Of a stretch of 64,000 bases of DNA, positions 1 to 64,000 are shown in pieces. The position numbers were made by a program, and so were the translations under genes. The notes beneath the pieces are model-generated. The model had not been told where the DNA came from. It made no database searches and was given only the letters and a program-made list of their open reading frames with translations. Source of the DNA: Chloroflexota bacterium (GTDB lineage: Bacteria; Chloroflexota; Limnocylindria; Limnocylindrales; CSP1-4); assembly GCA_021783095.1 (NCBI GenBank), contig JAJXUG010000011.1, positions 22,322 to 86,321 on the forward strand, written 5' to 3'. Position 1 is the first letter of the stretch. Each line of letters opens with the position of its first letter.

Positions 1-120
1 GGGCGCGTGCGGGTCTCCGAGCTGATCACCCACCGCTTCCCGCTCACGCAGTACCAGCAGGCGATCGACACGTTCAACGACCGCGCGAGCGGCGCCATCA
101 AGATCATCGTCAATCCCTGA
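1..120 (+). CDS. 3' end of a zinc-dependent (MDR family) alcohol/polyol dehydrogenase, partial
   Basis: Frame 1 reads GRVRVSELITHRFPLTQYQQAIDTFNDRASGAIKIIVNP*; ITHRFPL...AIKIIV is a typical MDR C-terminus. Confidence 0.75.
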   Translation, partial: GRVRVSELITHRFPLTQYQQAIDTFNDRASGAIKIIVNP

Positions 121-195
121 CCCGAGACGGGCCACGGTCAAGCGCAGCGTCCTCATGGAGTCCAGCCCGGCGAGCGTCGGGCAGAAGGAGGCCGT

Positions 196-1437
196 ATGGC
201 GGCGAAGACCATCCTGTTGATCGGCACGCTCGACACCAAGGGTCGGGAGTACGCCTACGTGCGCGACCTGATCCGGGCGCGCGGTCACCGGACGATCGTG
301 CTCGATGCTGGGGTCCTCGGCGAGCCCGCGTTCGAGCCTGACAGCCCTGCGGACAAGACCGCGCTCGCCGGGAACGGCAGCCTCGCGGAGCTGCGAGAGC
401 GGCGAGACCGGGGGCACGCGCTGGAGATCATGGGGCGGGGCGCCCGCGCCGTCGCGCTCGAGCTGCTGTCGGAGGGCAAGTTCGACGCCGTCATGGCCAT
501 GGGCGGGTCAGGCGGGACCTCCATCAGCGCAACGGCGATGCAGGCGCTGCCGGTTGGCATGCCCAAGCTGATCCTCTCGACGATGGCGTCGGGCAACGTG
601 GCTCCGTACGTCGACGTGAAGGACATCACGATGATGTACTCCGTCGTCGACGTCGCCGGCCTCAACAGTGTCTCGCGCCGCGTCATGGCCAACGCGGCCA
701 ACGCCATCAGCGGCATGGCGGAGCAGGAGGTCGGGGCCGCCGAGCAGAAGCCCCTGGTCGCCGCCACGATGTTCGGCGTCACGACGCCGTGCGTCGACCG
801 GCTCCGCGAGCGGATCGAGTCGGCCGGTTTCGAGGTCCTGGTCTTCCACGCCACCGGCAGCGGCGGCCGCGCGATGGAGTCGCTCATCGCCGACGGGTTC
901 GTGGCTGGCGTCGCCGACGTGACGACCACCGAGTGGTGCGACGAGCTCGTGGGCGGGGTGCTGTCCGCCGGCCCGGCACGGCTTGATGCTGCGGCGAGGG
1001 CGGGCGTTCCCCAGATCGTGTCGCTGGGTGCCCTCGACATGGTCAACTTCGGCCCGAAGGAAACTGTTCCCGAGCAGTTCCGCGGCCGGAACCTCTATGT
1101 GCACAACCCGCAGGTCACCCTGATGCGCACCACGCCAGACGAGTGCCGTCAGCTCGGCGAGATCATCGCCGGCAAGCTGAACGCAGCGACCGGCCCTGCC
1201 GCGCTGTTCATCCCGCTTCGGGGCGTGAGCATGATCGACGCCGAGGGCATGCCGTTCCACGACCCGGTCGCCGACGCCGCCCTGTTCGACGCCCTGCGGG
1301 CGCACCTCGACCGCTCCAAGGTCGATCTGGTCGAGATCGACGCCAACATCAACGACCCGGCCTTCGCGGACGCGATGGCCGATCGTCTGCTCGCCGAGCT
1401 GGGCGCTGCACCGGCCCTGGACACCCCGCGAACCTAG
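196..1437 (+). CDS. Tm-1-like ATP-binding domain protein (UPF0261)
   Basis: IGTLDTKG, GGSGGT, ATMFGVTTPCV, FHATGSGG and GALDMVNFG motifs; AAGGAGG RBS. Confidence 0.92.
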   Translation: MAAKTILLIGTLDTKGREYAYVRDLIRARGHRTIVLDAGVLGEPAFEPDSPADKTALAGNGSLAELRERRDRGHALEIMGRGARAVALELLSEGKFDAVMAMGGSGGTSISATAMQALPVGMPKLILSTMASGNVAPYVDVKDITMMYSVVDVAGLNSVSRRVMANAANAISGMAEQEVGAAEQKPLVAATMFGVTTPCVDRLRERIESAGFEVLVFHATGSGGRAMESLIADGFVAGVADVTTTEWCDELVGGVLSAGPARLDAAARAGVPQIVSLGALDMVNFGPKETVPEQFRGRNLYVHNPQVTLMRTTPDECRQLGEIIAGKLNAATGPAALFIPLRGVSMIDAEGMPFHDPVADAALFDALRAHLDRSKVDLVEIDANINDPAFADAMADRLLAELGAAPALDTPRT

Positions 1438-1497
1438 CCCGGCGCCCACCCCAGCGTTCAGCCAGTCCTCGCGCGTCCCGTCGAAAGGAGCACCGCG

Positions 1498-2340
1498 ATG
1501 CCGTTCATCCCGCGCGCAGAGGTGGAGCGCCGCCTTCGGGAACAGATCGCCGCCGGTCGGCCGATCGTCGGCTGCGGGGCCGGAACCGGGATCTCGGCCA
1601 AGATGGCCGAGGCGGGCGGCGCCGACATGGCGATCATCTACAACTCGGGGCGGTACCGGATGGCGGGCCGCGGGTCATTGGCCGGCCTGCTGGCGTACGG
1701 CGACGCCAACGCGATCGTCGTCGAGATGGCGGCCGAGGTCCTGCCGGTGGTGCGGTCGATGCCGGTGCTGGCCGGGGTCAACGGCACGGATCCGTTCCGG
1801 ATGATGCCGGTGTTCCTGCGCCAGCTGCGCGACATCGGCTTCGACGGCGTCCAGAACTTCCCGACCGTCGGCCTGATCGACGGCGACTTCCGGCGCAACC
1901 TCGAGGCGACGGGGATGTCCTACGAGCTCGAGGTGGCGATGGTGCGCGAGGCGCATGCTCTCGACCTGTTCACCTCCCCGTACGTGTTCGACCCGTCGCA
2001 GGCACGGGCCATGGCCGAGGCGGGCGCCGATCAACTGGTGGCGCACGTCGGCCTGACGACCGCGGGCACGATCGGCGCGGGCGTTGCGTTCACGCTCGAC
2101 CAGGCGATCGAGCGGGTGCTCGCGATCGCCGAGGCGGGGCGCTCGGTGCGGCCCGACATCATCGTGCTGTGCCACGGCGGCCCGTTCGACGAGCCCGGGC
2201 AGGTGGGCGAGGCGCTGCAGCGCATGCCCGGCGTGCACGGGTTCTTCGGCGCGTCGTCGATCGAGCGGCTCCCCACCGAGCGGGCGATCCGCGGGCAGGT
2301 CGCCGAGTTCAAGGCCCTCGCCACGGCCGGCGCTGCCTGA
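1498..2340 (+). CDS. Phosphoenolpyruvate hydrolase-like TIM-barrel protein (usual partner of UPF0261)
   Basis: [37 protein letters not shown] and [12 protein letters not shown] motifs; AGGAG RBS. Confidence 0.92.
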
Positions 2341-2374
2341 CGAACTCAGCCATTCGCGGGCGGGCGCCCGCGCG

Positions 2375-2536
2375 TTTCTGCCAGGCAGTACAAGGACGAC
2401 TGCGCGCACCGGCTGAAATCGTCCCTTCGGCGTGTGGCGACTGCCTGGCGGCGATTCGGCCCGATCTGGCCCGATACCCGCGTGTGCGGGGCCGCCCCAC
2501 AGGATCCGTAGTCGTCCTTCTACTGACTGGCGGAAC
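2375..2536. repeat. About 30-bp imperfect inverted repeats flanking about 100 bp (MITE/REPIN-like), between convergent genes
   Basis: 2375-2404 TTTCTGCCAGGCAGTACAAGGACGACTGCG matches the reverse complement of 2507-2536 at 25/30; partial third copy near 2439-2451. Confidence 0.65.
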
Positions 2537-2576
2537 GGCAGGATCTCCGCCGTCGCGGCGCCGCGGACAACCGGGT

Positions 2577-4703
2577 CTAGGCGCGCCCGGCGGCCACCTC
2601 GTCGGCACGATTCCGGCCTGCCAGCAGGATCAGGTCCTCGTGGAGCTCGAACCACACGCCGTGGTACGAGTCCACGCGCGGTGACGCCACGTACTTCCCG
2701 TTGCCCGAGGCGACGGCCTCGGCTGCGGCGGCAAGGCGGACGCCGTACTGGGCCAGCCTCGGCAGGCCTTGCGCAGCGGCGTCCAGCCAACGGACGACCT
2801 CGGCGTGCAGGGCCGCCAGCGATCCCAGCACCGCCGCGTCGTACGCGGCGTCCGTGTGCGGGTTGGGCGCTCCTTCCTTGAGCTGCCAGGCCGTTGCGAA
2901 CTCCTTGACGCGCCGGTCGAGCACGATGAAGGCGTCGAGCGCAGCGCTTGCGGCCGCCGTGCCCCACGACTCGCCGTCCGAGGCCACCAGCGCGTCGCCG
3001 ATCGCCTTCCCGGACGCTGTGAGCCTGAACGCGCCCGCGGACGGCTCGACGAGACCGCTCCCGACAAGGTCGTCCAGGATGGCCTTCGCCTCGTCGGCGC
3101 TGCAGCCGAGGGAGACCGCCACGCTGCCCGCGTCGCGGAAGTCGCGCACGACGAGCATCCGAAGCGCGTCGTCGGAGGTCGCGGAGCCGGTCGCGGCGCT
3201 GGCCGATTCGGCCTTGGGCGCGTCACCTTCCACCTCCCCGATGGCGATGCCGAGCTCGCGCGCCCACCCGAGCAGCACCTTGGCCTCTGGCACGACCTCC
3301 TCGACGCCCGCGGCACGACCCTCGAACACCTCGCCCGTGGACCCGTCGATGGAGAGCAGCGTGCCGGCCGGGAACGTCCGGCTGGCGATGGTCACCACGC
3401 CGCGAGCCGGGTCGGGCACCACCTCGGACGCCCCGACCACCGCCGGCGTGTTCCAGTCGCGGGCGACGACCGCGGCATGCGAGGCGAAGCCTCCGGTCGC
3501 TGTCAGGATCCCGCACGCGCGCGCCATGCCGTGCACGTCGTCGGGCGAGGTCTCCGCGCGGACAAGCAGTGGGTCGCGACCGGACTCCGCGGCCGCAATC
3601 GCCGCCTCGGCGGTCAGCGCCACCTCACCGCAGACCAGGCCCGGCGAGACACCCAGCCCCCGCGTCAGCGCGGAACCGGCCTGCCCGCCCTGCGCCACGC
3701 GCTTCGGCGGGCTCGCGAGGATCGCGGCGACCCGGCGGACGGCGGCGTCGCGGGTGAGCGGGAACGCGGGGTCCTCGGCCATCTCGACGGCCATCCGCAG
3801 CGCAGCCGGCTCCGTCCGCTTCGCCGTCCGGTCCTGGAGCATCCAGAGCCGGCGCCGCTCGATCGTGAACTCGATGTCCCGCGCGTCCGCGTAGTGGTGC
3901 TCGAGGCGCTCGGCATACGCATGAAGCTCCGCCGCCACCTCCGGCATCCGCTCCTCGAGACACGAGACCGGCAGGGTGTCGTGCGTGCCCGCCACGACGT
4001 CCTCGCCCTGGCCCCGGAACACCACATCGCCGTACAGCTGCGCCTCGCCCGTCGCGGGGTTGCGCGTGAACAGCACCCCGGTGCCGGATTCGTCGCCCAG
4101 GTTGCCGAAGACCATCGCCTGCACCACCACGCCGGTGCCCAGCGTCTCGCTGATCCCCTCGTGGGCGCGGTAGGCCTTCGCCTTCTCGCCGTTCCAGGAG
4201 CGGAACACCGCCTCGATGGCGCCGCGGAGCTGCTCCCACGGGTTGGTCGGCACCGTCTCCACGCCGACGACCGACCGGTAGAGCGCGTGGAACCGGTCGT
4301 GGCAGTTGCGCGCGAAGGCCGGGTCGGCCGATGCCGCCGCAAGCCCGTGCTCCGTCTCGCGGTTCAGCCCCAGGTTGAGGATCGTCTCCATCATCCCGGG
4401 CATCGACACGGGCGCCCCCGACCGCACCGACACGAGGAGCGGCTCCGCCGCGTCGCCGAACCGCCGTCCCACGATCGCCTCGAGCCGCGCCATGTGCTCG
4501 CGGATCTCGGCGTCAAGGCCCTCGGGCCAGCCCTCGGCGAGAAAGCGGTTGCAGGCCTCGGTCGTGATGACGAAGGCCGGGGGCACGGGCAGGCGCAGCG
4601 TCCGCGCCATGGCGTTGAGCCCGGCGGCCTTGCCCCCGACGAGCAGCTTGAGCTGGTCGAACGGGAGGTCGTGCAAGTGGTCGTACGTGTACACGAAGGG
4701 CAC
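2577..4703 (-). CDS. Pyruvate phosphate dikinase-like protein (ATP-grasp plus phospho-His domain) lacking the pyruvate-binding barrel, with a C-terminal wHTH/Rv1126c-like domain
   Basis: GGKAAGL, VSVRSGAPVSMPGMMETILNLG, QAMVFGN, GEDVVAG, DIEFTIE and GGFASHAAVVAR motifs; C-terminus ends in DSYHGVWFELHEDL. Confidence 0.85.
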   Translation of the reverse strand: MPFVYTYDHLHDLPFDQLKLLVGGKAAGLNAMARTLRLPVPPAFVITTEACNRFLAEGWPEGLDAEIREHMARLEAIVGRRFGDAAEPLLVSVRSGAPVSMPGMMETILNLGLNRETEHGLAAASADPAFARNCHDRFHALYRSVVGVETVPTNPWEQLRGAIEAVFRSWNGEKAKAYRAHEGISETLGTGVVVQAMVFGNLGDESGTGVLFTRNPATGEAQLYGDVVFRGQGEDVVAGTHDTLPVSCLEERMPEVAAELHAYAERLEHHYADARDIEFTIERRRLWMLQDRTAKRTEPAALRMAVEMAEDPAFPLTRDAAVRRVAAILASPPKRVAQGGQAGSALTRGLGVSPGLVCGEVALTAEAAIAAAESGRDPLLVRAETSPDDVHGMARACGILTATGGFASHAAVVARDWNTPAVVGASEVVPDPARGVVTIASRTFPAGTLLSIDGSTGEVFEGRAAGVEEVVPEAKVLLGWARELGIAIGEVEGDAPKAESASAATGSATSDDALRMLVVRDFRDAGSVAVSLGCSADEAKAILDDLVGSGLVEPSAGAFRLTASGKAIGDALVASDGESWGTAAASAALDAFIVLDRRVKEFATAWQLKEGAPNPHTDAAYDAAVLGSLAALHAEVVRWLDAAAQGLPRLAQYGVRLAAAAEAVASGNGKYVASPRVDSYHGVWFELHEDLILLAGRNRADEVAAGRA

Positions 4704-4760
4704 GGGCCGGTCCTCTGTTGGCTCGGGCCGCCGGGCACGCCGGCGGCGGGTCGGACGGAC

Positions 4761-5651
4761 TCAGACCACAGCGACGGGATCCACCATGGACCCCGTGGCG
4801 CCGCGGATCTTGACGGGGAGCGCGACGAACAGGAACTCGTGGACCTTCTGGCGCGCGAGCTCCTCGAGGTCGAGGCTCTCCATGATGTAGACGCCCCGCT
4901 CGATGAGGAGCGCCGTGTGGACCGGCTGCGGGTTGCCGGTGGGGCCGGGGTCCGGCGCGGGCTGGACCTCGAACGTCTCGGTGTCGGAACCGGCGGCGAT
5001 GACGCCCCGCTCGAGCAGCCAGCGGGCCGCGCTCGCGTCGGGGCCGGCCGTCTTGTGCGCGGCCATCCGCTCGGCATCGGGCCACAGGCCCATGTACCCC
5101 GTCCGGATGACGACGACGTCCCACGGGCGGACCTCGACGCCCTCGGCCGCGCAGATCGCGTCCATCTCGGCCGCGTCGATCGCCGAGCCCCTCGGCAGGC
5201 AGTCGATGCCTCGGTAGGCCGGGGCGTCGACCAGCACGCCGCGCGTGAAGAACGGCGGCATCTTGGACGCGTCGCCGTGCACTGGGCCGAAGTCGGTCAG
5301 ATGCTCATCGGCGCGGCCCCCGCCGTACCAGTGCATGTCGTCGTCCACCGTCATGTGGGCGAGCGCGTCCATGTGCGCGCCGGAGTGGGTCGTCGCCATC
5401 ACGTACTCGGCCATGTACCCGAGGCCCGCGTCGTTGACGGGTCCCCAGGGCTGGGCGCCCGCGACGCGGATGCCGCGAGGCGTGCGGAAGTTGAGCACCT
5501 GGAAGGGCGGGTGGCCGGGGAACAGCGGCATGCCCGGGAACCGCGGCGCCGCGAGCGAGATCATCCGCCCCTCGCGGACCAGCCTCGCAGCCGCCACCAC
5601 CTGCTCCGCGGGCATCTCGCCCACCGGCCCGACCTCGGCGTTCGCGCTCAT
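4761..5651 (-). CDS. Cyclase family (kynurenine formamidase-like) metal-dependent hydrolase
   Basis: HSGAHMDALAH, VIRTG, GSDT, PVHTALL and PVKIRGATGSMVDPVAV motifs; ATGA overlap with the upstream gene. Confidence 0.88.
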   Translation of the reverse strand: MSANAEVGPVGEMPAEQVVAAARLVREGRMISLAAPRFPGMPLFPGHPPFQVLNFRTPRGIRVAGAQPWGPVNDAGLGYMAEYVMATTHSGAHMDALAHMTVDDDMHWYGGGRADEHLTDFGPVHGDASKMPPFFTRGVLVDAPAYRGIDCLPRGSAIDAAEMDAICAAEGVEVRPWDVVVIRTGYMGLWPDAERMAAHKTAGPDASAARWLLERGVIAAGSDTETFEVQPAPDPGPTGNPQPVHTALLIERGVYIMESLDLEELARQKVHEFLFVALPVKIRGATGSMVDPVAVV

Positions 5652-7933
5652 CGTCGTCCCTCCGCGTCGCCGGGCACCGGCCCGGCCTGAAGCGCCCGCC
5701 AGACGCGCTCGGGCGTGAGCGGCAGATCTCGGATCGCCACGCCGGTCGCGTCCCGGATCGCGGCTGCCGCCGCCGGTGCCACGCACAGCAGCGCGCCCTC
5801 GCTCATGCCCTTGGACCCGTACGGACCCGGCCCGTCGGCGTTCTCCACGGCCTCGCTCCGCAGTTCGCGGGGCAGGTCCATCGAGGTCGGGATCCGGTAG
5901 TCGATGGCCCCCAGATTCCGGATGCGCCCCTCCTCGTCGAAGATGTAGTGCTCCATGAGCGTGTGGCCAAGGCCCATGATCGCCGCGCCCTCGTCCTGCA
6001 TCCGGACCTGGAGCGGGTTGAGCGCCTTGCCGACGTCGCTGACCGTGACGTGCCGGTGGATCGTCACGTCGCCGGTGTCGGCGTCCACCTCGGCCTCGAT
6101 GGCCGTGCAGTTGAACTCGAAGAACGCGGGGGCACCCGACAGCGGGTGCCCTGCCTCCGCCTCCTTGCGCATCTCGCCGAGGCCCGTGATCTCGCCGCCC
6201 AGCTTGCCGAGGCCGGCCGTGAGCACCTCGCGGATGGGCAGCTCCCGGCCGGATGCCAGGCGCACGAGCCCGTCGGCAACCGTGACGTCCGCCTCGTCCA
6301 GGCCCTGCTGGGCGGCGGCCATCGTCCGCAGCTTCGCCTGGATGTCCCGGCAGGCGGCGAGGACCGCGTTCCCCATGAGCACCGTGGAGCGGGAGGCCGA
6401 GGTCTGCTGGTCGTACGGGACGAGGGCGGTGTCGCCCATGGCGACCGTGACCCAGTCGAGGGGCGCGCCGAGCTCGTGGGCCGCGATCTGCGCGAAGACG
6501 GTCCGAGCGCCCTGGCCCATGTCCGATGTGCCGGCGTAGACCACGGCCGAGCCGTCGGCCAGGAGCCGCACGATCGAGTAGCTGAGGCCGGTCGTCGGCC
6601 CAGACTTGATGCCCAGCGCGATGCCGCGGCCATGGCCGGGCGGGCAGGGCTGGTCCCATCCGATCAGCTCGGCCGCCTTGCGGACGGCCTGCTCCCACTC
6701 GCCGTCGCAGGGCGTGTCGAACGGGATGAACCGGTCGCCCTTGCGGGCCAGGTTGCGCAGCCGCACCGCCACGGCGTCGATGCCCAGCTCCCGGGCGCCC
6801 TCGTCGATCGTGGACTCCACGGCCCAGTTGATCTGCGGGTTGCCGAAGCCGCGGAACGCAGTGGACGGCACGGTGTGCGAGAGGATCGCCCGGGCGACGA
6901 TGCGGACGGCCGGCACGTTGTAGGGGCCCGCCGCCGGGTACGAGCCTTTCCCCACCACGCGGTCCGCGATGTCGGTATAGGCGCCGATCAGGTAGTCGGC
7001 CTCGATGTCGTGGAAGGCGATCCGGCCGTCCGAGGTGAAGCCGGTCCTGACGCGCGCCTCGCAGGAAGCACGCCGAACTGCCTGGAAGGTCTCCTCGAGC
7101 GTGAGCACCAGGCGCACGGGCCGGCCGAGCCGGAGGGCGGCGAAGACGACGGCGGGCTCGTACTTCGCGTGCTGCTTGCCCCCGAAGGCGCCGCCCGGGT
7201 CGGGCGCGTACACCCGCACCCTCGAGAGCGGGAGGCGGGTGAGCCCGGCGATGGTCTTCTGGAGCCAGTTGGGGTGCTGGATCGTGGACCACACGGCCAC
7301 GCCATCGCCGTCTGGCGCGGCCATGAACGCGTGCGGCTCGATGGCGAAGTGCGTGACCATCGGGAAGGTGTAGCGGCGCTCGACGATCGTCAGGCCGTGC
7401 TCGGCGGCCGCGGCCTCGACGTCGCCCCACGCCACGACGTGCTCGTTGAGGACGTTCGTCTCACGCCGTGGGTCCTTCGGCCGCAGCGAGGGGTCCTGAA
7501 CCAGCGGCGCGTCCGCCGCCAGCGCCCCGGCAACCGTGAACACCGCCGGGAGGGCCTCGTAGTCCACGCGCACGGCAGCCGCGCCGGCCTCGGCCTCCTC
7601 CTTGGTGTCCGCCACCACGAGCGCCACGGGGTCGCCCTGGTACTTCGTCTCGCCCGTGGCCAGCACCGGCCGGTCCACGTTCTGCGGGCCGAACCGCGGC
7701 ATGGGCTGCGGGAGGTCGTCGGCGGTCAGCACGAGGCGCACGCCGGGCAGGGCGAGCGCCGCGGAGCCGTCGATGCGGTCGATCCGGGCGTGTGCAACGG
7801 GCACCGTAACGAGCTTCGCGTGGAGCGCGTCCGCGACGCTCAGGTCAGCGAGGTAGCGCTGCGCGCCCGTCACCCGGTCGATCCCGCCGACGCGGTTGGG
7901 CGAGGAGCCGATCGTGCCGTCGCGCGCGCTCAC
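5648..7933 (-). CDS. Xanthine dehydrogenase family molybdopterin-binding (large) subunit
   Basis: GGAFGGK, AFRGFGNPQ, DMGQG, SASRST and GPYGSKGMSEG motifs; GTG start overlapping the upstream stop. Confidence 0.92.
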   Translation of the reverse strand: MSARDGTIGSSPNRVGGIDRVTGAQRYLADLSVADALHAKLVTVPVAHARIDRIDGSAALALPGVRLVLTADDLPQPMPRFGPQNVDRPVLATGETKYQGDPVALVVADTKEEAEAGAAAVRVDYEALPAVFTVAGALAADAPLVQDPSLRPKDPRRETNVLNEHVVAWGDVEAAAAEHGLTIVERRYTFPMVTHFAIEPHAFMAAPDGDGVAVWSTIQHPNWLQKTIAGLTRLPLSRVRVYAPDPGGAFGGKQHAKYEPAVVFAALRLGRPVRLVLTLEETFQAVRRASCEARVRTGFTSDGRIAFHDIEADYLIGAYTDIADRVVGKGSYPAAGPYNVPAVRIVARAILSHTVPSTAFRGFGNPQINWAVESTIDEGARELGIDAVAVRLRNLARKGDRFIPFDTPCDGEWEQAVRKAAELIGWDQPCPPGHGRGIALGIKSGPTTGLSYSIVRLLADGSAVVYAGTSDMGQGARTVFAQIAAHELGAPLDWVTVAMGDTALVPYDQQTSASRSTVLMGNAVLAACRDIQAKLRTMAAAQQGLDEADVTVADGLVRLASGRELPIREVLTAGLGKLGGEITGLGEMRKEAEAGHPLSGAPAFFEFNCTAIEAEVDADTGDVTIHRHVTVSDVGKALNPLQVRMQDEGAAIMGLGHTLMEHYIFDEEGRIRNLGAIDYRIPTSMDLPRELRSEAVENADGPGPYGSKGMSEGALLCVAPAAAAAIRDATGVAIRDLPLTPERVWRALQAGPVPGDAEGRR

Positions 7934-8493
7934 TGGTCGAGGCCCTCGGCCGAGGTCTTCGCCCCGGCCCTGGCGCCGCCGGCATGGGCTCCGGCGCCGA
8001 GCCCACCCAGGTCCGGCGCGTCGCCGGCCGCGGCCTGGCCGATCGCCGCGAAGATCTGCTCGTAGCAGGCGCACCGGCACAGGTTGCCCGCCATACCCTC
8101 CTCGATCTCCGCACGCGTCGGGTGCGGGTGCTCCGCGAGCAGCGCGTGAGCCGACATCAGCTGCCCCGGGATGCAGAACCCGCACTGCACGCCGCCCTGG
8201 TCCAGGAACGCGGCCTGGATGGGCGCGAGCCGGCCGTCAGGCGAGGCGAGGCCCTCCACCGTCAGCACGTCTGCGCCGTCCGCCTCGACCGCCAGCACAA
8301 GGCAGGCGTCGACGCTCCACCCGTCCACGAGGACGGTGCAGGCGCCGCACTCGCCCACGAGGCAGCACTCCTTGCTGCCGGTGAGCCGGAGGTCCTCGCG
8401 CAGCACCTCGAGCAGCGTGTGGTGCGGGGCCACTGCTATCCGCCGCCGCGTGCCGTTCACGGTCAACTGGATCGGCAGGGTGGTCTGGGGCAT
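7930..8493 (-). CDS. Xanthine dehydrogenase family 2Fe-2S (small) subunit
   Basis: CCLVGECGACTV, QCGFCIPG and GNLCRCACY motifs; alternative GTG start at 8502. Confidence 0.93.
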   Translation of the reverse strand: MPQTTLPIQLTVNGTRRRIAVAPHHTLLEVLREDLRLTGSKECCLVGECGACTVLVDGWSVDACLVLAVEADGADVLTVEGLASPDGRLAPIQAAFLDQGGVQCGFCIPGQLMSAHALLAEHPHPTRAEIEEGMAGNLCRCACYEQIFAAIGQAAAGDAPDLGGLGAGAHAGGARAGAKTSAEGLDQ

Positions 8494-8498
8494 GGGCG

Positions 8499-9368
8499 TC
8501 ACTCCCCGGCCGCCAGGCGCGCCTGCGCCGTGGCGAGGGCCCGCCGGCCGAGCACCCGCAGCATCGCGAGCCGGTACTCGGGACCGGCGCGCATCGAGCG
8601 GGCGGACGGGCTGGCGTCCGCGAAGATGGTCTCGAAGACGGGAGCGCGGGCCTCGTCGGACGAGGCGGCATCGGCGAGGACGCCGGTGGTGTCGAGGCGC
8701 AGGACCGGGCGGGGCCCGACGCTGCCGTAGGCGATGCGGGCGAGGCCGCTCGCGTCGAGGCCACAGGCCAGCGTCACCGAGGCGAGGTCGTGGCCGCGGC
8801 GGCGGGTCCGCCGCTGGTGGGCGCTGGCGATCCGACCGGCCTCGGGGGCCGGGATCTCGATGGCCACAACGAGCTCGCCTGGCGCTAGGGTCGTCACGCC
8901 AGAGCGGACGAAGAAGTCGTCGAGCGCGATGCGCCGCTCGCCGGACGGGCCGTGGGCGACCACGACTGCACCGTGCACGAGCAGCGAGGGAGCCGTGTCG
9001 GCGGCCGGCGACGCGTTGCACAGGTTCCCCGCGAGCGTCGCACGGTTCCGGATCTGCACCGAGCCCACGACCGCTGCTGCCTCGGCGAGCCCGGCCAGAT
9101 CGCGCCGGACGAGTGGATGCGCCGCGATCTCCGTCATCGTCGTGGTCGCGCCGATGACGAGCGTCCCGCGGTCCCCCACCCGGATGCCCGGCGCGAGCTC
9201 GGGCACGCGCTTGACGTCCACCACGACGGCGGGCCGGGCAGAGCCGTCCCGCAGGCGGATGATCAGGTCGGTGCCGCCCGCGAGGACTCGTGCCTCAGCA
9301 CCCCGCTCCGCGAGCAGGGCGACGGCGTCGGCCAGCGTGTCGGGCCGGGCGTAAGTGAAGGGTCGCAT
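8499..9368 (-). CDS. Xanthine dehydrogenase family FAD-binding (medium) subunit
   Basis: LAGGTDL and QIRNRATLAGNLCNASPAAD motifs. Confidence 0.93.
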   Translation of the reverse strand: MRPFTYARPDTLADAVALLAERGAEARVLAGGTDLIIRLRDGSARPAVVVDVKRVPELAPGIRVGDRGTLVIGATTTMTEIAAHPLVRRDLAGLAEAAAVVGSVQIRNRATLAGNLCNASPAADTAPSLLVHGAVVVAHGPSGERRIALDDFFVRSGVTTLAPGELVVAIEIPAPEAGRIASAHQRRTRRRGHDLASVTLACGLDASGLARIAYGSVGPRPVLRLDTTGVLADAASSDEARAPVFETIFADASPSARSMRAGPEYRLAMLRVLGRRALATAQARLAAGE

Positions 9369-9386
9369 GCTCCGGCCCGGCGCCTC

Positions 9387-10277
9387 CTACAGGATCTTGT
9401 CGACCTCGTCCAGGAGGACCTGGGGGGTCGCCGCGCGGATGAAGTAGAACGGGCGATCGCAGAAGCTCGCGACGAAGTCGGCGCGCCGCTGGCGCAGCTG
9501 GTCATTGTCGAGCATCGGGATGACGTGCCCCGGCGCGAGCAGCTCGTTGGTCAGGAAGTAGTTCTGGAGCGAGTGCAGGAACTGGAACTGCGCCTCGAAC
9601 GGGATGAGGCGGTTCGTGGCCGGGTCGAAGTTGCCGTCGATCGCCGGGACGATGACGAGGTCGATGTTCGGCGGCTCGCCCTCGTACATGGCCCACGTGG
9701 GCATGCGGCCCCAGAACTTCTCGACGCCCTTGTTGGGCGCGGCCTTGTCCGAGCGCTCCGTGCCTTCCGTGCGCTTCACGAGGAACGGTGCCTCGGACCC
9801 CATGGCGGCCCTGCCGTCCTGGCTGATGACCGTCGTCTCCGACGCCACTTGGAGCGCGCCACGGATGCCCGCCTCGATGAGGCCCATGCTCTTGCCGTGG
9901 TTGGACTCGCCGCCCAGGAACAGGAGGGTCCTGCCGCGGTACTGGACCGCCGCGCTGTGCGACGGGTGCAGGCCAACGTCCTCCATGCGCAGGGCGAGGA
10001 CGGCCACGATCACCTTCTGGAGCGGCCCAGCCGGCCAGTTTCCGGTGAACGTCACGGTGCGGCCGTCGTAGCGGACGGCCTTGTCGCCGTCCTGCTGCCA
10101 CACGATGTCGGGCGCGTCCAGCGTGACCGTCGGGGAGATCCGGACATCGGCGAGGCGGTAGTTGAGGAACGTGAGGTCGTCGAGCACGTGCTCGCGCGGC
10201 TCGCCACCATGGACGTCGACCCGGAGGCGGGCGGCGCCCGCCGAGAACTCCTCGGTCAGCCTGAGCGTGTCGTTCAT
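9387..10277 (-). CDS. Hypothetical protein with a divergent HPr-kinase/PEPCK-type P-loop
   Basis: LHPSHSAAVQYRGRTLLFLGGESNHGKS resembles the HprK-related H-x-A-A...GxSGxGKS pattern; GAAAGG RBS; strong coding bias. Confidence 0.6.
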   Translation of the reverse strand: MNDTLRLTEEFSAGAARLRVDVHGGEPREHVLDDLTFLNYRLADVRISPTVTLDAPDIVWQQDGDKAVRYDGRTVTFTGNWPAGPLQKVIVAVLALRMEDVGLHPSHSAAVQYRGRTLLFLGGESNHGKSMGLIEAGIRGALQVASETTVISQDGRAAMGSEAPFLVKRTEGTERSDKAAPNKGVEKFWGRMPTWAMYEGEPPNIDLVIVPAIDGNFDPATNRLIPFEAQFQFLHSLQNYFLTNELLAPGHVIPMLDNDQLRQRRADFVASFCDRPFYFIRAATPQVLLDEVDKIL

Positions 10278-10385
10278 CGTGTCCTTTCTCGATCGGGGAA
10301 GGGGCTGGGACGCTGGGGGACGGGACGCTGGGGGACGGGCGGCGCTCGAGCCCGGGGGCCCGGGCGCCGCTGCCGTGCGTCTCGG

Positions 10386-12119
10386 CTAGAGGATCGTCAC
10401 CTCGCCGACGTTGCCGTCGACGCGGATCCGGTCCCCGGTCTTGATGCGATAGGTGCCGACCGAGGTTCCGACGACGGCCGGGATCTCGTACTCGCGGGCG
10501 AGCACGGCCGGGTGGGCAACCATGTCGCCGGCGTTGGTCACGACCGCGATGATCTTGCCGTACAGCACCTGCCATGCCGGGTTGGTCATCTCGCAGACGA
10601 GGATCTCGCCCGGGACGAGGCTGTCGAACTCGTCGGTGGATATGACGACGCGCGCCGTGCCCTCGACGACGCCCGGCGACCCGCCGATGCCGACGATCGT
10701 CTTGCCGTGCATCTCGCGCGGCCGGTTGAACTTGTCGGGGAAGCCCCACAGGTTGAGGTACGGGAAGGCGAGCTGCGTCGCCGTCGCGGTCCCCACCCAG
10801 TCCACGGGCCGGACCTTCTCGGCGGCCTCGCGCTTGGCGCGCGCCGCGGCCACCATCGCCCGGCCGGCCTCCGGCTCCGGGGCGCCCATGAACTCGCGGA
10901 GCGCGTTGTAGCGGAACAGGATCACGTCGTCCGGGCGGTCCAGCATGCCCATCTCGACGAGCTTCTCGCCGATGGCGATGAGCACGAGTCGGACATGCGC
11001 GTTGGCGCCCTGGTCGATGTAGAAGTGGTGGTCCGGCGTGAGCGGGGCCATCTTGAGGTTGATGTCGTTGGCGGTGCGCATCTCCTCGAGCGCCTCGCCC
11101 TCGAGCCCCTCGAGGATCTCCCGGCTCGCCGCCTCGATGTCGGCCTTGAGGGCCGCGACCTTGGTCGGGTAGTCGTAGTCGGAGGTGTACTGGTCGCGGA
11201 CCAGCTGGATCACCGGGTTCATGTCCTCGCGGAACGAGGGATAGATGAACTCGTGGCTCCAGACCGCGTGCCAGCCGAACTCCTTCTGGTACGGGACGAC
11301 GCGCTCGTCGATGAAGCGGCGCCCGCGCTCGGTGGCATGGAGGGCCGGGATGATCTCGTGGGCCGTGGGCTGCTCGAAGGCCGCCTTGAGCGCGTCGTCG
11401 CCCTTGAGCTCCTCCTTCATCTCCCACAGCGCGTGGATCTTGTCCCAGTTCCGGTCATCGGCGGAGTTCTGGAGCCGGCCGAGGAGGACCTGGTCCACCT
11501 TGCCGTGGGTCTTCTCCATGACCGCCCTGAGGTTGAGCGTCGCGCTGAGCTGCGCGAAGTTCAGCATCCAGTGGATCTTCCAGTGGCGGTCGTGCATGTC
11601 GACGGCGTCCTCGAGGAGGACAGCCAGGTCGGCAAGGGACAGCTCCGCCTTCCGGTCGAGCATCGCCTCGATGTAGTCGAAGTTGCGCTGCATCTCGGGG
11701 ACGAAGCGGGTCTTCCACCAGAAGGTGAAGTTGTTGCCATAGACCGGCAGCACGAGGCCCAGGTACGCCCCGATCTTGGCGACGTACTCGTTGTCCTCGG
11801 GGACGATGGGGTTCGTCCGGTAGTTGTACTCCTGCGTGTCCACCACGATGCCCGCCTCGGCGGGGATGGCGGTCGTGTACAGGTACCCGTTGATGTTCTT
11901 GTAGATCCAGTCCGTCGCGAACGGCGTCCCGAATCGGCGGAACATGTGGTCGCAGGAGAGCCACCAGCCGCCGATGTCCTCGTACATCGGGCTCAGCGGC
12001 TTGGGGCAGTGGAGATCGTCGAAGACCCAGAACAGGAGCTTCTCGGTCTCGGACGCCCACTCGATCGGGAACGTCTCGTCCCCGAGGAACTGGCCCAGGA
12101 CCTCTTCCTTGAGCGGCAC
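10386..12119 (-). CDS. PEP-utilising enzyme: substrate-binding domain plus mobile phospho-His domain (rifampin phosphotransferase/PpsA C-terminal-like), no ATP-grasp
   Basis: GIGGSPGVVEGTARVV, GEILVCEMTNPAW, AHPAVLAREYEIPAVVG and IRVDGNVGEV motifs; AAGGAGG RBS before the GTG start. Confidence 0.85.
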   Translation of the reverse strand: MPLKEEVLGQFLGDETFPIEWASETEKLLFWVFDDLHCPKPLSPMYEDIGGWWLSCDHMFRRFGTPFATDWIYKNINGYLYTTAIPAEAGIVVDTQEYNYRTNPIVPEDNEYVAKIGAYLGLVLPVYGNNFTFWWKTRFVPEMQRNFDYIEAMLDRKAELSLADLAVLLEDAVDMHDRHWKIHWMLNFAQLSATLNLRAVMEKTHGKVDQVLLGRLQNSADDRNWDKIHALWEMKEELKGDDALKAAFEQPTAHEIIPALHATERGRRFIDERVVPYQKEFGWHAVWSHEFIYPSFREDMNPVIQLVRDQYTSDYDYPTKVAALKADIEAASREILEGLEGEALEEMRTANDINLKMAPLTPDHHFYIDQGANAHVRLVLIAIGEKLVEMGMLDRPDDVILFRYNALREFMGAPEPEAGRAMVAAARAKREAAEKVRPVDWVGTATATQLAFPYLNLWGFPDKFNRPREMHGKTIVGIGGSPGVVEGTARVVISTDEFDSLVPGEILVCEMTNPAWQVLYGKIIAVVTNAGDMVAHPAVLAREYEIPAVVGTSVGTYRIKTGDRIRVDGNVGEVTIL

Positions 12120-12314
12120 GTGTGCCTCCTTGTCCGGAGAGTGGTGTGCTGCATCGGCGGACCCTCCCCGCCGGTGAGCGAGCTCGGGTGTCGGTCTCCC
12201 TTGGTCCGGTCTCAGCCTCCTGGTGTCGGGTCCCGGCCGGCGGGTCCGGCCGCCGCCCCTCGCCGCGCACGCGAGTGGAAGCGCCTGGTGACGCCGCGGG
12301 GGACGCTGCGACGG

Positions 12315-12389
12315 TTGCCGTCCGGTGGCGTCGCGGTATTCTTCGATAATCGATTACTGATGGTAGGGACGCCCACGTCAGCCCGTCAA
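12315..12389. promoter_or_regulatory. Face-to-face divergent sigma70-like promoters with an operator-like motif between them
   Basis: + strand TTGCCG-16-TATTCT (12315-12342); - strand TTGACG-18-TACCAT (12389-12360); TCGATAATCGATTACTGAT at 12343-12361. Confidence 0.65.
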
Positions 12390-12473
12390 GGGCCGCCGAA
12401 CTCGCGCCCCGCCCGATGCCAACGACTGACAGCGGACGAGCGCTCACGCCCCGTCCGGCCCGGAGGTCCGCCG

Positions 12474-12842
12474 ATGTTCACCCGTATCGCCCGCGAGGAT
12501 GCCGAGCAGCATCCCCTCCCCGGTCGCGTCTGGCATTCGTACTTCGGGCCCGGCAGCGGCGTGTCCGAGCGCGTCTCGCTGGGGGCATCCGTCTACCCGC
12601 CGGGGTCGAAGCCTGAAGGCCATGTGCACCCGGGCGAGGAGGAGACCATCTACTGCGCCGCTGGCCGCGGCCGGATCGTGACGCCCGACGGCGTCGCCGA
12701 CGTCTCGCCCGGCGTGGTCGTCCACGTCGCGCCCGGCACATTCCATGCGACAGAGGCTGACGGGCCCGAGCCGCTCGAGCTGCTGTGCATCTTCACGCCG
12801 CCGGTGGTCTCGGGCTCGTACGAGAACAAGGAGCCGGCATGA
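12474..12842 (+). CDS. Cupin domain protein
   Basis: GHVHPGEEETIY and VAPGTFHAT cupin motifs; GGAGG RBS; ATGA overlap with the next gene. Confidence 0.85.
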   Translation: MFTRIAREDAEQHPLPGRVWHSYFGPGSGVSERVSLGASVYPPGSKPEGHVHPGEEETIYCAAGRGRIVTPDGVADVSPGVVVHVAPGTFHATEADGPEPLELLCIFTPPVVSGSYENKEPA

Positions 12843-13747
12843 GCGCCTCGGTTGCGGCGGATCCCCATCTCGACCACCTGCGCGAGATGGCGCGCCGGAT
12901 CCGGGTGGAGGTCATCCGCTCCGTGTACCACGCGAAGGCCGGCCACCTGGGCGGTCCCCTCTCGGCGGCCGACCTCCTCGCCGCGCTGTACTTCCATGAG
13001 CTGCGGGTCCGCCCCGAGGAGCCGCGCTGGGAGGACCGCGACCGGTTCATCCTGTCCAAGGGCCACTCGTCGATCGGGCTCTACGCCGCGATGGCGCTGC
13101 GCGGCTTCTTCACGCTCGAGGAGCTGCTCACCTTCGACGGCGCCAACTCCCGCCTCCAGGGCCACCCCGACATGACGCGCCTGCCCGGCCTCGACATGTC
13201 GACGGGCTCCCTGGGCATGGGCATCTCGGCCGGGATGGGCATGGCGCTCGGCGCCCGACTCACCGGCCGCGACGTCCGCGTCTTCGTGATGCTCGGCGAC
13301 GGCGAGTGCCAGGAGGGCGAGGTCTGGGAGGCCGCGATGGCCGCGCCCCGCTACCGGCTCGACAACCTCGTCGTCATCGTCGACCACAACCGTCTCCAGC
13401 AGTACGGCTGGCCCGGCGATGGCCCCGACGGCCGCATGGCTCCGCAGGCCCCGGGCGAGCTCGTCGCGAAGTGGCACGCCTTCGGCTGGCGCGTGCTCCA
13501 CATCGACGGTCACGACATGGCCTCGATCCTCGACGCATTCGAGCAGGCGGCTGCGGGCGACGGCAGGCCGGCCGTCATCATTGCCGACACCGTGAAGGGC
13601 AAGGGCGTCTCGTTCATGGAGGGCCGCTACTTCTGGCACACGCGGGCGATCAAGCCCGAGGAGTACGCGCAGGCGATGCGCGACCTGGGCGAGCCCGACC
13701 CCGCGGCCGATCCCCAGGCGGCCGTCGCGCCGGAGGCTGTCCGATGA
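12839..13747 (+). CDS. Transketolase N-terminal (TPP-binding) subunit
   Basis: GHLGGPLS, DRFILSKGH, LQGHP, STGSLGMG and GDGECQEGEVWEA motifs. Confidence 0.93.
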   Translation: MSASVAADPHLDHLREMARRIRVEVIRSVYHAKAGHLGGPLSAADLLAALYFHELRVRPEEPRWEDRDRFILSKGHSSIGLYAAMALRGFFTLEELLTFDGANSRLQGHPDMTRLPGLDMSTGSLGMGISAGMGMALGARLTGRDVRVFVMLGDGECQEGEVWEAAMAAPRYRLDNLVVIVDHNRLQQYGWPGDGPDGRMAPQAPGELVAKWHAFGWRVLHIDGHDMASILDAFEQAAAGDGRPAVIIADTVKGKGVSFMEGRYFWHTRAIKPEEYAQAMRDLGEPDPAADPQAAVAPEAVR

Positions 13748-14691
13748 CGACGATGACGATGGGCCGACCGCAGCGAGAGGTCTTCGGCGAGACGGTTGCC
13801 GCCCTGGCGAACGACGACCCCCGGGTGGTGGTGGTCGACGGCGACGTGGGCTCGTCCACGCGGGCGGACATCTTCGAGAAGGCGCACCCGGACCGCTACC
13901 TCCAGATGGGCATCGCGGAGCAGAACATGCTCGGCGTCGCCGCCGGGCTCGCGACGATGGGCCTCGTGCCGTTCATCAGCACCTTCGTCGCGTTCGCGGT
14001 CGTGCGGCCGCTCGACCAGGTGCGCGTCCTCATCGCCCAGCCCTCGGCCAACGTGAAGATCACGCCGAGCTATGGCGGCCTGTCCACCGGCCAGACCGGG
14101 ATGAGCCACATCATCGTCGACGACATCGCGATCATGCGGTCGCTGCCCAACATGGCGGTCGTCCTCCCCGCGGACGACACGGAGGCCGACGAGGTCCTCC
14201 GCTGGGCTGCGGCCCACGTGGGACCGGTCTACGTGCGGCTCGGCCGCGACGCCACGCCGCGCGTCTTCGGCCCGGACCACGCCTTCCGGCTCGGCCGAGC
14301 CGAGGTGGTCCGCGAGGGCTCGGACGTGACGCTCATCTCGACCGGCGGGCAGACGGCCAGAACCCTCGAGGCGGCGGAGCTGCTCGCCGCACAAGGGATC
14401 TCGGCACACGTCCTCCACGTCGCCACCGTCAAGCCGCTCGACATCGATGCGATCGTGGCCGCGGCCGGGCGGACCGGACGGGTGATCACGGTCGAGGAGG
14501 GCACGGTGATCGGCGGGCTGGGTGGTGCCGTCGCGGAGGCGCTGGGCGAGCACCGGCCGACGCGCGTGCATCGGATCGGCCTCCAGGACGTCGACGTGCA
14601 GTCGGGGCCCAACGACGCGCTGCTCGACATCTACGGGCTGTCCGGCGCGCGCGTTGCCGAGCAGGTTCGGCGCATCCTCGCCCAGGGCTGA
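13744..14691 (+). CDS. Transketolase C-terminal (pyrimidine-binding) subunit
   Basis: GIAEQNM, GPVYVRLGR and TVEEGTVIGGLG motifs; ATGA overlap. Confidence 0.93.
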   Translation: MTTMTMGRPQREVFGETVAALANDDPRVVVVDGDVGSSTRADIFEKAHPDRYLQMGIAEQNMLGVAAGLATMGLVPFISTFVAFAVVRPLDQVRVLIAQPSANVKITPSYGGLSTGQTGMSHIIVDDIAIMRSLPNMAVVLPADDTEADEVLRWAAAHVGPVYVRLGRDATPRVFGPDHAFRLGRAEVVREGSDVTLISTGGQTARTLEAAELLAAQGISAHVLHVATVKPLDIDAIVAAAGRTGRVITVEEGTVIGGLGGAVAEALGEHRPTRVHRIGLQDVDVQSGPNDALLDIYGLSGARVAEQVRRILAQG

Positions 14692-14739
14692 CGCAGGGCG
14701 CCGTCCCCGGGCCGAGCGGTCAGCCGGCGGCGGCGCTCG

Positions 14740-15417
14740 TCAGCGGGCGGCGGCGGCTTCGGGCACGTCCCAGCCCGCGCGAAGCATCCCGGCCGCCTCG
14801 TCGAAGTGGTGGCGCAGTGCCTCCTGCACCGCCTCGGCATCCCGCGCCTGAAGCGCGTCGAGCACGGCTCGATGCAGATCGGTCGTCCAACTGGGCCCCT
14901 CTCGGGCCGACGCGATCGTGATGTACGTCCGCGAGAAGGGCTCCACCGTGCCCCAGGTGCGCTGGAGCGTCAGGCTGCCCGACTGCCGCACCAAGCGCGC
15001 GTGGAACGCCGAATCGGCGCGTGCCGCCTCATGGCGGTCACCGGTCGCGGCCGCCGCCTCCATCGCCCCCTGGAGCCTCGCGAAGTCCGCGAGGTCGGAG
15101 TCGGCGAGGAGCGGGACCGCCAGACGGGCGGCAAGACATTCAAGCTCGCACCGCACGACGAATGCCTCGATCAGCTCGTCGAGCGAGGGTCGTCGGACAC
15201 GGGCGCCCTGGAACGGCAGGATCTCGACGAGCCCGAGCGCCTCGAGCGCTCGGAGCGCTTCGCGGACGGGCGCCTGGCTGACGCCCAGCTCGCGGGCGAC
15301 GCGGGTCTCCACGATCCGGCTGTCGGGAGGGTAGCGGCCATCGAGGATGCCCTGGAGCAGGCGGTCCCCCACCTGCTCTGCGAGAACGCTGCGCTGGATC
15401 GAGATGTGGTCTGGCAT
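14740..15417 (-). CDS. GntR (FadR/FCD) family transcriptional regulator
   Basis: RIVETRVARELGVSQAPVREAL wHTH and ADSAFH FCD motif. Confidence 0.93.
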   Translation of the reverse strand: MPDHISIQRSVLAEQVGDRLLQGILDGRYPPDSRIVETRVARELGVSQAPVREALRALEALGLVEILPFQGARVRRPSLDELIEAFVVRCELECLAARLAVPLLADSDLADFARLQGAMEAAAATGDRHEAARADSAFHARLVRQSGSLTLQRTWGTVEPFSRTYITIASAREGPSWTTDLHRAVLDALQARDAEAVQEALRHHFDEAAGMLRAGWDVPEAAAAR

Positions 15418-15576
15418 GTCCGCTCAAGCTGGCCTGGGCTGTCGCCCCTGTGAGTCTAGCGGGGCGCATCCGCCGGTTCCGGCCCATTGGCGCCAACCCG
15501 CCCGCTGGACCAGCCCGACTCCGAGGCTCCGAGCGGGGCCCGATGGCTCGATTGGCGGGCAAAGCGTACGCCGGTA

Positions 15577-15615
15577 TTGCGCACCTGATCATCAGTAATC
15601 TATGATCGATCATCG
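15577..15615 (+). promoter_or_regulatory. Sigma70-like promoter overlapped by a 7-bp-periodic operator-like motif
   Basis: TTGCGC-18-TATGAT; 15591-15609 reverse complement TCGATCATAGATTACTGAT matches the 12343 motif at 17/19. Confidence 0.6.
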
Positions 15616-15736
15616 CCTCACGTCCCAGGGAGGGACAAGGCGCTGGCGGCAAGCCCCCGGCCGCCGTCCATCGCACGCGGGGACGGTCGCGGTGGTTCCG
15701 GGCCGAGCCCTCGGGTTGGGAGGTTCGATCGCCGAC

Positions 15737-16324
15737 ATGAAGGCGTTACCGCTCTGGATCGCCGTCCCCATCACCGTCGTGGTCAGCCTGCCCTTCGGGC
15801 TCTGGCTCGGGGTCTGGTCACTTCCCCTCTGGGCTTCGTTCATCGTCTGGGCCGAGTACTTCCAGCTCGGCGCCAAGCCCGCCGCGCTCAAGCTGATGGT
15901 GCCGGGCTTCATCGCGGGTGCGATCGGCGCCGGCTTCGTCTGTGCGGTCTCGCTTGTCATCGGCAAGGTCCTGAACAACCCAACGGCCGTCAGCACGGGC
16001 GACATCCCCTGGTTCATCGGGATGCTCCTCGCCTTCATCCCCGTCATCTACGTGATGAAGTACCTGCCGTTCACATCGGGCCCAGGTGGCCTGTGCTTCT
16101 TCAACGGCATCTCGATGGGCCTGGCGACGTTCTTCGTCGGGCTGTACGGGGGCTACGGCGGCATGAAGATGCCCGACGGGCTCGAGTACCTCGTGCCGAT
16201 CATCACCACGATCCCCGCGATCCTCGCGGGCATCCTCGGCGCGTTCCTCGGGTGGTTCAACGTGGTGATCATGACGCCCTGGGCGAAGGAGCCCCAGCCC
16301 GCTGCCTCGCCCGCGAAGGCCTGA
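15737..16324 (+). CDS. DUF1097-like integral membrane protein
   Basis: About 6 hydrophobic segments, WASFIVWAEYF motif, GGAGG RBS. Confidence 0.7.
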   Translation: MKALPLWIAVPITVVVSLPFGLWLGVWSLPLWASFIVWAEYFQLGAKPAALKLMVPGFIAGAIGAGFVCAVSLVIGKVLNNPTAVSTGDIPWFIGMLLAFIPVIYVMKYLPFTSGPGGLCFFNGISMGLATFFVGLYGGYGGMKMPDGLEYLVPIITTIPAILAGILGAFLGWFNVVIMTPWAKEPQPAASPAKA

Positions 16325-16338
16325 CGATCCAGCTCTCC

Positions 16339-16375
16339 CCGCGGCCCGCCCCCACACCTCGGGGGCGGGCCGCGG
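16339..16375. terminator. 15-bp GC stem-loop between convergent genes
   Basis: CCGCGGCCCGCCCCC-acacctc-GGGGGCGGGCCGCGG. Confidence 0.65.
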
Positions 16376-16379
16376 CGCG

Positions 16380-17237
16380 TCAGGAGGACGTCGTGGCCCC
16401 AACGCCGGGCAGGGACGTCCGCGGGTCAGCCGCGTCGGGCTCGAGCAGCGCGGCCCGGAGGCGTGCTCCCGCCGCGCCAAGCCCCAGCCACTGCCCGACG
16501 TAGGCATCCATGGAGCCGTGGACCAGGGCGACCTCCTCGAGCCCCGCGCGCAGGTACGACGCCCGCACGCCAACCAGGGCGTCGAGGTCCGCCTCGTCCC
16601 CTCCGTCCGCCACGTGGCGCTCGATGGCCGGCCGCATCAGTTCACGGATGGCCTCGTTGCCCGCCATGTAGTCGGCAAGGACCTCGGCCTCGCCCACGCC
16701 GAGGTAGGTAAGGAGGACGGCTGCGGCCCATCCGGTGCGGTCCTTCCCCGTCGAGCAGTGGAAGACCGCGGGCAGTGCGCCCTCGGACGCCAGCGACGCC
16801 AGCAGCAGCCCGAAGGCTCGGCGAGGGCTGTCGCCCGTCACGAAGTCGCGGAACTTGGCCTCGAAGCCGGCCTCGGCGCGGCCGTCACCGAAGGCAGCCT
16901 GCCGCTGCGCGGGCGTCTCGAGCGCGTGGAGCTGCCACATCGGGCTGCGCACCACGTCGTCGCGGTTGACGTCGGCGACGACGTACGCGGTGCCAGCCGG
17001 GAGCAGGTGCGCTTCCGGCGCGCGCTCGCGCTCCCATGCCGACCGAAGGTCGACGACCGTGCGAACGCCGATCCGCTCGAGGGTCGCGAGGTCGCGGGCG
17101 GATGCCCGAGCCAGGGCCGGCGACCGGAACAGCAGCCCCGACCGGACGCGGAGGCCATCGGCGGCGGGGAGACCGCCGAGGTCGCGGAGGTTGGGCAGGT
17201 CGAAGGCGGGCGCGCCAACGGGCATCGGCGAGGTCAT
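16380..17237 (-). CDS. Tyrosine/serine phosphatase family protein (Y_phosphatase3, PtpB/IphP-like)
   Basis: NLRDLGG, VVDLRS and HCSTGKDRTG (Cx5R P-loop). Confidence 0.9.
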   Translation of the reverse strand: MTSPMPVGAPAFDLPNLRDLGGLPAADGLRVRSGLLFRSPALARASARDLATLERIGVRTVVDLRSAWERERAPEAHLLPAGTAYVVADVNRDDVVRSPMWQLHALETPAQRQAAFGDGRAEAGFEAKFRDFVTGDSPRRAFGLLLASLASEGALPAVFHCSTGKDRTGWAAAVLLTYLGVGEAEVLADYMAGNEAIRELMRPAIERHVADGGDEADLDALVGVRASYLRAGLEEVALVHGSMDAYVGQWLGLGAAGARLRAALLEPDAADPRTSLPGVGATTSS

Positions 17238-17246
17238 GCGGCGTGA

Positions 17247-17915
17247 CTAGGGGTGAGGTGCCAAGCCCTGGAGGCTGCTGATCATGTGGTGCGACGCGTC
17301 CTCGAAGTGGCGGATCAACGCCGCCTGGACCGCCGCGGGATCACGGCCGCGCAGGGCCGCCAGGATCGGCGGGTGGAGGCCCACGGTCCACGCCAGGTCA
17401 GCGTTGGGCGCGACGAGCGTCATGTACGTGCGCGACACGGGCTCGAGCGACCGCCACACCCTGCCCAGCATGGCGTTGCCCGAGAGCTGGAGCACACGAG
17501 CGTGGAATGCCGCGTCCCGCTCCGCGACGACATGTCGATCGCCCGCCACGGCTGCCGCCTGCAGGGCGTCGTGGAGCTCCGTGATCTCGGCGAGGTCGGC
17601 CTCGGTCATGCGCGGCACGCCGAGGCGAACGCCGAGCGACTCGAGGGTGGCCCGGACCTCGTAGGCCTCCATCAGCTCGTCTGACGAGGGCCGGCGCACG
17701 CGGGCGCCCTTGAACGGCAGGATGTCGACGACGCCAAGGGCGTCGAGCGAGCGGAGGGCCTCGCGGACTGGCGCCTGGCTCGTGCCGAGGTCGCGCGCCA
17801 CGCGGGTCTCCACGATCCTCGAATCGGGCGGGAAGCGGCCGCTGAAGATCCCCTGGAGCAGGTAGTCGCGGACTTGGTCAGCCAGGACGTTGCGCGTGAT
17901 CGAGTCGTCGGTCAT
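17247..17915 (-). CDS. GntR (FadR/FCD) family regulator, paralogue of 14740..15417
   Basis: RIVETRVARDLGTSQAPVREAL, RDAAFH and EPVSRTY, shared with the first GntR. Confidence 0.93.
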   Translation of the reverse strand: MTDDSITRNVLADQVRDYLLQGIFSGRFPPDSRIVETRVARDLGTSQAPVREALRSLDALGVVDILPFKGARVRRPSSDELMEAYEVRATLESLGVRLGVPRMTEADLAEITELHDALQAAAVAGDRHVVAERDAAFHARVLQLSGNAMLGRVWRSLEPVSRTYMTLVAPNADLAWTVGLHPPILAALRGRDPAAVQAALIRHFEDASHHMISSLQGLAPHP

Positions 17916-17947
17916 CGCTCCTCCACTCGCGCCGCAGGGCCGGGTCG

Positions 17948-17990
17948 TTGACCGGCCTCCACGGGTCCCGTATTCTCGATCATCGATGAT
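17948..17990 (+). promoter_or_regulatory. Sigma70-like promoter with an operator-like motif over the start site
   Basis: TTGACC-17-TATTCT followed by TCGATCATCGATGAT (17976-17990). Confidence 0.65.
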
Positions 17991-18034
17991 ACGGCGCGCA
18001 GCAAGGTACTGGAGCGCCTGGGAGAAGGAGCCGC

Positions 18035-18820
18035 ATGAGCTATCTGGACGTGTTCAGCCTGGAGGGTCACGTCGCCCTCGTGCCCGGTGGCGGCGGTTCC
18101 ATCGGCGCGGCGATCTGCAAGGCGCTGGCCGGCGCGGGCGCGAAGGTGGTGGTCGCGAGCCACACCCTCGACAAGGCCGAGGCGACGGCCGAGGCGGTGC
18201 GCGCAGCCGGTGGCGAGGCCATCGCGGCGGAAGCCGACGCCACGGTCGAGGCCGACGCCGAACGGGCGGTCGCGGCTGCCGTCGAGCGGTTCGGCAAGCT
18301 GGACATGGTCGTCAACTGCGTCGGCGGCGGCGCCGGCAAGGTGCTGTTCGACGCGCAGGAGTACCCGCGAGACGCCTGGGACTGGATCTACGAGCTCAAC
18401 GTCCGCTCGGTGCTGGTCCCGACGCAGGCGGCCGTCCGCCAGATGCTCAGGCAGGGCGAGGGCGGCCGGATCGTCAACATCAGCTCGGTCCGGGCCCTGC
18501 TGGGCATCAGCTCGGGCTATTCCGCGTACGTGGCCGCCAAGGGCGCCGTGGAGTCGCTGACACGCCAGTGGGCGACCGAGTGGGCCAAGCACGGGATCCG
18601 GGTCAACGCGATCCGGCCGACCTTCGTCGACACCCCACAGGTGGCGATGCTCCTCGGCGACCCGGCCTTCAAGGCCGGCATCGTGAGCCGCATCCCGCTC
18701 GGGCGCGTCGGCGGCACCGACGACATGACCGGCGCGGTCGTGTTCCTGCTCTCGAACGCCGCTGCCTTCATCACCGGGCAGACCATCGGCCTCGACGGCG
18801 GGCTGACCGCCACGCAGTAG
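18035..18820 (+). CDS. SDR family oxidoreductase (KduD/gluconate 5-dehydrogenase-like)
   Basis: PGGGGSIG, NISS, YVAAK and IRVNAIRP motifs. Confidence 0.92.
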   Translation: MSYLDVFSLEGHVALVPGGGGSIGAAICKALAGAGAKVVVASHTLDKAEATAEAVRAAGGEAIAAEADATVEADAERAVAAAVERFGKLDMVVNCVGGGAGKVLFDAQEYPRDAWDWIYELNVRSVLVPTQAAVRQMLRQGEGGRIVNISSVRALLGISSGYSAYVAAKGAVESLTRQWATEWAKHGIRVNAIRPTFVDTPQVAMLLGDPAFKAGIVSRIPLGRVGGTDDMTGAVVFLLSNAAAFITGQTIGLDGGLTATQ

Positions 18821-18857
18821 CACCCACACTCGCCGACAGGCAGGGAGCCCACCCGCG

Positions 18858-19751
18858 ATGCAACAGGTCACCGAGCGCATCTTCACCGAGACGAGGGTCC
18901 GGGGCTGCAACCCGTCCTTCGTGCTGACATCCAAGGGGCCCGTCGTCATCGACACGCCGCAGCTGCCCACCAAGGCGGTCGAGATGCGCAAGGCCGTCGA
19001 GGAGCACGGGCCCATCCAGTACGTGATCAACACCGAGCACCACGTCGACCACATCTTCGGCAACTACTGGTTCAAGGGTGCCGGCCCGATCGTCCACCAC
19101 CAGGGCGTCCACGAGCGGTTCATGACCGTGTACCCGGAACTGGACCCGTTCGAGTACGCCCTCGAGGCGCTGCCGACCGACGATCCCGAAGGCGCCGCCC
19201 TGGTCCCGGACCGCGAGACCTACTACGCGAACATGGGCACGGCGGACATCGTGTTCAGCGGCGACCTGACGCTCAAGGTGGGCGACCGGACGTTCAACCT
19301 GCTCCACACGCCCGGCCACACGCCGGGCCAGGTGGCCGTGTACGTGCCCGAGGAGCGCGCGGTGTTCACCGGCGACACGGTGTTCTCCGAGTGCACGACC
19401 TGGCTGATGACCTCGAACGTCGACATGTGGATCGCCGCGATCGACCGGATCCGGGCGCTCGACATCGACCGCGTGATCCCGGGCCACGGGCCCGTCCAGG
19501 GCAAGGACTACCTGCACACGCAGGTGGCGTTCATGCTCGAGTGGGAGGCTGCCGTCGCGTCTGCAGTGGCGAAGGGCTGGACGCGCGAGGAGACGATGGA
19601 GCGCGTCTCATTCGCCGAGCGCTACCCGGTCGACATCGGGCAGGAGTACATGATGGAGTACATCCAGACCCGCAACGCCGGCGCCCTGTGGGACAAGTAC
19701 ACGCGCGAGACGATCACGGCGTACCCCGCCAAGGAGCAGCCGGCGCGGTAG
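18858..19751 (+). CDS. Metallo-beta-lactamase fold hydrolase
   Basis: NTEHHVDHIFGN, TPGHTPG, FTGD and IPGHG motifs. Confidence 0.9.
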   Translation: MQQVTERIFTETRVRGCNPSFVLTSKGPVVIDTPQLPTKAVEMRKAVEEHGPIQYVINTEHHVDHIFGNYWFKGAGPIVHHQGVHERFMTVYPELDPFEYALEALPTDDPEGAALVPDRETYYANMGTADIVFSGDLTLKVGDRTFNLLHTPGHTPGQVAVYVPEERAVFTGDTVFSECTTWLMTSNVDMWIAAIDRIRALDIDRVIPGHGPVQGKDYLHTQVAFMLEWEAAVASAVAKGWTREETMERVSFAERYPVDIGQEYMMEYIQTRNAGALWDKYTRETITAYPAKEQPAR

Positions 19752-19766
19752 GCCCGGCGCGCGCGG

Positions 19767-20648
19767 TCAGTAGCCCACGGACGGCAGGTAGGCGCCCTCA
19801 GGCTCCTGGTAGAGCCCGAGCGTCATCATGTTGGTCACGAAGAACACGCGCAGGCCCCGGTCGAGGCACCAGCGGAACAGGTCCGCGTTCTCGAGCGGTA
19901 CGAGGAACCCCGGGGTCCCGAAGTCCTCCGCCTCGCTGATGAGCGCCCGGAGGTCGACGTTGGTCTCGGCCACGGAGTGCGCGAAGTAGCTGATGCGCGT
20001 CGTGTAGCCGCTGATCCGGCCCAGATGCTGCACCACGCGCGCCGAGCCCGCGTCGATCGCCTCGCGCACCTCGCCGGCGCGCGCGTGCCCGTGGACGCGC
20101 ACGCAGAGTGCGTTCATCACCTCCTCGTCGTCCATCGTCGCCGGCCGGACGTCATACCCCGGGAGTCGCTCGAGGATCGGTGCGCCGTGCATCGCGGCGA
20201 ACGCCCCGCGAACCTGCATCCCGAGCTTCGCGTACAGGCTGAGCGAGCGATTGTGGTACGCGATCTGGAGCAGCCGGACGCCCGGCGCCTGACGCTCACG
20301 GGCTCGGGCGAGGACCGCGTCCATCAGCAGCCGGCCGACGTGGCGGTCCTGGGACGCGGGGTCCACGCTGATCGGCCCGATGGCGCTGATCGTCCCCCGC
20401 TCGTCGAGGAAGTTCGACCCCACCACCCGGCCGTCCCTCTCCGCCACGACCGAGTAGACCCGGGGGTGGTTGATGAGCCAGCGGATGGGCTCGGCGGCGG
20501 CCGCCACCGTGGGGAAGTCATGCGGAAAGCCGTGCTGGTCCGCGAGCGAGGCGAACGCCTCGTAGCAGATCCGGCCGGCCTCCTCCCAGTCCGCGTCGAC
20601 CGCCTCGCGGATCCGGACATTCACCCGCTCGGGGGCCTCGATCGTCAT
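19767..20648 (-). CDS. GNAT family N-acetyltransferase
   Basis: GPISVDPASQDRHVGRLLM (motif A) and SLSLYAKLG. Confidence 0.88.
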   Translation of the reverse strand: MTIEAPERVNVRIREAVDADWEEAGRICYEAFASLADQHGFPHDFPTVAAAAEPIRWLINHPRVYSVVAERDGRVVGSNFLDERGTISAIGPISVDPASQDRHVGRLLMDAVLARARERQAPGVRLLQIAYHNRSLSLYAKLGMQVRGAFAAMHGAPILERLPGYDVRPATMDDEEVMNALCVRVHGHARAGEVREAIDAGSARVVQHLGRISGYTTRISYFAHSVAETNVDLRALISEAEDFGTPGFLVPLENADLFRWCLDRGLRVFFVTNMMTLGLYQEPEGAYLPSVGY

Positions 20649-20703
20649 CGCGATTCCTCCTCGGCCGGGCCGGCGTGACCCGGCGACCGGCGCGTGGAAT
20701 GGC

Positions 20704-21603
20704 TCACGGCATCGCGGCGACGGGCTCGGGCTCGAGCGCCGCCGGCGCGTAGTGCCGGCGGTACTCGCCCGGCGACATGCCGCAGGAGCGCGAGAACACC
20801 TTGTAGAACTGGCTGAGGTTCGTGTAGGCGACGCTCCGCGCGACGTCGGCGACCGACATGTCGGTCGAGAGCAGCAGCCGCTTCGCCTCGGCCACGCGGA
20901 CCTGGGTGACGTAGGCCTTGAACCCCACGCCGGTCACGTCCTTGAACACATGGCGCACGCGCGACGGGCTGACGTGGACGACCGACGCGACATCGCCGAG
21001 CGTGACCCTCTCCCGGCAGTGGCGGTCCACGTACGCCAGCACTGGCCGGATCTGCTCGCGACGACCAGCCGCCGCACGGACCGCGTCGGGCGACACGCCG
21101 GCCTCGGGGTCCCGGTTGACGAGCCCGAGCGCCAGCCGCAGGGTCGCGTCCATCAGGTGGCGCTCGGCCGGGTCACGGCGGTCCGCCGTGGCGCGGAGGC
21201 CCGAGAGCAGGCCGGCGAGCTGCGCGGCGAGCGGCGTCCCGCTGCGGACCCGCGGCGTGCGCCCGTCGGCGTGGATGAACGGCGCGAGGTAGCCGCGGTC
21301 CAGCTCCCGGCCTCCCAAGGGTGCGATGAGCTCGGGCCGGAAGAGCACGAGCAGCAGGCGCATCGGCCCGCCGCGGTCCGCCAATGCGACATGCGGCTGG
21401 GTGTTGTCGATGAAGAAGACGTCGCCCGTCTCTGCCTCCATCGGCCGGCCGCCGAACATGAACACGCCGCGCCCCTGGGTGACGAGGGCGATCTCGAAGT
21501 GGTCGTGCCAGTGCATGGGATCGCGGTCGCCGAGCACGGCGTACTCGAGCACCGCGAGCGGGAAGTCCGGGTCCATGGCCTGTTGCCAGACGTAGACGGC
21601 CAT
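20704..21603 (-). CDS. AraC family transcriptional regulator (cupin sensor); start uncertain
   Basis: HWHDHFEI cupin and a C-terminal double HTH (AKRLLLST...GMSPGEYRR). Confidence 0.9.
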   Translation of the reverse strand: MAVYVWQQAMDPDFPLAVLEYAVLGDRDPMHWHDHFEIALVTQGRGVFMFGGRPMEAETGDVFFIDNTQPHVALADRGGPMRLLLVLFRPELIAPLGGRELDRGYLAPFIHADGRTPRVRSGTPLAAQLAGLLSGLRATADRRDPAERHLMDATLRLALGLVNRDPEAGVSPDAVRAAAGRREQIRPVLAYVDRHCRERVTLGDVASVVHVSPSRVRHVFKDVTGVGFKAYVTQVRVAEAKRLLLSTDMSVADVARSVAYTNLSQFYKVFSRSCGMSPGEYRRHYAPAALEPEPVAAMP

Positions 21604-21679
21604 TGGCAAAGGGTCGGGTGGCGCAGCCGGATCGGACAGGGCCAGTTGGAGCGATGAGACAGGAAGGAGGACCACCCGA

Positions 21680-21744
21680 CGACCGCTTCTGCCACTGCTT
21701 CGACCGCTGCTGGCATTGCCGTCCCGGCCTGTCGGGCCGAGCAT
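21680..21744 (+). promoter_or_regulatory. Tandem direct repeats 21 bp apart overlapping a -35 box (AraC-type activator site)
   Basis: CGACCGCTTCTGCCACTGC (21680) and CGACCGCTGCTGGCATTGC (21701), 16/19 identical; TTGCCG-17-GAGCAT. Confidence 0.6.
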
Positions 21745-21782
21745 CGGGAGACGACGCGCGCCGGTTCGACAGGAGTCAGTCC

Positions 21783-23957
21783 ATGCCCTTCCCGCACCTG
21801 TTCAGCCCGCTCCAGATGGGGCCGCTGACCCTTCCCAATCGCATCGTCCACGTGCCCACCGACATCAGCTCGTCCCACGCGGACGGCGAGGTCAGCGAGC
21901 GCGACATCCACCACCACGCCAACATCGCGAAGGGCGGGACGGGCTTCGTCATCGTGGGCGCGACGACGCCCGACATGCGCACCGGCCGCCCGACGGTGAC
22001 GTGCCTCGTGGCCGATGGCGACAACTACGTGCCCGGGCTCGCCCGCCTTGCCGAGTCGATGCACCGGTACGGCGCCAAGTGTGCCGTCCAGCTCCAGCAT
22101 CCCGGCCGCCAGTGCGCCATCCCGCGCTACAACACCCTCGGGGCAACGGACCGCGTCCTCAAGCTGCCGTGGTCGGCCGGCCACGAGATCGTCTACGAGA
22201 ATGCCGACGAGAAGGGCAAGGAGATACGCGAGGCCTCCATCGCCGAGATCCTCGAGCTGGTCGACCTGTTCTCCGAGGCCGCGTGGCGGGTCAAGCAGGC
22301 GGGGTTCGACGCGGTCGAGCTGCACGCCGCGCACGGGTACCTCCTCTCGGAGTTCATGAGCCCCTACCTCAACATGCGGACGGACCGCTTCGGCGGCTCC
22401 TTCGAGAACCGCATGCGCTTCCCGCTCGCGGTGATCGACTCGATCAAGAAGAAGTGCGGCAAGGGCTACCCCGTCCTCGTGCGCTACTCCTTCGAGGAGT
22501 GGTGCCCGGGGGGCCGGGGCATGGAGGAGGGGCTCGAGACGGCGCGCGTCCTCGAGCGGGCTGGCGTCGCGGCGCTCGACCTCTCGCAGGGCATGCAGGA
22601 GTCGCCGGGCGCCGGCTTCGACCCGATGCAGTACCCCCAGGGCTGGGCGACCTACGCCGCCGAGGCGACCAAGCGGGTCGTCAGGATCCCCGTGATCACC
22701 AGCCACTCGCTGCGCGAGCCCGAGTACTGCGAGCAGATCCTCGCCGAGGGCAAGACGGACCTCGTGGGCCTCGCCCGCCAGCTCCTCGCCGACCCGTACT
22801 GGCCGGTGAAGGCCAAGTACGGCAAGACGAAGTCCATCCGCAAGTGCATCTCGTGCCTCGGCGGGTGCTGGCAGGAGTCGCTGATGGCGAAGCACGAGAT
22901 CGCGTGCTCCATCAACGCGGCCTGCGGCCAGCCGGCGTACGACGAGATGACGCGCACCGAGCGCCCCGTGCGGGTCGCGGTGGTCGGCGGCGGCCCGGCC
23001 GGCATGGAGGCCGCCCGCATCGCAACCGAGCGCGGCCACCTCGTGACGCTGTTCGAGCGCAGCGGCGAGCTGGGCGGCGCCATGAAGTACGTCTGCATGG
23101 TGCCCGGCAAGGAGAAGATGCGCTGGTACCTCGACTGGGTGCGCGACCAGCTGCTCGACCTCAAGGTGGACATCCGGCTCAACCACGCGCCCGCCGTCGA
23201 CGAGCTGCGCGGCTTCGACGTCGTGCTCAACGCCACGGGCGCCTCCTCGTTCGTGCCGCCGGTCCACGGCGACGCCTCGCGGGTGATCCCGTTCGAGGAG
23301 ACGATGGCCTGTCCGAAGGTGGCCTGCGAGTGCCATCCCGGTGGCCGCAAGATGCGCAAGGTCGGGCAGCGGGTGCTCCTCTGGGGCGACTCGTATGCCG
23401 CCGCGGACACGGCGGCCTGGCTTGCGGGCATCGGCCGCCAGGTGACGATCGTCACTGAGAACCGCGAGTTCGCCGCCGACTGCGAGGTCATCCACATGTA
23501 CGTCGCCCGGAAGCGCTACGCGCAGGACGACGCGGAGGTCCTCCACGCGAAGCCCTACAAATTCCCCGTGACGATCCTCGCCTCGACGACGGTCCACGAG
23601 ATCCGCGACGGGTCCGTGGTCCTGCGCGACAAGGACTTCGGGCTCACCGAGCTCGAAGTGGACGACGTGGTGACCTGCCACACGCGGCCCCTCACCGAGC
23701 TCTTCGAGGCGCTCCGCGTCGCTGGCGTGCAGGTGCTCAACGTGGGCGATTCCGTGGCCCCGCGGAACCTGTACCACGCGGTCAGGGAGGGCTCCGCCTT
23801 CGGCCTCGCCGTGGACCAGCACCTGCTCTTCAACCCCAACGGCGCGATCGTGGACCACCTCCCGATCGACGTCCTGGCCCAGCTGACGCGCGAGGACGGG
23901 CCGTCCTACACGGCGCAGCGGATGCTGGAGCTGGCAGGGGTGGTCGCGGGCCGGTAG
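21783..23957 (+). CDS. NADH:flavin oxidoreductase (old yellow enzyme barrel, 4Fe-4S cluster, FAD domain)
   Basis: QLQHPGR, GFDAVELHAAHGYL, RTDRFGGSFENR, CISCLGGC...CSIN and VVGGGPAGMEAA motifs; AGGAG RBS. Confidence 0.92.
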   Translation: MPFPHLFSPLQMGPLTLPNRIVHVPTDISSSHADGEVSERDIHHHANIAKGGTGFVIVGATTPDMRTGRPTVTCLVADGDNYVPGLARLAESMHRYGAKCAVQLQHPGRQCAIPRYNTLGATDRVLKLPWSAGHEIVYENADEKGKEIREASIAEILELVDLFSEAAWRVKQAGFDAVELHAAHGYLLSEFMSPYLNMRTDRFGGSFENRMRFPLAVIDSIKKKCGKGYPVLVRYSFEEWCPGGRGMEEGLETARVLERAGVAALDLSQGMQESPGAGFDPMQYPQGWATYAAEATKRVVRIPVITSHSLREPEYCEQILAEGKTDLVGLARQLLADPYWPVKAKYGKTKSIRKCISCLGGCWQESLMAKHEIACSINAACGQPAYDEMTRTERPVRVAVVGGGPAGMEAARIATERGHLVTLFERSGELGGAMKYVCMVPGKEKMRWYLDWVRDQLLDLKVDIRLNHAPAVDELRGFDVVLNATGASSFVPPVHGDASRVIPFEETMACPKVACECHPGGRKMRKVGQRVLLWGDSYAAADTAAWLAGIGRQVTIVTENREFAADCEVIHMYVARKRYAQDDAEVLHAKPYKFPVTILASTTVHEIRDGSVVLRDKDFGLTELEVDDVVTCHTRPLTELFEALRVAGVQVLNVGDSVAPRNLYHAVREGSAFGLAVDQHLLFNPNGAIVDHLPIDVLAQLTREDGPSYTAQRMLELAGVVAGR

Positions 23958-24156
23958 CCCGCCGTCAAAGCCCGGGCGGCGGAGCCTCCCCCCTCTCCCC
24001 GCCCTGGCCACCCCTGGTCAGCGCTGCTCGCGGCTCGGCCCGCCTGGCCGGCGACGGGCTGTGGCCGGCCGACGGGCGTGCGCAGTGGCCTCCCTGGGCC
24101 GACCGCGGCTGCGCGCCCGGCAGTCGCGCCCCGGCCCTCGCCTCACGGCGAGGCGG

Positions 24157-25089
24157 TCAGATGCCGGCGGCCCGCTCCGCGCCGTGGACAGCGGCGCCGG
24201 TCGCGCCCGCCCACGTCCCAAGCTCCGCCGCCACCAGCACCACGTCCTCGATCGACGTCGTGGTGACGCGCCGCGCGATCTCCTCGCGGATCGGGGCGAA
24301 CAGCAGCTCGCCCGCCGCCGCGACGCCGCCCCCGAGCACGATCCTGTCCGGCGAGATGACGGTGATCATGTTCGCGATGCCGATCCCCAGGTAGCGGCCC
24401 ACGTCGCGCAGCCCGCGCAGGGCCCGCGGCTCGCCCTCCCGCGCGCGGCGGACGGCCTCCTCGACGCTCGGGGTGCCGCACGCGGCGCAGATCTGGTCCG
24501 CCCGGGCGAACGCCTCGACGCAGCCGCGGTTGCCGCAGTTGCACCACGGCCCGTCGGGGTCGATGGTCTGGTGGCCGATCTCGCCGGCCGTGCCGTCATG
24601 GCCCAGGTGGACGCGCCCGTCCACCGCGATGACGCCCCCGACGCCGGTCCCCAGCGTGAGCCCGACCATCGACCTCGCCCCGCGGCCCGCGCCGAGCCGG
24701 AGCTCGGCGAGGCCGAACGCACGGGCGTCGTTGATGAGGAACGCAGGCACGCCGGTGGCCTCCGCGACGGGGCCCGCGACGGGGAGGCCCGCCCATGGCC
24801 CCGGGACGTTCACGATGAAGCGCGTCCGGCCGCTCACCGGGTCATAGAGGCCGGGGACGCCAATGCCGATGCTCGAGACCGGCCCCCGGTCGGCGATGGC
24901 GGTGAGGGCCACCTCCCCCAGTTGGGCCACGATCCCGGCGGGGACCGCCTCCGGCTCCGCGGCATAGCGCGTGGGCACTTGGTCGCGCGCGACCGCCTGC
25001 CACGCGTCGCCCTCGTGCTCCACGATCGTCCACTTGACGTTGGTGCCCCCGAGGTCGAGCCCCAGGTGTCGGGACGTGGCGCCGCTCAC
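24157..25089 (-). CDS. ROK family sugar kinase
   Basis: DLGGT, NDARAFGLAE, TLGTGVGG, GEIGH and CNCGNRGCVE motifs; no HTH. Confidence 0.92.
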   Translation of the reverse strand: MSGATSRHLGLDLGGTNVKWTIVEHEGDAWQAVARDQVPTRYAAEPEAVPAGIVAQLGEVALTAIADRGPVSSIGIGVPGLYDPVSGRTRFIVNVPGPWAGLPVAGPVAEATGVPAFLINDARAFGLAELRLGAGRGARSMVGLTLGTGVGGVIAVDGRVHLGHDGTAGEIGHQTIDPDGPWCNCGNRGCVEAFARADQICAACGTPSVEEAVRRAREGEPRALRGLRDVGRYLGIGIANMITVISPDRIVLGGGVAAAGELLFAPIREEIARRVTTTSIEDVVLVAAELGTWAGATGAAVHGAERAAGI

Positions 25090-25091
25090 GC

Positions 25092-26084
25092 TCAGGACTC
25101 GGCCGTGACCCGGGTGTAGGCGGCGGCCATGACCACGATGATCGAGCCGAAGACGATCTGGCGGGTGGGCTCAGGCAGGCCGAGGATCGTGAGCAGCGCG
25201 GCGAGGACCGTGAGGATCACCGCGCCCACGATGGAGCCCGCGTAGCCGCCCCGGCCGCCCATGATGGACGTGCCGCCGATGACGGCCGCGGCGATCGACG
25301 GCAGCACCGAGCTGTCGGCGAGCGAGACGCTGGCGGTGTTCGCGTAGCCCGACAGGATGAGCCCGGCGATGCCCGCCAGGAGGCCCGAGATCACGTAGAG
25401 CACGATGAGGACCTGCCACGACCGAGCGCCCGACAGCCGCGCCGCGACCGGGTTGTCGCCGATCGCGTACAGCAGGCGCCCGTACCCGGTCCGTTTCAGG
25501 CCCACCAGGATGAGCGCCATGACCGGCACGAAGACCACGAGGCTGTACGGGAGCACCTCGACGAAGGCGCCCGAGCCGAGGGTCCGCAGGTTGGCCGGCA
25601 CGCCGGCGCCCGTCTGGACGTTCTGGAGCTGCCAGACGTTGGCCAGCCCCAGGACGACGAAGTTCATGCCGAGGGTCATGATCAGCGGGTGGACGCGGAA
25701 CACGCCCACGCCGACGCCGGACACGAACCCGGCCAGCGACGCCGCGACGAGCGCGATGACGATCCCCTGCACCTCTCCGCCCGGGCTGTGGATCATCGTG
25801 GCGGTCACGAACCCGGTCATGGAGGCGACGGCGCCGACCGACAGGTCGATCCCGCCGGTCAGCATGGCGATGGTCTGGCAGCCGGCGAGGATCGCGAGCG
25901 GCACCGACCCCTTGATGATCACGCCAGCCCAGTCGATGCTGACGATGCCCGGGTCGACGACCTCGATGACGACGACGAGGATGGCGAGCAGCCCGAGGAG
26001 CGGGATGACGGGCTGGTCGCGGAACAGGCCCCGCACGCCCGCGGCGGTCTGCCGGCGGGGACGGCGGCTGGTGGCGGCGGTCAT
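25092..26084 (-). CDS. Sugar ABC transporter permease (RbsC-like)
   Basis: TGGIDLSVG, AIGDNPVAARLSG and AAVIGGTSIMGGRG motifs. Confidence 0.92.
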   Translation of the reverse strand: MTAATSRRPRRQTAAGVRGLFRDQPVIPLLGLLAILVVVIEVVDPGIVSIDWAGVIIKGSVPLAILAGCQTIAMLTGGIDLSVGAVASMTGFVTATMIHSPGGEVQGIVIALVAASLAGFVSGVGVGVFRVHPLIMTLGMNFVVLGLANVWQLQNVQTGAGVPANLRTLGSGAFVEVLPYSLVVFVPVMALILVGLKRTGYGRLLYAIGDNPVAARLSGARSWQVLIVLYVISGLLAGIAGLILSGYANTASVSLADSSVLPSIAAAVIGGTSIMGGRGGYAGSIVGAVILTVLAALLTILGLPEPTRQIVFGSIIVVMAAAYTRVTAES

Positions 26085-27079
26085 CGGCTTGCCCTCCGGA
26101 TCTCGAGCAGGCTGCCGAACATCACGACGCCGATCAGGATCACGCCCTGCGCGACGATCGCGAGGTTGGTGTCGATGCTCATGAATGTCATGTCGGTGCG
26201 AACCATCTGCAGCACCACCACCGCGATCATGGGCCCGAGCACGCCGCCCCGGCCGCCGGCAAGGCTCACGCCGCCGAGCACGACGGCGGCGACGCTCTCG
26301 AGGGTGTAGGGGCCCGGGACCGGGGTCCCGATGCCCGTGCTCGCCGTGAGCGCCAGGCCGCCCAGGGCGGCGAACAGGCCGCCGACGACGTACGAGGCCC
26401 ACTTCGTGCGGCCCACGGGCACGCCGCTCCGGAACGCCGCCAAGGCGTTGCTGCCCAGGGCGTAGAAGGAGAGGCCGAGCCGCGACCGCGCGATCGGGAT
26501 CCACACGACGGCGACGACGATCAGCATGACGACAGTCGCCTTGGGGATCCAGTCGACCAGGATCGGCCCGACCGCGAGGTCCATCAGCCACGACGACGCG
26601 CCGCCACCGGGCGCCGGCCGCACGATCAGCGCGAAGCCGGCCCAGACGAACGACATCGCCAGGGTCACCACGATGTCGGGGACCTTGGTCGTCACGACGA
26701 GCGCGCCGTTGACCGCGCCGAGGGCGAGCCCCAGAGCGAGCACGCCGATCACCACGACGATCCCGAACTCGTCGGGCTGCTTGTACATCGCCGAAGCCGC
26801 GACGACGCTCGTGAGCGCCATCATCGACCCGATCGAGAGGTCGATCCCGCCCGAGATCACGACGACGGCCTGGGCGACGGCTGCGATCGCGAGCGGCAGC
26901 ACCGAGGTGCCCAGGCCCTGGATCGCGAGCACGCCGTAGCTCGGCTCCACGATCTTGGCGAACAGCAGGAGCACGGCGAGCAGGCCCAGCAGCCCGAACG
27001 TCCAGCCGTTGCGGCGCAGCACGTCGCGCCGGCCAACGAGCGACCGCCCGCGCGAGGCGAGTGTGGCAGTCGTGCTCAT
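26081..27079 (-). CDS. Sugar ABC transporter permease (RbsC-like)
   Basis: SGGIDLSIG, GSNALAAFRSG and AAVVLGGVSLAGGRG motifs. Confidence 0.92.
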   Translation of the reverse strand: MSTTATLASRGRSLVGRRDVLRRNGWTFGLLGLLAVLLLFAKIVEPSYGVLAIQGLGTSVLPLAIAAVAQAVVVISGGIDLSIGSMMALTSVVAASAMYKQPDEFGIVVVIGVLALGLALGAVNGALVVTTKVPDIVVTLAMSFVWAGFALIVRPAPGGGASSWLMDLAVGPILVDWIPKATVVMLIVVAVVWIPIARSRLGLSFYALGSNALAAFRSGVPVGRTKWASYVVGGLFAALGGLALTASTGIGTPVPGPYTLESVAAVVLGGVSLAGGRGGVLGPMIAVVVLQMVRTDMTFMSIDTNLAIVAQGVILIGVVMFGSLLEIRRASR

Positions 27080-28722
27080 GCAGGATCCTCCGACTGCTCG
27101 CCCGTCGGAGCATCGCCAGCACGTGGGGCCCCACCGCCGGGCCCATCCGGGTCAGCACCGGCTGCGGCGGTGTCGGCGCTGCCCGGCGCCCCGTCCGGGT
27201 TGGCGAACGCGACCGCGAGCTCTGGGATCACCTCGTCGGGCGCGAGGTTGTAGGCCGCCCGAAGCAGGGAGGGCTCGTCGGCGTCCGCCCCGGCGACCTG
27301 GGCCACGATGCGGCCGCCGAAGATGACGATGGCCCGGTCGCAGACCAGCTGGACCTCCTTGAGCTCCGAGGTGTAGAGGAGCACTGCTGCGCCACCCTGC
27401 GCGAGCTCGCGCAGCAGCACGTAGATCTGCTGCTTCGTCCGGATGTCGATGCCGCGGGTGGGGTCGAAGCAGAGGAGCGTCCGGACACCGGTGGCGACCC
27501 AGCGGGCGATCGTCACCTTCTGCTGGTTGCCGCCCGAGAGCCGCCGCACCTCGTTGCCCGCGCGGGCGTCGATCTGCAGGGTCGCGACGGCCTCGTCGAC
27601 GGTCTTGCGCTCGGCCCCCATGTTGAGCATGGCCCAGTGCCGGACCCCCGCCACGAACGGCAGGGCGATGTTCTCGCGGACCGAGCGCTGCATCATGAGC
27701 GCCTCGGCGCGATCGGCAGGCACGTACACGACGCCCGCCTGGATCGCGTCCGCCGGGTGGCGGAAGGCGACCGGCGTGCCATCGACGACGAGGCTGCCCG
27801 TGGCCGGGCGGCTGGAGCCCGCAAGGATGTCGAACAGCTCGTCCTGGCCCTGGCCCTCGAGCGCGACCACGCCCAGCACCTCGCCCGGGTGGAGGTCGAA
27901 CGACACCTCGTGGAGCCTGCGGCCGTCGCTCACGCCCCTGGCCGAGAGGCGCGGCTGGGCGTCGGCCGGTCGCGGCGCCGCCGCCGGGCGCTCTGCCGCC
28001 GCCGGGATCTCGGCTGCCATCGGGCCGAGCATCAGGTCCACGATCCGCTTGTCGGAGCCGGCCGTCACGTCCACGACGCCGACGGTCTCGCCCTCGCGGA
28101 GCACGGTCGCCCGGTCGCACAGCTCGGCGATCTCGATCATGCGGTGCGAGATGAAGATGACGGAGCTGTCGCCCCCCTTCCGGCGGCCGACGACCTCGAG
28201 CACCCGCTCGGTGAGGTTGGCCGGGAGTGCGGCGGTCATCTCGTCGAGCATCAGGACATCGGGCTCGTTCGCGAGCGCCCGCGCGAGGTCGATGACCCGC
28301 AGCGAGGCCAGCGGCAGGCGCCTCGCCAGGCTCGTGAGGTCGAGGTCCGGGAGGCCGAGCTCGCTGACCCAGTGCCGGAACGACTCGACGGGCGTGTTGG
28401 TGATCCGCAGGTTGGCGCGGATGTCGAGGTCGGGGATGAGGGACGGCTCCTGGTAGACCGAGACCAGGCCGCCCCGGCGTGCCTCGGCTGGGGAGTGGAC
28501 GGTCCGCTCCCGGCCGCGCACGGCGATCGTGCCCCCGTCGGGGTGGACCGCGCCGGTCAGGATCTTGACGAGGGTGCTCTTGCCAGCACCGTTTGCGCCC
28601 AGGAGGGCGTGGACCTCACCCGGGCGCACGCCCAGGGACGCGTTCCGCAGCGCCACGACGGCACCGTAGGTCTTCGAGATGCCGGTGGCCAGGAGCAGCT
28701 GGTCAGGCGGATTGGGCGTCAT
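27076..28722 (-). CDS. Sugar ABC transporter ATP-binding protein (RbsA-like, two NBDs)
   Basis: GANGAGKST, LSGGNQQK and DPTRGID motifs. Confidence 0.93.
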   Translation of the reverse strand: MTPNPPDQLLLATGISKTYGAVVALRNASLGVRPGEVHALLGANGAGKSTLVKILTGAVHPDGGTIAVRGRERTVHSPAEARRGGLVSVYQEPSLIPDLDIRANLRITNTPVESFRHWVSELGLPDLDLTSLARRLPLASLRVIDLARALANEPDVLMLDEMTAALPANLTERVLEVVGRRKGGDSSVIFISHRMIEIAELCDRATVLREGETVGVVDVTAGSDKRIVDLMLGPMAAEIPAAAERPAAAPRPADAQPRLSARGVSDGRRLHEVSFDLHPGEVLGVVALEGQGQDELFDILAGSSRPATGSLVVDGTPVAFRHPADAIQAGVVYVPADRAEALMMQRSVRENIALPFVAGVRHWAMLNMGAERKTVDEAVATLQIDARAGNEVRRLSGGNQQKVTIARWVATGVRTLLCFDPTRGIDIRTKQQIYVLLRELAQGGAAVLLYTSELKEVQLVCDRAIVIFGGRIVAQVAGADADEPSLLRAAYNLAPDEVIPELAVAFANPDGAPGSADTAAAGADPDGPGGGAPRAGDAPTGEQSEDPA

Positions 28723-28749
28723 CGGTCCCCGCTGTGGAAGAGGCTGATG

Positions 28750-28780
28750 GCGGGGGCGCCGACGGCGTCGGCGCCCCCGC
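28750..28780 (-). terminator. 14-bp stem-loop after the solute-binding protein gene (mRNA stabiliser or partial terminator)
   Basis: GCGGGGGCGCCGAC-ggc-GTCGGCGCCCCCGC. Confidence 0.6.
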
Positions 28781-28802
28781 GCTGTTCACTTCGCTGGCGC
28801 GA

Positions 28803-29921
28803 TCATGCGCCCTTGCAGGACGACGGGACCGTGGCCGGGTTGTAGTCGGTCCAGCCGGGGATCGACAGGCTCAGCGGCCAGAGCGGATCCATGCCGGGCA
28901 CGGAGATCCACTTCTGGAGGTCGGCCTTGCCCTGGTCGGTCGTGTTGTCGAGGATCTGCGGGTCGAGCAGGACGGTGTTCGGCCGGCCCGCGCCGGTCGA
29001 CGGGGTGACCGTCTGGCCGGTGAGCAGCTTGTACGCCATGCTCACGCCCGCGCCGCCGACCGACGCAGTGTTGGTGACGGCTGCGCCGACGAGGCCGGGA
29101 TAGTCGGCCGGGTCGAGCAGCTGCTTGACGAACGCGCCGATGTCAGCGTCGGCGATCGGCACGAACTTCTTGTTGGCGGCCTTGATCGCATCGACGATCT
29201 GAGCGCCCATGCCGGAGGCCCAGATGCCCTGGATCTTGTCGTACTGGCCGCTGGAGATGAAGTCGTTGGTGATCTGGGTGGCCGTCTTGGGATCCCAGCC
29301 GGTGAAGACGCCGTTGACGTCCGGCACGACGGTGATGCCCGGGTTCTCCTTGAGGGCCTGCTTGAAGCCGATGTCGCGGTCCGAGTCAGCCGGGTGGCCG
29401 GCGAGGCCGCGCGTGTACCACACGGTCCCCTTGCCGCCAAGCTGCTTGAACAGCCAGGAGGCGCCGAGGTACGCGTACTTGACCTGGTTGTTGTACAAGT
29501 TCCAGGTGTTCGGGTCGGTCACGTAGGCATCGACCGAGACGGTCACGATGCCGGCCTTGTGGGCCTCGGCGAGCGCCGGGTTGAGCGCGTCGGGGTCGTT
29601 CGGGTTGAAGACGATCGCCTTGACGTTCTTGGCGATCAGGTCGCGCAGGTCGGACAGCTGCCCGGCCGCGTCCGTGTTGCGGTGGATCACGGTGATCCCG
29701 GAGATCTTGGACGTGCCCAGCGCCGCGACCTCAGCCTTGGCGGTGCAGACCTGCTCCTCGCGGAAGCCGTTCCCGACACCGCCGCCGTTGGAGTACCCGA
29801 TCGCGAACGGGCCAGTGGACTGCGCGCTCGCGGAGGGCGTGGCAGAGCTGCCGCACGCTCCCACGACCACGGCGATCGCCACGAGGGCGGCCAGCGCGCG
29901 GGCCTTGCCTAACTGCCGCAT
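28803..29921 (-). CDS. Sugar ABC transporter substrate-binding lipoprotein
   Basis: Signal peptide ending VVGAC; periplasmic-binding-protein type 1 features (AGIVTVSVD, RGLAGHPADSDR); AGGAGG RBS. Confidence 0.9.
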   Translation of the reverse strand: MRQLGKARALAALVAIAVVVGACGSSATPSASAQSTGPFAIGYSNGGGVGNGFREEQVCTAKAEVAALGTSKISGITVIHRNTDAAGQLSDLRDLIAKNVKAIVFNPNDPDALNPALAEAHKAGIVTVSVDAYVTDPNTWNLYNNQVKYAYLGASWLFKQLGGKGTVWYTRGLAGHPADSDRDIGFKQALKENPGITVVPDVNGVFTGWDPKTATQITNDFISSGQYDKIQGIWASGMGAQIVDAIKAANKKFVPIADADIGAFVKQLLDPADYPGLVGAAVTNTASVGGAGVSMAYKLLTGQTVTPSTGAGRPNTVLLDPQILDNTTDQGKADLQKWISVPGMDPLWPLSLSIPGWTDYNPATVPSSCKGA

Positions 29922-30010
29922 AAAGTGTCTCTCCTCCTTGTGGCGGCCAGAGGCCCCGAATGGGCCGCAGGTCCGCCAGGGTCCCCCAGCGATCGAACAG
30001 ACTCGACCCG

Positions 30011-30796
30011 TCACCCACCTCCTTGCTGGTCGATCGCACGGGCGAGCCGCCGCGCATGCTCTCGATAGGCCTGTTCGAACAGCTCTCGGGACCGCTCGGT
30101 GCCAACCGCGCTGGCGCGGGTGATCACTGGGGGCATGGCTCCCCGCTCCACGAGCAGCTCGGCGGTCCGAGACTTGATGGCGTTGACGATGGCCACCGCG
30201 CCGATTGTGGACAGCGGCCCGACCGGGCTCTCGAGTCCCGGGATCGAGACCGCCGCGTCATCGGGCGGGCTGCACAGGTCGAGGACGAGGTCGGCCTCCT
30301 CGAGGAGGCGAGCGCCGGCGGCCGGCTCCGGCGGTCCGGAGAGCGACTGCGCGACCGACGTCACGGCGATGACGCGCAGACCCCGGGCCCTGGCGCCGCG
30401 CGCCATCTCGACCGGGACGGCGGCCAGGCCACTGGCCGAGAAGATCATCATCACGTCGCGGGCGCCGAACCGGAAGTTGGACAGGATGACCTCCGCCAGC
30501 CCGGGCACCCGCTCGATGAACATCGCCTGGCGCTGGCCGTTGGCGCCCACCACCTGCGTGTGGAACGTCATCGACAGCTCGGCGATCGGGTTGAACCCCG
30601 GGTAGGAGCCGTAGCGCGGGAACATCTCCTCGACGGGGATCCGCGAGTGGCCCGTGCCGAAGAGGTGGACCAGGCCGTCCGAGGCGATCGCCTCCGCGCA
30701 CCACGCGCTCGCCGTCTCGATGCCTGCTGCCTGCGTCGCCGTGAGGCGCGCGAGCACCTCGGCAGCGGCGCTGAGCCAGGTCGCGGCGGCCGTCAC
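30011..30796 (-). CDS. SIS domain (UPF0309-like) sugar isomerase
   Basis: VHLFGTGHS, FSASG, VIAVTS and PVGPLST motifs; GTGA overlap. Confidence 0.88.
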   Translation of the reverse strand: MTAAATWLSAAAEVLARLTATQAAGIETASAWCAEAIASDGLVHLFGTGHSRIPVEEMFPRYGSYPGFNPIAELSMTFHTQVVGANGQRQAMFIERVPGLAEVILSNFRFGARDVMMIFSASGLAAVPVEMARGARARGLRVIAVTSVAQSLSGPPEPAAGARLLEEADLVLDLCSPPDDAAVSIPGLESPVGPLSTIGAVAIVNAIKSRTAELLVERGAMPPVITRASAVGTERSRELFEQAYREHARRLARAIDQQGGG

Positions 30797-31854
30797 CGGC
30801 CGACGACCTCGAAGGCCGGCACTCGCTCGACTGGCTCCCAGTGGCCGCTGCGCATCGACCGGTAGGCGGCGTCGAGGACCGCATTGACGGCGAACCCGTC
30901 CGCGAACGTCTCCTGCGGCGCGCGACCATCGGCGAAGGCCCCCACGACGTCGGCCATCATGAGGTCGTGGCCGTGGACGCGGACCTCGTCCGGGACGGGG
31001 AAGACCCAGCCCGTCTCGGCATCGGCCTTCTCGACGACGTAACCGGCCGGGCGCTCGACGAACGCCTTGAGGGAGCCCACGCTGATGTCGGTGATCAGGC
31101 GACCCGCGTCGCCGTACGCCTCGAAGCGGCCTTCGAGCCCGCCCTTGGAGCTCCAGGACACGTCGATGGTCGCGGCCCGCCCATCGGCCAGGCGCATCAC
31201 CATCATCGCGTTGTCCTCGCCCGTGGTCCGCTCGCCGTGGACGAGCGTCGCACCCCAGGCGAACACCTCCGCGACCTCCGCGTCCTTGCCGAACAGGAAG
31301 CGGGCGTACTCGGCCCCGTGCGAGGCCATGTCCAGCAGGGCGCCGCCGCCCGCGAGCTCGGCGTTCCAGAAGTGCGCCGCGTGGGGCCCCGAGTGCCCCT
31401 CGCGAGCGCGGACGGTCGTGAGTCGGCCGATGGCGCCAGCCTTGACCATGTCGCGCATCCGGAGCAGGTCGGGGTTGAAGATCACGTTCTCGAGGTAGGC
31501 GTTGAACACCCCGGCCTCGGTCACCGCGCGCAGCATCTCGCCCGCCTCGACCGCATTGCGCCCGAGCGGCTTGGTGCAGGCCACGCCCTTGCCGGCCGCG
31601 GCGAGCGCCACCACGGCGTCGCGGTGGAGGTGGTTCGGCAGCGACACGACGACGAGGTCCACCTCGGGGTCCGCGCACAGCTCGTCCAGCGACGCGATGG
31701 GCCGGCAGCCGAAGCGCGCGGCGTAGGCCTCCCGGCGGGCAGCGTCGGCGTCGCAGGCGGCCACCAGTTGGGCCTCGCGGACGTACCGCAGGCCCAGCGC
31801 GTGGAACTCGCCGATGAAGCCGCATCCGAGCATCGCGATCCGGACGGGCGCCAT
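30793..31854 (-). CDS. Gfo/Idh/MocA family oxidoreductase
   Basis: LGCGFIG, LPNHLH, CTKPL and GGGALLDMASH motifs. Confidence 0.92.
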   Translation of the reverse strand: MAPVRIAMLGCGFIGEFHALGLRYVREAQLVAACDADAARREAYAARFGCRPIASLDELCADPEVDLVVVSLPNHLHRDAVVALAAAGKGVACTKPLGRNAVEAGEMLRAVTEAGVFNAYLENVIFNPDLLRMRDMVKAGAIGRLTTVRAREGHSGPHAAHFWNAELAGGGALLDMASHGAEYARFLFGKDAEVAEVFAWGATLVHGERTTGEDNAMMVMRLADGRAATIDVSWSSKGGLEGRFEAYGDAGRLITDISVGSLKAFVERPAGYVVEKADAETGWVFPVPDEVRVHGHDLMMADVVGAFADGRAPQETFADGFAVNAVLDAAYRSMRSGHWEPVERVPAFEVVGR

Positions 31855-32597
31855 CAGTAGCCGCCCCCCAGCGCGCTGTTCCCGGCTGGCGCTGTGGCCA
31901 GACCCGCCTTCCGGGCCCGGAAGTCCAGGATGATCGCCTCCGTCGCCGTGGCGCCGATGCGGGTCACGCCCAGCTCCATCACGGCGAGCAGCGCGTCGAG
32001 GGTCCGCACCCCGCCCGCGGCCTTGACCTGGATGTCCGGGCTGGTGTTCGCGCGCATGAGGCGCAGGTCGTCATGGGTGGCGCCAGAGGGCGCGAAGCCG
32101 GTGCTCGTCTTGACGAAGTCCGCGCCCGCGGCCTCGGTCAGCCGGCACGCCCGGACCTTCTCGTCGTCGGTGAGGTAGGCGTTCTCGAAGATCACCTTGA
32201 CGATCGCCCCGGCAGCGTGGGCGACCTCGACCACCGCCGCGATGTCCGCCTGCACGTCGGCGTCCCGACCGGACTTGAGAGCGCCGATCTGGAGCACCAT
32301 GTCGATCTCGGTTGCGCCCTCGGCGAGGGCCTGGCGCGTCTCGGCGACCTTGATCGCGGTCAGGTGGTTGCCATGCGGGAAGCCGACGGTTGAGCCCACG
32401 TGCACGTCAGTGCCCGCGAGCAGCGCGGCGGCGCGCGCGACGTCGGCGGGTCGGCAGCAGACCGAGGCGACGTCGTAGATCGCGGCCAGCCGGCAGCCGT
32501 CCTCGATCTGCTGGTCGGTCAGCTCGGGGCGGAGCAGGCTGTGGTCGATCGTCTTGGCGATGTCGCGCTCAGACAGGCTGGCGATGTCGAGGGTCAT
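31854..32597 (-). CDS. deoC: Deoxyribose-phosphate aldolase
   Basis: IDHSLL, VGFPHG, GATEIDMV, KVIFE, FVKTSTGF and VKAAGGVRT motifs. Confidence 0.93.
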   Translation of the reverse strand: MTLDIASLSERDIAKTIDHSLLRPELTDQQIEDGCRLAAIYDVASVCCRPADVARAAALLAGTDVHVGSTVGFPHGNHLTAIKVAETRQALAEGATEIDMVLQIGALKSGRDADVQADIAAVVEVAHAAGAIVKVIFENAYLTDDEKVRACRLTEAAGADFVKTSTGFAPSGATHDDLRLMRANTSPDIQVKAAGGVRTLDALLAVMELGVTRIGATATEAIILDFRARKAGLATAPAGNSALGGGY

Positions 32598-32656
32598 GGC
32601 ACTCCGGGAGAGACGCCGCTTGCGGCCACGAGCCGCGGTGGTCGCGCGCTGGGTGC

Positions 32657-32702
32657 TCGATAATCGATGATGGATGCTAGGGGCAGCCCGACCGAGCGTC
32701 AA
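32657..32702 (-). promoter_or_regulatory. Sigma70-like promoter of the deoC operon with the shared operator-like motif
   Basis: - strand TTGACG-17-TAGCAT (32702-32674); TCGATAATCGATGATGGAT at 32657-32675. Confidence 0.7.
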
Positions 32703-32729
32703 CCCTCGGACGGGGGGCCGGATGTCACC

Positions 32730-33644
32730 TCAATGGCAGTACGGACGGAGGACGTCCCGCGCGATCAGGAAGCCCTGCTTGACCTTCTCGTCGGTCCCCT
32801 CGAAGCGGCGGTCCTCGTGCTCGATGATGCAGTCGCCCTCGTAGCCGGCGCGGTACAGCTCGCCGTGGACGATCCCCCAGTCCACCTCGCCCAGGCCCGG
32901 GATGCGCGGCACCTGCCAGCCCATCCCCATCGAGAGGATCCCGCGCTCGTAGAGCCCGTCGCGGTCGATCATCAGGTCCTTGGCCTGGTAGTGGAGGACG
33001 TGCCCCCCGAACTCGCGCAGGAAGCGCCCCGTGTCGATCATCTGGAGGACGAGGTGGCTCGGGTCGAAGTTGAGTCCGATCGTGTCGCCCCACTGCTCCA
33101 GGATCCGCCGCCACATGCGCGGCGTGGTGGCGATGTTGTGGCCGCCCGGCCACTCGTCGTACGAGAACAGCATCGGGCAGTTCTCGAGCGTGATCTTGCG
33201 GCCGTGGTCCCTCGCGTACGCCACGATGTCCGGCCAGATCTCGAGCGCCCGCTCCCAGTTCTGGTCCTGGTTCAGGGCCCCGTCGCCGCCCATGAACGTG
33301 TTCACGAGCGGGACGCCCATCTTCTCGGCCGCGTCGATGACCTTGCGCAGGTGGCCGATGACCTGATCGCGATGGGCGGCATCGGGGTGCAGCGGGTTGG
33401 GGTAGAAGCCGAGGCCGGAGATGGCCAGGCCCTTGGACTCGATCTCGCCCCGGATCTCGCGCGCCTGCGACGCCGAGAGGTTGGCGACGTCGATGTGGCT
33501 CGTGCCGGCGTAGCGGCGGGTGGGCCCCTCCGCCCTCGGCCAGCAGGCGATCTCGAGGACCTCGAACCCCTCGGACGCGGCCCAGTCGGCCACCTCCATC
33601 AGCGGGGTCTCCGGGAACGGGGCGGTCAGGAGGCCGAGCTTCAT
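32730..33644 (-). CDS. Sugar phosphate isomerase/epimerase (xylose isomerase-like TIM barrel)
   Basis: LENCPM, GLNFDPSH, HYQAKD, PGLGEVDW and IIEHED metal-binding motifs. Confidence 0.9.
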   Translation of the reverse strand: MKLGLLTAPFPETPLMEVADWAASEGFEVLEIACWPRAEGPTRRYAGTSHIDVANLSASQAREIRGEIESKGLAISGLGFYPNPLHPDAAHRDQVIGHLRKVIDAAEKMGVPLVNTFMGGDGALNQDQNWERALEIWPDIVAYARDHGRKITLENCPMLFSYDEWPGGHNIATTPRMWRRILEQWGDTIGLNFDPSHLVLQMIDTGRFLREFGGHVLHYQAKDLMIDRDGLYERGILSMGMGWQVPRIPGLGEVDWGIVHGELYRAGYEGDCIIEHEDRRFEGTDEKVKQGFLIARDVLRPYCH

Positions 33645-33696
33645 CGACTGTGCTCCTCCGGGACGCGGTGGGAACGGACACCAGGGCTCATGCGGG

Positions 33697-34851
33697 TCAC
33701 CGGGCCACCTCGACCCAGCGGCCGGCTCGCGCGCTCTCGAGGACGGCGTCGCCGATGGCCATCTCCTCGTGACCCGCTTCGAATGTGGCGTAGCGCGGTT
33801 GCTCCGACGGGCGGCCGGCGAGCACGTCCGCGTACACCGCGGTGAACACCGCGCCGAACGTGTCCGCGAACCCCTCGACGTGTCCGCCGGGCAGTCGCGC
33901 CGCCGCCGCGCCGTCAGCGTTCATGAGGGCGGGGTTGCGGAGCAGCTGCTCGTTGGGACGGTCGCGGTGGCCGATCCACAGCGAGTCAGGCTGCTCCGAA
34001 TCCCACGCGACGGCGGAGGAGGAGCCGTCGATCTGGTAGGCAAGGCTGTTCTTGCGGCCGGGCGAGAGCTGGCTGATGTCCACCGACCCCCGGGCGCCGC
34101 CCTCGTAGCGCAGGAGGATCGACGCCGTGTCCTCGGTCCGGATCTGGACCGGGACCGTCTCGGCCGCGCGCTCCGTGGAGAAGGTGACGACGGGGCCCGC
34201 CGGCTTCCGGCGGACCGGGATGAACGTCGTGAGGTCCGCCATGACGGCCTCGACGCGCAGGCCCGTGAGGAAGCTCGTCAGGTCCAGCCAGTGGCTGCCG
34301 ATGTCGCCCACCGCGCGCAGCGCCCCGCCCTGGTCGCCCTCGAGCCGCCAGTTCCAGTCGGTGTCGAGCAGCAGCCAGTCCTGGAAGTAGTGGCCGGTGA
34401 CCAGCCGGACGTCGCCCAGCTCCCCCGCCCCGACCATCGTGGCCACGTGCTGGTTGAGCGGGTACCAGCGGATGTTGAAGTTCACGGCGTTGACCAGCCC
34501 GCTGCGGGCCGCCAGGCCCACCAGCTCGCGCGACTCGGCCGAGGTCAGCGCGAGGGGCTTCTCGCAGACGACGTGGCGGCCGGCCGCGAGGATCTGCTTG
34601 ACCTGCGGGTGGTGCAGCTCGTTGGGGCTCGTCACGTGGACGACCTGCACCGCATCGTCGGCGAGCAGCTCGTCGAGGGTTGCGTAGGCGCGGGGCAGGC
34701 CGAGCTCGCGGGCACGCCGTCCGCCGAGCTCGGCGGACGCCTCCAGCAGCCCGACGACACGCACGCCGATGCGGCGGAGCGCCTCGATGTGGACGGTGCC
34801 GATGAAGCCGCTGCCGATGACGGCGGTGCCGATGTCCGAGCGGAGCTGCAT
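33697..34851 (-). CDS. Gfo/Idh/MocA family oxidoreductase
   Basis: IGSGFIG, HVVCEKPL and GDIGSHWLD motifs; GGAGG RBS. Confidence 0.92.
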   Translation of the reverse strand: MQLRSDIGTAVIGSGFIGTVHIEALRRIGVRVVGLLEASAELGGRRARELGLPRAYATLDELLADDAVQVVHVTSPNELHHPQVKQILAAGRHVVCEKPLALTSAESRELVGLAARSGLVNAVNFNIRWYPLNQHVATMVGAGELGDVRLVTGHYFQDWLLLDTDWNWRLEGDQGGALRAVGDIGSHWLDLTSFLTGLRVEAVMADLTTFIPVRRKPAGPVVTFSTERAAETVPVQIRTEDTASILLRYEGGARGSVDISQLSPGRKNSLAYQIDGSSSAVAWDSEQPDSLWIGHRDRPNEQLLRNPALMNADGAAAARLPGGHVEGFADTFGAVFTAVYADVLAGRPSEQPRYATFEAGHEEMAIGDAVLESARAGRWVEVAR

Positions 34852-35044
34852 GCCGGGTGTCCCCTCCCGGGTGCGGTCCCGGCACGACGCCGGGCCAATG
34901 TGGTCGTAGCAGTCTATACGGGTCACATACGCCATGGACGTCGATTCAGCACCCTTCGACGCGTTGCGCACCAGCGTGAAAGGGGTCGTTGCGGGCGCCA
35001 CGCAGTCGACAGGCCGGCGATGGAGCGTGACCATTGTGCGCAGC

Positions 35045-35068
35045 CTTTTGTCGTGGACCCGACAAAAG
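35045..35068. promoter_or_regulatory. Palindromic operator, probably for the adjacent ROK repressor
   Basis: CTTTTGTCG-tggacc-CGACAAAAG, a perfect 9-bp inverted repeat in the divergent intergenic region. Confidence 0.7.
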
Positions 35069-35104
35069 TCGAACGGTGGCGATCCTAACCGCTATCATCG
35101 CCCC

Positions 35105-36463
35105 GTGGACTTCCCGCCGATCCAGCCGGGCCCCCTGCCGGACGAGGCGCTCGACGCCCTCGTCGCCGTCCTGGACGAGATCCGGCTCGGGCGGTCGCGG
35201 TCCCGCGCCGAGCTGGTTGCGCGCACGGGCCTCTCCCGCGGCGTGGTCGCGCAGCGCGTGTCGGAGCTGATCGACCGCGGCCTCGTCATCGAGGGCGACC
35301 TCGGGCCGAGCACCGGCGGCCGGCCGCCGCGCCAACTGGCCTTCCGGGCGCATGCCGGCCACCTGCTCGTCGCGGATCTCGGGGCCACGTCGATCGACGT
35401 GGCCGTGACGACCCTCGACGGGCGGATCCTCGGCCACCTCGACGAGCCGACCGACATCGCCGCCGGCCCGGGTGCCGTCCTCGACCGCGTGGACGAGCTC
35501 TTCGAGCGCCTCCGCGTCGTCACGCGCGACCTGCCCGGGCGCCCCTGGGCGGTCGGGATCGGCGTGCCGGGGCCGGTCGAGTTCCGGACGGGCCGCTGCA
35601 TCTCCCCGCCGATCATGCCGGGCTGGGACGGCTACCCGGTCCGCGAGCGGTTCGGCGCCCGGTACGGGGCCCCCGTCTGGGTCGACAACGACGTCAACGT
35701 GCTCGCGCTCGGCGAGTGGAGCTCGGGGATCGCGGTGGGCCACGACAACGTGGTCGTCGTCAAGGTGGGCACGGGGATCGGCGCAGGGATCATCTCGGAC
35801 GGCCGCCTCCACCGCGGGGCGCAGGGTGCGGCGGGCGACGTCGGGCACATCCAGGTGGCGGGCGCGCGACCCGTGGTCTGCCGGTGCGGGAACACGGGCT
35901 GCCTCGAGGCGCTCGCCGGCGGCGCCGCGCTGGCCCGCGACGGCGAGGAGGCTGCCCGGTCGGGCCGGAGCCCGCGCCTCGCGGCCGCGCTGGACCGGAG
36001 CGGGACCGTGACCGCGGAGGATGTCGCGATCACGGCCTCGTTCGGGGATCCGGTGGCGCTCGAGCTCCTGCAGGCGGCTGGCCGGCAGATCGGGGCGATG
36101 CTCGCGGGCGTCGTCAACTTCTTCAACCCCTCGCTGGTCGTGGTCGGCGGGGGCGTGGCCCGCTCGGGCGACGCGCTGCTGGCCGCCCTGCGCGAGACCG
36201 TCTACAGGCGCTCGCTGCCGCTCGCGACACGCGACCTGCTGATCCAGCGATCGACGCTCGGGACGCTCGCGGGCGTGATCGGCGCCGCGGCGATGGTGGC
36301 GGGCGAGCTCTTCGCGCGCGACGCGCTCGCCCGCTGGGTGGAGGCCGGCGTGCCGGCCGCGGACATCACCGGGACAGGCGCGCCGGCAAAGCCGACGGGC
36401 GGGGCCGTTCCGCCCGCCGTGCGCCCCCGGGCTCAGCCGCCCGCGATCACCCGGTCCACGTAG
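35105..36463 (+). CDS. ROK family transcriptional repressor (wHTH plus ROK)
   Basis: [12 protein letters not shown]...STGGRPP, DNDVN, GDVGH and [10 protein letters not shown] motifs; TATCAT 6 nt before the GTG suggests a leaderless start. Confidence 0.9.
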
Positions 36464-37635
36464 TCGCCCGTCCCGGCGTCCTTGAGGATCATCTTCACGC
36501 GCCCGTCGGGCAGCACCTCGCGCTTGATGACCGTGCTTCCCTCGTAGGTCTCGCCGGTCGCGGTGATGCGGGCCGTCGAGCCGCCACGCCATTCGTGAAG
36601 GTCCACCGGCTCCCAGGCGCCGCTGCTGGCGGAGCGGTAGGCCGCGTCCATGACCGCGTTCACGATGTAGCCGTCGTAGAAGGTCTCACGCGGGGTCGCG
36701 GCGCCGTCGAGCGCGTTGAACATGTCGGTGAACATGTCCACGTAGCCCAGCTCGGACACCTCGTCCCCCACCGGGAACAGCCAGCCGACGGCGGTTTCCG
36801 CCTTCTCGGCCACGTAGCCGCCGCTACCGCCCGTCGAGAACATCTCGTAGCCGGTCCGCAGGAAGTGGTCGAGCCAGATCGTGCCCTGGGTGCCGGCCAC
36901 CTCGTCGCGCAGGTCCATGCCGCCGCGGAAGGTCCAGCTGACCTCGAACTGGCCAATGGCACCCGATTCGAACTTGATCAGCGCGATCGCGTTGTCCTCA
37001 TCGTCGATCGGGTGGACGAGCGTGTCGGTCGTGCACATGACCGAGACCGGCCGGTTCCCCTTGCCCACGAAGTTGCGGATGATCTCGATGCAGTGGCAGC
37101 CGAGGTCGATGATGGCGCCGCCGCCGGTGAGCCGGCCATCCCAGAACCATGCGCTGTGCGGCCCGGGGTGCGCCTCGCGCGACCGGACCCAGGTGACGTC
37201 GCCCAGGGCGCCGTCCTCGACGGACTTGACGGCCTTGAGCGTCTTGGGCGTGTAGCACAGGTCCTCGAGGTATCCGGCGAAGACGCCGGCCCGCTCGACC
37301 GCCTCGAGCATGCGCCTCGCCTCGTCGGCATTGCGGCCCAGCGGCTTCGTGCACAGGACTGCCTTGCCGGCTGCCGCCGCCTCCTTGACCGCCGCCTCGT
37401 GGAGGTGGTTCGGCAGCGCCACGATCACGACATCGGTCTCCGGGTGGCGGATCGCCGCCTCCATGTCCGTCGTGGACTCGGGGATGCCCCATCGACCCTG
37501 GAACGCGCTGCCGCGGCCCGCACTGCGCGAGTAGACGACGCGTACCCGGTCAGCGCCGCGCTGGCCGTGCAGCGTCATCGTGTAGAAGTCACCGATCAGG
37601 CCGGTGCCCAGCAAGGTGATCGAGTGGGGCCTCAT
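36433..37635 (-). CDS. Gfo/Idh/MocA family oxidoreductase, paralogue of 30793..31854
   Basis: [15 protein letters not shown] and [11 protein letters not shown] motifs; shares YVxEKA...GWxFPVxDE with its paralogue. Confidence 0.92.
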
Positions 37636-37763
37636 CGCGTCTCCAGGCGTGTCGAGCGGGTGGGCGGGTGCGACGGGCGGGGCGGGGCGGAGCCAGCCCG
37701 GGCCGGGCGCGATTCTAGGCCGGTCAGCGGTCGCGCGAGCGCTCGCCGAGCGAGCGCCACTGC

Positions 37764-38843
37764 TCAGCAGATCCGGGGCAGCTGCTCCCCGACCAGCATG
37801 TCCACGATCCGCTCGCTGCCCACGATCGTGCGCATCGTGACCATCCCCGGGTGGTCGGCGACCACCGTGCCGATCCGGGAGGCCTCGGCGCCCTCGGGCG
37901 TCGCGCGCATGGCCGCCAGCACGGCGTCCGCCGACCCTGACGGGACGATCGCGACCAGCTTGCCCTCGTTCGCGACGTGGAGCGGGTCGAGGCCCAGGAA
38001 CTCGCAGGCGGCGCGGACGGGGCCCGGGATGGGGATGGCCGGCTCGTCGAGGACCATGCCCACGCCCGACGCCTGTGCGATCTCGTTGAGCGCCGACGAC
38101 AGGCCGCCCCGCGTCGGGTCGCGAAGGACGTGGACGTCGGGCTCGACCGCCGTGATGGCCGCGGCCAGCCCGGCCAGCGACTGCGTGTCCGACGCGATCT
38201 CCACCTCGAACTCGAGGCCCTCCCGGACGCTCATGATCGCCACGCCGTGGAGCCCGATGGGGCCCGACAGGATGACGGCATCGCCCGGGCGGGCACGATC
38301 GGCCGCCGGGGCGACACCCTCGCGGACCAACCCGATGCCCGCCGTGTTGACGAACAGCCGGTCGGCCGCCCCGCGCCCCACGACCTTGGTGTCGCCCGTG
38401 ACGATCTGCGCGCCAGCCTTGCGCGCCGCCGCGGCCGCCGACATCGTGATGGTGCGCAGCTCCTCGAGCGGGAGCCCCTCCTCGATCACGTAGGCGAGGC
38501 TGATCGCGACCGGCGTCGCGCCCATCATCGCGAGGTCGTTGAGGGTGCCGTTGACCGCCAGCTCACCGATGTCGCCGCCCGGGAACCGGATGGGCGACAC
38601 GACGAACGAGTCGGTGGTGAACGCCAGCCGCACTCCGCCCACCTCGAGCACCGCCGCGTCGTTGAGCACGCCGCCGGGCGACGCGGAGGCCAGCGCAGGG
38701 GCCAGCAGGTCGCGCATCAGGGCAGCTGACAGCTGGCCGCCCGAACCGTGGCCCAGGATGACGCGCTGGTCCTCGGGGATCGGCGCCGGGCAGGCGACGC
38801 CCTCCGCGTCGATGGTCACCAGCCGCTCGGACTCGGCGGTCAT
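37764..38843 (-). CDS. hypE: Hydrogenase maturation carbamoyl dehydratase
   Basis: LGHGSGG, TTDSFVV, GDTKVV, DPTRGG motifs and C-terminal LPRIC. Confidence 0.95.
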
Positions 38844-39997
38844 CGCCCGCCCTCCGCGCCGGGCGCCACCTGGATCAGCGGCATCAGGGGCGCGAAGCCG
38901 CCAGCGGTATTGAGCCCGCGGCCGGCCGAGTAGAACGCAGCACAGGTGCCCTCGGACGACACCATCGGCGCGCCCAGCGGCTTCTGCGGGGAGCACAGCG
39001 TCCCGTACGCGGTGCAGTCGAGCGGCAGCTTGTCGCCGGTCAGGATCGCGCCCGCGATGCAGGCCGGGTGCTCGCTGGTGTTGATGTCGCCCACGTCGAA
39101 CTTCTGCTCGGCGTCGAAGCGCGCGTACTCGGCGCGCAGGCGGTAGCCGGACATCGGGATCTCGCCCACGCCGCGCCACTTGCGCGGACCCACCTCGAAC
39201 ACCTTGAGCACCTGCTGCTGGGCCAGCGGCACGCCCTCGCGGGTGACGGCGCGCGTGTACTGGTTCTCCACCTCGAACCGCCCGTCCTCGAGCTGGCGGA
39301 CCGCCATGTAGATGCCCTCGAGCAGGTCGAGCGGCTCGAATCCGGTCACCACGATCGGGACCCGGTACTTGGCCGCAATCGGCTCGTACTCGGTCCAGCC
39401 CATGACCGCGCACACGTGCCCGGCGGCGAGGAACCCGGTGACCTGGTTGGTGGGCGAGTCGAGCAGCGCGGTCATGGCGGGCGGCACGAGGACGTGCGAC
39501 ACGAGCACGCTGAAGTTGTCGATCCCGCGTCGGGCGCACTCGGCCACGGCCATCGCGTTGGCGGGCGCGGTGGTCTCGAACCCGACCGCGAAGAACACCA
39601 CCTGCTTGGCGGGGTTCGCGAGCGCGATCTTCACCGCGTCGAGCGGGCTGTACACGATGCGCACGTCGGCGCCCCGGGCCTTGAGGGCGAGCAGGTCCGT
39701 GGTGGAGCCCGGCACGCGCAGCATGTCGCCGTAGCTGGTGAAGATGACGTCCGGGCGGGCGGCGATGGCGAGCGCCTTGTCCACCTGCTCGAGCGGGGTC
39801 ACGCAGACCGGGCAGCCCGGCCCGTGGATCATCCGGACGCCCTCGGGCAGCGCCTCGTCGATCCCCTGCTTGACGATCGTGTGCGTTTGGCCGCCGCAGA
39901 CCTCCATGAGGGTCCAGGGCCGCGTCGTGATCCGATGGATCTCGGCCAGCAGCTTCTTGGCGAGCACGGGGTCGCGGTACTCGTCGAGGTACTTCAT
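38840..39997 (-). CDS. hypD: Hydrogenase formation protein
   Basis: [21 protein letters not shown] and PMVSSEGTC motifs. Confidence 0.96.
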
Positions 39998-40344
39998 GAC
40001 AAGGGGCCCGCCATGGTGCTCGGCGGCAGCGCCGGGTTGAACGTGAGCGCCTCGGGGGCGTCGTCGGAGACCACGGCGGGCGCGTCCATGCCGGGGCCGA
40101 GGGTCATCAGCTCCGGGTCCATCACCCCCATCTCGTCGAGGATCTCGAGCGTCTTCTTCGCCTCCGCCTCGTCCACCTTGGAGATGGCGAAGCCGACGTG
40201 GACGATGACGTAGTCGCCGAGCTGGACGTCGGGCAGGTAGGCGAGGCAGGCGTCCTTGCGAACCCCGCCGAAGTCCACCTTGCCCATGGCCAGCCCGGCT
40301 TCGTCGCGGATCTCCGTGACCCGCCCGGGGATCCCGAGGCACAT
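39994..40344 (-). CDS. hypC: HypC/HupF hydrogenase chaperone with a C-terminal extension
   Basis: MCLGIPG start and [10 protein letters not shown] motif. Confidence 0.95.
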
Positions 40345-40349
40345 CGTTC

Positions 40350-42755
40350 CTAGCCCTCCTGGCCCGGTGCGCCCGAGGCACCGGCTGCGAGACGCGCCGC
40401 GGCGACCGCGGCCTGACCATAGCTGACCCCGCCGTCGTTCACGGGGACCTGGCGATTGATGAACACGTCGAAGCCGTCGGCGGCGAGCTCCCGCAGCAGC
40501 GTGGATGCGAGCCGCCGGTTCTGGAACACGCCGCCCGAGAGGCACACCGTCGTGGTGCTGGTCCGGGCGTGGGCGTCGGAGAGGAGCTCGCGAGTGACCT
40601 GCGCGATGGTCGCCTGGAACCGGGCGGCGAGCACGGGGCCCGATTCGCCCGAGCCCAGCAGGGACGCGAGCGTCGGGCGCGGGTCGTAGACCAGCAGGTC
40701 GTCGCGGTACGCCAGCCGGTAGGGCAGCGGGTCCGCGCGGCGGTCGCCTGCCGCGAGCTCGAGGTCGATGGCCGCCTGCGCCTCGTACTCGGCCACGTCG
40801 CGGATCCCCAGCAGCGCCGCCGCCGCGTCGAACAGCCGGCCTGCGGACGACGCGACTGGCGCGTTCAGCCGCCGGGCGATCTGCGTCCGCACCAGCGCCA
40901 CCTCGCGCGGGTCGAGCCGCTCGAGGAACCCGGCCGCGAGCTCTTCCGCGGCGGGCATCCCGCGGATCGCCCCGTCGTCGAGGTCCTCGCTCCCGTAGAG
41001 GTAGCCGAGCGCCATCCGGTACGGGCGCTTGACCGCGAGCGCGCCACCGGGCAGCGGCGCCCGGGCGAACCGCGCGAGCCGCCGGTAGCCGCGCAGGTCG
41101 GCCAGCAGCACCTCGCCGCCCCAGAGGGTGCCGTCGTCGCCCATGCCGAGCCCGTCGTAGGCGACGCCCAGGAACGGCTCGGTGATCCCGTGCTCCGCGG
41201 CGCACGAGGCCACGTGCGCGTGGTGGTGCTGGACGGCGATGCGCCGGTTCGCGGGGAACCGCGCCACGGCGTGCTTCGTGGACAGGTACTCGGGGTGGAG
41301 GTCGTGGACGACCACCTCGGGGTCGAGGGCGAGCAGCCGCGAGAGGTGCTCCAGGCCGTCGGTGAAGGCGCGATGGGTCGCGAGGTCCTCGAGGTCGCCG
41401 TTGTGCGGCGCCACGTGCGCCCGCTCGCCGCGCGCCAGGGTGAAGGTGTGCTTGAGCTCGGCCCCCACGGCGAGGAGCGGGACTGGCGTCGCGATCGGCA
41501 GCGGCATCGGCTCAGGGGCGTAACCGCGCGCCCGCCGGACCACCGACTCGCGGCCGGCGATGACGCGCGTCACGGAGTCGTCGTACCGGGCGCGGATCTC
41601 CCGGTCGTGGACCAGGAAGCCGTCGGCGATGCCCGCCAGGCGCGCGAGGGCGTCCTCGTCGTCGGTCGCGAGCGGCTCGTCGGTCAGGTTGCCCGACGTG
41701 AGGACGAGCGGGCGATCCAGGTGCGCGAGCAGCAGGTGGTGGAGCGGCGTGTACGGCAGGAACACGCCGAGTCGGCGGTTGCCCGCGGCGACCGAGCGGG
41801 CGAGCACGGAGCGCGCGGCGGGGCGCGCCTCGAGCAGGACGATGGGCCGGGCCGGGCCGGTCAGCAGCTTGCGCTCCAGCACGCCCACGCGGCACAGGGC
41901 CTCGGCGGCCGCCGCGTCGCGGACCATGACCGCGAACGGCTTCGCCCAGCGGCGCTTCCGGTCGCGCAGGCGTCGGACCGCGTCCTCGTCGGTGGCATCG
42001 CAGGCGAGGTGGTACCCGCCCAGGCCCTTGACCGCCACGATCTGCCCCTCGCGGAGCGCTCGCACGGCCGTCACGAGCGCCTGCTCCGCCACGGCCGAGG
42101 GCGCGGGCGTGCCAGTCGCCTGCCAGGCGATGCGGGGACCGCAGGCGGCGCAAGCCACGGGCTCGGCGTGGAACCGGCGGTTGGCGGGGTCGCGGTACTC
42201 GCGCTCGCAGGCATCGCACAGCGGGAAGGCGCGCATCGTGGTCTGGGCCCGGTCGTAGGGGAGCTCGTCGATGATCGTGGCGCGCGGCCCGCAGTTGGTG
42301 CAGTTGATGAACGCGTAGCGGTACCGCCGGTCGGTGGGGTTGAACAGCTCGGACAGGCAGTCGTCGCAGGTGGCGATGTCCGGCGGGAAGAGCCGTTCCT
42401 GGGCGGCGGCGGACACGCTCTCGTCGATCTGGAACCCGGCCGGGAGCGCCGCGGCGATCGCCGGGTCGAGCGGCACCGAGGTGACGCGCTCAACCCGGGC
42501 GCGCGGGGGCGCATCGGTGCGCAGGCGCCGTGCGAAGGCGTCGAGCGCCGCGAGGGTGCCGGCGGCCTCGATCTCCACCCTGCCCGCGGCATTGCGGACG
42601 CGGCCGTGCAGCCCGAGTTCAGTCGCCAGGCGCCAGACGAACGGACGGAAGCCCACGCCCTGCACCACCCCCTCGACGAAGAGGGCGTGGGCGGCATGGT
42701 TCGGATCGGCGGCCGGGACGCGCACGTCCGACTGGACGGTTGCAGCCATGCGCAT
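40350..42755 (-). CDS. hypF: Carbamoyltransferase (alternative start 42749)
   Basis: VQGVGFRP acylphosphatase domain, CxxC zinc fingers, [16 protein letters not shown] and PVNDGG motifs. Confidence 0.96.
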
Positions 42756-42932
42756 AGCGTCGTCGCGCAAGGTCGGCCCAAGATGTGCCGAACGGCCCGA
42801 AACCATGTCCGGACGGACGGGGGCTCGCCGCGCCTGTTTCCCCGCTGCCCGCGGCCGCGTCGCGGGCAGCGGGACCGCCGGGGCACCGCACGCCCGCGCT
42901 GGGGCGAGGCCTGCGCTCGCCCGGACGAACCG

Positions 42933-43457
42933 TCAGCCAGCGATATCGACTCCGGCCGACTCCCCGGTGTCGCGCGGCGTCGACGCCATGACCTCGGTGA
43001 TGACCTCGGTGCGGGTGATCCGGTCCCGGTTCACGAGGACGACATCGCGATGCGTCGGGGCGGCGTCGCGCCCGGCGAGGCGGAAGTCCACCTCGGTCAT
43101 CGGCACGAAGCGCACCCACTTGGCCAGCGAGGCCATCGGCAGAGCGCTCGGCGGCCGGTGCAGATTGCCGGTGACCTCGAACGGTCCGACCTGCATCCAC
43201 ACCCGATCGGTGATGGTCCGGAGGCGACGCGTGGGGTCGCCCCGATGGCCGTCGACCTCGATGATGTGGAGTTCGTAGCGCTCCACGTCAAGCTCGTCCA
43301 CCATCATCGTGCGCCCGTCCTCGAGCGCCTCGAGCGTCGCGCCGAAGAAGGTGAGGAGGTCCGCCTGGTTGACCTGATCGCTCAGGCGCTCCTCGCCAAT
43401 GCTGACGTCCCCTCGAACGACACAATCGCCCGCCCAGGCGACCAGCTGCTCGCGCAT
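42933..43457 (-). CDS. Hypothetical protein, apparently two tandem DUF6812-like beta repeats
   Basis: VVRGDV...RLSDQVN and EVTGNLH...FVPMTE...VLVNRDRI; GGAG RBS. Confidence 0.6.
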   Translation of the reverse strand: MREQLVAWAGDCVVRGDVSIGEERLSDQVNQADLLTFFGATLEALEDGRTMMVDELDVERYELHIIEVDGHRGDPTRRLRTITDRVWMQVGPFEVTGNLHRPPSALPMASLAKWVRFVPMTEVDFRLAGRDAAPTHRDVVLVNRDRITRTEVITEVMASTPRDTGESAGVDIAG

Positions 43458-43597
43458 GGCGATCTCCAAGCTGCAGGCGACGGCGGGTCGAACCGTCGTG
43501 CCGCACGCGCAGCATACGCCGCCAGTCGTGGTGGGGAAGAGAGCCGTCCGGGGTGGTTTGCAGGCGCACCGCACCCCCCGTTTGGAGGGCCGTCAGG

Positions 43598-44758
43598 TCA
43601 GGGGATCGCAGCGGCAGCCTGCTCGGCGAGCGCGGCGTCCGCCGTCGTGATCACGAGCACGACGTTCCCCTGGGGCCGCAGGTAGTAGAGCATGCCCCCG
43701 TCGCCCAGATCGAACTTCGTCCACGGCTTGCCAGCCAGCGTGATCGTGCTCTGCTTGACGGCAGACCCGGTCATCCCGAAGTAGTCCATCGTCAGCAGGC
43801 GGACCTTGGCCGCATCGAGGCCGGTCACCGAGACTGCGGTCACACCGAGCACGGGATTCCCGCTCGCGTCATTGGCCGCGGCCTGCGCCATGTGGAGGTC
43901 GTCGGGCTGCTTGCCATCGGCCGCGAGGGCGACGGCCGCCGGCTCGCCCTCGGACAGGGCCGCGCTGCCGAGCTGGCTGGCCGTCGTGAGCTGGAGGGAG
44001 CCCACCTTCGTCGGCAACAGCTTCTCGAGCTCGGGCGCATCGTGGGGGAGGCTGCTTGCGTCATTCGACGGCGAGGCGTTGGCGGACGACGCCGGCTCCG
44101 GCGAGCTGATGCTGCCGCCGTCGCCCCCGAGCGCGCGGTCGTAGGCGGAGGCGACCGTCTCGATGTCGGTGGCGGTCGCGCCCTGCGAGGCCACAATGTC
44201 GACCAGGATGTCGCCGCGGCGGAACTCCAGGAAGATCGCCCCGGAGTTGGCGTCGGTGGCCTCGAACCCGCCGTCCGAGAGGTCGTTCTTGGTGCTCACG
44301 GCCTGGCCGATCTCGCGGGCCGCCGCGGCCGCGCGCGAGAGCGCCTCGGCGGCACCGTCGGGGATGCAGGTGACCGTCGCGAGGACGTTGGGGGCGCCGC
44401 TGCCATCGCCGGGGTCTGGGCCCGCGTACGTGGTCGATCGGCGATTCGTGTCGAACGTGGTGCCCCGCATCTGCCACTGGGCCGGCAGGCGGTTGGCGTC
44501 GGGCTCAGCGCTCCACACCGCGCTCTGGCAGCTCGAGCCCGTTCCCGCGAGCGTCCGCCAGACGGCGAGGCCGAGGGCAATCCCCGCGATGACGATCGCG
44601 AGCAGCGCGAGCTGGGTGGCGGTCCGGCTCGATGCGGCCAGCGCGGCGCGCTCCTCTGACGGTCGGCGGCGCGGCGCCTGGGGCACCTCCGTGGGTGACG
44701 GGTACCCGGATCGCGGGTGGCGCAGCGGATTGCGCGAAGGGGTGCGCGGCTCGGTCAT
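43598..44758 (-). CDS. Hypothetical single-pass membrane-anchored protein
   Basis: Basic N-terminal tail, TM segment LALLAIVIAGIALGLAVW, two extracellular domains joined by a Ser/Pro linker. Confidence 0.7.
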   Translation of the reverse strand: MTEPRTPSRNPLRHPRSGYPSPTEVPQAPRRRPSEERAALAASSRTATQLALLAIVIAGIALGLAVWRTLAGTGSSCQSAVWSAEPDANRLPAQWQMRGTTFDTNRRSTTYAGPDPGDGSGAPNVLATVTCIPDGAAEALSRAAAAAREIGQAVSTKNDLSDGGFEATDANSGAIFLEFRRGDILVDIVASQGATATDIETVASAYDRALGGDGGSISSPEPASSANASPSNDASSLPHDAPELEKLLPTKVGSLQLTTASQLGSAALSEGEPAAVALAADGKQPDDLHMAQAAANDASGNPVLGVTAVSVTGLDAAKVRLLTMDYFGMTGSAVKQSTITLAGKPWTKFDLGDGGMLYYLRPQGNVVLVITTADAALAEQAAAAIP

Positions 44759-44837
44759 TGCGCTAAGGATGCCTTGCGCGGGCGAATGGTGCGGCGTCTC
44801 GTCCCGCAAGCGGGGGACGGGGCCCGGGCCCGACTCC

Positions 44838-45878
44838 CTACCCGTCCTCGGCGAGGCGCCCCGCGCGGAACGCGGCCATGTACTCGGCACCGTAGGGATC
44901 ACGTCCGAGCAGGAGGTCCGACGCGAGCCGGTAGGCGGTGGCGTCGCGGTCGGCACCGAAGACGCGGCCCAGGTCCGACGCCACCGGGTCGACGATCCCG
45001 CTGTCGATCCCCGCCGCCGAGGCGAGGTCGATGAACACGTCATTGAGGATCCGGCGCGCGGGCATCCCGAACGACACGTTCGACAGGCCGCCGGTCAGGT
45101 GGACCTCCGGACCGTACTCCGCGCGCAGCTGGCGGGCGGCATCGAGGACGTGGGACGGCGCGTCCGGCTCGACCGCGACCGGCAGGACCAGAGGGTCGAC
45201 GAAGCAGGCGTCGAGGGGGATCTGCCGGGCGATCGCCAGCTCGACGATGGCGATCCCGTTGCGCACGCGGTCGTCGGTGTCGGCGGGCATCCCCGACGGG
45301 CCGCTGCAGGCGAGGATCACCGCGCAGCCCGCCTCCTGGGCCACGTCGAGCACCTCCGGGCGCTCGAGCGACGCGGAGTTGAGCAGCAGCCGGCCCTGCG
45401 GCTGGGTCGACGCCGAGACGCCTGCCGCGATCACGGCCACATCCGAGGAGTCGATGGCCACCGGGACCCTGGCGCTCGCCTCGACCGTCGTCACCAGCCA
45501 GGCGATCGCCTCGGCCCGGGTGCCGGAATCGGCGGACACCTCGTCCACGTTGAGGTCCAGCCAGTCGGCGCCGGCCGCCTCCTGCCGCGCGGCCATGACG
45601 CGGATGTAGGCTGCGGCGGTGTCGGCGTGGTCGCCCGCGTCGAGGCCCCACCGGATGGCGCTCGCGACGTGCTTGATCCGGCCGTTCGCGTAGTCCTTGG
45701 CGGCGGCGAGCGCGGGGTGGACGGGCAGGACTCGCCGCTCGCCCGCGTCGTCGAAGCCGATCCCGACCGCCCCGTCGGGCAGTTCGACGGCGTGGCGGCC
45801 CGCCCGCCGCACGACGCGGGTCGCGTGGATGTTCTCGCCGATGACGAGGAACGGCTGGCCGACGCGGTCGAGCCTCAC
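44838..45878 (-). CDS. Pterin-binding methyltetrahydrofolate:corrinoid methyltransferase (AcsE/MtgA-like)
   Basis: IGENIH, GADWLDLN, AIDSS, LNSAS, FVDPL and GLSNVSFGMP motifs. Confidence 0.88.
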   Translation of the reverse strand: MRLDRVGQPFLVIGENIHATRVVRRAGRHAVELPDGAVGIGFDDAGERRVLPVHPALAAAKDYANGRIKHVASAIRWGLDAGDHADTAAAYIRVMAARQEAAGADWLDLNVDEVSADSGTRAEAIAWLVTTVEASARVPVAIDSSDVAVIAAGVSASTQPQGRLLLNSASLERPEVLDVAQEAGCAVILACSGPSGMPADTDDRVRNGIAIVELAIARQIPLDACFVDPLVLPVAVEPDAPSHVLDAARQLRAEYGPEVHLTGGLSNVSFGMPARRILNDVFIDLASAAGIDSGIVDPVASDLGRVFGADRDATAYRLASDLLLGRDPYGAEYMAAFRAGRLAEDG

Positions 45879-47671
45879 GAGGCTTCATCCGGCTTGGGCG
45901 CGTCGTCATTCGCGGCCAGGGGTTCCGGCCCGGGCGCGTCGGCCTCGGCGCCGTCCGTCTTCGGGGCCTCCGGCTTCGGCCCCGCGAGGGTTGAGTCGGA
46001 CCCCGCCGCCACGGGCTTCGTCGGCTTCGTCGCCACGAGGGGCGCCATCGGCAGGGCCGCCCGCCCCGGCCGCCGCGCGATGTGGTCGCGCTCGAGGAAC
46101 GCGTTGCCCCAGGCGGATGTTCGCTGGAGGGCGTTGTCCTGGATGACCGGCGCCCGGTCGAGCATCGTGAGCTCCTCGCCGTACGGCTTGAGGCGCTTGT
46201 AGGCGTCGGCCCAGATGCACGTGTGGCCCGGGACCTCGCACAGCCCGTCGTGCGCGCCGCCGCAGGGGCCGTTGCGCTGGTTCTTCTGGCAGTGGCTCTC
46301 GGGGCACAGGTACGCGATGTCCGGCAGCGAGCAGTCGCCGCAGTCGCGGCAGTCGAACATCGGCACCTTGACCGCCTGCTCGAGCATGTGCACCGGCCTG
46401 TCGAGGTTGTACTGCTCGACCTTCTCGTAGACCTTCTTCCAGACGCCGAAGCCGGGCGAGTCGGGGTCGAAGGCCCGCTCGTGGACGATGCGGCTGAACC
46501 GGTAGAGCGGGTTGACCTTGGCCCGGGCGGCCTTGCGGGCGACGGGCGTGAGCGATCGTGCGTAGGCCTTCGCCGGCTGGTCGGTCGGGAGCCCGTCCGC
46601 GTCGCGCTCGAACAGGTGGAACGCCGCGGGCAGGCCCCAGGAGACGTCCTTGAGGAGCGCCTTCCAGTCGCCGGCCGGATGCGCGTCCACGAGCTCGAGG
46701 ATCCGCGCGATCTCGCCCGCGTTGCGGTGGCCCGAGAGGTAGACGCCCCGGAAGCCGAGCCCTCGGGCGACGATCGCCTGCTTGGCGGCGAGCTCGAGGA
46801 AGAACGCACGGCCCTTGTCGGCCCCCTTCGCCTCGCGCTCGGCCACTGCGAGCAGGTCATCGGTGACGACGCAGCCCGGGACCCTGCCGGCGTTGAAGGC
46901 GCGCGCCACGGGCGCCGCCAGGATGTACGCGTTGGCGACCGCCGGGATGCCCAGCTTGTCCCGCCGGATCACGGCCAGCAGCTCGGCCAGCTTGCGGGCG
47001 TCGTAGCCAACCTGCGCGATGGCGTAGTCGGCACCGCTGCGGACCTTGAGCCCGAGCTTGAGGTACTGCGGCACGAGGTCCCGCTCGACGCGCTTGTAGG
47101 GGTCGATGGCGCAGCCCAGGAGGAACCGGTGCGTGTTCGGGTCCGCGCCCGGCCCGGCGGCGATCGCCTTGGCGAGCGCCTCGTCGCCCAGCGCGCGGTA
47201 CATCTGGAGCAGCGCCACCGAGTCGATGTCGAACACCGGCCGGGAAAGCCCCTCGTAGCCCGACTCCGGGTAGTCGCCGGTCAACGCCAGGACAGACGTC
47301 AGGCCGCGGCTCAGGAGCTCCCAGCCCAGGCTCTGGAGCGCGTTGCGGCTGCGGTCGCGACACGCGACGTGGACGATCGCGTCGTGGCCCAGCGCCTGCG
47401 CGCTCTCGCCCAGCGTCGACGGGGAGAGCTTCGCGTGCCCGCCCGCGTTGTCGGTGATCGACACGGCGGTGATCCGCGGGTTGCCGACGAGGTCCTGCGC
47501 CGCCTTGAGCTGGTTGGCGCCCTTCGCGTCGGCGAGCTCGCCCGCCCACGGCACCAGCTCCACGACCGTGGCCCAGCCCGCAGGGTCCGCGAGCGCCCGC
47601 CGGAGGGCGCCGGGGCCGGTGGCGGCGAGGGAGGCCGAGTCGGCTGCGGGCTTCGGGTTGGGGCTCATCAC
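45875..47671 (-). CDS. metF: Methylenetetrahydrofolate reductase with a fused C-terminal Cys-rich MetV-like domain
   Basis: ITDN, HVACRDRSR, LALTGDYP and GADYAIAQ motifs; C-terminal CRDCGDC...CPESHCQKNQRNGPCGG...CE...CIW. Confidence 0.88.
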   Translation of the reverse strand: MMSPNPKPAADSASLAATGPGALRRALADPAGWATVVELVPWAGELADAKGANQLKAAQDLVGNPRITAVSITDNAGGHAKLSPSTLGESAQALGHDAIVHVACRDRSRNALQSLGWELLSRGLTSVLALTGDYPESGYEGLSRPVFDIDSVALLQMYRALGDEALAKAIAAGPGADPNTHRFLLGCAIDPYKRVERDLVPQYLKLGLKVRSGADYAIAQVGYDARKLAELLAVIRRDKLGIPAVANAYILAAPVARAFNAGRVPGCVVTDDLLAVAEREAKGADKGRAFFLELAAKQAIVARGLGFRGVYLSGHRNAGEIARILELVDAHPAGDWKALLKDVSWGLPAAFHLFERDADGLPTDQPAKAYARSLTPVARKAARAKVNPLYRFSRIVHERAFDPDSPGFGVWKKVYEKVEQYNLDRPVHMLEQAVKVPMFDCRDCGDCSLPDIAYLCPESHCQKNQRNGPCGGAHDGLCEVPGHTCIWADAYKRLKPYGEELTMLDRAPVIQDNALQRTSAWGNAFLERDHIARRPGRAALPMAPLVATKPTKPVAAGSDSTLAGPKPEAPKTDGAEADAPGPEPLAANDDAPKPDEAS

Positions 47672-47680
47672 AGGGCGACC

Positions 47681-49300
47681 TCAGGCGGGAATGGGTTCGA
47701 ACAGGCAGCCGTCGGTGAACAGGTCGAAGAAGTCGGGCTCGGTCTCCAGCTCCACATGCTCGATCCGGCGCACGAGGTTGTCGAGCGCCGCCTGCCTCCC
47801 CCTCGAGAGGAGCAGGGCGCGCGCGCCGGCAATGGAGGCGTTGCCCGCCCGGATCATGCGCTCGGGCGGGGCATCCACCAAGAGCCCGATCTCCACCGCG
47901 GTCCGGATGTCGAGCGCATTGGCGAAACCGCCCGCCAAGTACACGTGGTCGAGGTCCTTTGGCCGCAGCCCGAGCCGCCGGAGCAGGACGCGCTGGCCGA
48001 CCGCAGTCGCGGCCTTGGCGACGGAGAGATGGCTCGCGTCGCTGCGCGAGAACGTGATCCGGGGATCGTCGATGATGCGGAACTCGGCCGAGCCGCCGCG
48101 GAACGTGCCCCTGGTGGTCATCCATTCTGCGCGGCGCAGGATCGCCAGCAGGTCCACCAGGCCGGAGCCGCAGATCCCCTCGGGCGGGGCGTCGCCGATG
48201 ACGTCCACCTCGAACTCGTCGTCGACCAGGCGCGCCCGCTCGATCGCGCCCTCGGCGCCGGGCATGCCGTAGCGGACGCCGCCGCCCTCGAACGCCGGGC
48301 CGGCGGGGCTCGACGCCGCCAGCACGCGGTGCCCGTCGGAGGCGATGATCTCGGTGTTCGTGCCGATGTCCACGAGCAGGAACGAGCCGCCGCGCTCGAT
48401 CGCGTCCACGGCGACCAGGTCCGCGGCTGCGTCCGCGCCGACGTGGCAGGCGATGAGCGGCGCCGCCACGACGCGGCCCTGCGGGTGCATCAGCACGCCG
48501 AGCTCATGGGCGCGCCGCGTGATCATCGTCGAGGCGGCCTCGCCCGAGCGCCACGCCGTCTCGGTGACGGAGCGGTACGGGAGCCGGCCGATGGGCGCGA
48601 CGTCCAGGCCGAAGGCGAGATCGCGCATGGTGGGGTTGCCGACCACCACCATCTCGACCAGCTGCCGCCGCTCGAGGCCCAGCTCCGAGCACAGCCGCTT
48701 GAGCTCGTGGTTGAGCGCGCGGCGGAGCGCGAGGCGCAGCTCCCCGGGCCGCTCGGCCTCGTAGCTGATGCGGGTCATGACGTCGCTGCCGCCGAAGCGC
48801 TGGGGGTTCTCGATGGACGCGATGGCCAGGACGGCGCCCGAGCGCAGATCCACGAGCTCGAGCACGACGGTCGTGGTGCCCACGTCGAGCGCCACGCCGA
48901 CGATCGCGCCACCGACGGCGCCCAGGTCGGTGCCGTCGTCGGCCACCACCCGCCCGGCAACCTCGTGCACGGCGGGGTCGAGGTCGGGGTCGGCCCGCTG
49001 CTCGTCAGGGGCGAGCAGGATGCGCAGCCGGCGGCGGAGGACGCGGAACTCCACATCATCCTCGGCCGTGGCGACGCTCGCCTGGCAGGCGAGCCGGAAC
49101 GAGGGACCGAGGAAGGCCTCCTCGTCGGTGCGCGGCGTGAGTTGGTCGGCGCCCGACCGGATCTCCACCACGCACTCGTGGCAGCGCCCCGTCCTGCGAC
49201 ACGAGGCGGGCACGACGACCGAGAGCTCGGCAGCGACGTCGAACAGCGACTGGCCGGGCACGAGCGGGCGACGCTCGGAGCCGTGGATGAACTCGGGCAT
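47681..49300 (-). CDS. ASKHA-type ATP-dependent corrinoid reductive activase (RACo/DUF4445) with N-terminal 2Fe-2S
   Basis: CRRTGRCHEC...RLACQ, DVGTTT, NPQRFGGSDVMTRI, DIGTNTE, GPAFEG, GICGSG and LAGGFA motifs. Confidence 0.92.
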   Translation of the reverse strand: MPEFIHGSERRPLVPGQSLFDVAAELSVVVPASCRRTGRCHECVVEIRSGADQLTPRTDEEAFLGPSFRLACQASVATAEDDVEFRVLRRRLRILLAPDEQRADPDLDPAVHEVAGRVVADDGTDLGAVGGAIVGVALDVGTTTVVLELVDLRSGAVLAIASIENPQRFGGSDVMTRISYEAERPGELRLALRRALNHELKRLCSELGLERRQLVEMVVVGNPTMRDLAFGLDVAPIGRLPYRSVTETAWRSGEAASTMITRRAHELGVLMHPQGRVVAAPLIACHVGADAAADLVAVDAIERGGSFLLVDIGTNTEIIASDGHRVLAASSPAGPAFEGGGVRYGMPGAEGAIERARLVDDEFEVDVIGDAPPEGICGSGLVDLLAILRRAEWMTTRGTFRGGSAEFRIIDDPRITFSRSDASHLSVAKAATAVGQRVLLRRLGLRPKDLDHVYLAGGFANALDIRTAVEIGLLVDAPPERMIRAGNASIAGARALLLSRGRQAALDNLVRRIEHVELETEPDFFDLFTDGCLFEPIPA

Positions 49301-49695
49301 CGAGAGAGTCTATCGGCTGGCGCGGGGGCTCCGGCCGGGGCGTTGCCATGCGGCGCGACGGTCCGATGGACGGGCGCGTCGCCCGAGGCGAGCGGCATTT
49401 CGAACCTATCGAACAAGACTTGGCGACGGTGCGGCCCCGCTCACCTCGACTGGCGACTTGCCCTTCCTATTGAACACGCACGGCTCGCCGACGGCGATCT
49501 GCGGTGCGAACCGGCGGTTCTCGATGCCGAGATGGCGGTCGCCGCGCTCAACGACCGCCTCGTGAGAGCGGCCGGAAGCGCAGTCTCCGGCCAAGCCCTG
49601 CCCTGAACCGCGGCGATCGGCGAGAGATGTTCGTTCCTATCGAAAAGCGGTGGGTTCGAGGCCAGGCGCGTACCGCACTGAACGCCGCCCAGCGC

Positions 49696-50679
49696 CTACT
49701 GGGTGGACCGGTGGAACGACCAGGCGTCGGCGATGATGTCGCGCAGCGCGGGGCGGGCAGGGACCCATCCCAGCTCGCGGCGGGCCTTGTCGCTGGAGGC
49801 GACCGTCGCGGCCGGGTCGCCGCGGCGCCGGGGCGCCAGCTTGAGCGGGATCGGGCGGCCGGTGACCTCGCGGGCGACCTCGACGACCTGCCGGATGCTG
49901 TAGCCGTCGCCGTTGCCCAGGTTGTAGACCTCGTGCGTGCCCGGCCGGATCGCCTCCAGCGCGAGCAGGTGCGCGGCGGCCAGGTCCGCGACGTGGATGT
50001 AGTCGCGCACGCAGGTGCCGTCCGGGGTTGGGTAGTCGTCGCCGTACAGCATGAGCTGGTCTCGCTTGCCCGCCGCGACCTGGAGCACGATCGGGATCAG
50101 GTGGGACTCGGGGGTGTGCCGCTCACCGAGGCGGTCGACCGCGCCCGAGGCGTTGAAGTAGCGCAGCGAGGCGGCGCCCAGGCCGAACCCCCCGCACTCC
50201 CCCGCCAGCATCAGATCGACCGCCAGCTTCGTGGCGGCATAGGGGTTCTTGGGCCGGATGACGGCGTCCTCGTCCAGCTTGCTGAACCCCCCGCCGGGCA
50301 GCGGCACGACGCTTGCCGCGTCGTACATGGACCCGGTCGAGGAGAAGATCATCCGCGGCGTGCCCGCGGCGCGGACGGCGCCGAGCACCGCCATCGTGCC
50401 GCCGACGTTCACGTCCCAGTACCTATCGGGTCGGGCGACGGACTCGGCGACCTCGATCTTGGCGGCGAAGTGCAGCACGCCCTCGAAGCCGGCCCCGGGG
50501 GTCAGCACCTGGCCCACCTGGTGCACGGGGAGCCGGTGCAACTCGACCCCGGTGGGCACGGTCTCGGCGAAGCCGGTCGACAGGTCGTCGAGCACCACGA
50601 CTTGGTGACCCGCCTCGACCAGGGCGTGCGTGACCACGCCGCCGATATACCCAGCCCCGCCCGTCACCAGCAGCTTCAC
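49696..50679 (-). CDS. galE: UDP-glucose 4-epimerase
   Basis: TGGAGYIG, YAATK, LRYFN, DGTCVRDYIHV and RRRGDPA motifs; AAGGAG RBS. Confidence 0.93.
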   Translation of the reverse strand: MKLLVTGGAGYIGGVVTHALVEAGHQVVVLDDLSTGFAETVPTGVELHRLPVHQVGQVLTPGAGFEGVLHFAAKIEVAESVARPDRYWDVNVGGTMAVLGAVRAAGTPRMIFSSTGSMYDAASVVPLPGGGFSKLDEDAVIRPKNPYAATKLAVDLMLAGECGGFGLGAASLRYFNASGAVDRLGERHTPESHLIPIVLQVAAGKRDQLMLYGDDYPTPDGTCVRDYIHVADLAAAHLLALEAIRPGTHEVYNLGNGDGYSIRQVVEVAREVTGRPIPLKLAPRRRGDPAATVASSDKARRELGWVPARPALRDIIADAWSFHRSTQ

Positions 50680-51323
50680 GCAATCTCCTTAGGGCACACC
50701 GGCCTCGTCACTAGCCTGACGATACCGAACGATGCCGGCGCTGTCGTGTGGATTGATCTGGTGGATCGTCGGGATGCCCGCGCAGATGGGTCCCGCACGG
50801 CGAGGTGACCGGAGGGCGTGAGGCGAGCATCCGGCTGGCTCCGTCGCCCCGTCGCCAGCAGAGCGGCCCCGGCCGAGGACTGGCCGCTCGCGGCGCTGGC
50901 CTTCAGGGGCGCCCGCCAGCCGAGCGGCCCTCGGCGACGGGACCTTCCGCCCTACCCCGGGATGCCGTCGGGGCTGGACGCTCCCCGCACCTCCGCCCGC
51001 TCATCGAGGGGTTTGTGCTGCAACGCACCCCGAAAGCACCCGCGCGGCCCCTCGCCCTGGCTCCGGCTGCCTGGTGCGGCGTCGACTCGCTGTTCCCCGC
51101 GGCGGGCCAGCTCGGCCGCAGACGCCTCGCGCGGTGGTATCCAAGGTTCGGCGACCTGCCCGGCAAGCCGCCACCACGGGACGAGGGCCCCATCCCGCGG
51201 ATCGGGACGACCCTGGAGCGCGCCGAACACGTCCCCCGGACGGCTCCCCGGCCCTGATCCGAGCCCACGCGACGCACCGCCAGCCGGCAGCACGCCGGCA
51301 GGCAACCGGAGGAGACACACACC

Positions 51324-51971
51324 ATGAGCGAGGAACTGTTCGCCCAGATGCGCCAGGCCGTCATCGACGGCGACACGGCTGCGGCGGCGGCCCTGGCCGA
51401 GCAGGCGCTGGCGGACAACATCCCGCCCCTCGACGCGATCGACAAGGGCTTCGTGCCGGGCCTCACCCTCGTGGGCGAGCAGTTCGGTGCGGGCGACCTC
51501 TTCCTGCCCGACATGATGCTGGCCGCCCGGGCCATGCAGAAGGCGATCGCCATCCTCGAGCCCGAGATGAAGCGGCAGGCGACCCAGCGCCACGTGCTCG
51601 GGCGGGTGGTCCTGGGCACGGTCAAGGGCGACATCCACGAGATCGGCAAGAACCTCGTGGGGATGATGCTCGCGACCAGCGGCTTCGAGGTCCACGACCT
51701 GGGCGTCGACGTGGCGCCCGAGCGGTTCGTCAGCGCCGCGCAGGAGCACAACGCCGACATCGTTGGCGTGTCCGCCCTGCTGACGACAACGATGGCCGGG
51801 CAGCGCACGGTGGTCGAGCAGTTCGACGCCGCCGGCCTCCGCCCGAAGTGCCGGGTGATCGTCGGCGGTGCGCCCGCGTCGTCCACGTGGGCGGCCGAGA
51901 TCGGCGCCGACGGGTACAGCGAGGACGCGATCGGCGCGGTCGCGCTCATCCGCGGGATGGTCGGGGCCTGA
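51324..51971 (+). CDS. Methyltransferase cognate corrinoid protein (MttC/MtbC-like)
   Basis: Four-helix cap plus GTVKGDIHEIGKNLV (DxHxxG), VSALLTTT and VGGAP motifs; GGAGGAG RBS. Confidence 0.95.
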   Translation: MSEELFAQMRQAVIDGDTAAAAALAEQALADNIPPLDAIDKGFVPGLTLVGEQFGAGDLFLPDMMLAARAMQKAIAILEPEMKRQATQRHVLGRVVLGTVKGDIHEIGKNLVGMMLATSGFEVHDLGVDVAPERFVSAAQEHNADIVGVSALLTTTMAGQRTVVEQFDAAGLRPKCRVIVGGAPASSTWAAEIGADGYSEDAIGAVALIRGMVGA

Positions 51972-52118
51972 TCGCGGCCCGCGGGCTCTGCCGGGCGGCG
52001 CGCCGCCTGGGGCCGGGCCCGCGGTCCACCCCGGGCGGTCGAACCGCCCTCTCCGGCGGCCATCGCCGCCCCTGCACACGGCTGCCGGGTCGCCAGCTCG
52101 ACCCGGCCGGAGGCAGAC

Positions 52119-53582
52119 ATGAACACGGCTTCGGCAACGGCTGCTGGCGTGCGGCCTCGCCTCGAGGTCCTCTCGCCCGCCGCGATCCGGCGCATCCACG
52201 AGGCGACGCTCGAGGTCATCGAGAAGGTCGGCGTGCGCTTCCCGTCCGAGCAGGCGCTCGACGTCTGGGCGGCCCACGGGGCCACCGTGGACCGGGCGAC
52301 CAGCATCGTCAAGGTGCCCGCGCACATCATGGAGGCGGCGCTTCGAACCGCCCCGCCCGCGTACACCCTGGCGGCCCGCAACCCGGCCCAGGACCTGCCG
52401 CTCGACGGGCACCACGTCCACGTCGCCACCGACGGCTGCGGGATCGAGGTCCTCGACCCGTGGACGCTCGAGGTCCGGCGGTCGACGCTCGCTGATGTCG
52501 GCGACATCGCGCGCGTCGCCGACGCGCTCCCGCAGGTGGGGTTCCACTGGGTCGCCGTGTCCGCGCAGGACGTCGACCCGGCGACGCGCACGCACGAGGA
52601 GCTGCTTGCCGTCTGGCGCAACTCCACCAAGCACGTCCAGACGGAGACCGTGGTCACCGGGCCGGACGCGCGCACGGCCATCGACATGGCGGCCGCGGTG
52701 GCCGGCGGGCGCGAGGCCCTCCGTGCACGCCCCGTCCTCTCGCTCATGCAGTGCACGATCAGCCCCCTCGCCCACGACGGCGGCCCGATCGAGGCGTCGC
52801 TCGTCGCCGCCGAGGCCGGCGTGCCGGTGGGCTTCATGACGATGGCGTCATGCGCGTTCAGCGGGCCGGCGACGATCGCGGGCTCGCTGGTGGTGGGCAA
52901 CGCCGAGGTCATCACCGCCATGGCGCTGATGCAGCTGGCGTACCCGGGGTCGCCCGTGTACTACGCGGCGGCGCAGACGGCGATGGACCTGCGCTCGGGC
53001 GCCTACACGGGCGGCGGCCCCGAGGACTTCCTGTTCGGCGCCGCCACCAACGAGCTCGCCGACTTCTACAACGTGCCCCTCTCGATGGGCGCGTTCGCCA
53101 CCGGCGACAAGCGATCCGGCTGGCAGGCCGGCCTCGAGAACGGGCTGTCATCGTTCATGGCGTCCATCTCGGGCGCGGACATGCTGCTCGGCGTGGGGCT
53201 GCTGCACGGGTCGCGCATCTGGTCGTTCGAGCAGATGGTGCTCGACTGCGAGATCGCGTCCATCGTGGAGTCGATGCTGCGGGGGATCCCGTTCGACGAC
53301 GAGGCGCTCGCCCTCGAGGCTATCGCCGAGGTCGGGCCGGGCGGCGAGTACCTCACGCTCCCACACACGCGCAAGGCGATGAAGGGGCTCTGGAAGGCCA
53401 CCTACATGGACCGGCGCACGTACGGCCAGTGGCTCGATGACCCGGACAAGTTCCACCGCGACGCGCTCGAGAAGGCGCGCGCGCTCATCAAGGACCACCA
53501 GCCCGAACCGCTCGACCCGGCGCTCGACGCCGAGCTCGTGGGGCTCATCGAGCGACACCAGGCCACGGCCGCCGTCGGCTGA
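52119..53582 (+). CDS. Trimethylamine methyltransferase (MttB) superfamily protein, non-pyrrolysine
   Basis: IRRIHEATLEV, ISPL, GPATIAGSL, MDLRSG and VGPGGEYL motifs; no in-frame amber. Confidence 0.92.
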   Translation: MNTASATAAGVRPRLEVLSPAAIRRIHEATLEVIEKVGVRFPSEQALDVWAAHGATVDRATSIVKVPAHIMEAALRTAPPAYTLAARNPAQDLPLDGHHVHVATDGCGIEVLDPWTLEVRRSTLADVGDIARVADALPQVGFHWVAVSAQDVDPATRTHEELLAVWRNSTKHVQTETVVTGPDARTAIDMAAAVAGGREALRARPVLSLMQCTISPLAHDGGPIEASLVAAEAGVPVGFMTMASCAFSGPATIAGSLVVGNAEVITAMALMQLAYPGSPVYYAAAQTAMDLRSGAYTGGGPEDFLFGAATNELADFYNVPLSMGAFATGDKRSGWQAGLENGLSSFMASISGADMLLGVGLLHGSRIWSFEQMVLDCEIASIVESMLRGIPFDDEALALEAIAEVGPGGEYLTLPHTRKAMKGLWKATYMDRRTYGQWLDDPDKFHRDALEKARALIKDHQPEPLDPALDAELVGLIERHQATAAVG

Positions 53583-53673
53583 CGGCCGGGCCCCCGATCG
53601 CTCTGCCACCTCCTCGTGCCCGGCCGGTCGCCGCTGGCCGGGCACGCTCTCCCTGCCAACCCGGAGACCGTCA

Positions 53674-55155
53674 ATGCGACCCCGCTTCGAGCTCCTCGAG
53701 CCTGCCCTGATCGACCGTGTCGTGGACGAGGCGCTGGCCCTGCTGGCCAGCCCCGGCATCAAGGTCGAGGAGCCCGAGGCCATCCGCCTCCTCGTCGGCG
53801 CCGGAGCGTCGGCCGAGGGCAACCGCGTGTCGATCCCGGACGCGCTGGTCCACCGGGCGCTCGACACCGTGCCCCACGCGTTCGACCTCTACGACAGGGC
53901 GGGCAACCCCGCCGTCCGGTACGGCTCGGGCGCCGTCCACTTCGACCCGGGGTCGTCCGGGGTATCGGTCCTCGATCCCGACACGCTCGAGGCGCGGGCG
54001 TCGCAGGCTGCCGACCTAGCGCGGATCACCCGCGTCGCCGACGCGCTGCCCGCGTACGACGCCGTCTCGACCGCCATCGTTTGCCACGACGTGCCCACCG
54101 AGATCGGCGACCTGTACCGGCTGTTCGTGTGCCTCGCCAACTCGGACAAGCCGATCGTCACGGGCGCGTTCACGCCGCGCGGATCGGGGGCGATGCTGGA
54201 CCTGCTCGCGCTCGAAGCGGGCGGGCGCGCGGCCCTGGCGGATCGGCCGCGCGCGGTCTTCGACGTGTGCCCCTCGCCGCCGCTCACCTGGTCCGAGTTC
54301 GCCTGCCGGAACATCATGGACCTCGGGCGCGCCGGGGTCCCCGCCGAGATGGTCTCGATGCCGCTGGCGGGCGTGGCTGCACCGGTCACGCTGATCGGCT
54401 CCATCGTCCAGCACGCGGCCGAGTGCCTCGCGGGGATCGTCCTGCACCAGCTGGCGGCCCCGGGCGCACCGATCGTGTGGGGCGGGGCGCCGGCGATCGT
54501 GGACATGCGGACGGGCGCCACGCCGATGGGCGCCATCGAGACCGCGATGATCGACGGCGGGTACGCGGCTGTGGGGCACTCGCTGGGTCTGCCGACGCAC
54601 GCGTACATGGGCGCCACGGATTCGAAGGTCATCGATGCGCAGGCCGGGCTCGAGGCCGGGATGACCGCGCTGGTCGGCGCGCTCGCCGGCGTGGACCTCA
54701 TCTCCGGGCCCGGGATGCTCGACTTCCTGCTGGCGCAGTCGGCCGAGAAGCTGGTCATCGACGCCGAGGTGATCGGCATGGTGCAGCGGCTGCTGCGGGG
54801 GATCGGGACGCCGACTGCTTCTCTGGCCACGGCGTCCTTCGAGGCGGCCGGTTCCGAGGGGCGATTCCTGGAGCTGCCCGAGACGCGGCGGCTCTTCCGC
54901 TCCGAGCAGTTCCTGCCGTCGCGGGTCATCGACCGGTCGTCGCGGCGGGCCTGGCTCGACGCTGGCGGGCTCGATGCGTTCGGGCGGGCGCGGGATCGCG
55001 TCGAGGAGCTGCTTGCAACGCATCCGCTGCCGGCGGTCGATGGCTCCGTGGCTGCGGCGATGGTCGCGTGCGTGCGCGAGGCGGGCGCGCCGTTCGGGCT
55101 CGGCGAGGCGTTGCCGGGGGTGCCGGAGGGGTTCGGCGAGGTGCGCGCGGGCTGA
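53674..55155 (+). CDS. Trimethylamine methyltransferase (MttB) superfamily protein, non-pyrrolysine
   Basis: NSDKPIVTGAF, CPSPPL, APVTLIG, DMRTG and TDSKVIDAQAGLE motifs; GGAG RBS; no in-frame amber. Confidence 0.92.
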   Translation: MRPRFELLEPALIDRVVDEALALLASPGIKVEEPEAIRLLVGAGASAEGNRVSIPDALVHRALDTVPHAFDLYDRAGNPAVRYGSGAVHFDPGSSGVSVLDPDTLEARASQAADLARITRVADALPAYDAVSTAIVCHDVPTEIGDLYRLFVCLANSDKPIVTGAFTPRGSGAMLDLLALEAGGRAALADRPRAVFDVCPSPPLTWSEFACRNIMDLGRAGVPAEMVSMPLAGVAAPVTLIGSIVQHAAECLAGIVLHQLAAPGAPIVWGGAPAIVDMRTGATPMGAIETAMIDGGYAAVGHSLGLPTHAYMGATDSKVIDAQAGLEAGMTALVGALAGVDLISGPGMLDFLLAQSAEKLVIDAEVIGMVQRLLRGIGTPTASLATASFEAAGSEGRFLELPETRRLFRSEQFLPSRVIDRSSRRAWLDAGGLDAFGRARDRVEELLATHPLPAVDGSVAAAMVACVREAGAPFGLGEALPGVPEGFGEVRAG

Positions 55156-55253
55156 CACGGCAGGCGCGTGCGCGCCTGGCGTCTGCTGCGCCAACTGGGG
55201 CCTTCCCGGGGCGCGCCCTGACTGGTCCCCTGGCATTCCGGGGCCGAGACCGC

Positions 55254-55404
55254 GGCGCTCCGTCAGCGCCAAACGCTCGGCGGGGGACGGCATTGGGCTC
55301 GCCTTGGCGTGCCATGAGCGCGATTTCCGGCCCGTGGCGCGTCTGCCGCGCCGTTCCTCGGGCTACGGCGCCTGACGCCTCGACTTTGGCGTGTTGAGTG
55401 CGCC
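55254..55404. repeat. Array of four GGCGY-N7-GCGCS palindromes
   Basis: Copies start at 55254, 55306, 55336 and 55388 (spacings 52, 30, 52). Confidence 0.55.
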
Positions 55405-55484
55405 AAGACTGTGGTGCCCGACCCGCGTGAGGTCCGCAACGACGGACTAAGCCACGGGTGAGAGGCGGCTGCTTGAATCCGGGC

Positions 55485-56234
55485 GTGGCCGACACCTTGA
55501 TCCTCCGAGCCGTCCACGAGCGCCGACGGGTGGTGATCCACCGGCTTGCGCTGGCGCTCAAGGAGGCGCGCCTCGATCGCGGCGTGTCGCAACGCGCCCT
55601 CGCGGCCGCGGCCGGCCTTGACCGCGGCACGGTGTCCCGCATCGAACGGGAGGAGCAGATCGCGACGGTGCCCGACATGGTCGCCATCGCGACCGCTCTC
55701 GGCATGGAGGCGAGCATCAAGCTGTTCCCAGCCGTCGGCCCCAGCATCCATGATCGAGTCTCAGCGCCGATCACGGACGCGCTGCTGGGCGTCTCCCACG
55801 CGCGGTGGGCGCGCCACCTGGAAGTGTCCGTCACGAAGCCGGACCGAGGGGTGATCGACCTCGTGCTCACGGAAGAGAACGCGGGCGACATCGTTGCCAC
55901 CGAGATCCAGGGCCAGCTGCGACGCGTCGAGCAGCAGCTCCGCTGGGCGGGGCAGAAGGCGGACAGCCTGGCGTCGGCGGCGGGATGGCCGTGGGGCGTG
56001 CGGGAGCCGCGCGTGTCGCGACTGCTCGTGCTGCGGTCAACGGCGGAGACCCGCGCGCTCGTCCGTGGCCTGTCGGAGCTGTTCCGGGCGGCGTATCCGG
56101 TGTCAGGCGAAGGGGCGTGGCGCGCACTGACCTCCGGGCGGGAGCGGTGGCCGGGCAACGCGCTGCTGTGGGCCGAGGTGGCGGGCGGTCGGGCGAGGAT
56201 CCTCGACGGTGCCCCTCGCGGTTCCGGCCGCTGA
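55485..56234 (+). CDS. XRE-family HTH protein with a C-terminal PD-(D/E)XK-like domain; start uncertain
   Basis: LKEARLDRGVSQRALAAAAGLDRGTVSRIE; HLEVSV...GVIDLV...VATEIQ. Confidence 0.75.
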   Translation: MADTLILRAVHERRRVVIHRLALALKEARLDRGVSQRALAAAAGLDRGTVSRIEREEQIATVPDMVAIATALGMEASIKLFPAVGPSIHDRVSAPITDALLGVSHARWARHLEVSVTKPDRGVIDLVLTEENAGDIVATEIQGQLRRVEQQLRWAGQKADSLASAAGWPWGVREPRVSRLLVLRSTAETRALVRGLSELFRAAYPVSGEGAWRALTSGRERWPGNALLWAEVAGGRARILDGAPRGSGR

Positions 56235-56246
56235 CGCGGGCGCCGC

Positions 56247-57038
56247 CTATCGACCCTCGAAGCGCGGCCGCCGCTTCTCGGTCAACGCGCGGAAGCCCTC
56301 GCGGCGGTCGGCGGAGCGCGCGACCACGTCATACATCGCGTCCTCGGCGGCCTGGCCGTCGCGGAGGGACCCGGCAGCGGCCCGGATCGCCGTCTTCGCC
56401 TCGCGCAGTCCGAGCGGCGCGGCCTCCGCCAGCTCGCCCGCGAGCGAGAGCGCGGCCTCGAGCGATCGAGCGGGTTCGGCGAGTCGCGCCACGAGCCCCC
56501 ACGTCTCGGCCTCGACGCCGGTCAGCCGGCGACCGGTCAGGATGAGATCGCGGGTCCGCGGCCCGCCGACGGCCCACGTCAGCAGCCGCGCCGAGCCGCC
56601 GCCCGGGAAGATGCCGACCCGCGTCTCCGGCAGCCCGAAGACCGCCTCGCGCGATGCCACGATGAGGTCGCAGGCGAGCGCGAGCTCGAAGCCGCCCGCG
56701 AGGCAGAAGCCCTCGACGGCCGCGATCGACGGGACGGGCAGCTCCGTGAGCTCGGTGGTCAACGAGACGATCCGCTCGTGCTGGTCCGCCAGCTGCGCAT
56801 CGTCGAAGCCAGCCCGCTCACGAAGGTCCATCCCTGCGGAGAACACCGCCGAGCCGGCACCGGTGAGCACGAGCGTGCGGACGGCATCGTCGACGGCGAC
56901 CTCGCGGACCGCGACCAGGAGCGCGTCGAGGAGGGCATCGTCGATCGCGTTGCGGGCCTCGGGGCGGTCGAGCGTGAGCAGCGCCACCTCGCCCGCCGAG
57001 CCCGCGCGTTCCAGCCGAAGCCCGTCGCCCGCCCGCAT
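56247..57038 (-). CDS. Enoyl-CoA hydratase/isomerase family protein
   Basis: LDRPEARNA, FSAGMDL, GGFELALACD and FGLPETRVG motifs; TACGTT 6 nt before the ATG. Confidence 0.92.
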   Translation of the reverse strand: MRAGDGLRLERAGSAGEVALLTLDRPEARNAIDDALLDALLVAVREVAVDDAVRTLVLTGAGSAVFSAGMDLRERAGFDDAQLADQHERIVSLTTELTELPVPSIAAVEGFCLAGGFELALACDLIVASREAVFGLPETRVGIFPGGGSARLLTWAVGGPRTRDLILTGRRLTGVEAETWGLVARLAEPARSLEAALSLAGELAEAAPLGLREAKTAIRAAAGSLRDGQAAEDAMYDVVARSADRREGFRALTEKRRPRFEGR

Positions 57039-57232
57039 GCAAGCAACGTACCGCAGCCCACCGTGGTCTGCGGAACGGACGCGAGCGGCAGGTGCCGCCC
57101 GAGGCGCATCCAGGCGTTCCGCGGCTATGGCGAGCAGCAGGGCCGGAACGTCCTGCGAGACGCCAGCTGGCTGTGGTGGCCATGATTGCCGGCGACGCCA
57201 CAACCCGCAGCCGACCCGACAAGGAGCAGCTC

Positions 57233-57598
57233 ATGACCGCGAACGCCAACCGCCCTGGCGCCCGGCGCCCCGAGGACATCACCCGCCTGTTCGTCGAGCG
57301 GACGAACGCCGCCGACATCGACGGCATGCTCGACCTCTACGAGCCGGGCGCAGTCATGGCGTTCCCGCCGGGCCAGCTGACGGTGGGCCACGCGGCGATC
57401 CGCGCCCTGTTCGAGCAGATGATCGCCTCGCGTCCAGCGCTCAAGCCCGAGGAACCACTCCAGACGCTGGCCGTCGGCGACATCGCGCTCACGGCCACGC
57501 GTGCCAGCGACGAGGCCGGCGCCCGTGCCCAGGTCGTGCGTCGCCAGGCTGACGGCACCTGGAAGCGCGTCCTCGACCGCCCGGACTTCCGCGCCTGA
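57233..57598 (+). CDS. SnoaL/NTF2-like (YybH) protein
   Basis: LDLYEPGAV...GHAAIRA...AQVVRRQADGTW; AAGGAG RBS. Confidence 0.85.
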   Translation: MTANANRPGARRPEDITRLFVERTNAADIDGMLDLYEPGAVMAFPPGQLTVGHAAIRALFEQMIASRPALKPEEPLQTLAVGDIALTATRASDEAGARAQVVRRQADGTWKRVLDRPDFRA

Positions 57599-57645
57599 TC
57601 GACGGCGGGGGGTTCGCGAGCACGGCACGGCGGCGCCTTTCCCGT

Positions 57646-57784
57646 TCACGCCTCGGGTGAGTGGTATGCGGCTGGCCATGCCAGAACACGCACCTGGGGC
57701 GTGTCCTGGACCGCTGCATGCCCAGACACGCCTGGGCAGGGTGTATCGGAGGACCCGGTCACCGAGCACTCTCCTCAGGCGTGT
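57646..57784. repeat. Four ACACGC-N7-GCGTGT-type palindromes with an exact 40-bp period
   Basis: TCACGC-ctcgggt-GAGTGG (57646), ACACGC-acctggg-GCGTGT (57686), ACACGC-ctgggca-GGGTGT (57726), GCACTC-tcctcag-GCGTGT (57766). Confidence 0.7.
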
Positions 57785-57833
57785 TGCGGAAGTCTGGCGG
57801 CCGGCGAGGGCGCCCCGTCTGGCCGGGCCTCGC

Positions 57834-59285
<1,452 letters not shown>

Positions 59286-59789
59286 TCAGGTGCTGGCACG
59301 GGCGGGGCTGGCGGGGTCGGGGGTCACGGGCAGGGCGGTCGTGCGCTTCACCTCGCGGACGACGAGGCTGGTCTGGATCCGGGCGATGCCGGGGATGGGA
59401 GAGAGCCGTTCCACGAGGAACCGCTCGAGGTCACGCCGGTTGCGGAGCGCCACGCGGAGGACGTAGTCGTGCTCGCCGGTGACGTGGTGGACCTCGAGGA
59501 CCTCGGGCATCGCGGTGACGGCGTCGCGGAAGCGCTCCACGTCGTCGTGGCCGTGGGCGCGGAGGCCGACGTCGACGAAGCAGAGGAGGTCGAAGCCGGC
59601 CTGCTCGCGGTCGACGAGGGCGACGTAGCCCGCGATGACGCCCTCGCGCTCGAGGCGCCGGACACGGCTGTGGGTGGCCGCCTGCGAGAGGCCGATCCGC
59701 CGCGCGAGGTCGGCGTTCGCGAGCCGGCCGTCGGCCTGGAGCTCGCGGAGGATGGCGTCGTCGATCTCGTCACGGGCGGGGTGTACCAC
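59286..59789 (-). CDS. Lrp/AsnC family transcriptional regulator (start may be 59828)
   Basis: DEIDDAILRELQADGRLANADLARRIGLS and VTGEHDY motifs. Confidence 0.92.
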   Translation of the reverse strand: MVHPARDEIDDAILRELQADGRLANADLARRIGLSQAATHSRVRRLEREGVIAGYVALVDREQAGFDLLCFVDVGLRAHGHDDVERFRDAVTAMPEVLEVHHVTGEHDYVLRVALRNRRDLERFLVERLSPIPGIARIQTSLVVREVKRTTALPVTPDPASPARAST

Positions 59790-59936
59790 TCGGATGCTCC
59801 GGACTGCTGGGTTCTTCTGGATGTGCACAACAATACCGAAGATCCTTCGGCCGAAAATGGCCGTGGCGAATCGTCCTTCGGCGTCGATAGGAGGCCGGCG
59901 GCCGGCAGGCGGCTGGCACGGCTCGACGCGTCGCGC

Positions 59937-60155
59937 GGTGGCGCAGCGTCACCAAATCCGCGCCGAGCGCTCAACGCCAGGCATCGTCGGCCGAGAATGG
60001 TGGCCCGGTTCCAACGATCTGGGCCCCGGCCCCTTGTTCAGCGCGCTTTCGGTGGGTCAGGACCAACGCTGGCTTCGGTGGCCGGCGATTTGGTGGCGAT
60101 GCGCCAACGGCCGCACGAGGATCGGCCGATTTGGTGGCGATGCGCCAACGGCCGC
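59937..60155. repeat. Five GGTGG-N7-CCAAC-type palindromes including an exact 29-bp direct repeat
   Basis: Copies at 59937, 59999, 60051, 60092 and 60133 (spacings 62, 52, 41, 41); CGATTTGGTGGCGATGCGCCAACGGCCGC at 60086 and 60127. Confidence 0.75.
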
Positions 60156-60299
60156 GTGGGGAGGGGCGTCGGGAGACTCGGCCACCGCCCGGGGGTGGGC
60201 CGCGGCAAACGGGCGACCCTGGTTCGCCTCCGGCTCGGTCGTCGGCCGAGTCCGCGGATCAGGGTCACCTCGGGATGAGGTTCGGCTCAGCCGAGAGGC

Positions 60300-61190
60300 T
60301 CAGCCCTCGGCCGTCGGCGCCTCCTCGACCGTCACCGTCCGCTCCTCGGTCCCGCGGACGAGCGACACCTCGAACGGGAGCTTGGCGGCCCCGAGGGCGG
60401 TGTGCAGCTCATCGACGTCAGGCGTGGGCTCGCCGGCCACGGCCACGACGAGGTCGCCCTGGGCGATCCCCGCCCGCTCGGCCGGGCTGTCCGATTCCAC
60501 CTCGCGGACGAGCACGCCATCGCGCTCCGGCAGACCGGTCGCCCGGCGCAGGTGTCGCGCCACGCGGCCGGGCGCAACGGCGATCCCCAGTCGGGGCCGG
60601 CTGGGCGACTCGCCGCGACCCAGCGCGTCGACCCGGGCGCGGAACGCGGCGTCGGCGGGCAGCGCGAGGTAGAAGCCCTCGCCCACCCGGTTGGTGTTGA
60701 GCCCGAGCAGCGCGCCGTCGGCGTCGAGCAGCGCCGAGCCAGACGACCCGGGGGCGAGCGGCGCGGTGTGCTCGAGCGACCCGCCGATCGGCCGCCCGCC
60801 GGGCCCGCGGAAGGCGCGCTCCACCGACGACACGAACCCGAACGAGACGCGCGCCCCGCCCGTGCTCGTCGCTGCCGCTGCGAACACGGCCGTCCCGATG
60901 GTGGGCGTCTGGGAGGACCAGGCGAGCGCCGGCGCGCCCGTGGTGTCGACCTCGACGACCGCGAGGTCGCCGTCCCAGTCGACGCCCTTGGCATCGCCGC
61001 GGGCGGTGCGGCCGTCGGCGAAGCGGACGGTCACCTGCTCGGCCCGCAGGTTGTGGGCGTTGGTGAGGACGCGGCCGTCCTCGATGACGACGCCGGAGCC
61101 GCGGGCACGCGAGCCGATGGCGACGATGGACGGACCGGCTGCCGCGGCGGCTGCGGCGATGGCCTCGGAGAGATCAGTGACGACGGTCAT
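60300..61190 (-). CDS. S1C (HtrA-like) trypsin-type serine protease with one PDZ domain
   Basis: GSGVV, LTNAH, GDLAVV, PGSSG and SPAERAGIAQGD motifs; no signal peptide seen. Confidence 0.88.
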   Translation of the reverse strand: MTVVTDLSEAIAAAAAAAGPSIVAIGSRARGSGVVIEDGRVLTNAHNLRAEQVTVRFADGRTARGDAKGVDWDGDLAVVEVDTTGAPALAWSSQTPTIGTAVFAAAATSTGGARVSFGFVSSVERAFRGPGGRPIGGSLEHTAPLAPGSSGSALLDADGALLGLNTNRVGEGFYLALPADAAFRARVDALGRGESPSRPRLGIAVAPGRVARHLRRATGLPERDGVLVREVESDSPAERAGIAQGDLVVAVAGEPTPDVDELHTALGAAKLPFEVSLVRGTEERTVTVEEAPTAEG

Positions 61191-61250
61191 GGCGGTGGGG
61201 ACTCCCGCTTCGTTGGTGGCGCTGCGGCAGGCATAGGTCCAGGCTCAACC

Positions 61251-61418
61251 GTCTCGCCGGGCGTCATCGCCACCGAGCCCCACGATGACGTGTCCGGGGC
61301 CGACAGAGCGGTCGCCATGTTCGAGCTGGAGGGCGGCCCGATCCTCAGCCTCTGCCCGCGCACGGAACTGGCCAAGGACGCGGGGCTGCCGCTGGACCCG
61401 CTCGCGTCACGGGCGGAA
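61251..61418 (+). pseudogene. Fragment of a VOC (glyoxalase/bleomycin resistance) family gene
   Basis: Reads VSPGVIATEPHDDVSGADRAVAMFELEGGPILSLCPRTELAKDAGLPLDPLASRAE, resembling a VOC internal segment; no N- or C-terminus. Confidence 0.55.
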
Positions 61419-61468
61419 ACGCGCGGCCGCAGGTCGACGAGGCCAGGTAGCGCGGGGCCGAGAATCGA

Positions 61469-61498
61469 GAAGCGGCCCGCCGGTTGGCGGGCCGCTTC
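61469..61498 (-). terminator. Intrinsic terminator-like hairpin after the cold-shock gene
   Basis: GAAGCGGCCCGCC-ggtt-GGCGGGCCGCTTC, 13-bp stem. Confidence 0.7.
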
Positions 61499-61505
61499 CC
61501 TGCGA

Positions 61506-61709
61506 TCAGGCTGCGCGAACCTGTGAGGCTCGAGGTCCCTTGGGGCTGGCCTCGACCTCGAACTGCACGCGCTCGCCGCCGACCAGGCGATCGAAGACAA
61601 GCGAGGCGTCGAGGGCGTCGCGATGGAAGAAGTACTCCTTCGCATCCTCGGCCGTGATGAAGCCGAAGCCGCGATCAGCGACGACCTTCTTGATGGTACC
61701 GGTGGTCAT
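61506..61709 (-). CDS. Cold-shock domain protein
   Basis: GTIKKVVADRGFGFI (RNP1), YFFH (RNP2) and KGPRA motifs; GGAGG RBS. Confidence 0.95.
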   Translation of the reverse strand: MTTGTIKKVVADRGFGFITAEDAKEYFFHRDALDASLVFDRLVGGERVQFEVEASPKGPRASQVRAA

Positions 61710-61838
61710 GATGACCTCCACGCTTCCCGAACTGGGACTGCACGACGCACGGTCAGTTCGAGAAGGGGGTCGACCACACGGAGCACGCCGCGCAGTGCGG
61801 CGAGGGGGACATCATAGCACGGATGTTCGTTCTGCCAA
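61710..61838 (-). promoter_or_regulatory. Cold-shock gene promoter and structured 5' UTR
   Basis: TTGGCA-16-TATGAT with extended TGn; 12-bp stem (61723-61734 with 61754-61765) just upstream of the RBS. Confidence 0.55.
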
Positions 61839-62003
61839 GGACGGGCGATCCCGGGAACGTCGGTGCGGCTGGTACGTGGCGCGCAGGGCGCGGACTGCCG
61901 CCGGATGCTCGGGGGTGGTCGGGCTCCATCTGCGGGCCGGTGCACGGCGGCGGGGCGACTTCCGCGACGACAGCCTCCTGCGCTCCGGTACCCTGCGCCG
62001 GTT

Positions 62004-63266
62004 GTGACCGCATCACTCTGGCGCCACGCCGACTTCATGAAGCTCTGGGCCGGGCAGACCGTGTCCGAGCTCGGCTCGGTGGTGACGCGCACGGCCGTGC
62101 CGCTCGTCGCGCTGCTCGTGCTCGGGGCGGGCCCGTTCCAGATGGCGCTGCTGGTGGTCTCGGCCAGCCTCGGCGTGCTCCTCGTCGGGCTGTTCGCGGG
62201 CGCCTGGGTCGACCGGCTCCGACGGCGGCCCCTGCTCATCTGGGCCGACGCGGTCCGCGCAGTGCTGCTGGCCTCGATCCCCGCAGCGTATCTCGCGGGC
62301 ATCCTGCGCATCGAGCAGCTGTACGCGGTCGTATTCCTCGAGGGCTGCCTCGGGTCGCTCTTCGACGCAGCGTACCCCGCGTACGTCCCCTCGCTCATCG
62401 GCGTCGATCGCGTGGTCGAGGGCAACAGCAAGCTCGCCACGAGCTCGTCGCTCGCGGAGATTGGCGGTCCAGGACTGGGCGGCGGCCTGGTGCAGCTCAT
62501 CGGGGCGCCCCTCGCGATCCTGGTGGACGCGGTCTCGTTCGTGGTCTCGGCGGTCTCGCTGGCCCTGATCCGCAGCCCCGAGCCGCTCCGCCCCGCGAGG
62601 ACCTCGCCCGTCCCGATCCGCGCCGAGATCGCCGAGGGTCTCCGGTTGGTCCGCCAGCACCCGATCCTGCTGCCGCTGACCCTCCGGTCGGTGATCGCCC
62701 ACGTCGCAGGCTCGTTCTACGGCGTCCTCTACACGATCTACCTGATCGAGGAGCTCCACCTCAGCCCGTTGCTGTTCGGGATCGTCGTGTCGGCAGGGGG
62801 CGTCGGCTCGCTGATCGGCTCGTTCTTCGCCGCCAGGGTGATCGCGCGGTTCGGCCTCGGCCCCGCGCTGATCTGGACGGCCACGGCGGCCTCGGTCGTC
62901 GGGGTGCTGACGCCCCTGGCGGGCGGGCCCCTCCTGCTCGCGACGGTGATGGTGTTCCTGCCGCAGCTGGTCGGCGACGGCCTCCAGACCATCGAGGGCG
63001 TGGCGGAGCTGTCGCTCATCCAGGGCGTCGTCCCGAACCGGATCCTGGGCCGGGTCAACGCCACGCTCGAGGTGTTCTCCCACGGGATCGCCTACCCGCT
63101 CGGGGCGCTCCTCGCGGCGGGGGTGGCAGGGTGGATCGGCGTCCGGGGCGGGATCGCGATCGGCTGGGCCGGGATGGCGGTCTCGATCCTGCTGCTCGTC
63201 TTCTCGCCCCTGCCGCGCGTCCGGCAGCCGTCCGATGTGGCCGCCGTCGAGGGCCCGCGGCCCTGA
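62004..63266 (+). CDS. MFS transporter (DHA3/EntS-like)
   Basis: DFMKLWAGQTVSELG, GAWVDRLRRR motif A, about 12 TM segments, LGRVNA. Confidence 0.92.
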   Translation: MTASLWRHADFMKLWAGQTVSELGSVVTRTAVPLVALLVLGAGPFQMALLVVSASLGVLLVGLFAGAWVDRLRRRPLLIWADAVRAVLLASIPAAYLAGILRIEQLYAVVFLEGCLGSLFDAAYPAYVPSLIGVDRVVEGNSKLATSSSLAEIGGPGLGGGLVQLIGAPLAILVDAVSFVVSAVSLALIRSPEPLRPARTSPVPIRAEIAEGLRLVRQHPILLPLTLRSVIAHVAGSFYGVLYTIYLIEELHLSPLLFGIVVSAGGVGSLIGSFFAARVIARFGLGPALIWTATAASVVGVLTPLAGGPLLLATVMVFLPQLVGDGLQTIEGVAELSLIQGVVPNRILGRVNATLEVFSHGIAYPLGALLAAGVAGWIGVRGGIAIGWAGMAVSILLLVFSPLPRVRQPSDVAAVEGPRP

Positions 63267-63454
63267 GGGCCCGCGTCAGGCGGGGGCCGATCATGGCCCT
63301 TCCGGCGCGGCGGATCGCTCAGGTGGAGGCCCGGGGGCCGCGGCCGGCCGGTGGGCTCGTCCGCCGCTCCTCCGCCCGCTGCTCGTGCCCCGCCACTCGG
63401 CACGGGTCCGCGGCTCGACGACGGGCCGCTCCGCCACGTTCGCAGGACTCCTCG

Positions 63455-64000
63455 TCAGCCCCGGGCGGTGCCCGGTGCGAGGACGTCGAAGTCGCTCGTC
63501 CTGTCCGCGACGGCCTCGGCGCCGATCCGCACAGTCGGGATCCCGAACGGCTCGTCCACCAGCCATCGCCAGCCCCGGTCCGCGAGCCCCTCGAGCGTCT
63601 CCGCGGCCACCGCCAGCGTCGCCTCGCGGTGCTCCGCGGCGAGCCCGGTGAGCACCGGCCGGGAACGCGACAGCGCGATGGCGCCGGCCACGTCGACGGC
63701 GGCCCGCAACGCGGACGCGCGCGCGGCGAAGCCGGTCGAGCCGCAGCAGAGCAGCAGCTTCACGTCGCCCGCGTCGGGCAGGACCCCCGCGACCAAGGCG
63801 TGCCACTCGTTCACCAATGCGCTGTCCGGCTCGAGGAACGCCATGCGGTGCGAGGGGAAGAGCTCGCGGCGCAACGCCACCTCGGCGACGGCACGCGCCG
63901 GTGCGCGCGGCTCCTCGCCCAGCCAGGCGGGCAGCGCGCCGACCACCACCGAGTCGGGCAGCAGCCCATCGGCGAGGGCCAGCGAGACGGCGAGCAGCTG
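63455..64000 (-). CDS. Hypothetical protein, 5'-partial; distant lysine 5,6-aminomutase alpha-like C-terminus
   Basis: Open frame to the window edge: QLLAVSLALADGLLPDSVVVG...AEVALRRELFPSHRMAFLEP...AAETLEGLADRG...GAEAVADRTSDFDVL. Confidence 0.55.
   Translation of the reverse strand, partial: QLLAVSLALADGLLPDSVVVGALPAWLGEEPRAPARAVAEVALRRELFPSHRMAFLEPDSALVNEWHALVAGVLPDAGDVKLLLCCGSTGFAARASALRAAVDVAGAIALSRSRPVLTGLAAEHREATLAVAAETLEGLADRGWRWLVDEPFGIPTVRIGAEAVADRTSDFDVLAPGTARG

Follow-up and report, generated by a model that had tools for sequence, protein, structure and literature searches.

One operator-like motif joins sugar-uptake, molybdenum-enzyme and phosphate-transfer genes in a probable catabolic regulon of a Chloroflexota bacterium

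Do the roughly 30 genes for sugar uptake, a molybdenum (Mo) enzyme and unusual phosphate transfer in this Chloroflexota genome serve one breakdown pathway? A first-pass annotation of the window (the whole 64,000-nucleotide stretch analysed) had proposed a single GntR-controlled regulon for a compound with both an N-heterocycle and a sugar or polyol part. Our analysis suggests that the genes probably, though far from certainly, form one pathway under one repressor-type motif. GC3 framing with Pfam and NCBIfam recovered all of the genes named in that annotation, but the cluster overran both ends of its interval (196..32702), with an operator and an alcohol dehydrogenase gene starting before position 1 and a xylose-isomerase-like gene, a Gfo gene and a ROK regulator extending it to about 36463.

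The putative operator, palindromic TCGATwATCGA(T), occupies four intergenic positions within the window and one more 1 kb upstream:

C33:21310-21330: putative operator s0, 40 bp before the start of the Zn-dependent alcohol dehydrogenase (Zn-ADH) gene
12342..12362: putative operator s1, TTCGATAATCGATTACTGATG, in the region from which the dikinase/Mo and cupin-transketolase operons diverge
15591..15617: putative operator s2, made up of three heptads, with GntR1 on one side and the membrane-protein gene on the other
17975..17995: putative operator s3, CTCGATCATCGATGATACGG, in the 119-bp divergent GntR2/SDR region
32656..32676: putative operator s4, CTCGATAATCGATGATGGATG, between the xylose-isomerase-like TIM-barrel gene (XI-TIM) and deoC

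Searching both strands of the window for TCGATNATCGAT with at most one mismatch gave 12 matches (expected 1.01 ± 1.17), a number reached by none of the shuffled windows (0/100). These merged into the four intergenic sites and one in-gene, one-mismatch match at 55746. Genome-wide (3.96 Mb), every exact copy (4/4) fell inside 34 kb of contig C33; the fourth is s0, which precedes the window start by 1012 bp. Promoter-like -35/-10 pairs at 12389-12360 (minus strand), 17948-17976 (plus) and 32702-32674 (minus) each ended at an operator edge: s1 shares bases with TACCAT (12365-12360), the -10 box on the minus strand, s3 lies immediately 3' of the -10 box TATTCT of the SDR promoter (end at 17976), and s4 lies immediately 3' of TAGCAT (32679-32674). 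The -35 box of this last pair, TTGACG at 32702-32697, includes the TTG that had been taken for the deoC start, which is instead the ATG at 32597.

The motif, its genome-wide exclusivity and its promoter placement were thus observed directly, and the earlier proposal of one operator-like motif at the promoters of these operons stands more strongly than it was first stated. In five related genomes (3.5-4.6 Mb) all 16 exact TCGATWATCGAT sites (16/16) belonged to the module locus or stood ahead of deoC, a reversed-pattern control gave 0 matches, and the sites were always accompanied by an FCD-type GntR. Loci from other classes of Chloroflexota (L045, L048, L071, L072), whose GntRs are 37-41% identical, have the same operator ahead of SDR or PEP-utiliser genes, and a wider-spaced variant stands before deoC in L075 and before ROK in L064. 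An origin as a chance AT-rich repeat, or as the remnant of a mobile element, is extremely improbable for the motif: ATCGAT-type words are also found in coding sequence, and there are 67 one-mismatch matches genome-wide (most with a central C or G and in GC-rich coding context), but exact copies are confined to these loci in six genomes, their position ahead of orthologous operons is kept across species and classes, and their placement at -10/+1 is fixed.

Three genes encode the candidate regulators and an accompanying phosphatase:

14740..15417, minus strand: GntR1, FCD-type GntR, a diverged copy of the "upstream" type
17247..17915, minus strand: GntR2, FCD-type GntR, orthologue of the regulator flanking the module throughout the genus
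16380..17237, minus strand: Y_phosphatase3 (PF13350) phosphatase, co-transcribed with GntR2

The module GntRs formed one clade, separate from an unrelated FCD regulator. With moderate confidence, we read the locus as a locally clustered regulon of the FCD-type repressor GntR2 and its paralogue GntR1, whose binding we infer from these data. The dimer-sized palindrome TCGATwATCGA, often with a third ATCGATN heptad, would cover -10/+1 of five promoters, and GntR bound there would block transcription until a pathway intermediate frees the repressor. One operator and one GntR family uphold the single regulon proposed for the Mo/phosphotransfer, cupin-transketolase, DUF1097-like, SDR/MBL and deoC-sugar genes.

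A minus-strand operon (12119 to 2577) encodes a 577-aa PEP-utiliser, a 296-aa protein, the medium, small and large subunits of an XDH-type enzyme, a cyclase and a PPDK-like protein, and is preceded in the window by an operon that starts with Zn-ADH:

1..120, plus strand: 3' end of the Zn-dependent alcohol/polyol dehydrogenase; the whole gene (L001:13372-14442) starts upstream of the window
196..1437, plus strand: UPF0261 (Tm-1 N-half/MarK-type) ATP-dependent kinase (PF06792, PF23189)
1498..2340, plus strand: PEP-hydrolase-like TIM barrel, UPF0261 partner (PF09370, 403.6 bits)
2577..4703, minus strand: truncated PPDK, ATP-grasp and His swivel domain (GGFASH; NF004531 490.5 bits, cut-off 456)
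4761..5690, minus strand: cyclase-family (PF04199) metal hydrolase, start codon approximate
5648..7921, minus strand: XDH-family Mo-cofactor large subunit (Pfam; NCBIfam equivalog cut-offs not reached)
7930..8499, minus strand: [2Fe-2S] small subunit of the XDH-type enzyme, start approximate
8499..9368, minus strand: FAD-binding medium subunit of the XDH-type enzyme (Pfam/NCBIfam)
9387..10277, minus strand: mini-PEPCK-like P-loop protein (296 aa; motifs WxxGExQK ... H107 ... GESNHGKS)
10386..12119, minus strand: substrate-binding and His-swivel dikinase component (577-aa PEP-utiliser), PRK08296-like, RPH/PigC C-half-like, swivel motif TNAGDMVAH

The truncated PPDK matched PPDK 1ggo at 361.8 bits; it lacks the PEP/pyruvate domain, carries a C-terminal extension of about 200 aa with no Pfam match, and is likely the ATP-grasp component of a dikinase. 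Judged by domain content, the PEP-utiliser pair is a predicted two-component dikinase for small molecules, of the PpsAB/CreHI/HpeHI type (compared with PMC12167813), so that the PEP-synthase-type phosphorylation suggested earlier was right in kind. No Pfam or NCBIfam family matched the 296-aa P-loop protein, which is rare (only 178 clusters among 1.84e9 representatives). Its predicted structure had a pLDDT of 92.5, and its match to PEPCK (E 1.5e-7; Z 12.4 over 248 residues; hhalign E 2.9e-4, at a probability of only 40%) makes mini-PEPCK-like a better label than the HprK-like one it had been given. The UPF0261 protein matched Tm-1 (290 bits) and 9mpy_A (257 bits), with its DTK lysine aligned to Tm-1 Lys20. 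This kinase and its TIM-barrel partner had been included by proximity only; they share an operon, with its own operator, whose first gene is Zn-ADH (domains ADH_N/ADH_zinc_N; top NCBIfam matches Tdh and IolM-like, each under cut-off), and in 4/10 related genomes they open the PEP-utiliser operon.

On the plus strand between s1 and the sugar genes lie:

12474..12839, plus strand: small cupin (Cupin_2), first gene of the cupin-transketolase unit (12474-14691)
12785-13747 and 13747-14691, plus strand: N-terminal and C-terminal halves of a split transketolase (NF004559, 301.6 and 260.7 bits)
15602..16324, plus strand: DUF1097-like small membrane protein, likely true start near 15737 (MKALPLW...)
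18035-18820, plus strand: SDR dehydrogenase, conserved beside the module in the genus
18858-19751, plus strand: metallo-beta-lactamase-fold (MBL) hydrolase, paired with SDR and likewise conserved

The membrane protein itself gave no Pfam match; its L065 homologue (39% identical) matched DUF1097 (PF06496) at E 9.6e-13. A cupin also adjoins the module in L042, L060, L065, L066 and L073.

The sugar operon is transcribed from 32597 to 24157, below an upstream part of the same conserved cluster:

34910..36463, plus strand: ROK-family transcription regulator of the sugar cluster, divergently oriented, start approximate
33697-35034, minus strand: Gfo-family oxidoreductase, upstream part, start probably later
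32730-33644, minus strand: XI-TIM, upstream part
31854-32597, minus strand: deoC, above equivalog cut-off (TIGR00126, 224.8 bits against 117.3)
30793-31854, minus strand: Gfo/IolG-like protein (Pfam)
30011-30808, minus strand: NagS-like SIS protein (Pfam)
28803-30014, minus strand: binding protein (Peripla_BP_4)
27076-28722, minus strand: fused ABC ATPase (Pfam)
26081-27079 and 25092-26090, minus strand: two permeases (BPD_transp_2)
24157-25089, minus strand: ROK kinase, last gene of the operon

The Pfam families of the ABC system (Peripla_BP_4, BPD_transp_2, fused ABC ATPase) mark it as a monosaccharide-type transporter, which we take to be of the CUT2-like class. All four residues essential to NagS, a sugar-phosphate dehydratase, are present in the SIS protein (4/4); NagS residues S91 and N228 are not retained.

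The first-pass annotation had named an absence of co-occurrence in other genomes as grounds for rejecting its reading; the families do co-occur, within the genus and across phyla, so those grounds fall away. The PEP-utiliser was present in 33/36 other genus genomes. Across ten genomes of the genus, PPDK-like, XDH large and small subunits, mini-PEPCK, PEP-utiliser, GntR and MBL were each found in 10/10, the XDH medium subunit in 9/10, and the cyclase, cupin-transketolase and UPF0261/TIM in 5/10. Sugar-cluster order was kept in 19/20 genus loci, with the operator before deoC in nine of those 19, among them sugar operons that are not linked to the module. As the other 10/19 have no operator and the core module mostly has no sugar genes nearby, the sugar operon may be a facultative or secondary member of the regulon. 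Thirty-two distant loci were compared (Anaerolineae, Dehalococcoidia, Acidobacteriota, Bathyarchaeia, Nitrososphaeria, Thermococci, Desulfurococcaceae; 19 Pfam-annotated), with the PEP-utiliser in 17, GntR in 15, SDR in 15, UPF0261 in 11 and XDH in 10; the cyclase was found in 10/19 annotated loci. One Anaerolinea contig carries LarA<-AOR<-TK_C<-TK_N on its left and DeoC-Gfo-XI-TIM-ROK-SBPx2-ABC-2 permeases-SDR-PPDK_N-miniPEPCK-CoxG-XDH-PEP-utiliser-AOR-GntR on its right, so that the split transketolase and the phosphotransfer/Mo module stand in one unbroken block with deoC, Gfo, XI-TIM, ROK and the ABC transporter. Gene families, folds and this cross-phylum linkage are direct observations.

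The solved chain nearest to the Mo large subunit was 4-hydroxybenzoyl-CoA reductase alpha (340.6 bits; next 234.3). In anaerobic relatives a tungsten aldehyde:ferredoxin oxidoreductase (AOR) replaces or joins the XDH-type enzyme: AOR was found in 11/19 annotated distant loci, AOR or an XDH-type enzyme in 17/19, and an NAD aldehyde dehydrogenase in two of the 19. This points to oxidation of an aldehyde or aldose, the simplest chemistry common to both versions of the module as predicted from their families, and away from the N-heterocycle hydroxylation first proposed. The AOR family includes non-aldehyde enzymes as well. There is a precedent for a Mo dehydrogenase, a lactonase and an SDR acting on a deoxysugar (PMC6365646).

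On balance, the genes appear to encode one conserved and undescribed route that breaks down a small, oxygenated substrate of sugar type, most likely a polyol, a sugar acid or a deoxy- or keto-sugar; we infer this substrate class and each step below. The substrate would enter through the monosaccharide-type ABC system and be phosphorylated by the ROK kinase. The NagS-like SIS enzyme may dehydrate it, Gfo and XI-TIM enzymes would carry out oxidoreduction and isomerisation, DeoC aldol cleavage and the split transketolase C2 transfer. The Mo enzyme would oxidise an aldehyde or aldose carbonyl, as an aerobic equivalent of the tungsten AOR of anaerobic relatives, and SDR and MBL may work as a pair, the one as dehydrogenase and the other as lactonase-type hydrolase. 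The two-component dikinase (577-aa substrate/swivel protein and PPDK-derived ATP-grasp protein) and the mini-PEPCK-like P-loop enzyme would convert a keto or beta-keto-acid intermediate through enol-phosphate chemistry. The UPF0261 kinase, PEP-hydrolase-like barrel, cyclase, cupin, DUF1097 protein and phosphatases would be accessory. No sugar-acid dehydratase, BKACE or other obvious link from the SDR/MBL products to the dikinase was found.

Two or more pathways might instead share one regulator, the dikinase/mini-PEPCK/Mo module serving a small C2-C4 carbonyl such as DeoC-released acetaldehyde and the sugar operon being merely recruited to the shared repressor in some species. This is unlikely. 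It is consistent with the deoC operator being limited to 9/19 genus sugar operons (and absent in G006), with the sugar cluster's own ROK regulator, with the module lacking sugar genes in the majority of distant loci, and with possible aldehyde producers (DeoC, HMGL-like aldolases, acetoin-type E1/E2 complexes) alternating beside the module. However, deoC/sugar genes, transketolase and module are contiguous independently in another class, ROK or Gfo and SIS adjoin the module in L064 and L070, and the operator is kept in unlinked sugar operons of several species, which argues for a functional tie and not chance.

An aromatic (aryl-phosphate) pathway is quite unlikely. Here the dikinase and UPF0261 kinase would phosphorylate a phenolic, possibly a plant phenolic-glycoside aglycone, SDR and Mo/AOR would take a side chain from alcohol through aldehyde to acid, Y_phosphatase3 or MBL would remove the phosphate, and the sugar operon would handle the glycone. 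Such a substrate is suggested because the characterised two-component dikinases (PpsAB, CreHI, HpeHI) and MarK, the only characterised UPF0261 kinase, all act on phenols; the nearest relative of the Mo large subunit and the recurring aryl-phosphate-type phosphatases (Y_phosphatase3 here, LMWPc in L073) fit as well. Yet no ring-cleavage dioxygenase, CoA ligase, P450 or biotin carboxylase was found in any examined locus, the PEP-utiliser scored far under the PRK08296 cut-off (153 against 578 bits), PGK, GAPDH-like, LarA and 2-oxoacid dehydrogenase genes are among the module's neighbours, and a sugar better matches the Anaerolinea contiguity. The N-heterocycle-sugar conjugate first envisaged (an unusual nucleoside or C-glycoside, its ring hydroxylated by the XDH-type enzyme and opened by cyclase/MBL, its sugar taken by deoC, transketolase and ROK) is very unlikely. 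The three-subunit enzyme, cyclase and MBL hydrolases are all present, deoC is in the same regulon, and the Gfo and XI-TIM pairs recall 3-keto-glycoside chemistry (a weak, 24-bit match to 2-hydroxy-3-keto-glucal hydratase). Against it, AOR or NAD-ALDH replaces or accompanies XDH in relatives, no equivalog cut-off was reached for xanthine, nicotinate or other heterocycle dehydrogenases, the transporter is of monosaccharide type, and the cyclase is missing from five of ten genus genomes. The cluster yielded no nucleoside phosphorylase or nucleoside hydrolase, no amidohydrolase set for ring opening, and no Pfam match to phosphopentomutase.

Of the original interpretation, the regulon, co-occurrence and PEP-synthase-type phosphorylation hold, and the heterocycle part and HprK-like label do not. 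Our literature search turned up no description of the module, in agreement with its view that a pathway with such a gene set is undescribed. A single sugar-type route would thus be a pathway conserved across distant microbes and so far undescribed.

Third-position G+C framing of the window (72% G+C), combined with Pfam and NCBIfam matches, gave the gene calls below. Near-identical homologues carry source names from Chloroflexota, in a Limnocylindrales-like lineage, and an actinobacterial origin, which the G+C content had suggested, was rejected on that basis. All of the gene labels proposed in the first-pass annotation were reproduced. The start that it had assigned to deoC (TTG 32702) is actually a -35 box; ATG 32597, with GGAG ahead of it, is the start.

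Genes of the module, of the sugar operon and of their surroundings
Start upstream of the window: Zn-ADH gene, heading the ADH-UPF0261-TIM operon
196-1437: UPF0261 protein
1498-2340: PEP-hydrolase-like TIM barrel, after UPF0261
12119 to 2577, minus strand: long operon of the 577-aa PEP-utiliser (10386..12119), a 296-aa P-loop protein (9387..10277), XDH-type M, S and L subunits, a cyclase and a 708-aa PPDK-like protein (2577..4703)
12474-14691: cupin and split transketolase
14740-15417: GntR1
15602-16324: small membrane protein
16380-17237: Y_phosphatase3 protein
17247-17915: GntR2
18035-19751: SDR and MBL
19767-23957: GNAT acetyltransferase, AraC regulator and OYE/pyridine-nucleotide-disulphide oxidoreductase (2,4-dienoyl-CoA-reductase-like)
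32597 to 24157: sugar operon (deoC, Gfo, SIS, binding protein, ABC ATPase, two permeases, ROK kinase)
32730-36463: XI-like TIM barrel, second Gfo enzyme and divergent ROK-family regulator, upstream of deoC and beyond the interval first annotated

Four intergenic regions have in common heptad repeats of ATCGATN, with the core palindrome TCGATwATCGA. Allowing up to one mismatch, TCGATNATCGAT matched the window 12 times against 1.01 expected, and 0 of 100 shuffles reached 12. Exact copies numbered four in the 3.96 Mb assembly, all on the window's own contig (C33) inside 34 kb; three lie in the window and the fourth 1012 bp before its start, 40 bp ahead of the Zn-ADH gene. That a single operator-like motif recurs at these operon promoters was thus borne out, and a chance occurrence is practically excluded. 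The remaining one-mismatch matches in the genome mostly had a C or G centre in GC-rich coding context, and were rejected as regulon members as coding-sequence look-alikes. Also rejected were the match at window position 55746, which is inside an HTH gene, and the sites C48:63876, C117:37753 and C71:16562 on three other contigs, which were weak, isolated half-sites that could not be tied clearly to a gene.

Across five more genus genomes, 3.5-4.6 Mb in size, TCGATWATCGAT was present without mismatch at 16 distinct sites, and all 16 were in the orthologous module locus (the dikinase, P-loop and Mo-enzyme operon with its neighbors) or directly before deoC. The reversed pattern, run as a control on these five genomes, gave 0 matches. 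Operators were found at most 300 bp upstream of the SDR gene in 8/10 genus genomes and, depending on the genome, ahead of the PEP-utiliser, UPF0261 or cupin genes as well. Four loci from other Chloroflexota classes carry the same operator before SDR or PEP-utiliser genes. The operator of the Anaerolinea-type clade has the same ATCGAT half-sites with a wider spacing (ATCGATAATATATTATCGAT), and was seen before deoC in one fetched locus (L075, ~9770-9795) and before the ROK gene in another (L064, ~6038-6060).

Promoter-like -35/-10 pairs were found at 12389-12360 (minus), 17948-17976 (plus) and 32702-32674 (minus), each of which terminates at the edge of an operator. Such pairs occurred twice in 6 kb (0.2 expected) and once in 300 bp (0.0 expected). 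A repressor would be expected to bind at this place. In six genomes the palindrome, which was exclusive to these loci, lies at promoters and next to the regulator gene. From operator position, exclusivity and this constant linkage with the regulator, we infer repression by GntR.

Both regulators matched the GntR helix-turn-helix and FCD families (GntR1, PF00392 54.1 bits and PF07729 86.6 bits; GntR2, 43.6 and 97.1 bits), and are on this basis assigned to the FCD (FadR-like) subfamily. They are like FadR/FCD repressors in having an N-terminal GntR wHTH and a C-terminal FCD domain, a putative palindromic operator at promoters and a divergent, presumably autoregulated arrangement. The usual GntR operator core is GT-N-AC, whereas here the half-site is ATCGA, AT-rich and heptad-repeated, and there are two paralogues. 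In 9/10 genus genomes an additional FCD-GntR gene lies inside the operon, in the interval between the PEP-utiliser and P-loop genes (e.g. L002:12274-13011, L004:12197-12892 and seven more loci). The window's genome is without the in-operon gene and has two upstream-type copies instead, one of them on a long branch. The GntRs of the Anaerolinea-type clade form a separate branch. Just upstream of the operator that precedes the window (s0; L001:10189-13261 in the fetched region), the minus strand encodes a HutC-type GntR (UTRA domain) and an amidohydrolase, and a plus-strand gene for a calcineurin-like metallophosphoesterase ends 50 bp ahead of s0.

We assessed conservation of the module within the genus. 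The PEP-utiliser gene was present in 33/36 other genus genomes and in 0/24 genomes of a small-genome sister family. In 40-kb regions of 10 genus genomes, the PPDK-like protein, XDH L, XDH S, P-loop protein, PEP-utiliser, a GntR and the MBL were found in all ten, XDH M in nine and ADH in six. The SDR was found at 65% identity or more in nine, the tenth being off the edge of the fetched region. The cyclase, the cupin-transketolase pair and UPF0261/TIM were present in the same five genomes, and in four of those five UPF0261 and the TIM barrel lie directly before the PEP-utiliser on the same strand.

The order of the sugar cluster (ROK regulator / Gfo-XI-TIM-deoC-Gfo-SIS-SBP-ABC-two permeases-ROK) was kept in 19/20 loci, the twentieth being cut by a contig end. 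An operator was found in the XI-TIM/deoC interval in 9 of the 19 ordered clusters, among them sugar operons that lie hundreds of kb away from the module or on a different contig. On this distribution, co-regulation of deoC is judged a recurrent, selected state and not a universal one. In most genus genomes the sugar operon is followed by the GNAT/AraC/OYE genes (13/20 loci have the full trio or at least OYE); no operator was found at this trio.

The 577-aa protein aligned with the C-terminal half (substrate-binding plus swivel) of RPH, PigC and RedH, and weakly with the PRK08296 group. It has a PEP-utilizers domain at residues 503-572. Its best match, NF006153, scored 153.2 bits against a cut-off of 578, placing the protein below the curated PRK08296 family cut-offs. 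In the available text of a study of two-component dikinases, the swivel motif is defined as T/SxxGGxxxH with the catalytic His, and HpeHI, CreHI and PpsAB are described as two-component small-molecule dikinases (PMC12167813). The motif of the 577-aa protein is TNAGDMVAH, in which AGD replaces GG, and the catalytic His is invariant in 15/15 homologues.

The separate ATP-grasp component is likely the PPDK-like protein, which has a PPDK_N domain. It is a true PPDK that stops behind its swivel domain (NF004531, 490.5 bits, above cut-off; 362 bits to Clostridium PPDK) and is then extended. The C-terminal ~200 aa (window 2577-3200) had no Pfam match; judged by eye, this extension looks like a winged-helix segment with a helical domain behind it. 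By domain composition, the 577-aa and 708-aa proteins together have the architecture of HpeHI, CreHI and PpsAB. The pair is like PpsAB, CreHI and HpeHI (AcvAB), and like the fused rifampin phosphotransferase, here with a separate ATP-grasp protein and a protein with substrate-binding and C-terminal His swivel domains. In 10 distant loci (of 19 with Pfam annotation) the gene adjoining the P-loop gene encodes a PPDK_N-only ATP-grasp protein of ~320 aa, like HpeI. Unlike in PpsAB, CreHI and HpeHI, the ATP-grasp partner in the genus is a truncated PPDK that retains its own swivel His and adds the ~200-aa tail, the P-loop gene is always alongside, and the gene context is one of sugar, aldehyde and transketolase genes rather than aromatic catabolism. 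This dikinase lies outside the phenol-specific clade.

The 296-aa P-loop protein had been labeled HprK-like. It matched no Pfam family at E ≤ 0.01, including PEPCK_ATP (PF01293) and Hpr_kinase, and a sequence search of the PDB gave no match. Its structural model (pLDDT 92.5) superposed over its whole length on residues 92-452 of ATP-dependent PEPCK (VIA Z 12.4; 248 of 296 residues; rmsd 4.6 Å; Foldseek E 1.5e-7). For HprK/P the superposition was confined to the C-terminal half (Z 10.5, 122 residues). The alignment of its profile with the genome's own PEPCK by hhalign was a modest match (69 columns, E 2.9e-4, probability 40%); this canonical PEPCK is encoded elsewhere (PF01293, 681 bits). The aligned motifs were WxxGExQK, HPFHSSA and GESNHGK(T/S)M, against YAGEIKK, LPMHSS and GLSGTGKTT in PEPCK. 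Given the whole-length superposition and the aligned GE.QK, His and P-loop, we call the protein mini-PEPCK-like, a name to be taken with modest confidence. It is half the size of ATP-dependent PEPCK, with QK where that enzyme has KK. Its family is a small one, with 178 clusters at E ≤ 1e-3 in a search of 1.84 billion representatives, and is without a Pfam or NCBIfam model. A role as a PDRP/PSRP-like regulatory kinase of a swivel Thr was rejected: two residues ahead of the catalytic His, where such a Thr would lie, the PPDK-like protein has Ala and the 577-aa protein Val. A complex prediction for the 577-aa and mini-PEPCK-like proteins scored 0.00 against a mark of 0.32, which speaks neither for nor against binding.

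An alignment of the 296-aa family led to 32 distant loci, from Anaerolineae, Caldilineae, Dehalococcoidia, Thermoflexales, Acidobacteriota, Bathyarchaeia, Nitrososphaeria, Thermococci and Desulfurococcaceae. When these loci, 10 of which are under 7 kb, were searched by tblastn with the window proteins, the PEP-utiliser was found in 17, GntR in 15, SDR in 15, UPF0261 in 11 and XDH subunits in 10; the cupin, cyclase and membrane protein recurred too. Pfam annotation of 19 distant loci covered 50 of 131 ORFs (called for seven loci, taken from five) and 149 of 176 ORFs, with L056, L059 and L067 left out. This revealed the cyclase in 10 of the 19 loci, the cupin in five and HMGL-like proteins in five, and acetoin-type E1/E2 genes, PGK, LarA and assorted phosphatases in some.

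One Anaerolinea contig (L075 joined to L062) unites the two gene sets. Its left arm reads LarA<-AOR<-TK_C<-TK_N and its right arm DeoC (56% identity)-Gfo-XI-TIM-ROK-two binding proteins-ABC-two permeases-SDR-PPDK_N-P-loop protein-CoxG-XDH-PEP-utiliser-AOR-GntR, with a wider-spaced ATCGAT palindrome ahead of deoC. Co-occurrence of these gene families in other genomes, a check proposed with the first-pass annotation, was therefore found in the 10 genus genomes, in the 32 distant loci and on this contig.

The window's Mo enzyme has the domains of a large (PF02738, PF20256, PF01315), a small (PF01799) and a medium (PF00941, PF03450) subunit, which by these matches make it an XDH-family molybdenum hydroxylase with all three subunits. 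It reached no NCBIfam equivalog cut-off (435.7 against 994.55 for 4-HBCR alpha, 427.5 against 780 for XdhA, 332.9 against 790 for glyceraldehyde DH alpha), and the nearest relative of the large subunit was 4-hydroxybenzoyl-CoA reductase. Among the 19 Pfam-annotated distant loci, 11 encode a tungsten aldehyde:ferredoxin oxidoreductase (AOR), 17 an AOR or XDH-type enzyme, and two an NAD aldehyde dehydrogenase. Since these three enzyme types interchange in the same module, the step they share is best explained as oxidation of an aldehyde or aldose.

A comparable step is known from Pseudomonas simiae. In the available text of Price et al. (2019, PMC6365646), its oxidative deoxyribose/deoxyribonate pathway uses a Mo-dependent XDH-superfamily dehydrogenase on the sugar, a lactonase and an SDR to yield a beta-keto acid, and some bacteria have it alongside the kinase/DeoC route. 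The present gene set is alike in its Mo-dependent XDH-superfamily dehydrogenase, candidate lactonase and SDR. [quoted passage not shown] In PDB searches the best match of the MBL was an unnamed MBL (57 bits), and the cyclase matched one uncharacterised protein.

On the sugar side, deoC passed the DERA equivalog (TIGR00126, 224.8 bits against a 117.3 cut-off). The split transketolase has Transketolase_N, pyrimidine-binding and C-terminal domains over two adjacent genes, and its halves scored 301.6 and 260.7 bits with NF004559, whose cut-off of 488 is for the whole protein. The nearest solved relative of the SIS protein was NagS (SCO4393; 106 bits), in the available text a GlcNAc-6-phosphate dehydratase of the UPF0309/SIS family in which H53, R64, E94 and D179 are essential and S91 and N228 important but non-essential (PMC12680351). 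All four essential residues are kept, and S91 and N228 are replaced (by M and S). Unlike NagS, the protein is without nagA/nagB context, and its substrate is probably another sugar phosphate.

The UPF0261 protein has both domains (257 bits to 9mpy_A, 290 bits to Tm-1). It retains a DTK aligned with the DTK of Tm-1, whose Lys (Tm-1 K20, MarK position 16) contacts ATP; MarK, an aromatic kinase, is the sole UPF0261 member with demonstrated activity in the accessible part of that report (PMC12624787). The only known UPF0261 kinase activity dates from 2025. UPF0261 here pairs with a PEP-hydrolase-like barrel, which in plant Tm-1 is fused to the UPF0261-type N-terminal half; unlike MarK, it stands in a non-aromatic context without a carboxylase.

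Taken as a whole, we read the gene set as a sugar-type, carbonyl-oxidising pathway, which we consider fairly probable. At five promoters an FCD-type GntR dimer would bind the palindrome over the -10/+1 region, keeping ~30 genes repressed until an intermediate releases it. A sugar would be taken up by the monosaccharide-type ABC transporter, phosphorylated by the ROK kinase and dehydrated by the NagS-like protein, followed by redox tailoring (Gfo, XI-TIM), aldol cleavage (DeoC) and C2 transfer (split transketolase). An aldehyde or aldose would be oxidised by the XDH-type Mo enzyme, and the dikinase and PEPCK-like protein would carry out enol-phosphate chemistry on a keto or beta-keto-acid intermediate. 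This last step, suggested by the fact that the PEP-synthase-like dikinase and the PEPCK-like protein constantly occur as a pair, is the weakest and most interesting part of the scheme; the PEP-hydrolase-like barrel and the HMGL-like proteins, which bind pyruvate- or oxaloacetate-like enolates, would fit it. We hold it unlikely that the two form a new enol-phosphate (de)carboxylation couple whose substrate is a keto compound other than pyruvate and which is linked to aldehyde oxidation by a Mo or W enzyme. If they did, ketone, enol phosphate and beta-keto acid would be interconverted in analogy to pyruvate to PEP to oxaloacetate, giving a biotin-independent route in (deoxy)sugar catabolism common to Chloroflexota, Acidobacteriota and several archaeal lineages.

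Other readings of the same genes were weighed. An aromatic pathway like Cre or Hpe would account for the nearness of the Mo subunit to an aromatic reductase and for recurring aryl-phosphate-type phosphatases, and in the available texts all characterised relatives of the dikinase and UPF0261 act on phenols; however, ring-cleavage, CoA-ligase, P450 and biotin-carboxylase genes were not seen in any examined locus, and we regard this reading as quite improbable. The compound proposed in the first-pass annotation, with both a heterocycle and a sugar part, we regard as very improbable. Alternatively, the sugar operon could belong to a separate pathway and merely have been recruited. It has its own ROK regulator, and 10/19 genus sugar operons are without the operator; against this stand the Anaerolinea super-cluster and the retention of the operator in unlinked sugar operons, and a separate pathway appears to us unlikely.

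Public sequencing runs were also compared with the window. DNA runs X1-X4, among which the assembly's own source data may be, contained 97-100% of the sampled words of positions 9400-19399, and soil, rhizosphere and rice-paddy runs 5-11%, from conserved parts of relatives. In an RNA-library run (X18, contigs), relatives' contigs covered the PEP-utiliser and transketolase genes, which is no proof of transcription or co-regulation. Elsewhere in the window, positions 44838-55155 hold a corrinoid methyl-transfer cluster (pterin-binding protein, MTHFR-like protein with DUF5981, RACo-type corrinoid activase, B12-binding protein and a neighboring pair of MttB-family methyltransferases). As called, the open frames of this pair (51972-53582 and 53383-55155) share ~200 nt, possibly a start-codon artefact. 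A HypF-type carbamoyltransferase of hydrogenase maturation (860 aa) lies at 40350-42932, with no hyp or hydrogenase neighbors visible in the listed frames.

No published description of the module was found in the literature searched (subscription journals and supplements lay outside it). Its regulatory logic and superfamilies belong to known kinds; its combination of genes, its mini-PEPCK family and the dikinase's non-phenolic context do not. The result is a conserved catabolic module, delimited by gene linkage across phyla and by cis-regulatory evidence. Its operator and GntR offer a direct experimental handle. The substrate should be identifiable from the repressor's effector and from the ligand that the sugar-operon binding protein (28803-30014) takes. 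Soil and sediment lineages that are abundant but have not been cultured host the module (Limnocylindria-like Chloroflexota, Anaerolineae, Acidobacteriota and Bathyarchaeia), and if they turn over sugars or carbonyls in a new way, this would matter for carbon cycling.

Follow-up and report, generated by a model that had tools for sequence, protein, structure and literature searches.

The window, that is, the whole stretch of 64,000 nucleotides analysed, comes from a soil Chloroflexota bacterium and contains seven genes on the minus strand that form one conserved degradation operon, both dikinase-like genes included. The operon encodes a 577-aa protein, a 296-aa protein, three subunits of a Mo hydroxylase, a cyclase-family hydrolase and a 708-aa protein. 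The genes and flanking features are as follows.

16380..17246, minus strand: Y_phosphatase3 (tyrosine-phosphatase family) gene (PF13350, E 2.8e-57)
12360..12389, minus strand: promoter-like site, ~240 bases upstream of the first gene (1 found vs 0.2 expected; consensus match only)
10386..12119, minus strand: H-type dikinase component of 577 aa (Pps577), RPH-like substrate-binding domain and C-terminal swivel
9387..10277, minus strand: 296-aa mini-PEPCK/HprK-like P-loop protein (unk296), from structure comparison
8499..9368, minus strand: Mo-hydroxylase FAD subunit (PF00941, E 2e-48; PF03450; NCBIfam XdhB-like, below cut-off)
7930..8502, start approximate, minus strand: Mo-hydroxylase 2Fe-2S subunit (PF01799, PF00111; NCBIfam XdhC-like, 183 bits vs cut-off 217)
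5648..8185 (ORF as listed), minus strand: Mo-hydroxylase molybdopterin subunit (PF01315, PF02738, PF20256)
4761..5645, minus strand: cyclase-family (PF04199) metal hydrolase, ~294 aa (E 8.2e-22)
2577-4703, minus strand: 708-aa protein (PPDKs), whole gene (Pfam and structure model)
196..2340, plus strand: UPF0261 (MarK-like kinase family) gene and PEP-hydrolase-like barrel gene (profile matches)

The intergenic gaps within the operon are ~108, 18, -4, an overlap, 2 and 57 bases, and a site scan across 2300-13000 found no terminator-like site. With one strand, small gaps and no internal terminator-like site, the placement of the 708-aa and 577-aa genes in one operon by the initial annotation was confirmed. 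The top NCBIfam matches of the molybdopterin subunit were all well under their cut-offs, and its true start is probably near 7930 because the family matches begin only near residue 91. The cyclase-family hydrolase is 69-92% identical across 47 loci. The UPF0261 and barrel gene pair is convergent with the operon in the window, and in many relatives it shares the strand of the 577-aa gene and immediately precedes it; UPF0261 was found in 31 of the 92 loci and is 59-61% identical in L093 and L094, two of the distant loci. GntR/FCD regulator genes are already present in these clusters. The Y_phosphatase3 gene, which has homologues in just 5 further loci, is a candidate aryl-phosphate phosphatase whose tie to the operon is weak.

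The 296-aa protein had no match in Pfam, NCBIfam or PDB sequences. Its AlphaFold2 model (pLDDT 85) was matched by Foldseek to the PEPCK 1ii2_B (E 3.2e-7), with a Z score of 11.1 and an rmsd of 5.2 over 250 aligned residues, and to HprK/P with Z 9.2-9.7 over residues ~101-296. The motif FLGGESN.GKSM is invariant in the alignment. The model indicates that the protein holds a PEPCK/HprK-type P-loop nucleotide-binding domain, a likeness at the level of the fold only. The fold and the P-loop position are those of HprK/P and ATP-dependent PEPCK; however, the protein is about half the size of PEPCK and lacks a sequence-family match.

Domain composition of the 577-aa and 708-aa proteins

The swivel domain of the 577-aa protein is located as follows.

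About 10404-10613, minus strand: Pps577 swivel domain (predicted catalytic His536, codon 10512-10514)

Pfam placed a PEP-utilizers domain at residues 503-572 (E 1.1e-18) and gave no PPDK_N match in this protein, in which the motif AHPAVLARE was confirmed. Residues 377-577 align to residues 681-866 of rifampin phosphotransferase 5fbs (E 1.2e-19), and the precomputed Pfam labels of the protein's cluster are PF00391 and PF27448 (Rph_4th). H536 and 200+ further columns are invariant among 31 aligned sequences. The earlier description of a large N-terminal domain plus a His domain without ATP-grasp was correct, given the RPH-like domain, PF00391 and the lack of PPDK_N.

The 577-aa protein matched the PRK08296 and RPH/PigC models across most of its length. 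Among the PpsA-like models (PRK08296 series) the best score was 153.2 bits with NF006153, which has a cut-off of 578; because its scores are far under these cut-offs, the protein is considered a separate but related subfamily. The RPH model NF041857 gave 90.1 bits against a cut-off of 999, the ATP-grasp of the single-chain enzyme being absent. The swivel motif is nearly unchanged whichever type of ATP-grasp partner accompanies it.

The 708-aa protein was divided into three parts.

3699..4703, minus strand: ATP-grasp domain, PPDK type, residues 1-~335 (Pfam, PDB match, AlphaFold2)
3294..3692, minus strand: swivel phospho-His domain, residues ~338-470 (PF00391; 2fm4, Z 17.7, rmsd 2.4)
2580..3191, minus strand: C-terminal extension, residues 505-708, MarR-like winged helix and helical bundle (AlphaFold2, fold search, alignment)

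Pfam identified PPDK_N (E 3.1e-46) and PEP-utilizers at residues 379-457 (E 5e-18), with no match to PEP-utilizers_C, and the motif GGFASHAAVVAR was found. The protein matched solved PPDKs (1ggo, E 6.7e-107), the alignment stopping at residue 484. The AlphaFold2 model has a pLDDT of 88.5, with residues 490-505 disordered. The swivel His is H409 (codon 3477-3479), and Ala407 stands where PPDK has its regulatory Thr. K25, Q290 and R292, equivalent to K22, Q335 and R337 of PPDK, are invariant in 29/29 sequences, as is H409. The invariance of the ATP-site residues and of H409 is consistent with Mg-ATP autophosphorylation of the VadK kind.

With the canonical PPDK model TIGR01828 the protein, which lacks the barrel, scored 482 bits against a cut-off of 843; a true PPDK of 939 aa, matching end to end (E 3.9e-283), is encoded elsewhere in the genome on another contig. 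Pfam, the PPDK alignment and the AlphaFold2 model agree on an ATP-grasp and a His domain without a PEP/pyruvate TIM barrel, as had been noted from the sequence. That description was incomplete, however, in that it did not mention a conserved C-terminal domain of ~200 residues.

In the AlphaFold2 model, residues 507-580 form a winged helix of the MarR family (Z 10-12.4, rmsd 1.3-2.0 over 71-74 residues) and residues 578-704 a helical bundle. As modelled, these elements occupy the barrel's place and, with residues 505-708 accounted for in this way, there is therefore no TIM barrel. The motifs NDH.D..YD and SYH..WFELHE are invariant in the extension. This unannotated domain of 200 aa has 1374 representative relatives; stand-alone relatives of 200 aa exist, and one Atlas cluster of them is auto-named 'transcriptional regulator family'. 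Among 301 sampled genomes of the phylum, the nine that hold a 577-aa orthologue of at least 66% identity are also the nine in which the C-terminal extension is strongly matched.

Related systems and the putative ATP-grasp partner

PpsAB (phenol), CreHI (4-cresol) and HpeHI/AcvAB (hydroxyphenylethanones), encoded in ring-catabolic clusters, each consist of an H component, with an RPH-like domain and a swivel His near the C terminus, and a separate ATP-grasp protein. According to the available text of PMC12167813, H components were shown to require the separate ATP-grasp protein, and the H component alone moves phosphate between aryl phosphates and phenols. Dikinases of this kind phosphorylate a hydroxyl group at the expense of ATP by way of a pyrophospho-/phospho-His intermediate, with AMP as product. 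The domain layout of the 577-aa protein is that of these H components. A classical I component, of PEP-synthase type without a swivel, was not found: no stand-alone PEP-synthase/RPH-type ATP-grasp (~340-390 aa, no swivel) was detected in the window or in the 90%-complete genome, and the sole candidate is the PPDK-type 708-aa protein. PPDK_N occurs in two frames only in this genome (90% complete), the 708-aa gene and the full-length PPDK. In five related genomes all PPDK_N matches are in frames of 728-1087 aa, with the exception of a single frame of 72 aa located where a contig begins.

The ATP-grasp partner here differs from that of PpsAB, CreHI and HpeHI in being of PPDK type, with its own swivel His and an extra domain of 200 aa. 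Unlike the adjacent genes of HpeHI, the 708-aa and 577-aa genes are five genes apart, and a mini-PEPCK-like protein is added. RPH and PigC/RedH have the three functional modules and the swivel mechanism in common with this pair, but as one polypeptide in the order ATP-grasp, substrate domain, swivel, whereas here the modules are split.

The 708-aa protein passes the NCBIfam model NF004531 for short PPDKs of the VadK kind (490.5 bits vs cut-off 456). VadK (Rv1127c) shares the PPDK-derived ATP-grasp and swivel His, the conserved catalytic His and the lack of a PEP/pyruvate barrel. It is, however, a two-domain protein of about 490 aa with a separate small operon partner and a context of methylcitrate genes, whereas the 708-aa protein has a fused winged helix and bundle and belongs to a Mo-hydroxylase operon with an H-type component. 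In the available text of PMC13400623, VadK autophosphorylates on the His equivalent to H409 and is read as an enzyme-binding regulatory kinase, not as a dikinase subunit. It is described as co-purifying with its operon partner Rv1126c.

The 3hpd cluster of Ensifer adhaerens HP1 (HpdA and orf9/orf10) resembles the locus in gene content: an XDH-family hydroxylase, a mobile-domain (H-type) gene, an ATP-grasp-bearing gene annotated as PPDK and a GntR regulator are found in both. In HP1 the XDH-family 3-hydroxypyridine dehydrogenase works only if both the PEP-utilising mobile-domain gene and the PPDK-annotated gene are present; the two kinase genes are required at the hydroxylase step, by a mechanism left unexplained in the available text (preprint 10.1101/2020.01.08.898148). 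HpdA, as described there, has a fourth, SRPBCC subunit, which was not found among the operon's ORFs, and the maleamate-pathway genes of 3hpd are absent from the window.

Ninety-two loci with a 577-aa orthologue were tallied, those with at least 11.5 kb downstream being termed long. The short PPDK type was present in 59, the I type in 8, both in 0 and neither in 25, every one of the last having less than 11.5 kb downstream. All long loci (53/53) contain the short PPDK type, and the pairing of the 577-aa and 708-aa types is beyond chance. Joint presence inside a single gene cluster, in genomes that are related, does not count as independent evidence.

More distant 577-aa orthologues, 48-58% identical, are encoded by members of further families within the phylum. 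In 8/8 fetched distant loci a stand-alone ATP-grasp gene lies 1.5-5 kb from the orthologue, and the 708-aa type and the 296-aa gene are absent from all 8. The stand-alone proteins are of the PEPS/RPH/HpeI type (5hv6, 2e-57; 9goj, 5.8e-57); that of L093 has 343 aa and PF01326 (E 5.4e-98) without PF00391. From one lineage to another, the classical stand-alone ATP-grasp and the 708-aa type substitute for each other. The initial annotation had held that a separate ATP-grasp partner conserved beside homologues of the 577-aa protein would count against its proposal. Such a partner does accompany the distant homologues (8/8), though not those of the window's lineage; it occurs there without the 708-aa type, which argues for a partner role of the latter and not against it. 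The other genes of the distant clusters are far diverged (Mo subunit 32-37% and cyclase 24% identical, compared with 45-57% for the 577-aa protein), and these clusters may not be strict orthologues of that in the window.

Two representative proteins, P0214 and P0239 (1230 and 1234 aa, respectively), consist of an RPH-like domain and swivel fused to a short PPDK and the same C-terminal domain. Residues 259-538 of P0239 matched the 577-aa family in hhalign (prob 99.7, E 3e-26), the H part of both fusions being merely 27-30% identical to the 577-aa protein. No second full-length fusion was found among 29 matches to P0239, and these rare fusions could be gene-calling or assembly joins.

Proposed phosphoryl transfer and possible roles of the 708-aa protein

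The core proposal of the initial annotation was that two proteins jointly form one dikinase for a non-pyruvate small molecule. This is the reading best supported by the H-type anatomy and the replacement of the partner, although the kind of enzyme is already described. In the form favoured here, to which we give slightly better than an even chance, a two-component ATP-dependent small-molecule dikinase serves the Mo-hydroxylase pathway with the 708-aa protein as its ATP-grasp partner. Two-component dikinases are known already (PpsAB, CreHI, HpeHI), as is the pairing of a dikinase with a Mo hydroxylase (3hpd). The partner swap, a VadK-like short PPDK in place of the stand-alone ATP-grasp, is new.

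We infer that the ATP-grasp domain would meet H536, and in the same manner the phosphate route, the acceptor and the accessory roles that follow. The 577-aa protein would bind the acceptor, for which a hydroxylated ring, aromatic or N-heteroaromatic, is probable, and the phosphoryl group would be carried on His536 of its swivel domain. The 708-aa protein would have displaced the usual stand-alone PEP-synthase-type ATP-grasp subunit in this lineage, while docking, relay or regulation of the transfer is the most likely task of H409, of the winged-helix/bundle domain and of the 296-aa protein. Against this reading, the tethered swivel of the 708-aa protein is expected to compete with H536 for the ATP site, the two genes are not adjacent, the characterised relative VadK is read as a regulator, and the C-terminal winged helix resembles a DNA-binding fold.

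The possibility was considered that the 708-aa protein is a VadK-like autophosphorylating sensor and not a catalytic partner, regulating the operon or the hydroxylase either with its winged helix or by enzyme binding. In that case another source would supply phosphate to the 577-aa protein, such as the canonical PPDK, or exchange with an aryl phosphate that the UPF0261 (MarK-like) kinase produces. The published reading of VadK as a regulatory kinase, the MarR-like fold of residues 507-580 and the stand-alone relatives of the C-terminal domain, with their one auto-named regulator cluster, point in this direction. UPF0261 proteins phosphorylate aromatics, as described in the available text of PMC12624787, and sit in or near many of these clusters; however, the UPF0261 pair is found in just the 31 loci noted above. 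Moreover, GntR/FCD regulators are already in the clusters, the fusions unite the short PPDK with the H part in a single polypeptide, and the invariant His536 would be left without a dedicated ATP site precisely where the I-type gene was lost. A purely regulatory role is therefore unlikely.

A phosphorelay from ATP to His409, then to His536 and on to the small molecule, in a PTS-like chain with the C-terminal domain as docking site, would explain why both swivel histidines are invariant and why the fusions retain both swivel domains. The autophosphorylation of VadK on the equivalent His (PMC13400623) and the exchange of phosphate between aryl phosphates and phenols by the H component alone (PMC12167813), as far as these sources were available, are also in its favour. 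However, swivel-to-swivel transfer is not reported in the literature consulted. In I-type clusters the ATP-grasp directly serves the same swivel motif, and a relay is therefore unnecessary for the chemistry. We regard it as rather improbable.

That two unrelated PEP-utiliser-family genes merely share an operon, as their separation by five genes might suggest, is very improbable given their retention in every long locus, the mutual exclusion with the I type and the fusions.

Significance for Mo hydroxylases and short PPDKs

The locus touches two open questions, namely why some Mo hydroxylases need a dikinase of the phenol-kinase type, as in the 3hpd cluster, and where the phosphate on the phospho-histidine of VadK-type truncated PPDKs goes. 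Both meet in one conserved operon, in an apparently non-pathogen setting, where an H-type protein without the normal ATP-grasp is accompanied by a VadK-like protein in all 53 long loci. Two unannotated, widespread domains, the winged-helix/bundle domain and the mini-PEPCK-like protein, are also brought to attention. If the two-component dikinase is the true reading, the addition would be modest, a subunit swap within a known kind of enzyme.

A broader proposal, which we hold to be doubtful, is that VadK-type short PPDKs are portable nucleotide-charging modules and not stand-alone regulators. They would feed separate substrate-binding swivel proteins by a PTS-like His-to-His relay, using the swivel His that they carry themselves and a winged-helix/bundle domain for docking. 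Here such a module would drive a phosphorylation needed by the Mo hydroxylase, and the mini-PEPCK-like protein would be a third element, in phosphotransfer or in control. If this were true, the orphan phospho-His of the VadK family would gain a physiological acceptor.

Operon and component proteins

The gene for the 577-aa protein and that for the 708-aa protein had been placed in one operon by the initial annotation, which read the first as a His domain without an ATP-grasp and the second as an ATP-grasp and a His domain without a PEP/pyruvate barrel. Both assignments were borne out by Pfam. Filtering on third-position G+C, combined with scans against Pfam and NCBIfam, gave a seven-gene operon on the minus strand, with small or negative intergenic gaps:

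10386-12119, minus: 577-aa PEP-utiliser protein
9387-10277, minus: 296-aa protein of no family
8499-9368, minus: FAD subunit, XDH-family molybdenum hydroxylase
7930-~8502, minus: 2Fe-2S subunit, molybdenum hydroxylase
5648-~7930, minus: molybdopterin subunit, molybdenum hydroxylase
4761-5645, minus: cyclase-family (PF04199) hydrolase
2577-4703, minus: 708-aa PPDK-like protein

No terminator-like site was detected within 2300-13000, and one promoter-like site was located at 12389-12360. The G+C content of the window is about 72%, and that of the 577-aa gene is lower (0.65 in 11001-12000 vs 0.70-0.75 around it). The nearest relatives of the window are uncultured Chloroflexota, labelled in the records as Limnocylindria or Limnocylindrales. 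In one rice-paddy RNA-seq run, contigs of relatives showed 92-96% similarity to parts of three genes (577-aa, 296-aa and cyclase), which is no proof of transcription and is silent on co-transcription, the uncovered parts being uninformative. Shares in soil and rhizosphere DNA runs were below 0.2 and give no basis for a habitat claim. Most relatives carry a GntR gene between the 577-aa and 296-aa genes, where the window has a 108-base gap; relatives' DNA contigs have 777 extra letters at 10288-10384.

Pfam assigned residues 503-572 of the 577-aa protein to a swivel domain and found no ATP-grasp in the protein. Residues 681-866 of rifampin phosphotransferase align to its residues 377-577, and the PRK08296, RedH and PigC models gave longer, sub-threshold matches. 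Its gene is the most conserved of the cluster across lineages (orthologues 64-90% identical over the 80 fetched loci), and the catalytic H536 was invariant in 31/31 sequences. The motif preceding this His is AGDMVAH in the window's copy vs AGG..SH in most relatives.

The 708-aa protein contains PPDK_N and a swivel domain (379-457); solved PPDKs match it at E 6.7e-107, only up to residue 484. It passed NCBIfam NF004531, the 'short' PPDK model (490.5 bits vs a cut-off of 456), and failed the full PPDK model (482 vs 843). In the predicted structure (pLDDT 88.5), the ATP-grasp resembled that of RPH 5hv1 (Z 23.8, rmsd 2.2) and HpeI 9goj (Z 18.0), and the swivel resembled 2fm4 (Z 17.7). The PPDK residues K22, Q335, R337 and H455 map to K25, Q290, R292 and H409, all four invariant in 29/29 aligned proteins, and A407 occupies the position of the regulatory T453. 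The genome also encodes a true PPDK of 939 aa (E 3.9e-283 from end to end), which shares 42% identity with the 708-aa protein over residues 17-504 of the latter; these two genes are the only ones in the genome with PPDK_N. A 788-aa relative at locus L070 (1826-4192, minus) keeps the ~60-residue insert of the canonical PPDK ATP-grasp and has the same C-terminal extension, so that it seems intermediate between PPDK and the short type.

The 296-aa protein gave no sequence matches in Pfam (E values as high as 10 allowed), NCBIfam or a PDB phmmer search. In its predicted structure (pLDDT 85), the full length resembled ATP-dependent PEPCK (Z 11.1, 250 aligned, rmsd 5.2), and residues ~101-296 resembled HprK/P (Z 9.2-9.7). 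Its P-loop is invariant.

The C-terminal extension of the 708-aa protein

Missed in the initial annotation is a conserved 200-aa domain that replaces the barrel in the 708-aa protein. After the swivel, the model shows a disordered linker, followed by a winged helix of MarR-like fold (residues 507-580, Z 10-12.4) and a helical bundle. The best fold match of the bundle, p130Cas FAT-like (Z 12.8), was given no meaning, as unrelated helical bundles reach the same range. For the extension and five stand-alone relatives there was no covering Pfam/NCBIfam model, only weak winged-helix matches below cut-off.

When 1.84 billion representatives were scored, 1374 relatives of the extension passed a threshold of E 0.001, and 849 passed one of 1e-10. 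The NDH.D..YD and WFELH motifs are kept in the stand-alone forms, which in the Atlas are mostly from Actinomycetota.

Lengths of the 150 listed relatives of the C-terminal extension
Below 170 aa: 12
170-260 aa: 84, of which 74 start with M
261-600 aa: 30
601-800 aa: 22
Above 800 aa: 2

A word-indexed search with the extension mainly recovered fragments of the proteins in which it is already fused, and no actinobacterial partner with a name was among the matches. The two relatives above 800 aa, the representative proteins P0214 and P0239, are both fusions in which an RPH-like half and swivel are followed by a short PPDK (NF004531, 458 and 515.5 bits, respectively) and then the extension. Residues 259-538 of P0239 matched the 577-aa family with an hhalign probability of 99.7. 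Fusions of this kind are rare.

Candidate ATP-grasp partners across loci and genomes

The published two-component dikinases, PpsAB, CreHI and HpeHI/AcvAB, consist of an H component with the substrate domain and swivel His and an I component formed by a stand-alone ATP-grasp; activity is lost when the His is replaced by Gln, and H can, by itself, carry out phosphate exchange between phenols and aryl phosphates (PMC12167813). Candidate partner genes of the 577-aa protein were tallied by tblastn with the window's proteins over 92 loci (80 fetched, 11 from other genomes and the window). A gene of the 708-aa kind (PPDKs-type) was present in 59 and a stand-alone I-type ATP-grasp in 8; none had both and 25 had neither. 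In all 25 loci with neither, the sequence downstream from the 577-aa gene is shorter than 11.5 kb; where it reaches at least 11.5 kb, the PPDKs-type was found in 53/53 loci. A stricter coverage filter on the same loci gave 57 PPDKs-type, 8 I-type, 0 with both and 27 with neither; under this filter the 296-aa gene lay beside the PPDKs-type in 54/57 loci, and it was present in 0/8 I-type loci.

In the genomes of the eight I-type loci, the 577-aa orthologue is 45-57% identical by tblastn over the fetched loci and 48-58% in the genome search. They represent 8/13 genomes with an orthologue of this kind within a 301-genome sample of the phylum, which includes the unpublished G232 and G043, counted only in denominators. 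The swivel motif of the 577-aa protein is almost identical in the two kinds of cluster. The I-type gene of locus L093 encodes 343 aa (PF01326, E 5.4e-98) without a swivel, and its ATP-grasp is of the PEP-synthase/RPH/HpeI type. As a caveat, the other genes of the I-type clusters are distant from those of the window (Mo subunit 32-37%, cyclase 24%), and these clusters might be sister systems acting on different substrates. Their additional genes are one of the fumarylacetoacetate-hydrolase family, an ABM monooxygenase and, in part of the clusters, a DUF4202 gene (L093 10817-13647, minus; L091 17050-18102, plus), none of which is in the window's cluster.

Within the 301 genomes, a 577-aa orthologue of at least 66% identity occurred in nine, and strong matches to the C-terminal extension came from exactly these nine. 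In G229, a tenth genome, the match to the extension was weak (36% identity) and confined to the bundle, with no PPDK-like neighbour. No small ATP-grasp-only frame was found in five related genomes; a single 72-aa frame, located where a contig begins, is uninformative.

Neighbouring genes and reading of the system

Other features of the window are as follows:

12785-13747 and ~13750-14691, plus: split transketolase (PF00456; PF02779 and PF02780), divergent from the operon
14740-15417 and 17247-18053, minus: two GntR/FCD regulators
16380-17246, minus: tyrosine-phosphatase-family (Y_phosphatase3) gene
24157-36463: sugar or inositol-like catabolic genes (two ROK proteins, ABC sugar transporter, two GFO/IDH/MocA oxidoreductases, xylose-isomerase-like barrel, DeoC-type aldolase)
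40350-42932, minus: HypF carbamoyltransferase gene (hydrogenase maturation)
44838-55155: corrinoid methyl-transfer gene set (pterin-binding methyltransferase, MTHFR-like protein, RACo-type activase, B12-binding protein, two MttB-family genes at 51972-53582 and 53383-55155)

The corrinoid set resembles a system for the demethylation of quaternary amines or methylamines. A first label of 2-oxoacid dehydrogenase E1 for 12785-14691 was rejected in favour of the Pfam assignment. In many relatives, transketolase homologues adjoin the cluster, frequently accompanied by two genes that the window's cluster lacks, one of the transaldolase family (40 loci) and one for a Zn-alcohol dehydrogenase (48 loci). 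The Y_phosphatase3 protein might dephosphorylate an aryl phosphate, like CreD/HpeD/AcvF in known pathways; its gene was found close to the cluster in only 5 further loci.

The reading favoured as most likely is that the 708-aa protein probably provides the 577-aa H component with its nucleotide site, the I-type subunit having been displaced. The possibility was considered that the 708-aa protein is purely regulatory. VadK, the short PPDK of M. tuberculosis, is autophosphorylated on its swivel His and has been read as a regulatory kinase, and its operon partner Rv1126c co-purifies with it (PMC13400623); among the matches listed, no literature joining VadK/Rv1126c with two-component dikinases was found. 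A purely regulatory role is judged unlikely. A His-to-His relay between the two proteins, offered by the initial annotation beside a two-protein dikinase, also appears unlikely. The idea that a PEP-hydrolase-like barrel (1498-2340) is the missing barrel in trans was dropped because its gene always accompanies that of UPF0261, an aromatic kinase family (MarK; PMC12624787), and the pair was found in only 31/92 loci.

There is a precedent in Ensifer adhaerens HP1, whose XDH-family 3-hydroxypyridine dehydrogenase depends on two further genes, a PEP-utilising mobile-domain gene and one annotated as PPDK; the role of both is left unexplained (10.1101/2020.01.08.898148). By analogy, the acceptor in the window's system would be a hydroxylated aromatic or N-heteroaromatic ring, which would then be attacked by the Mo hydroxylase.
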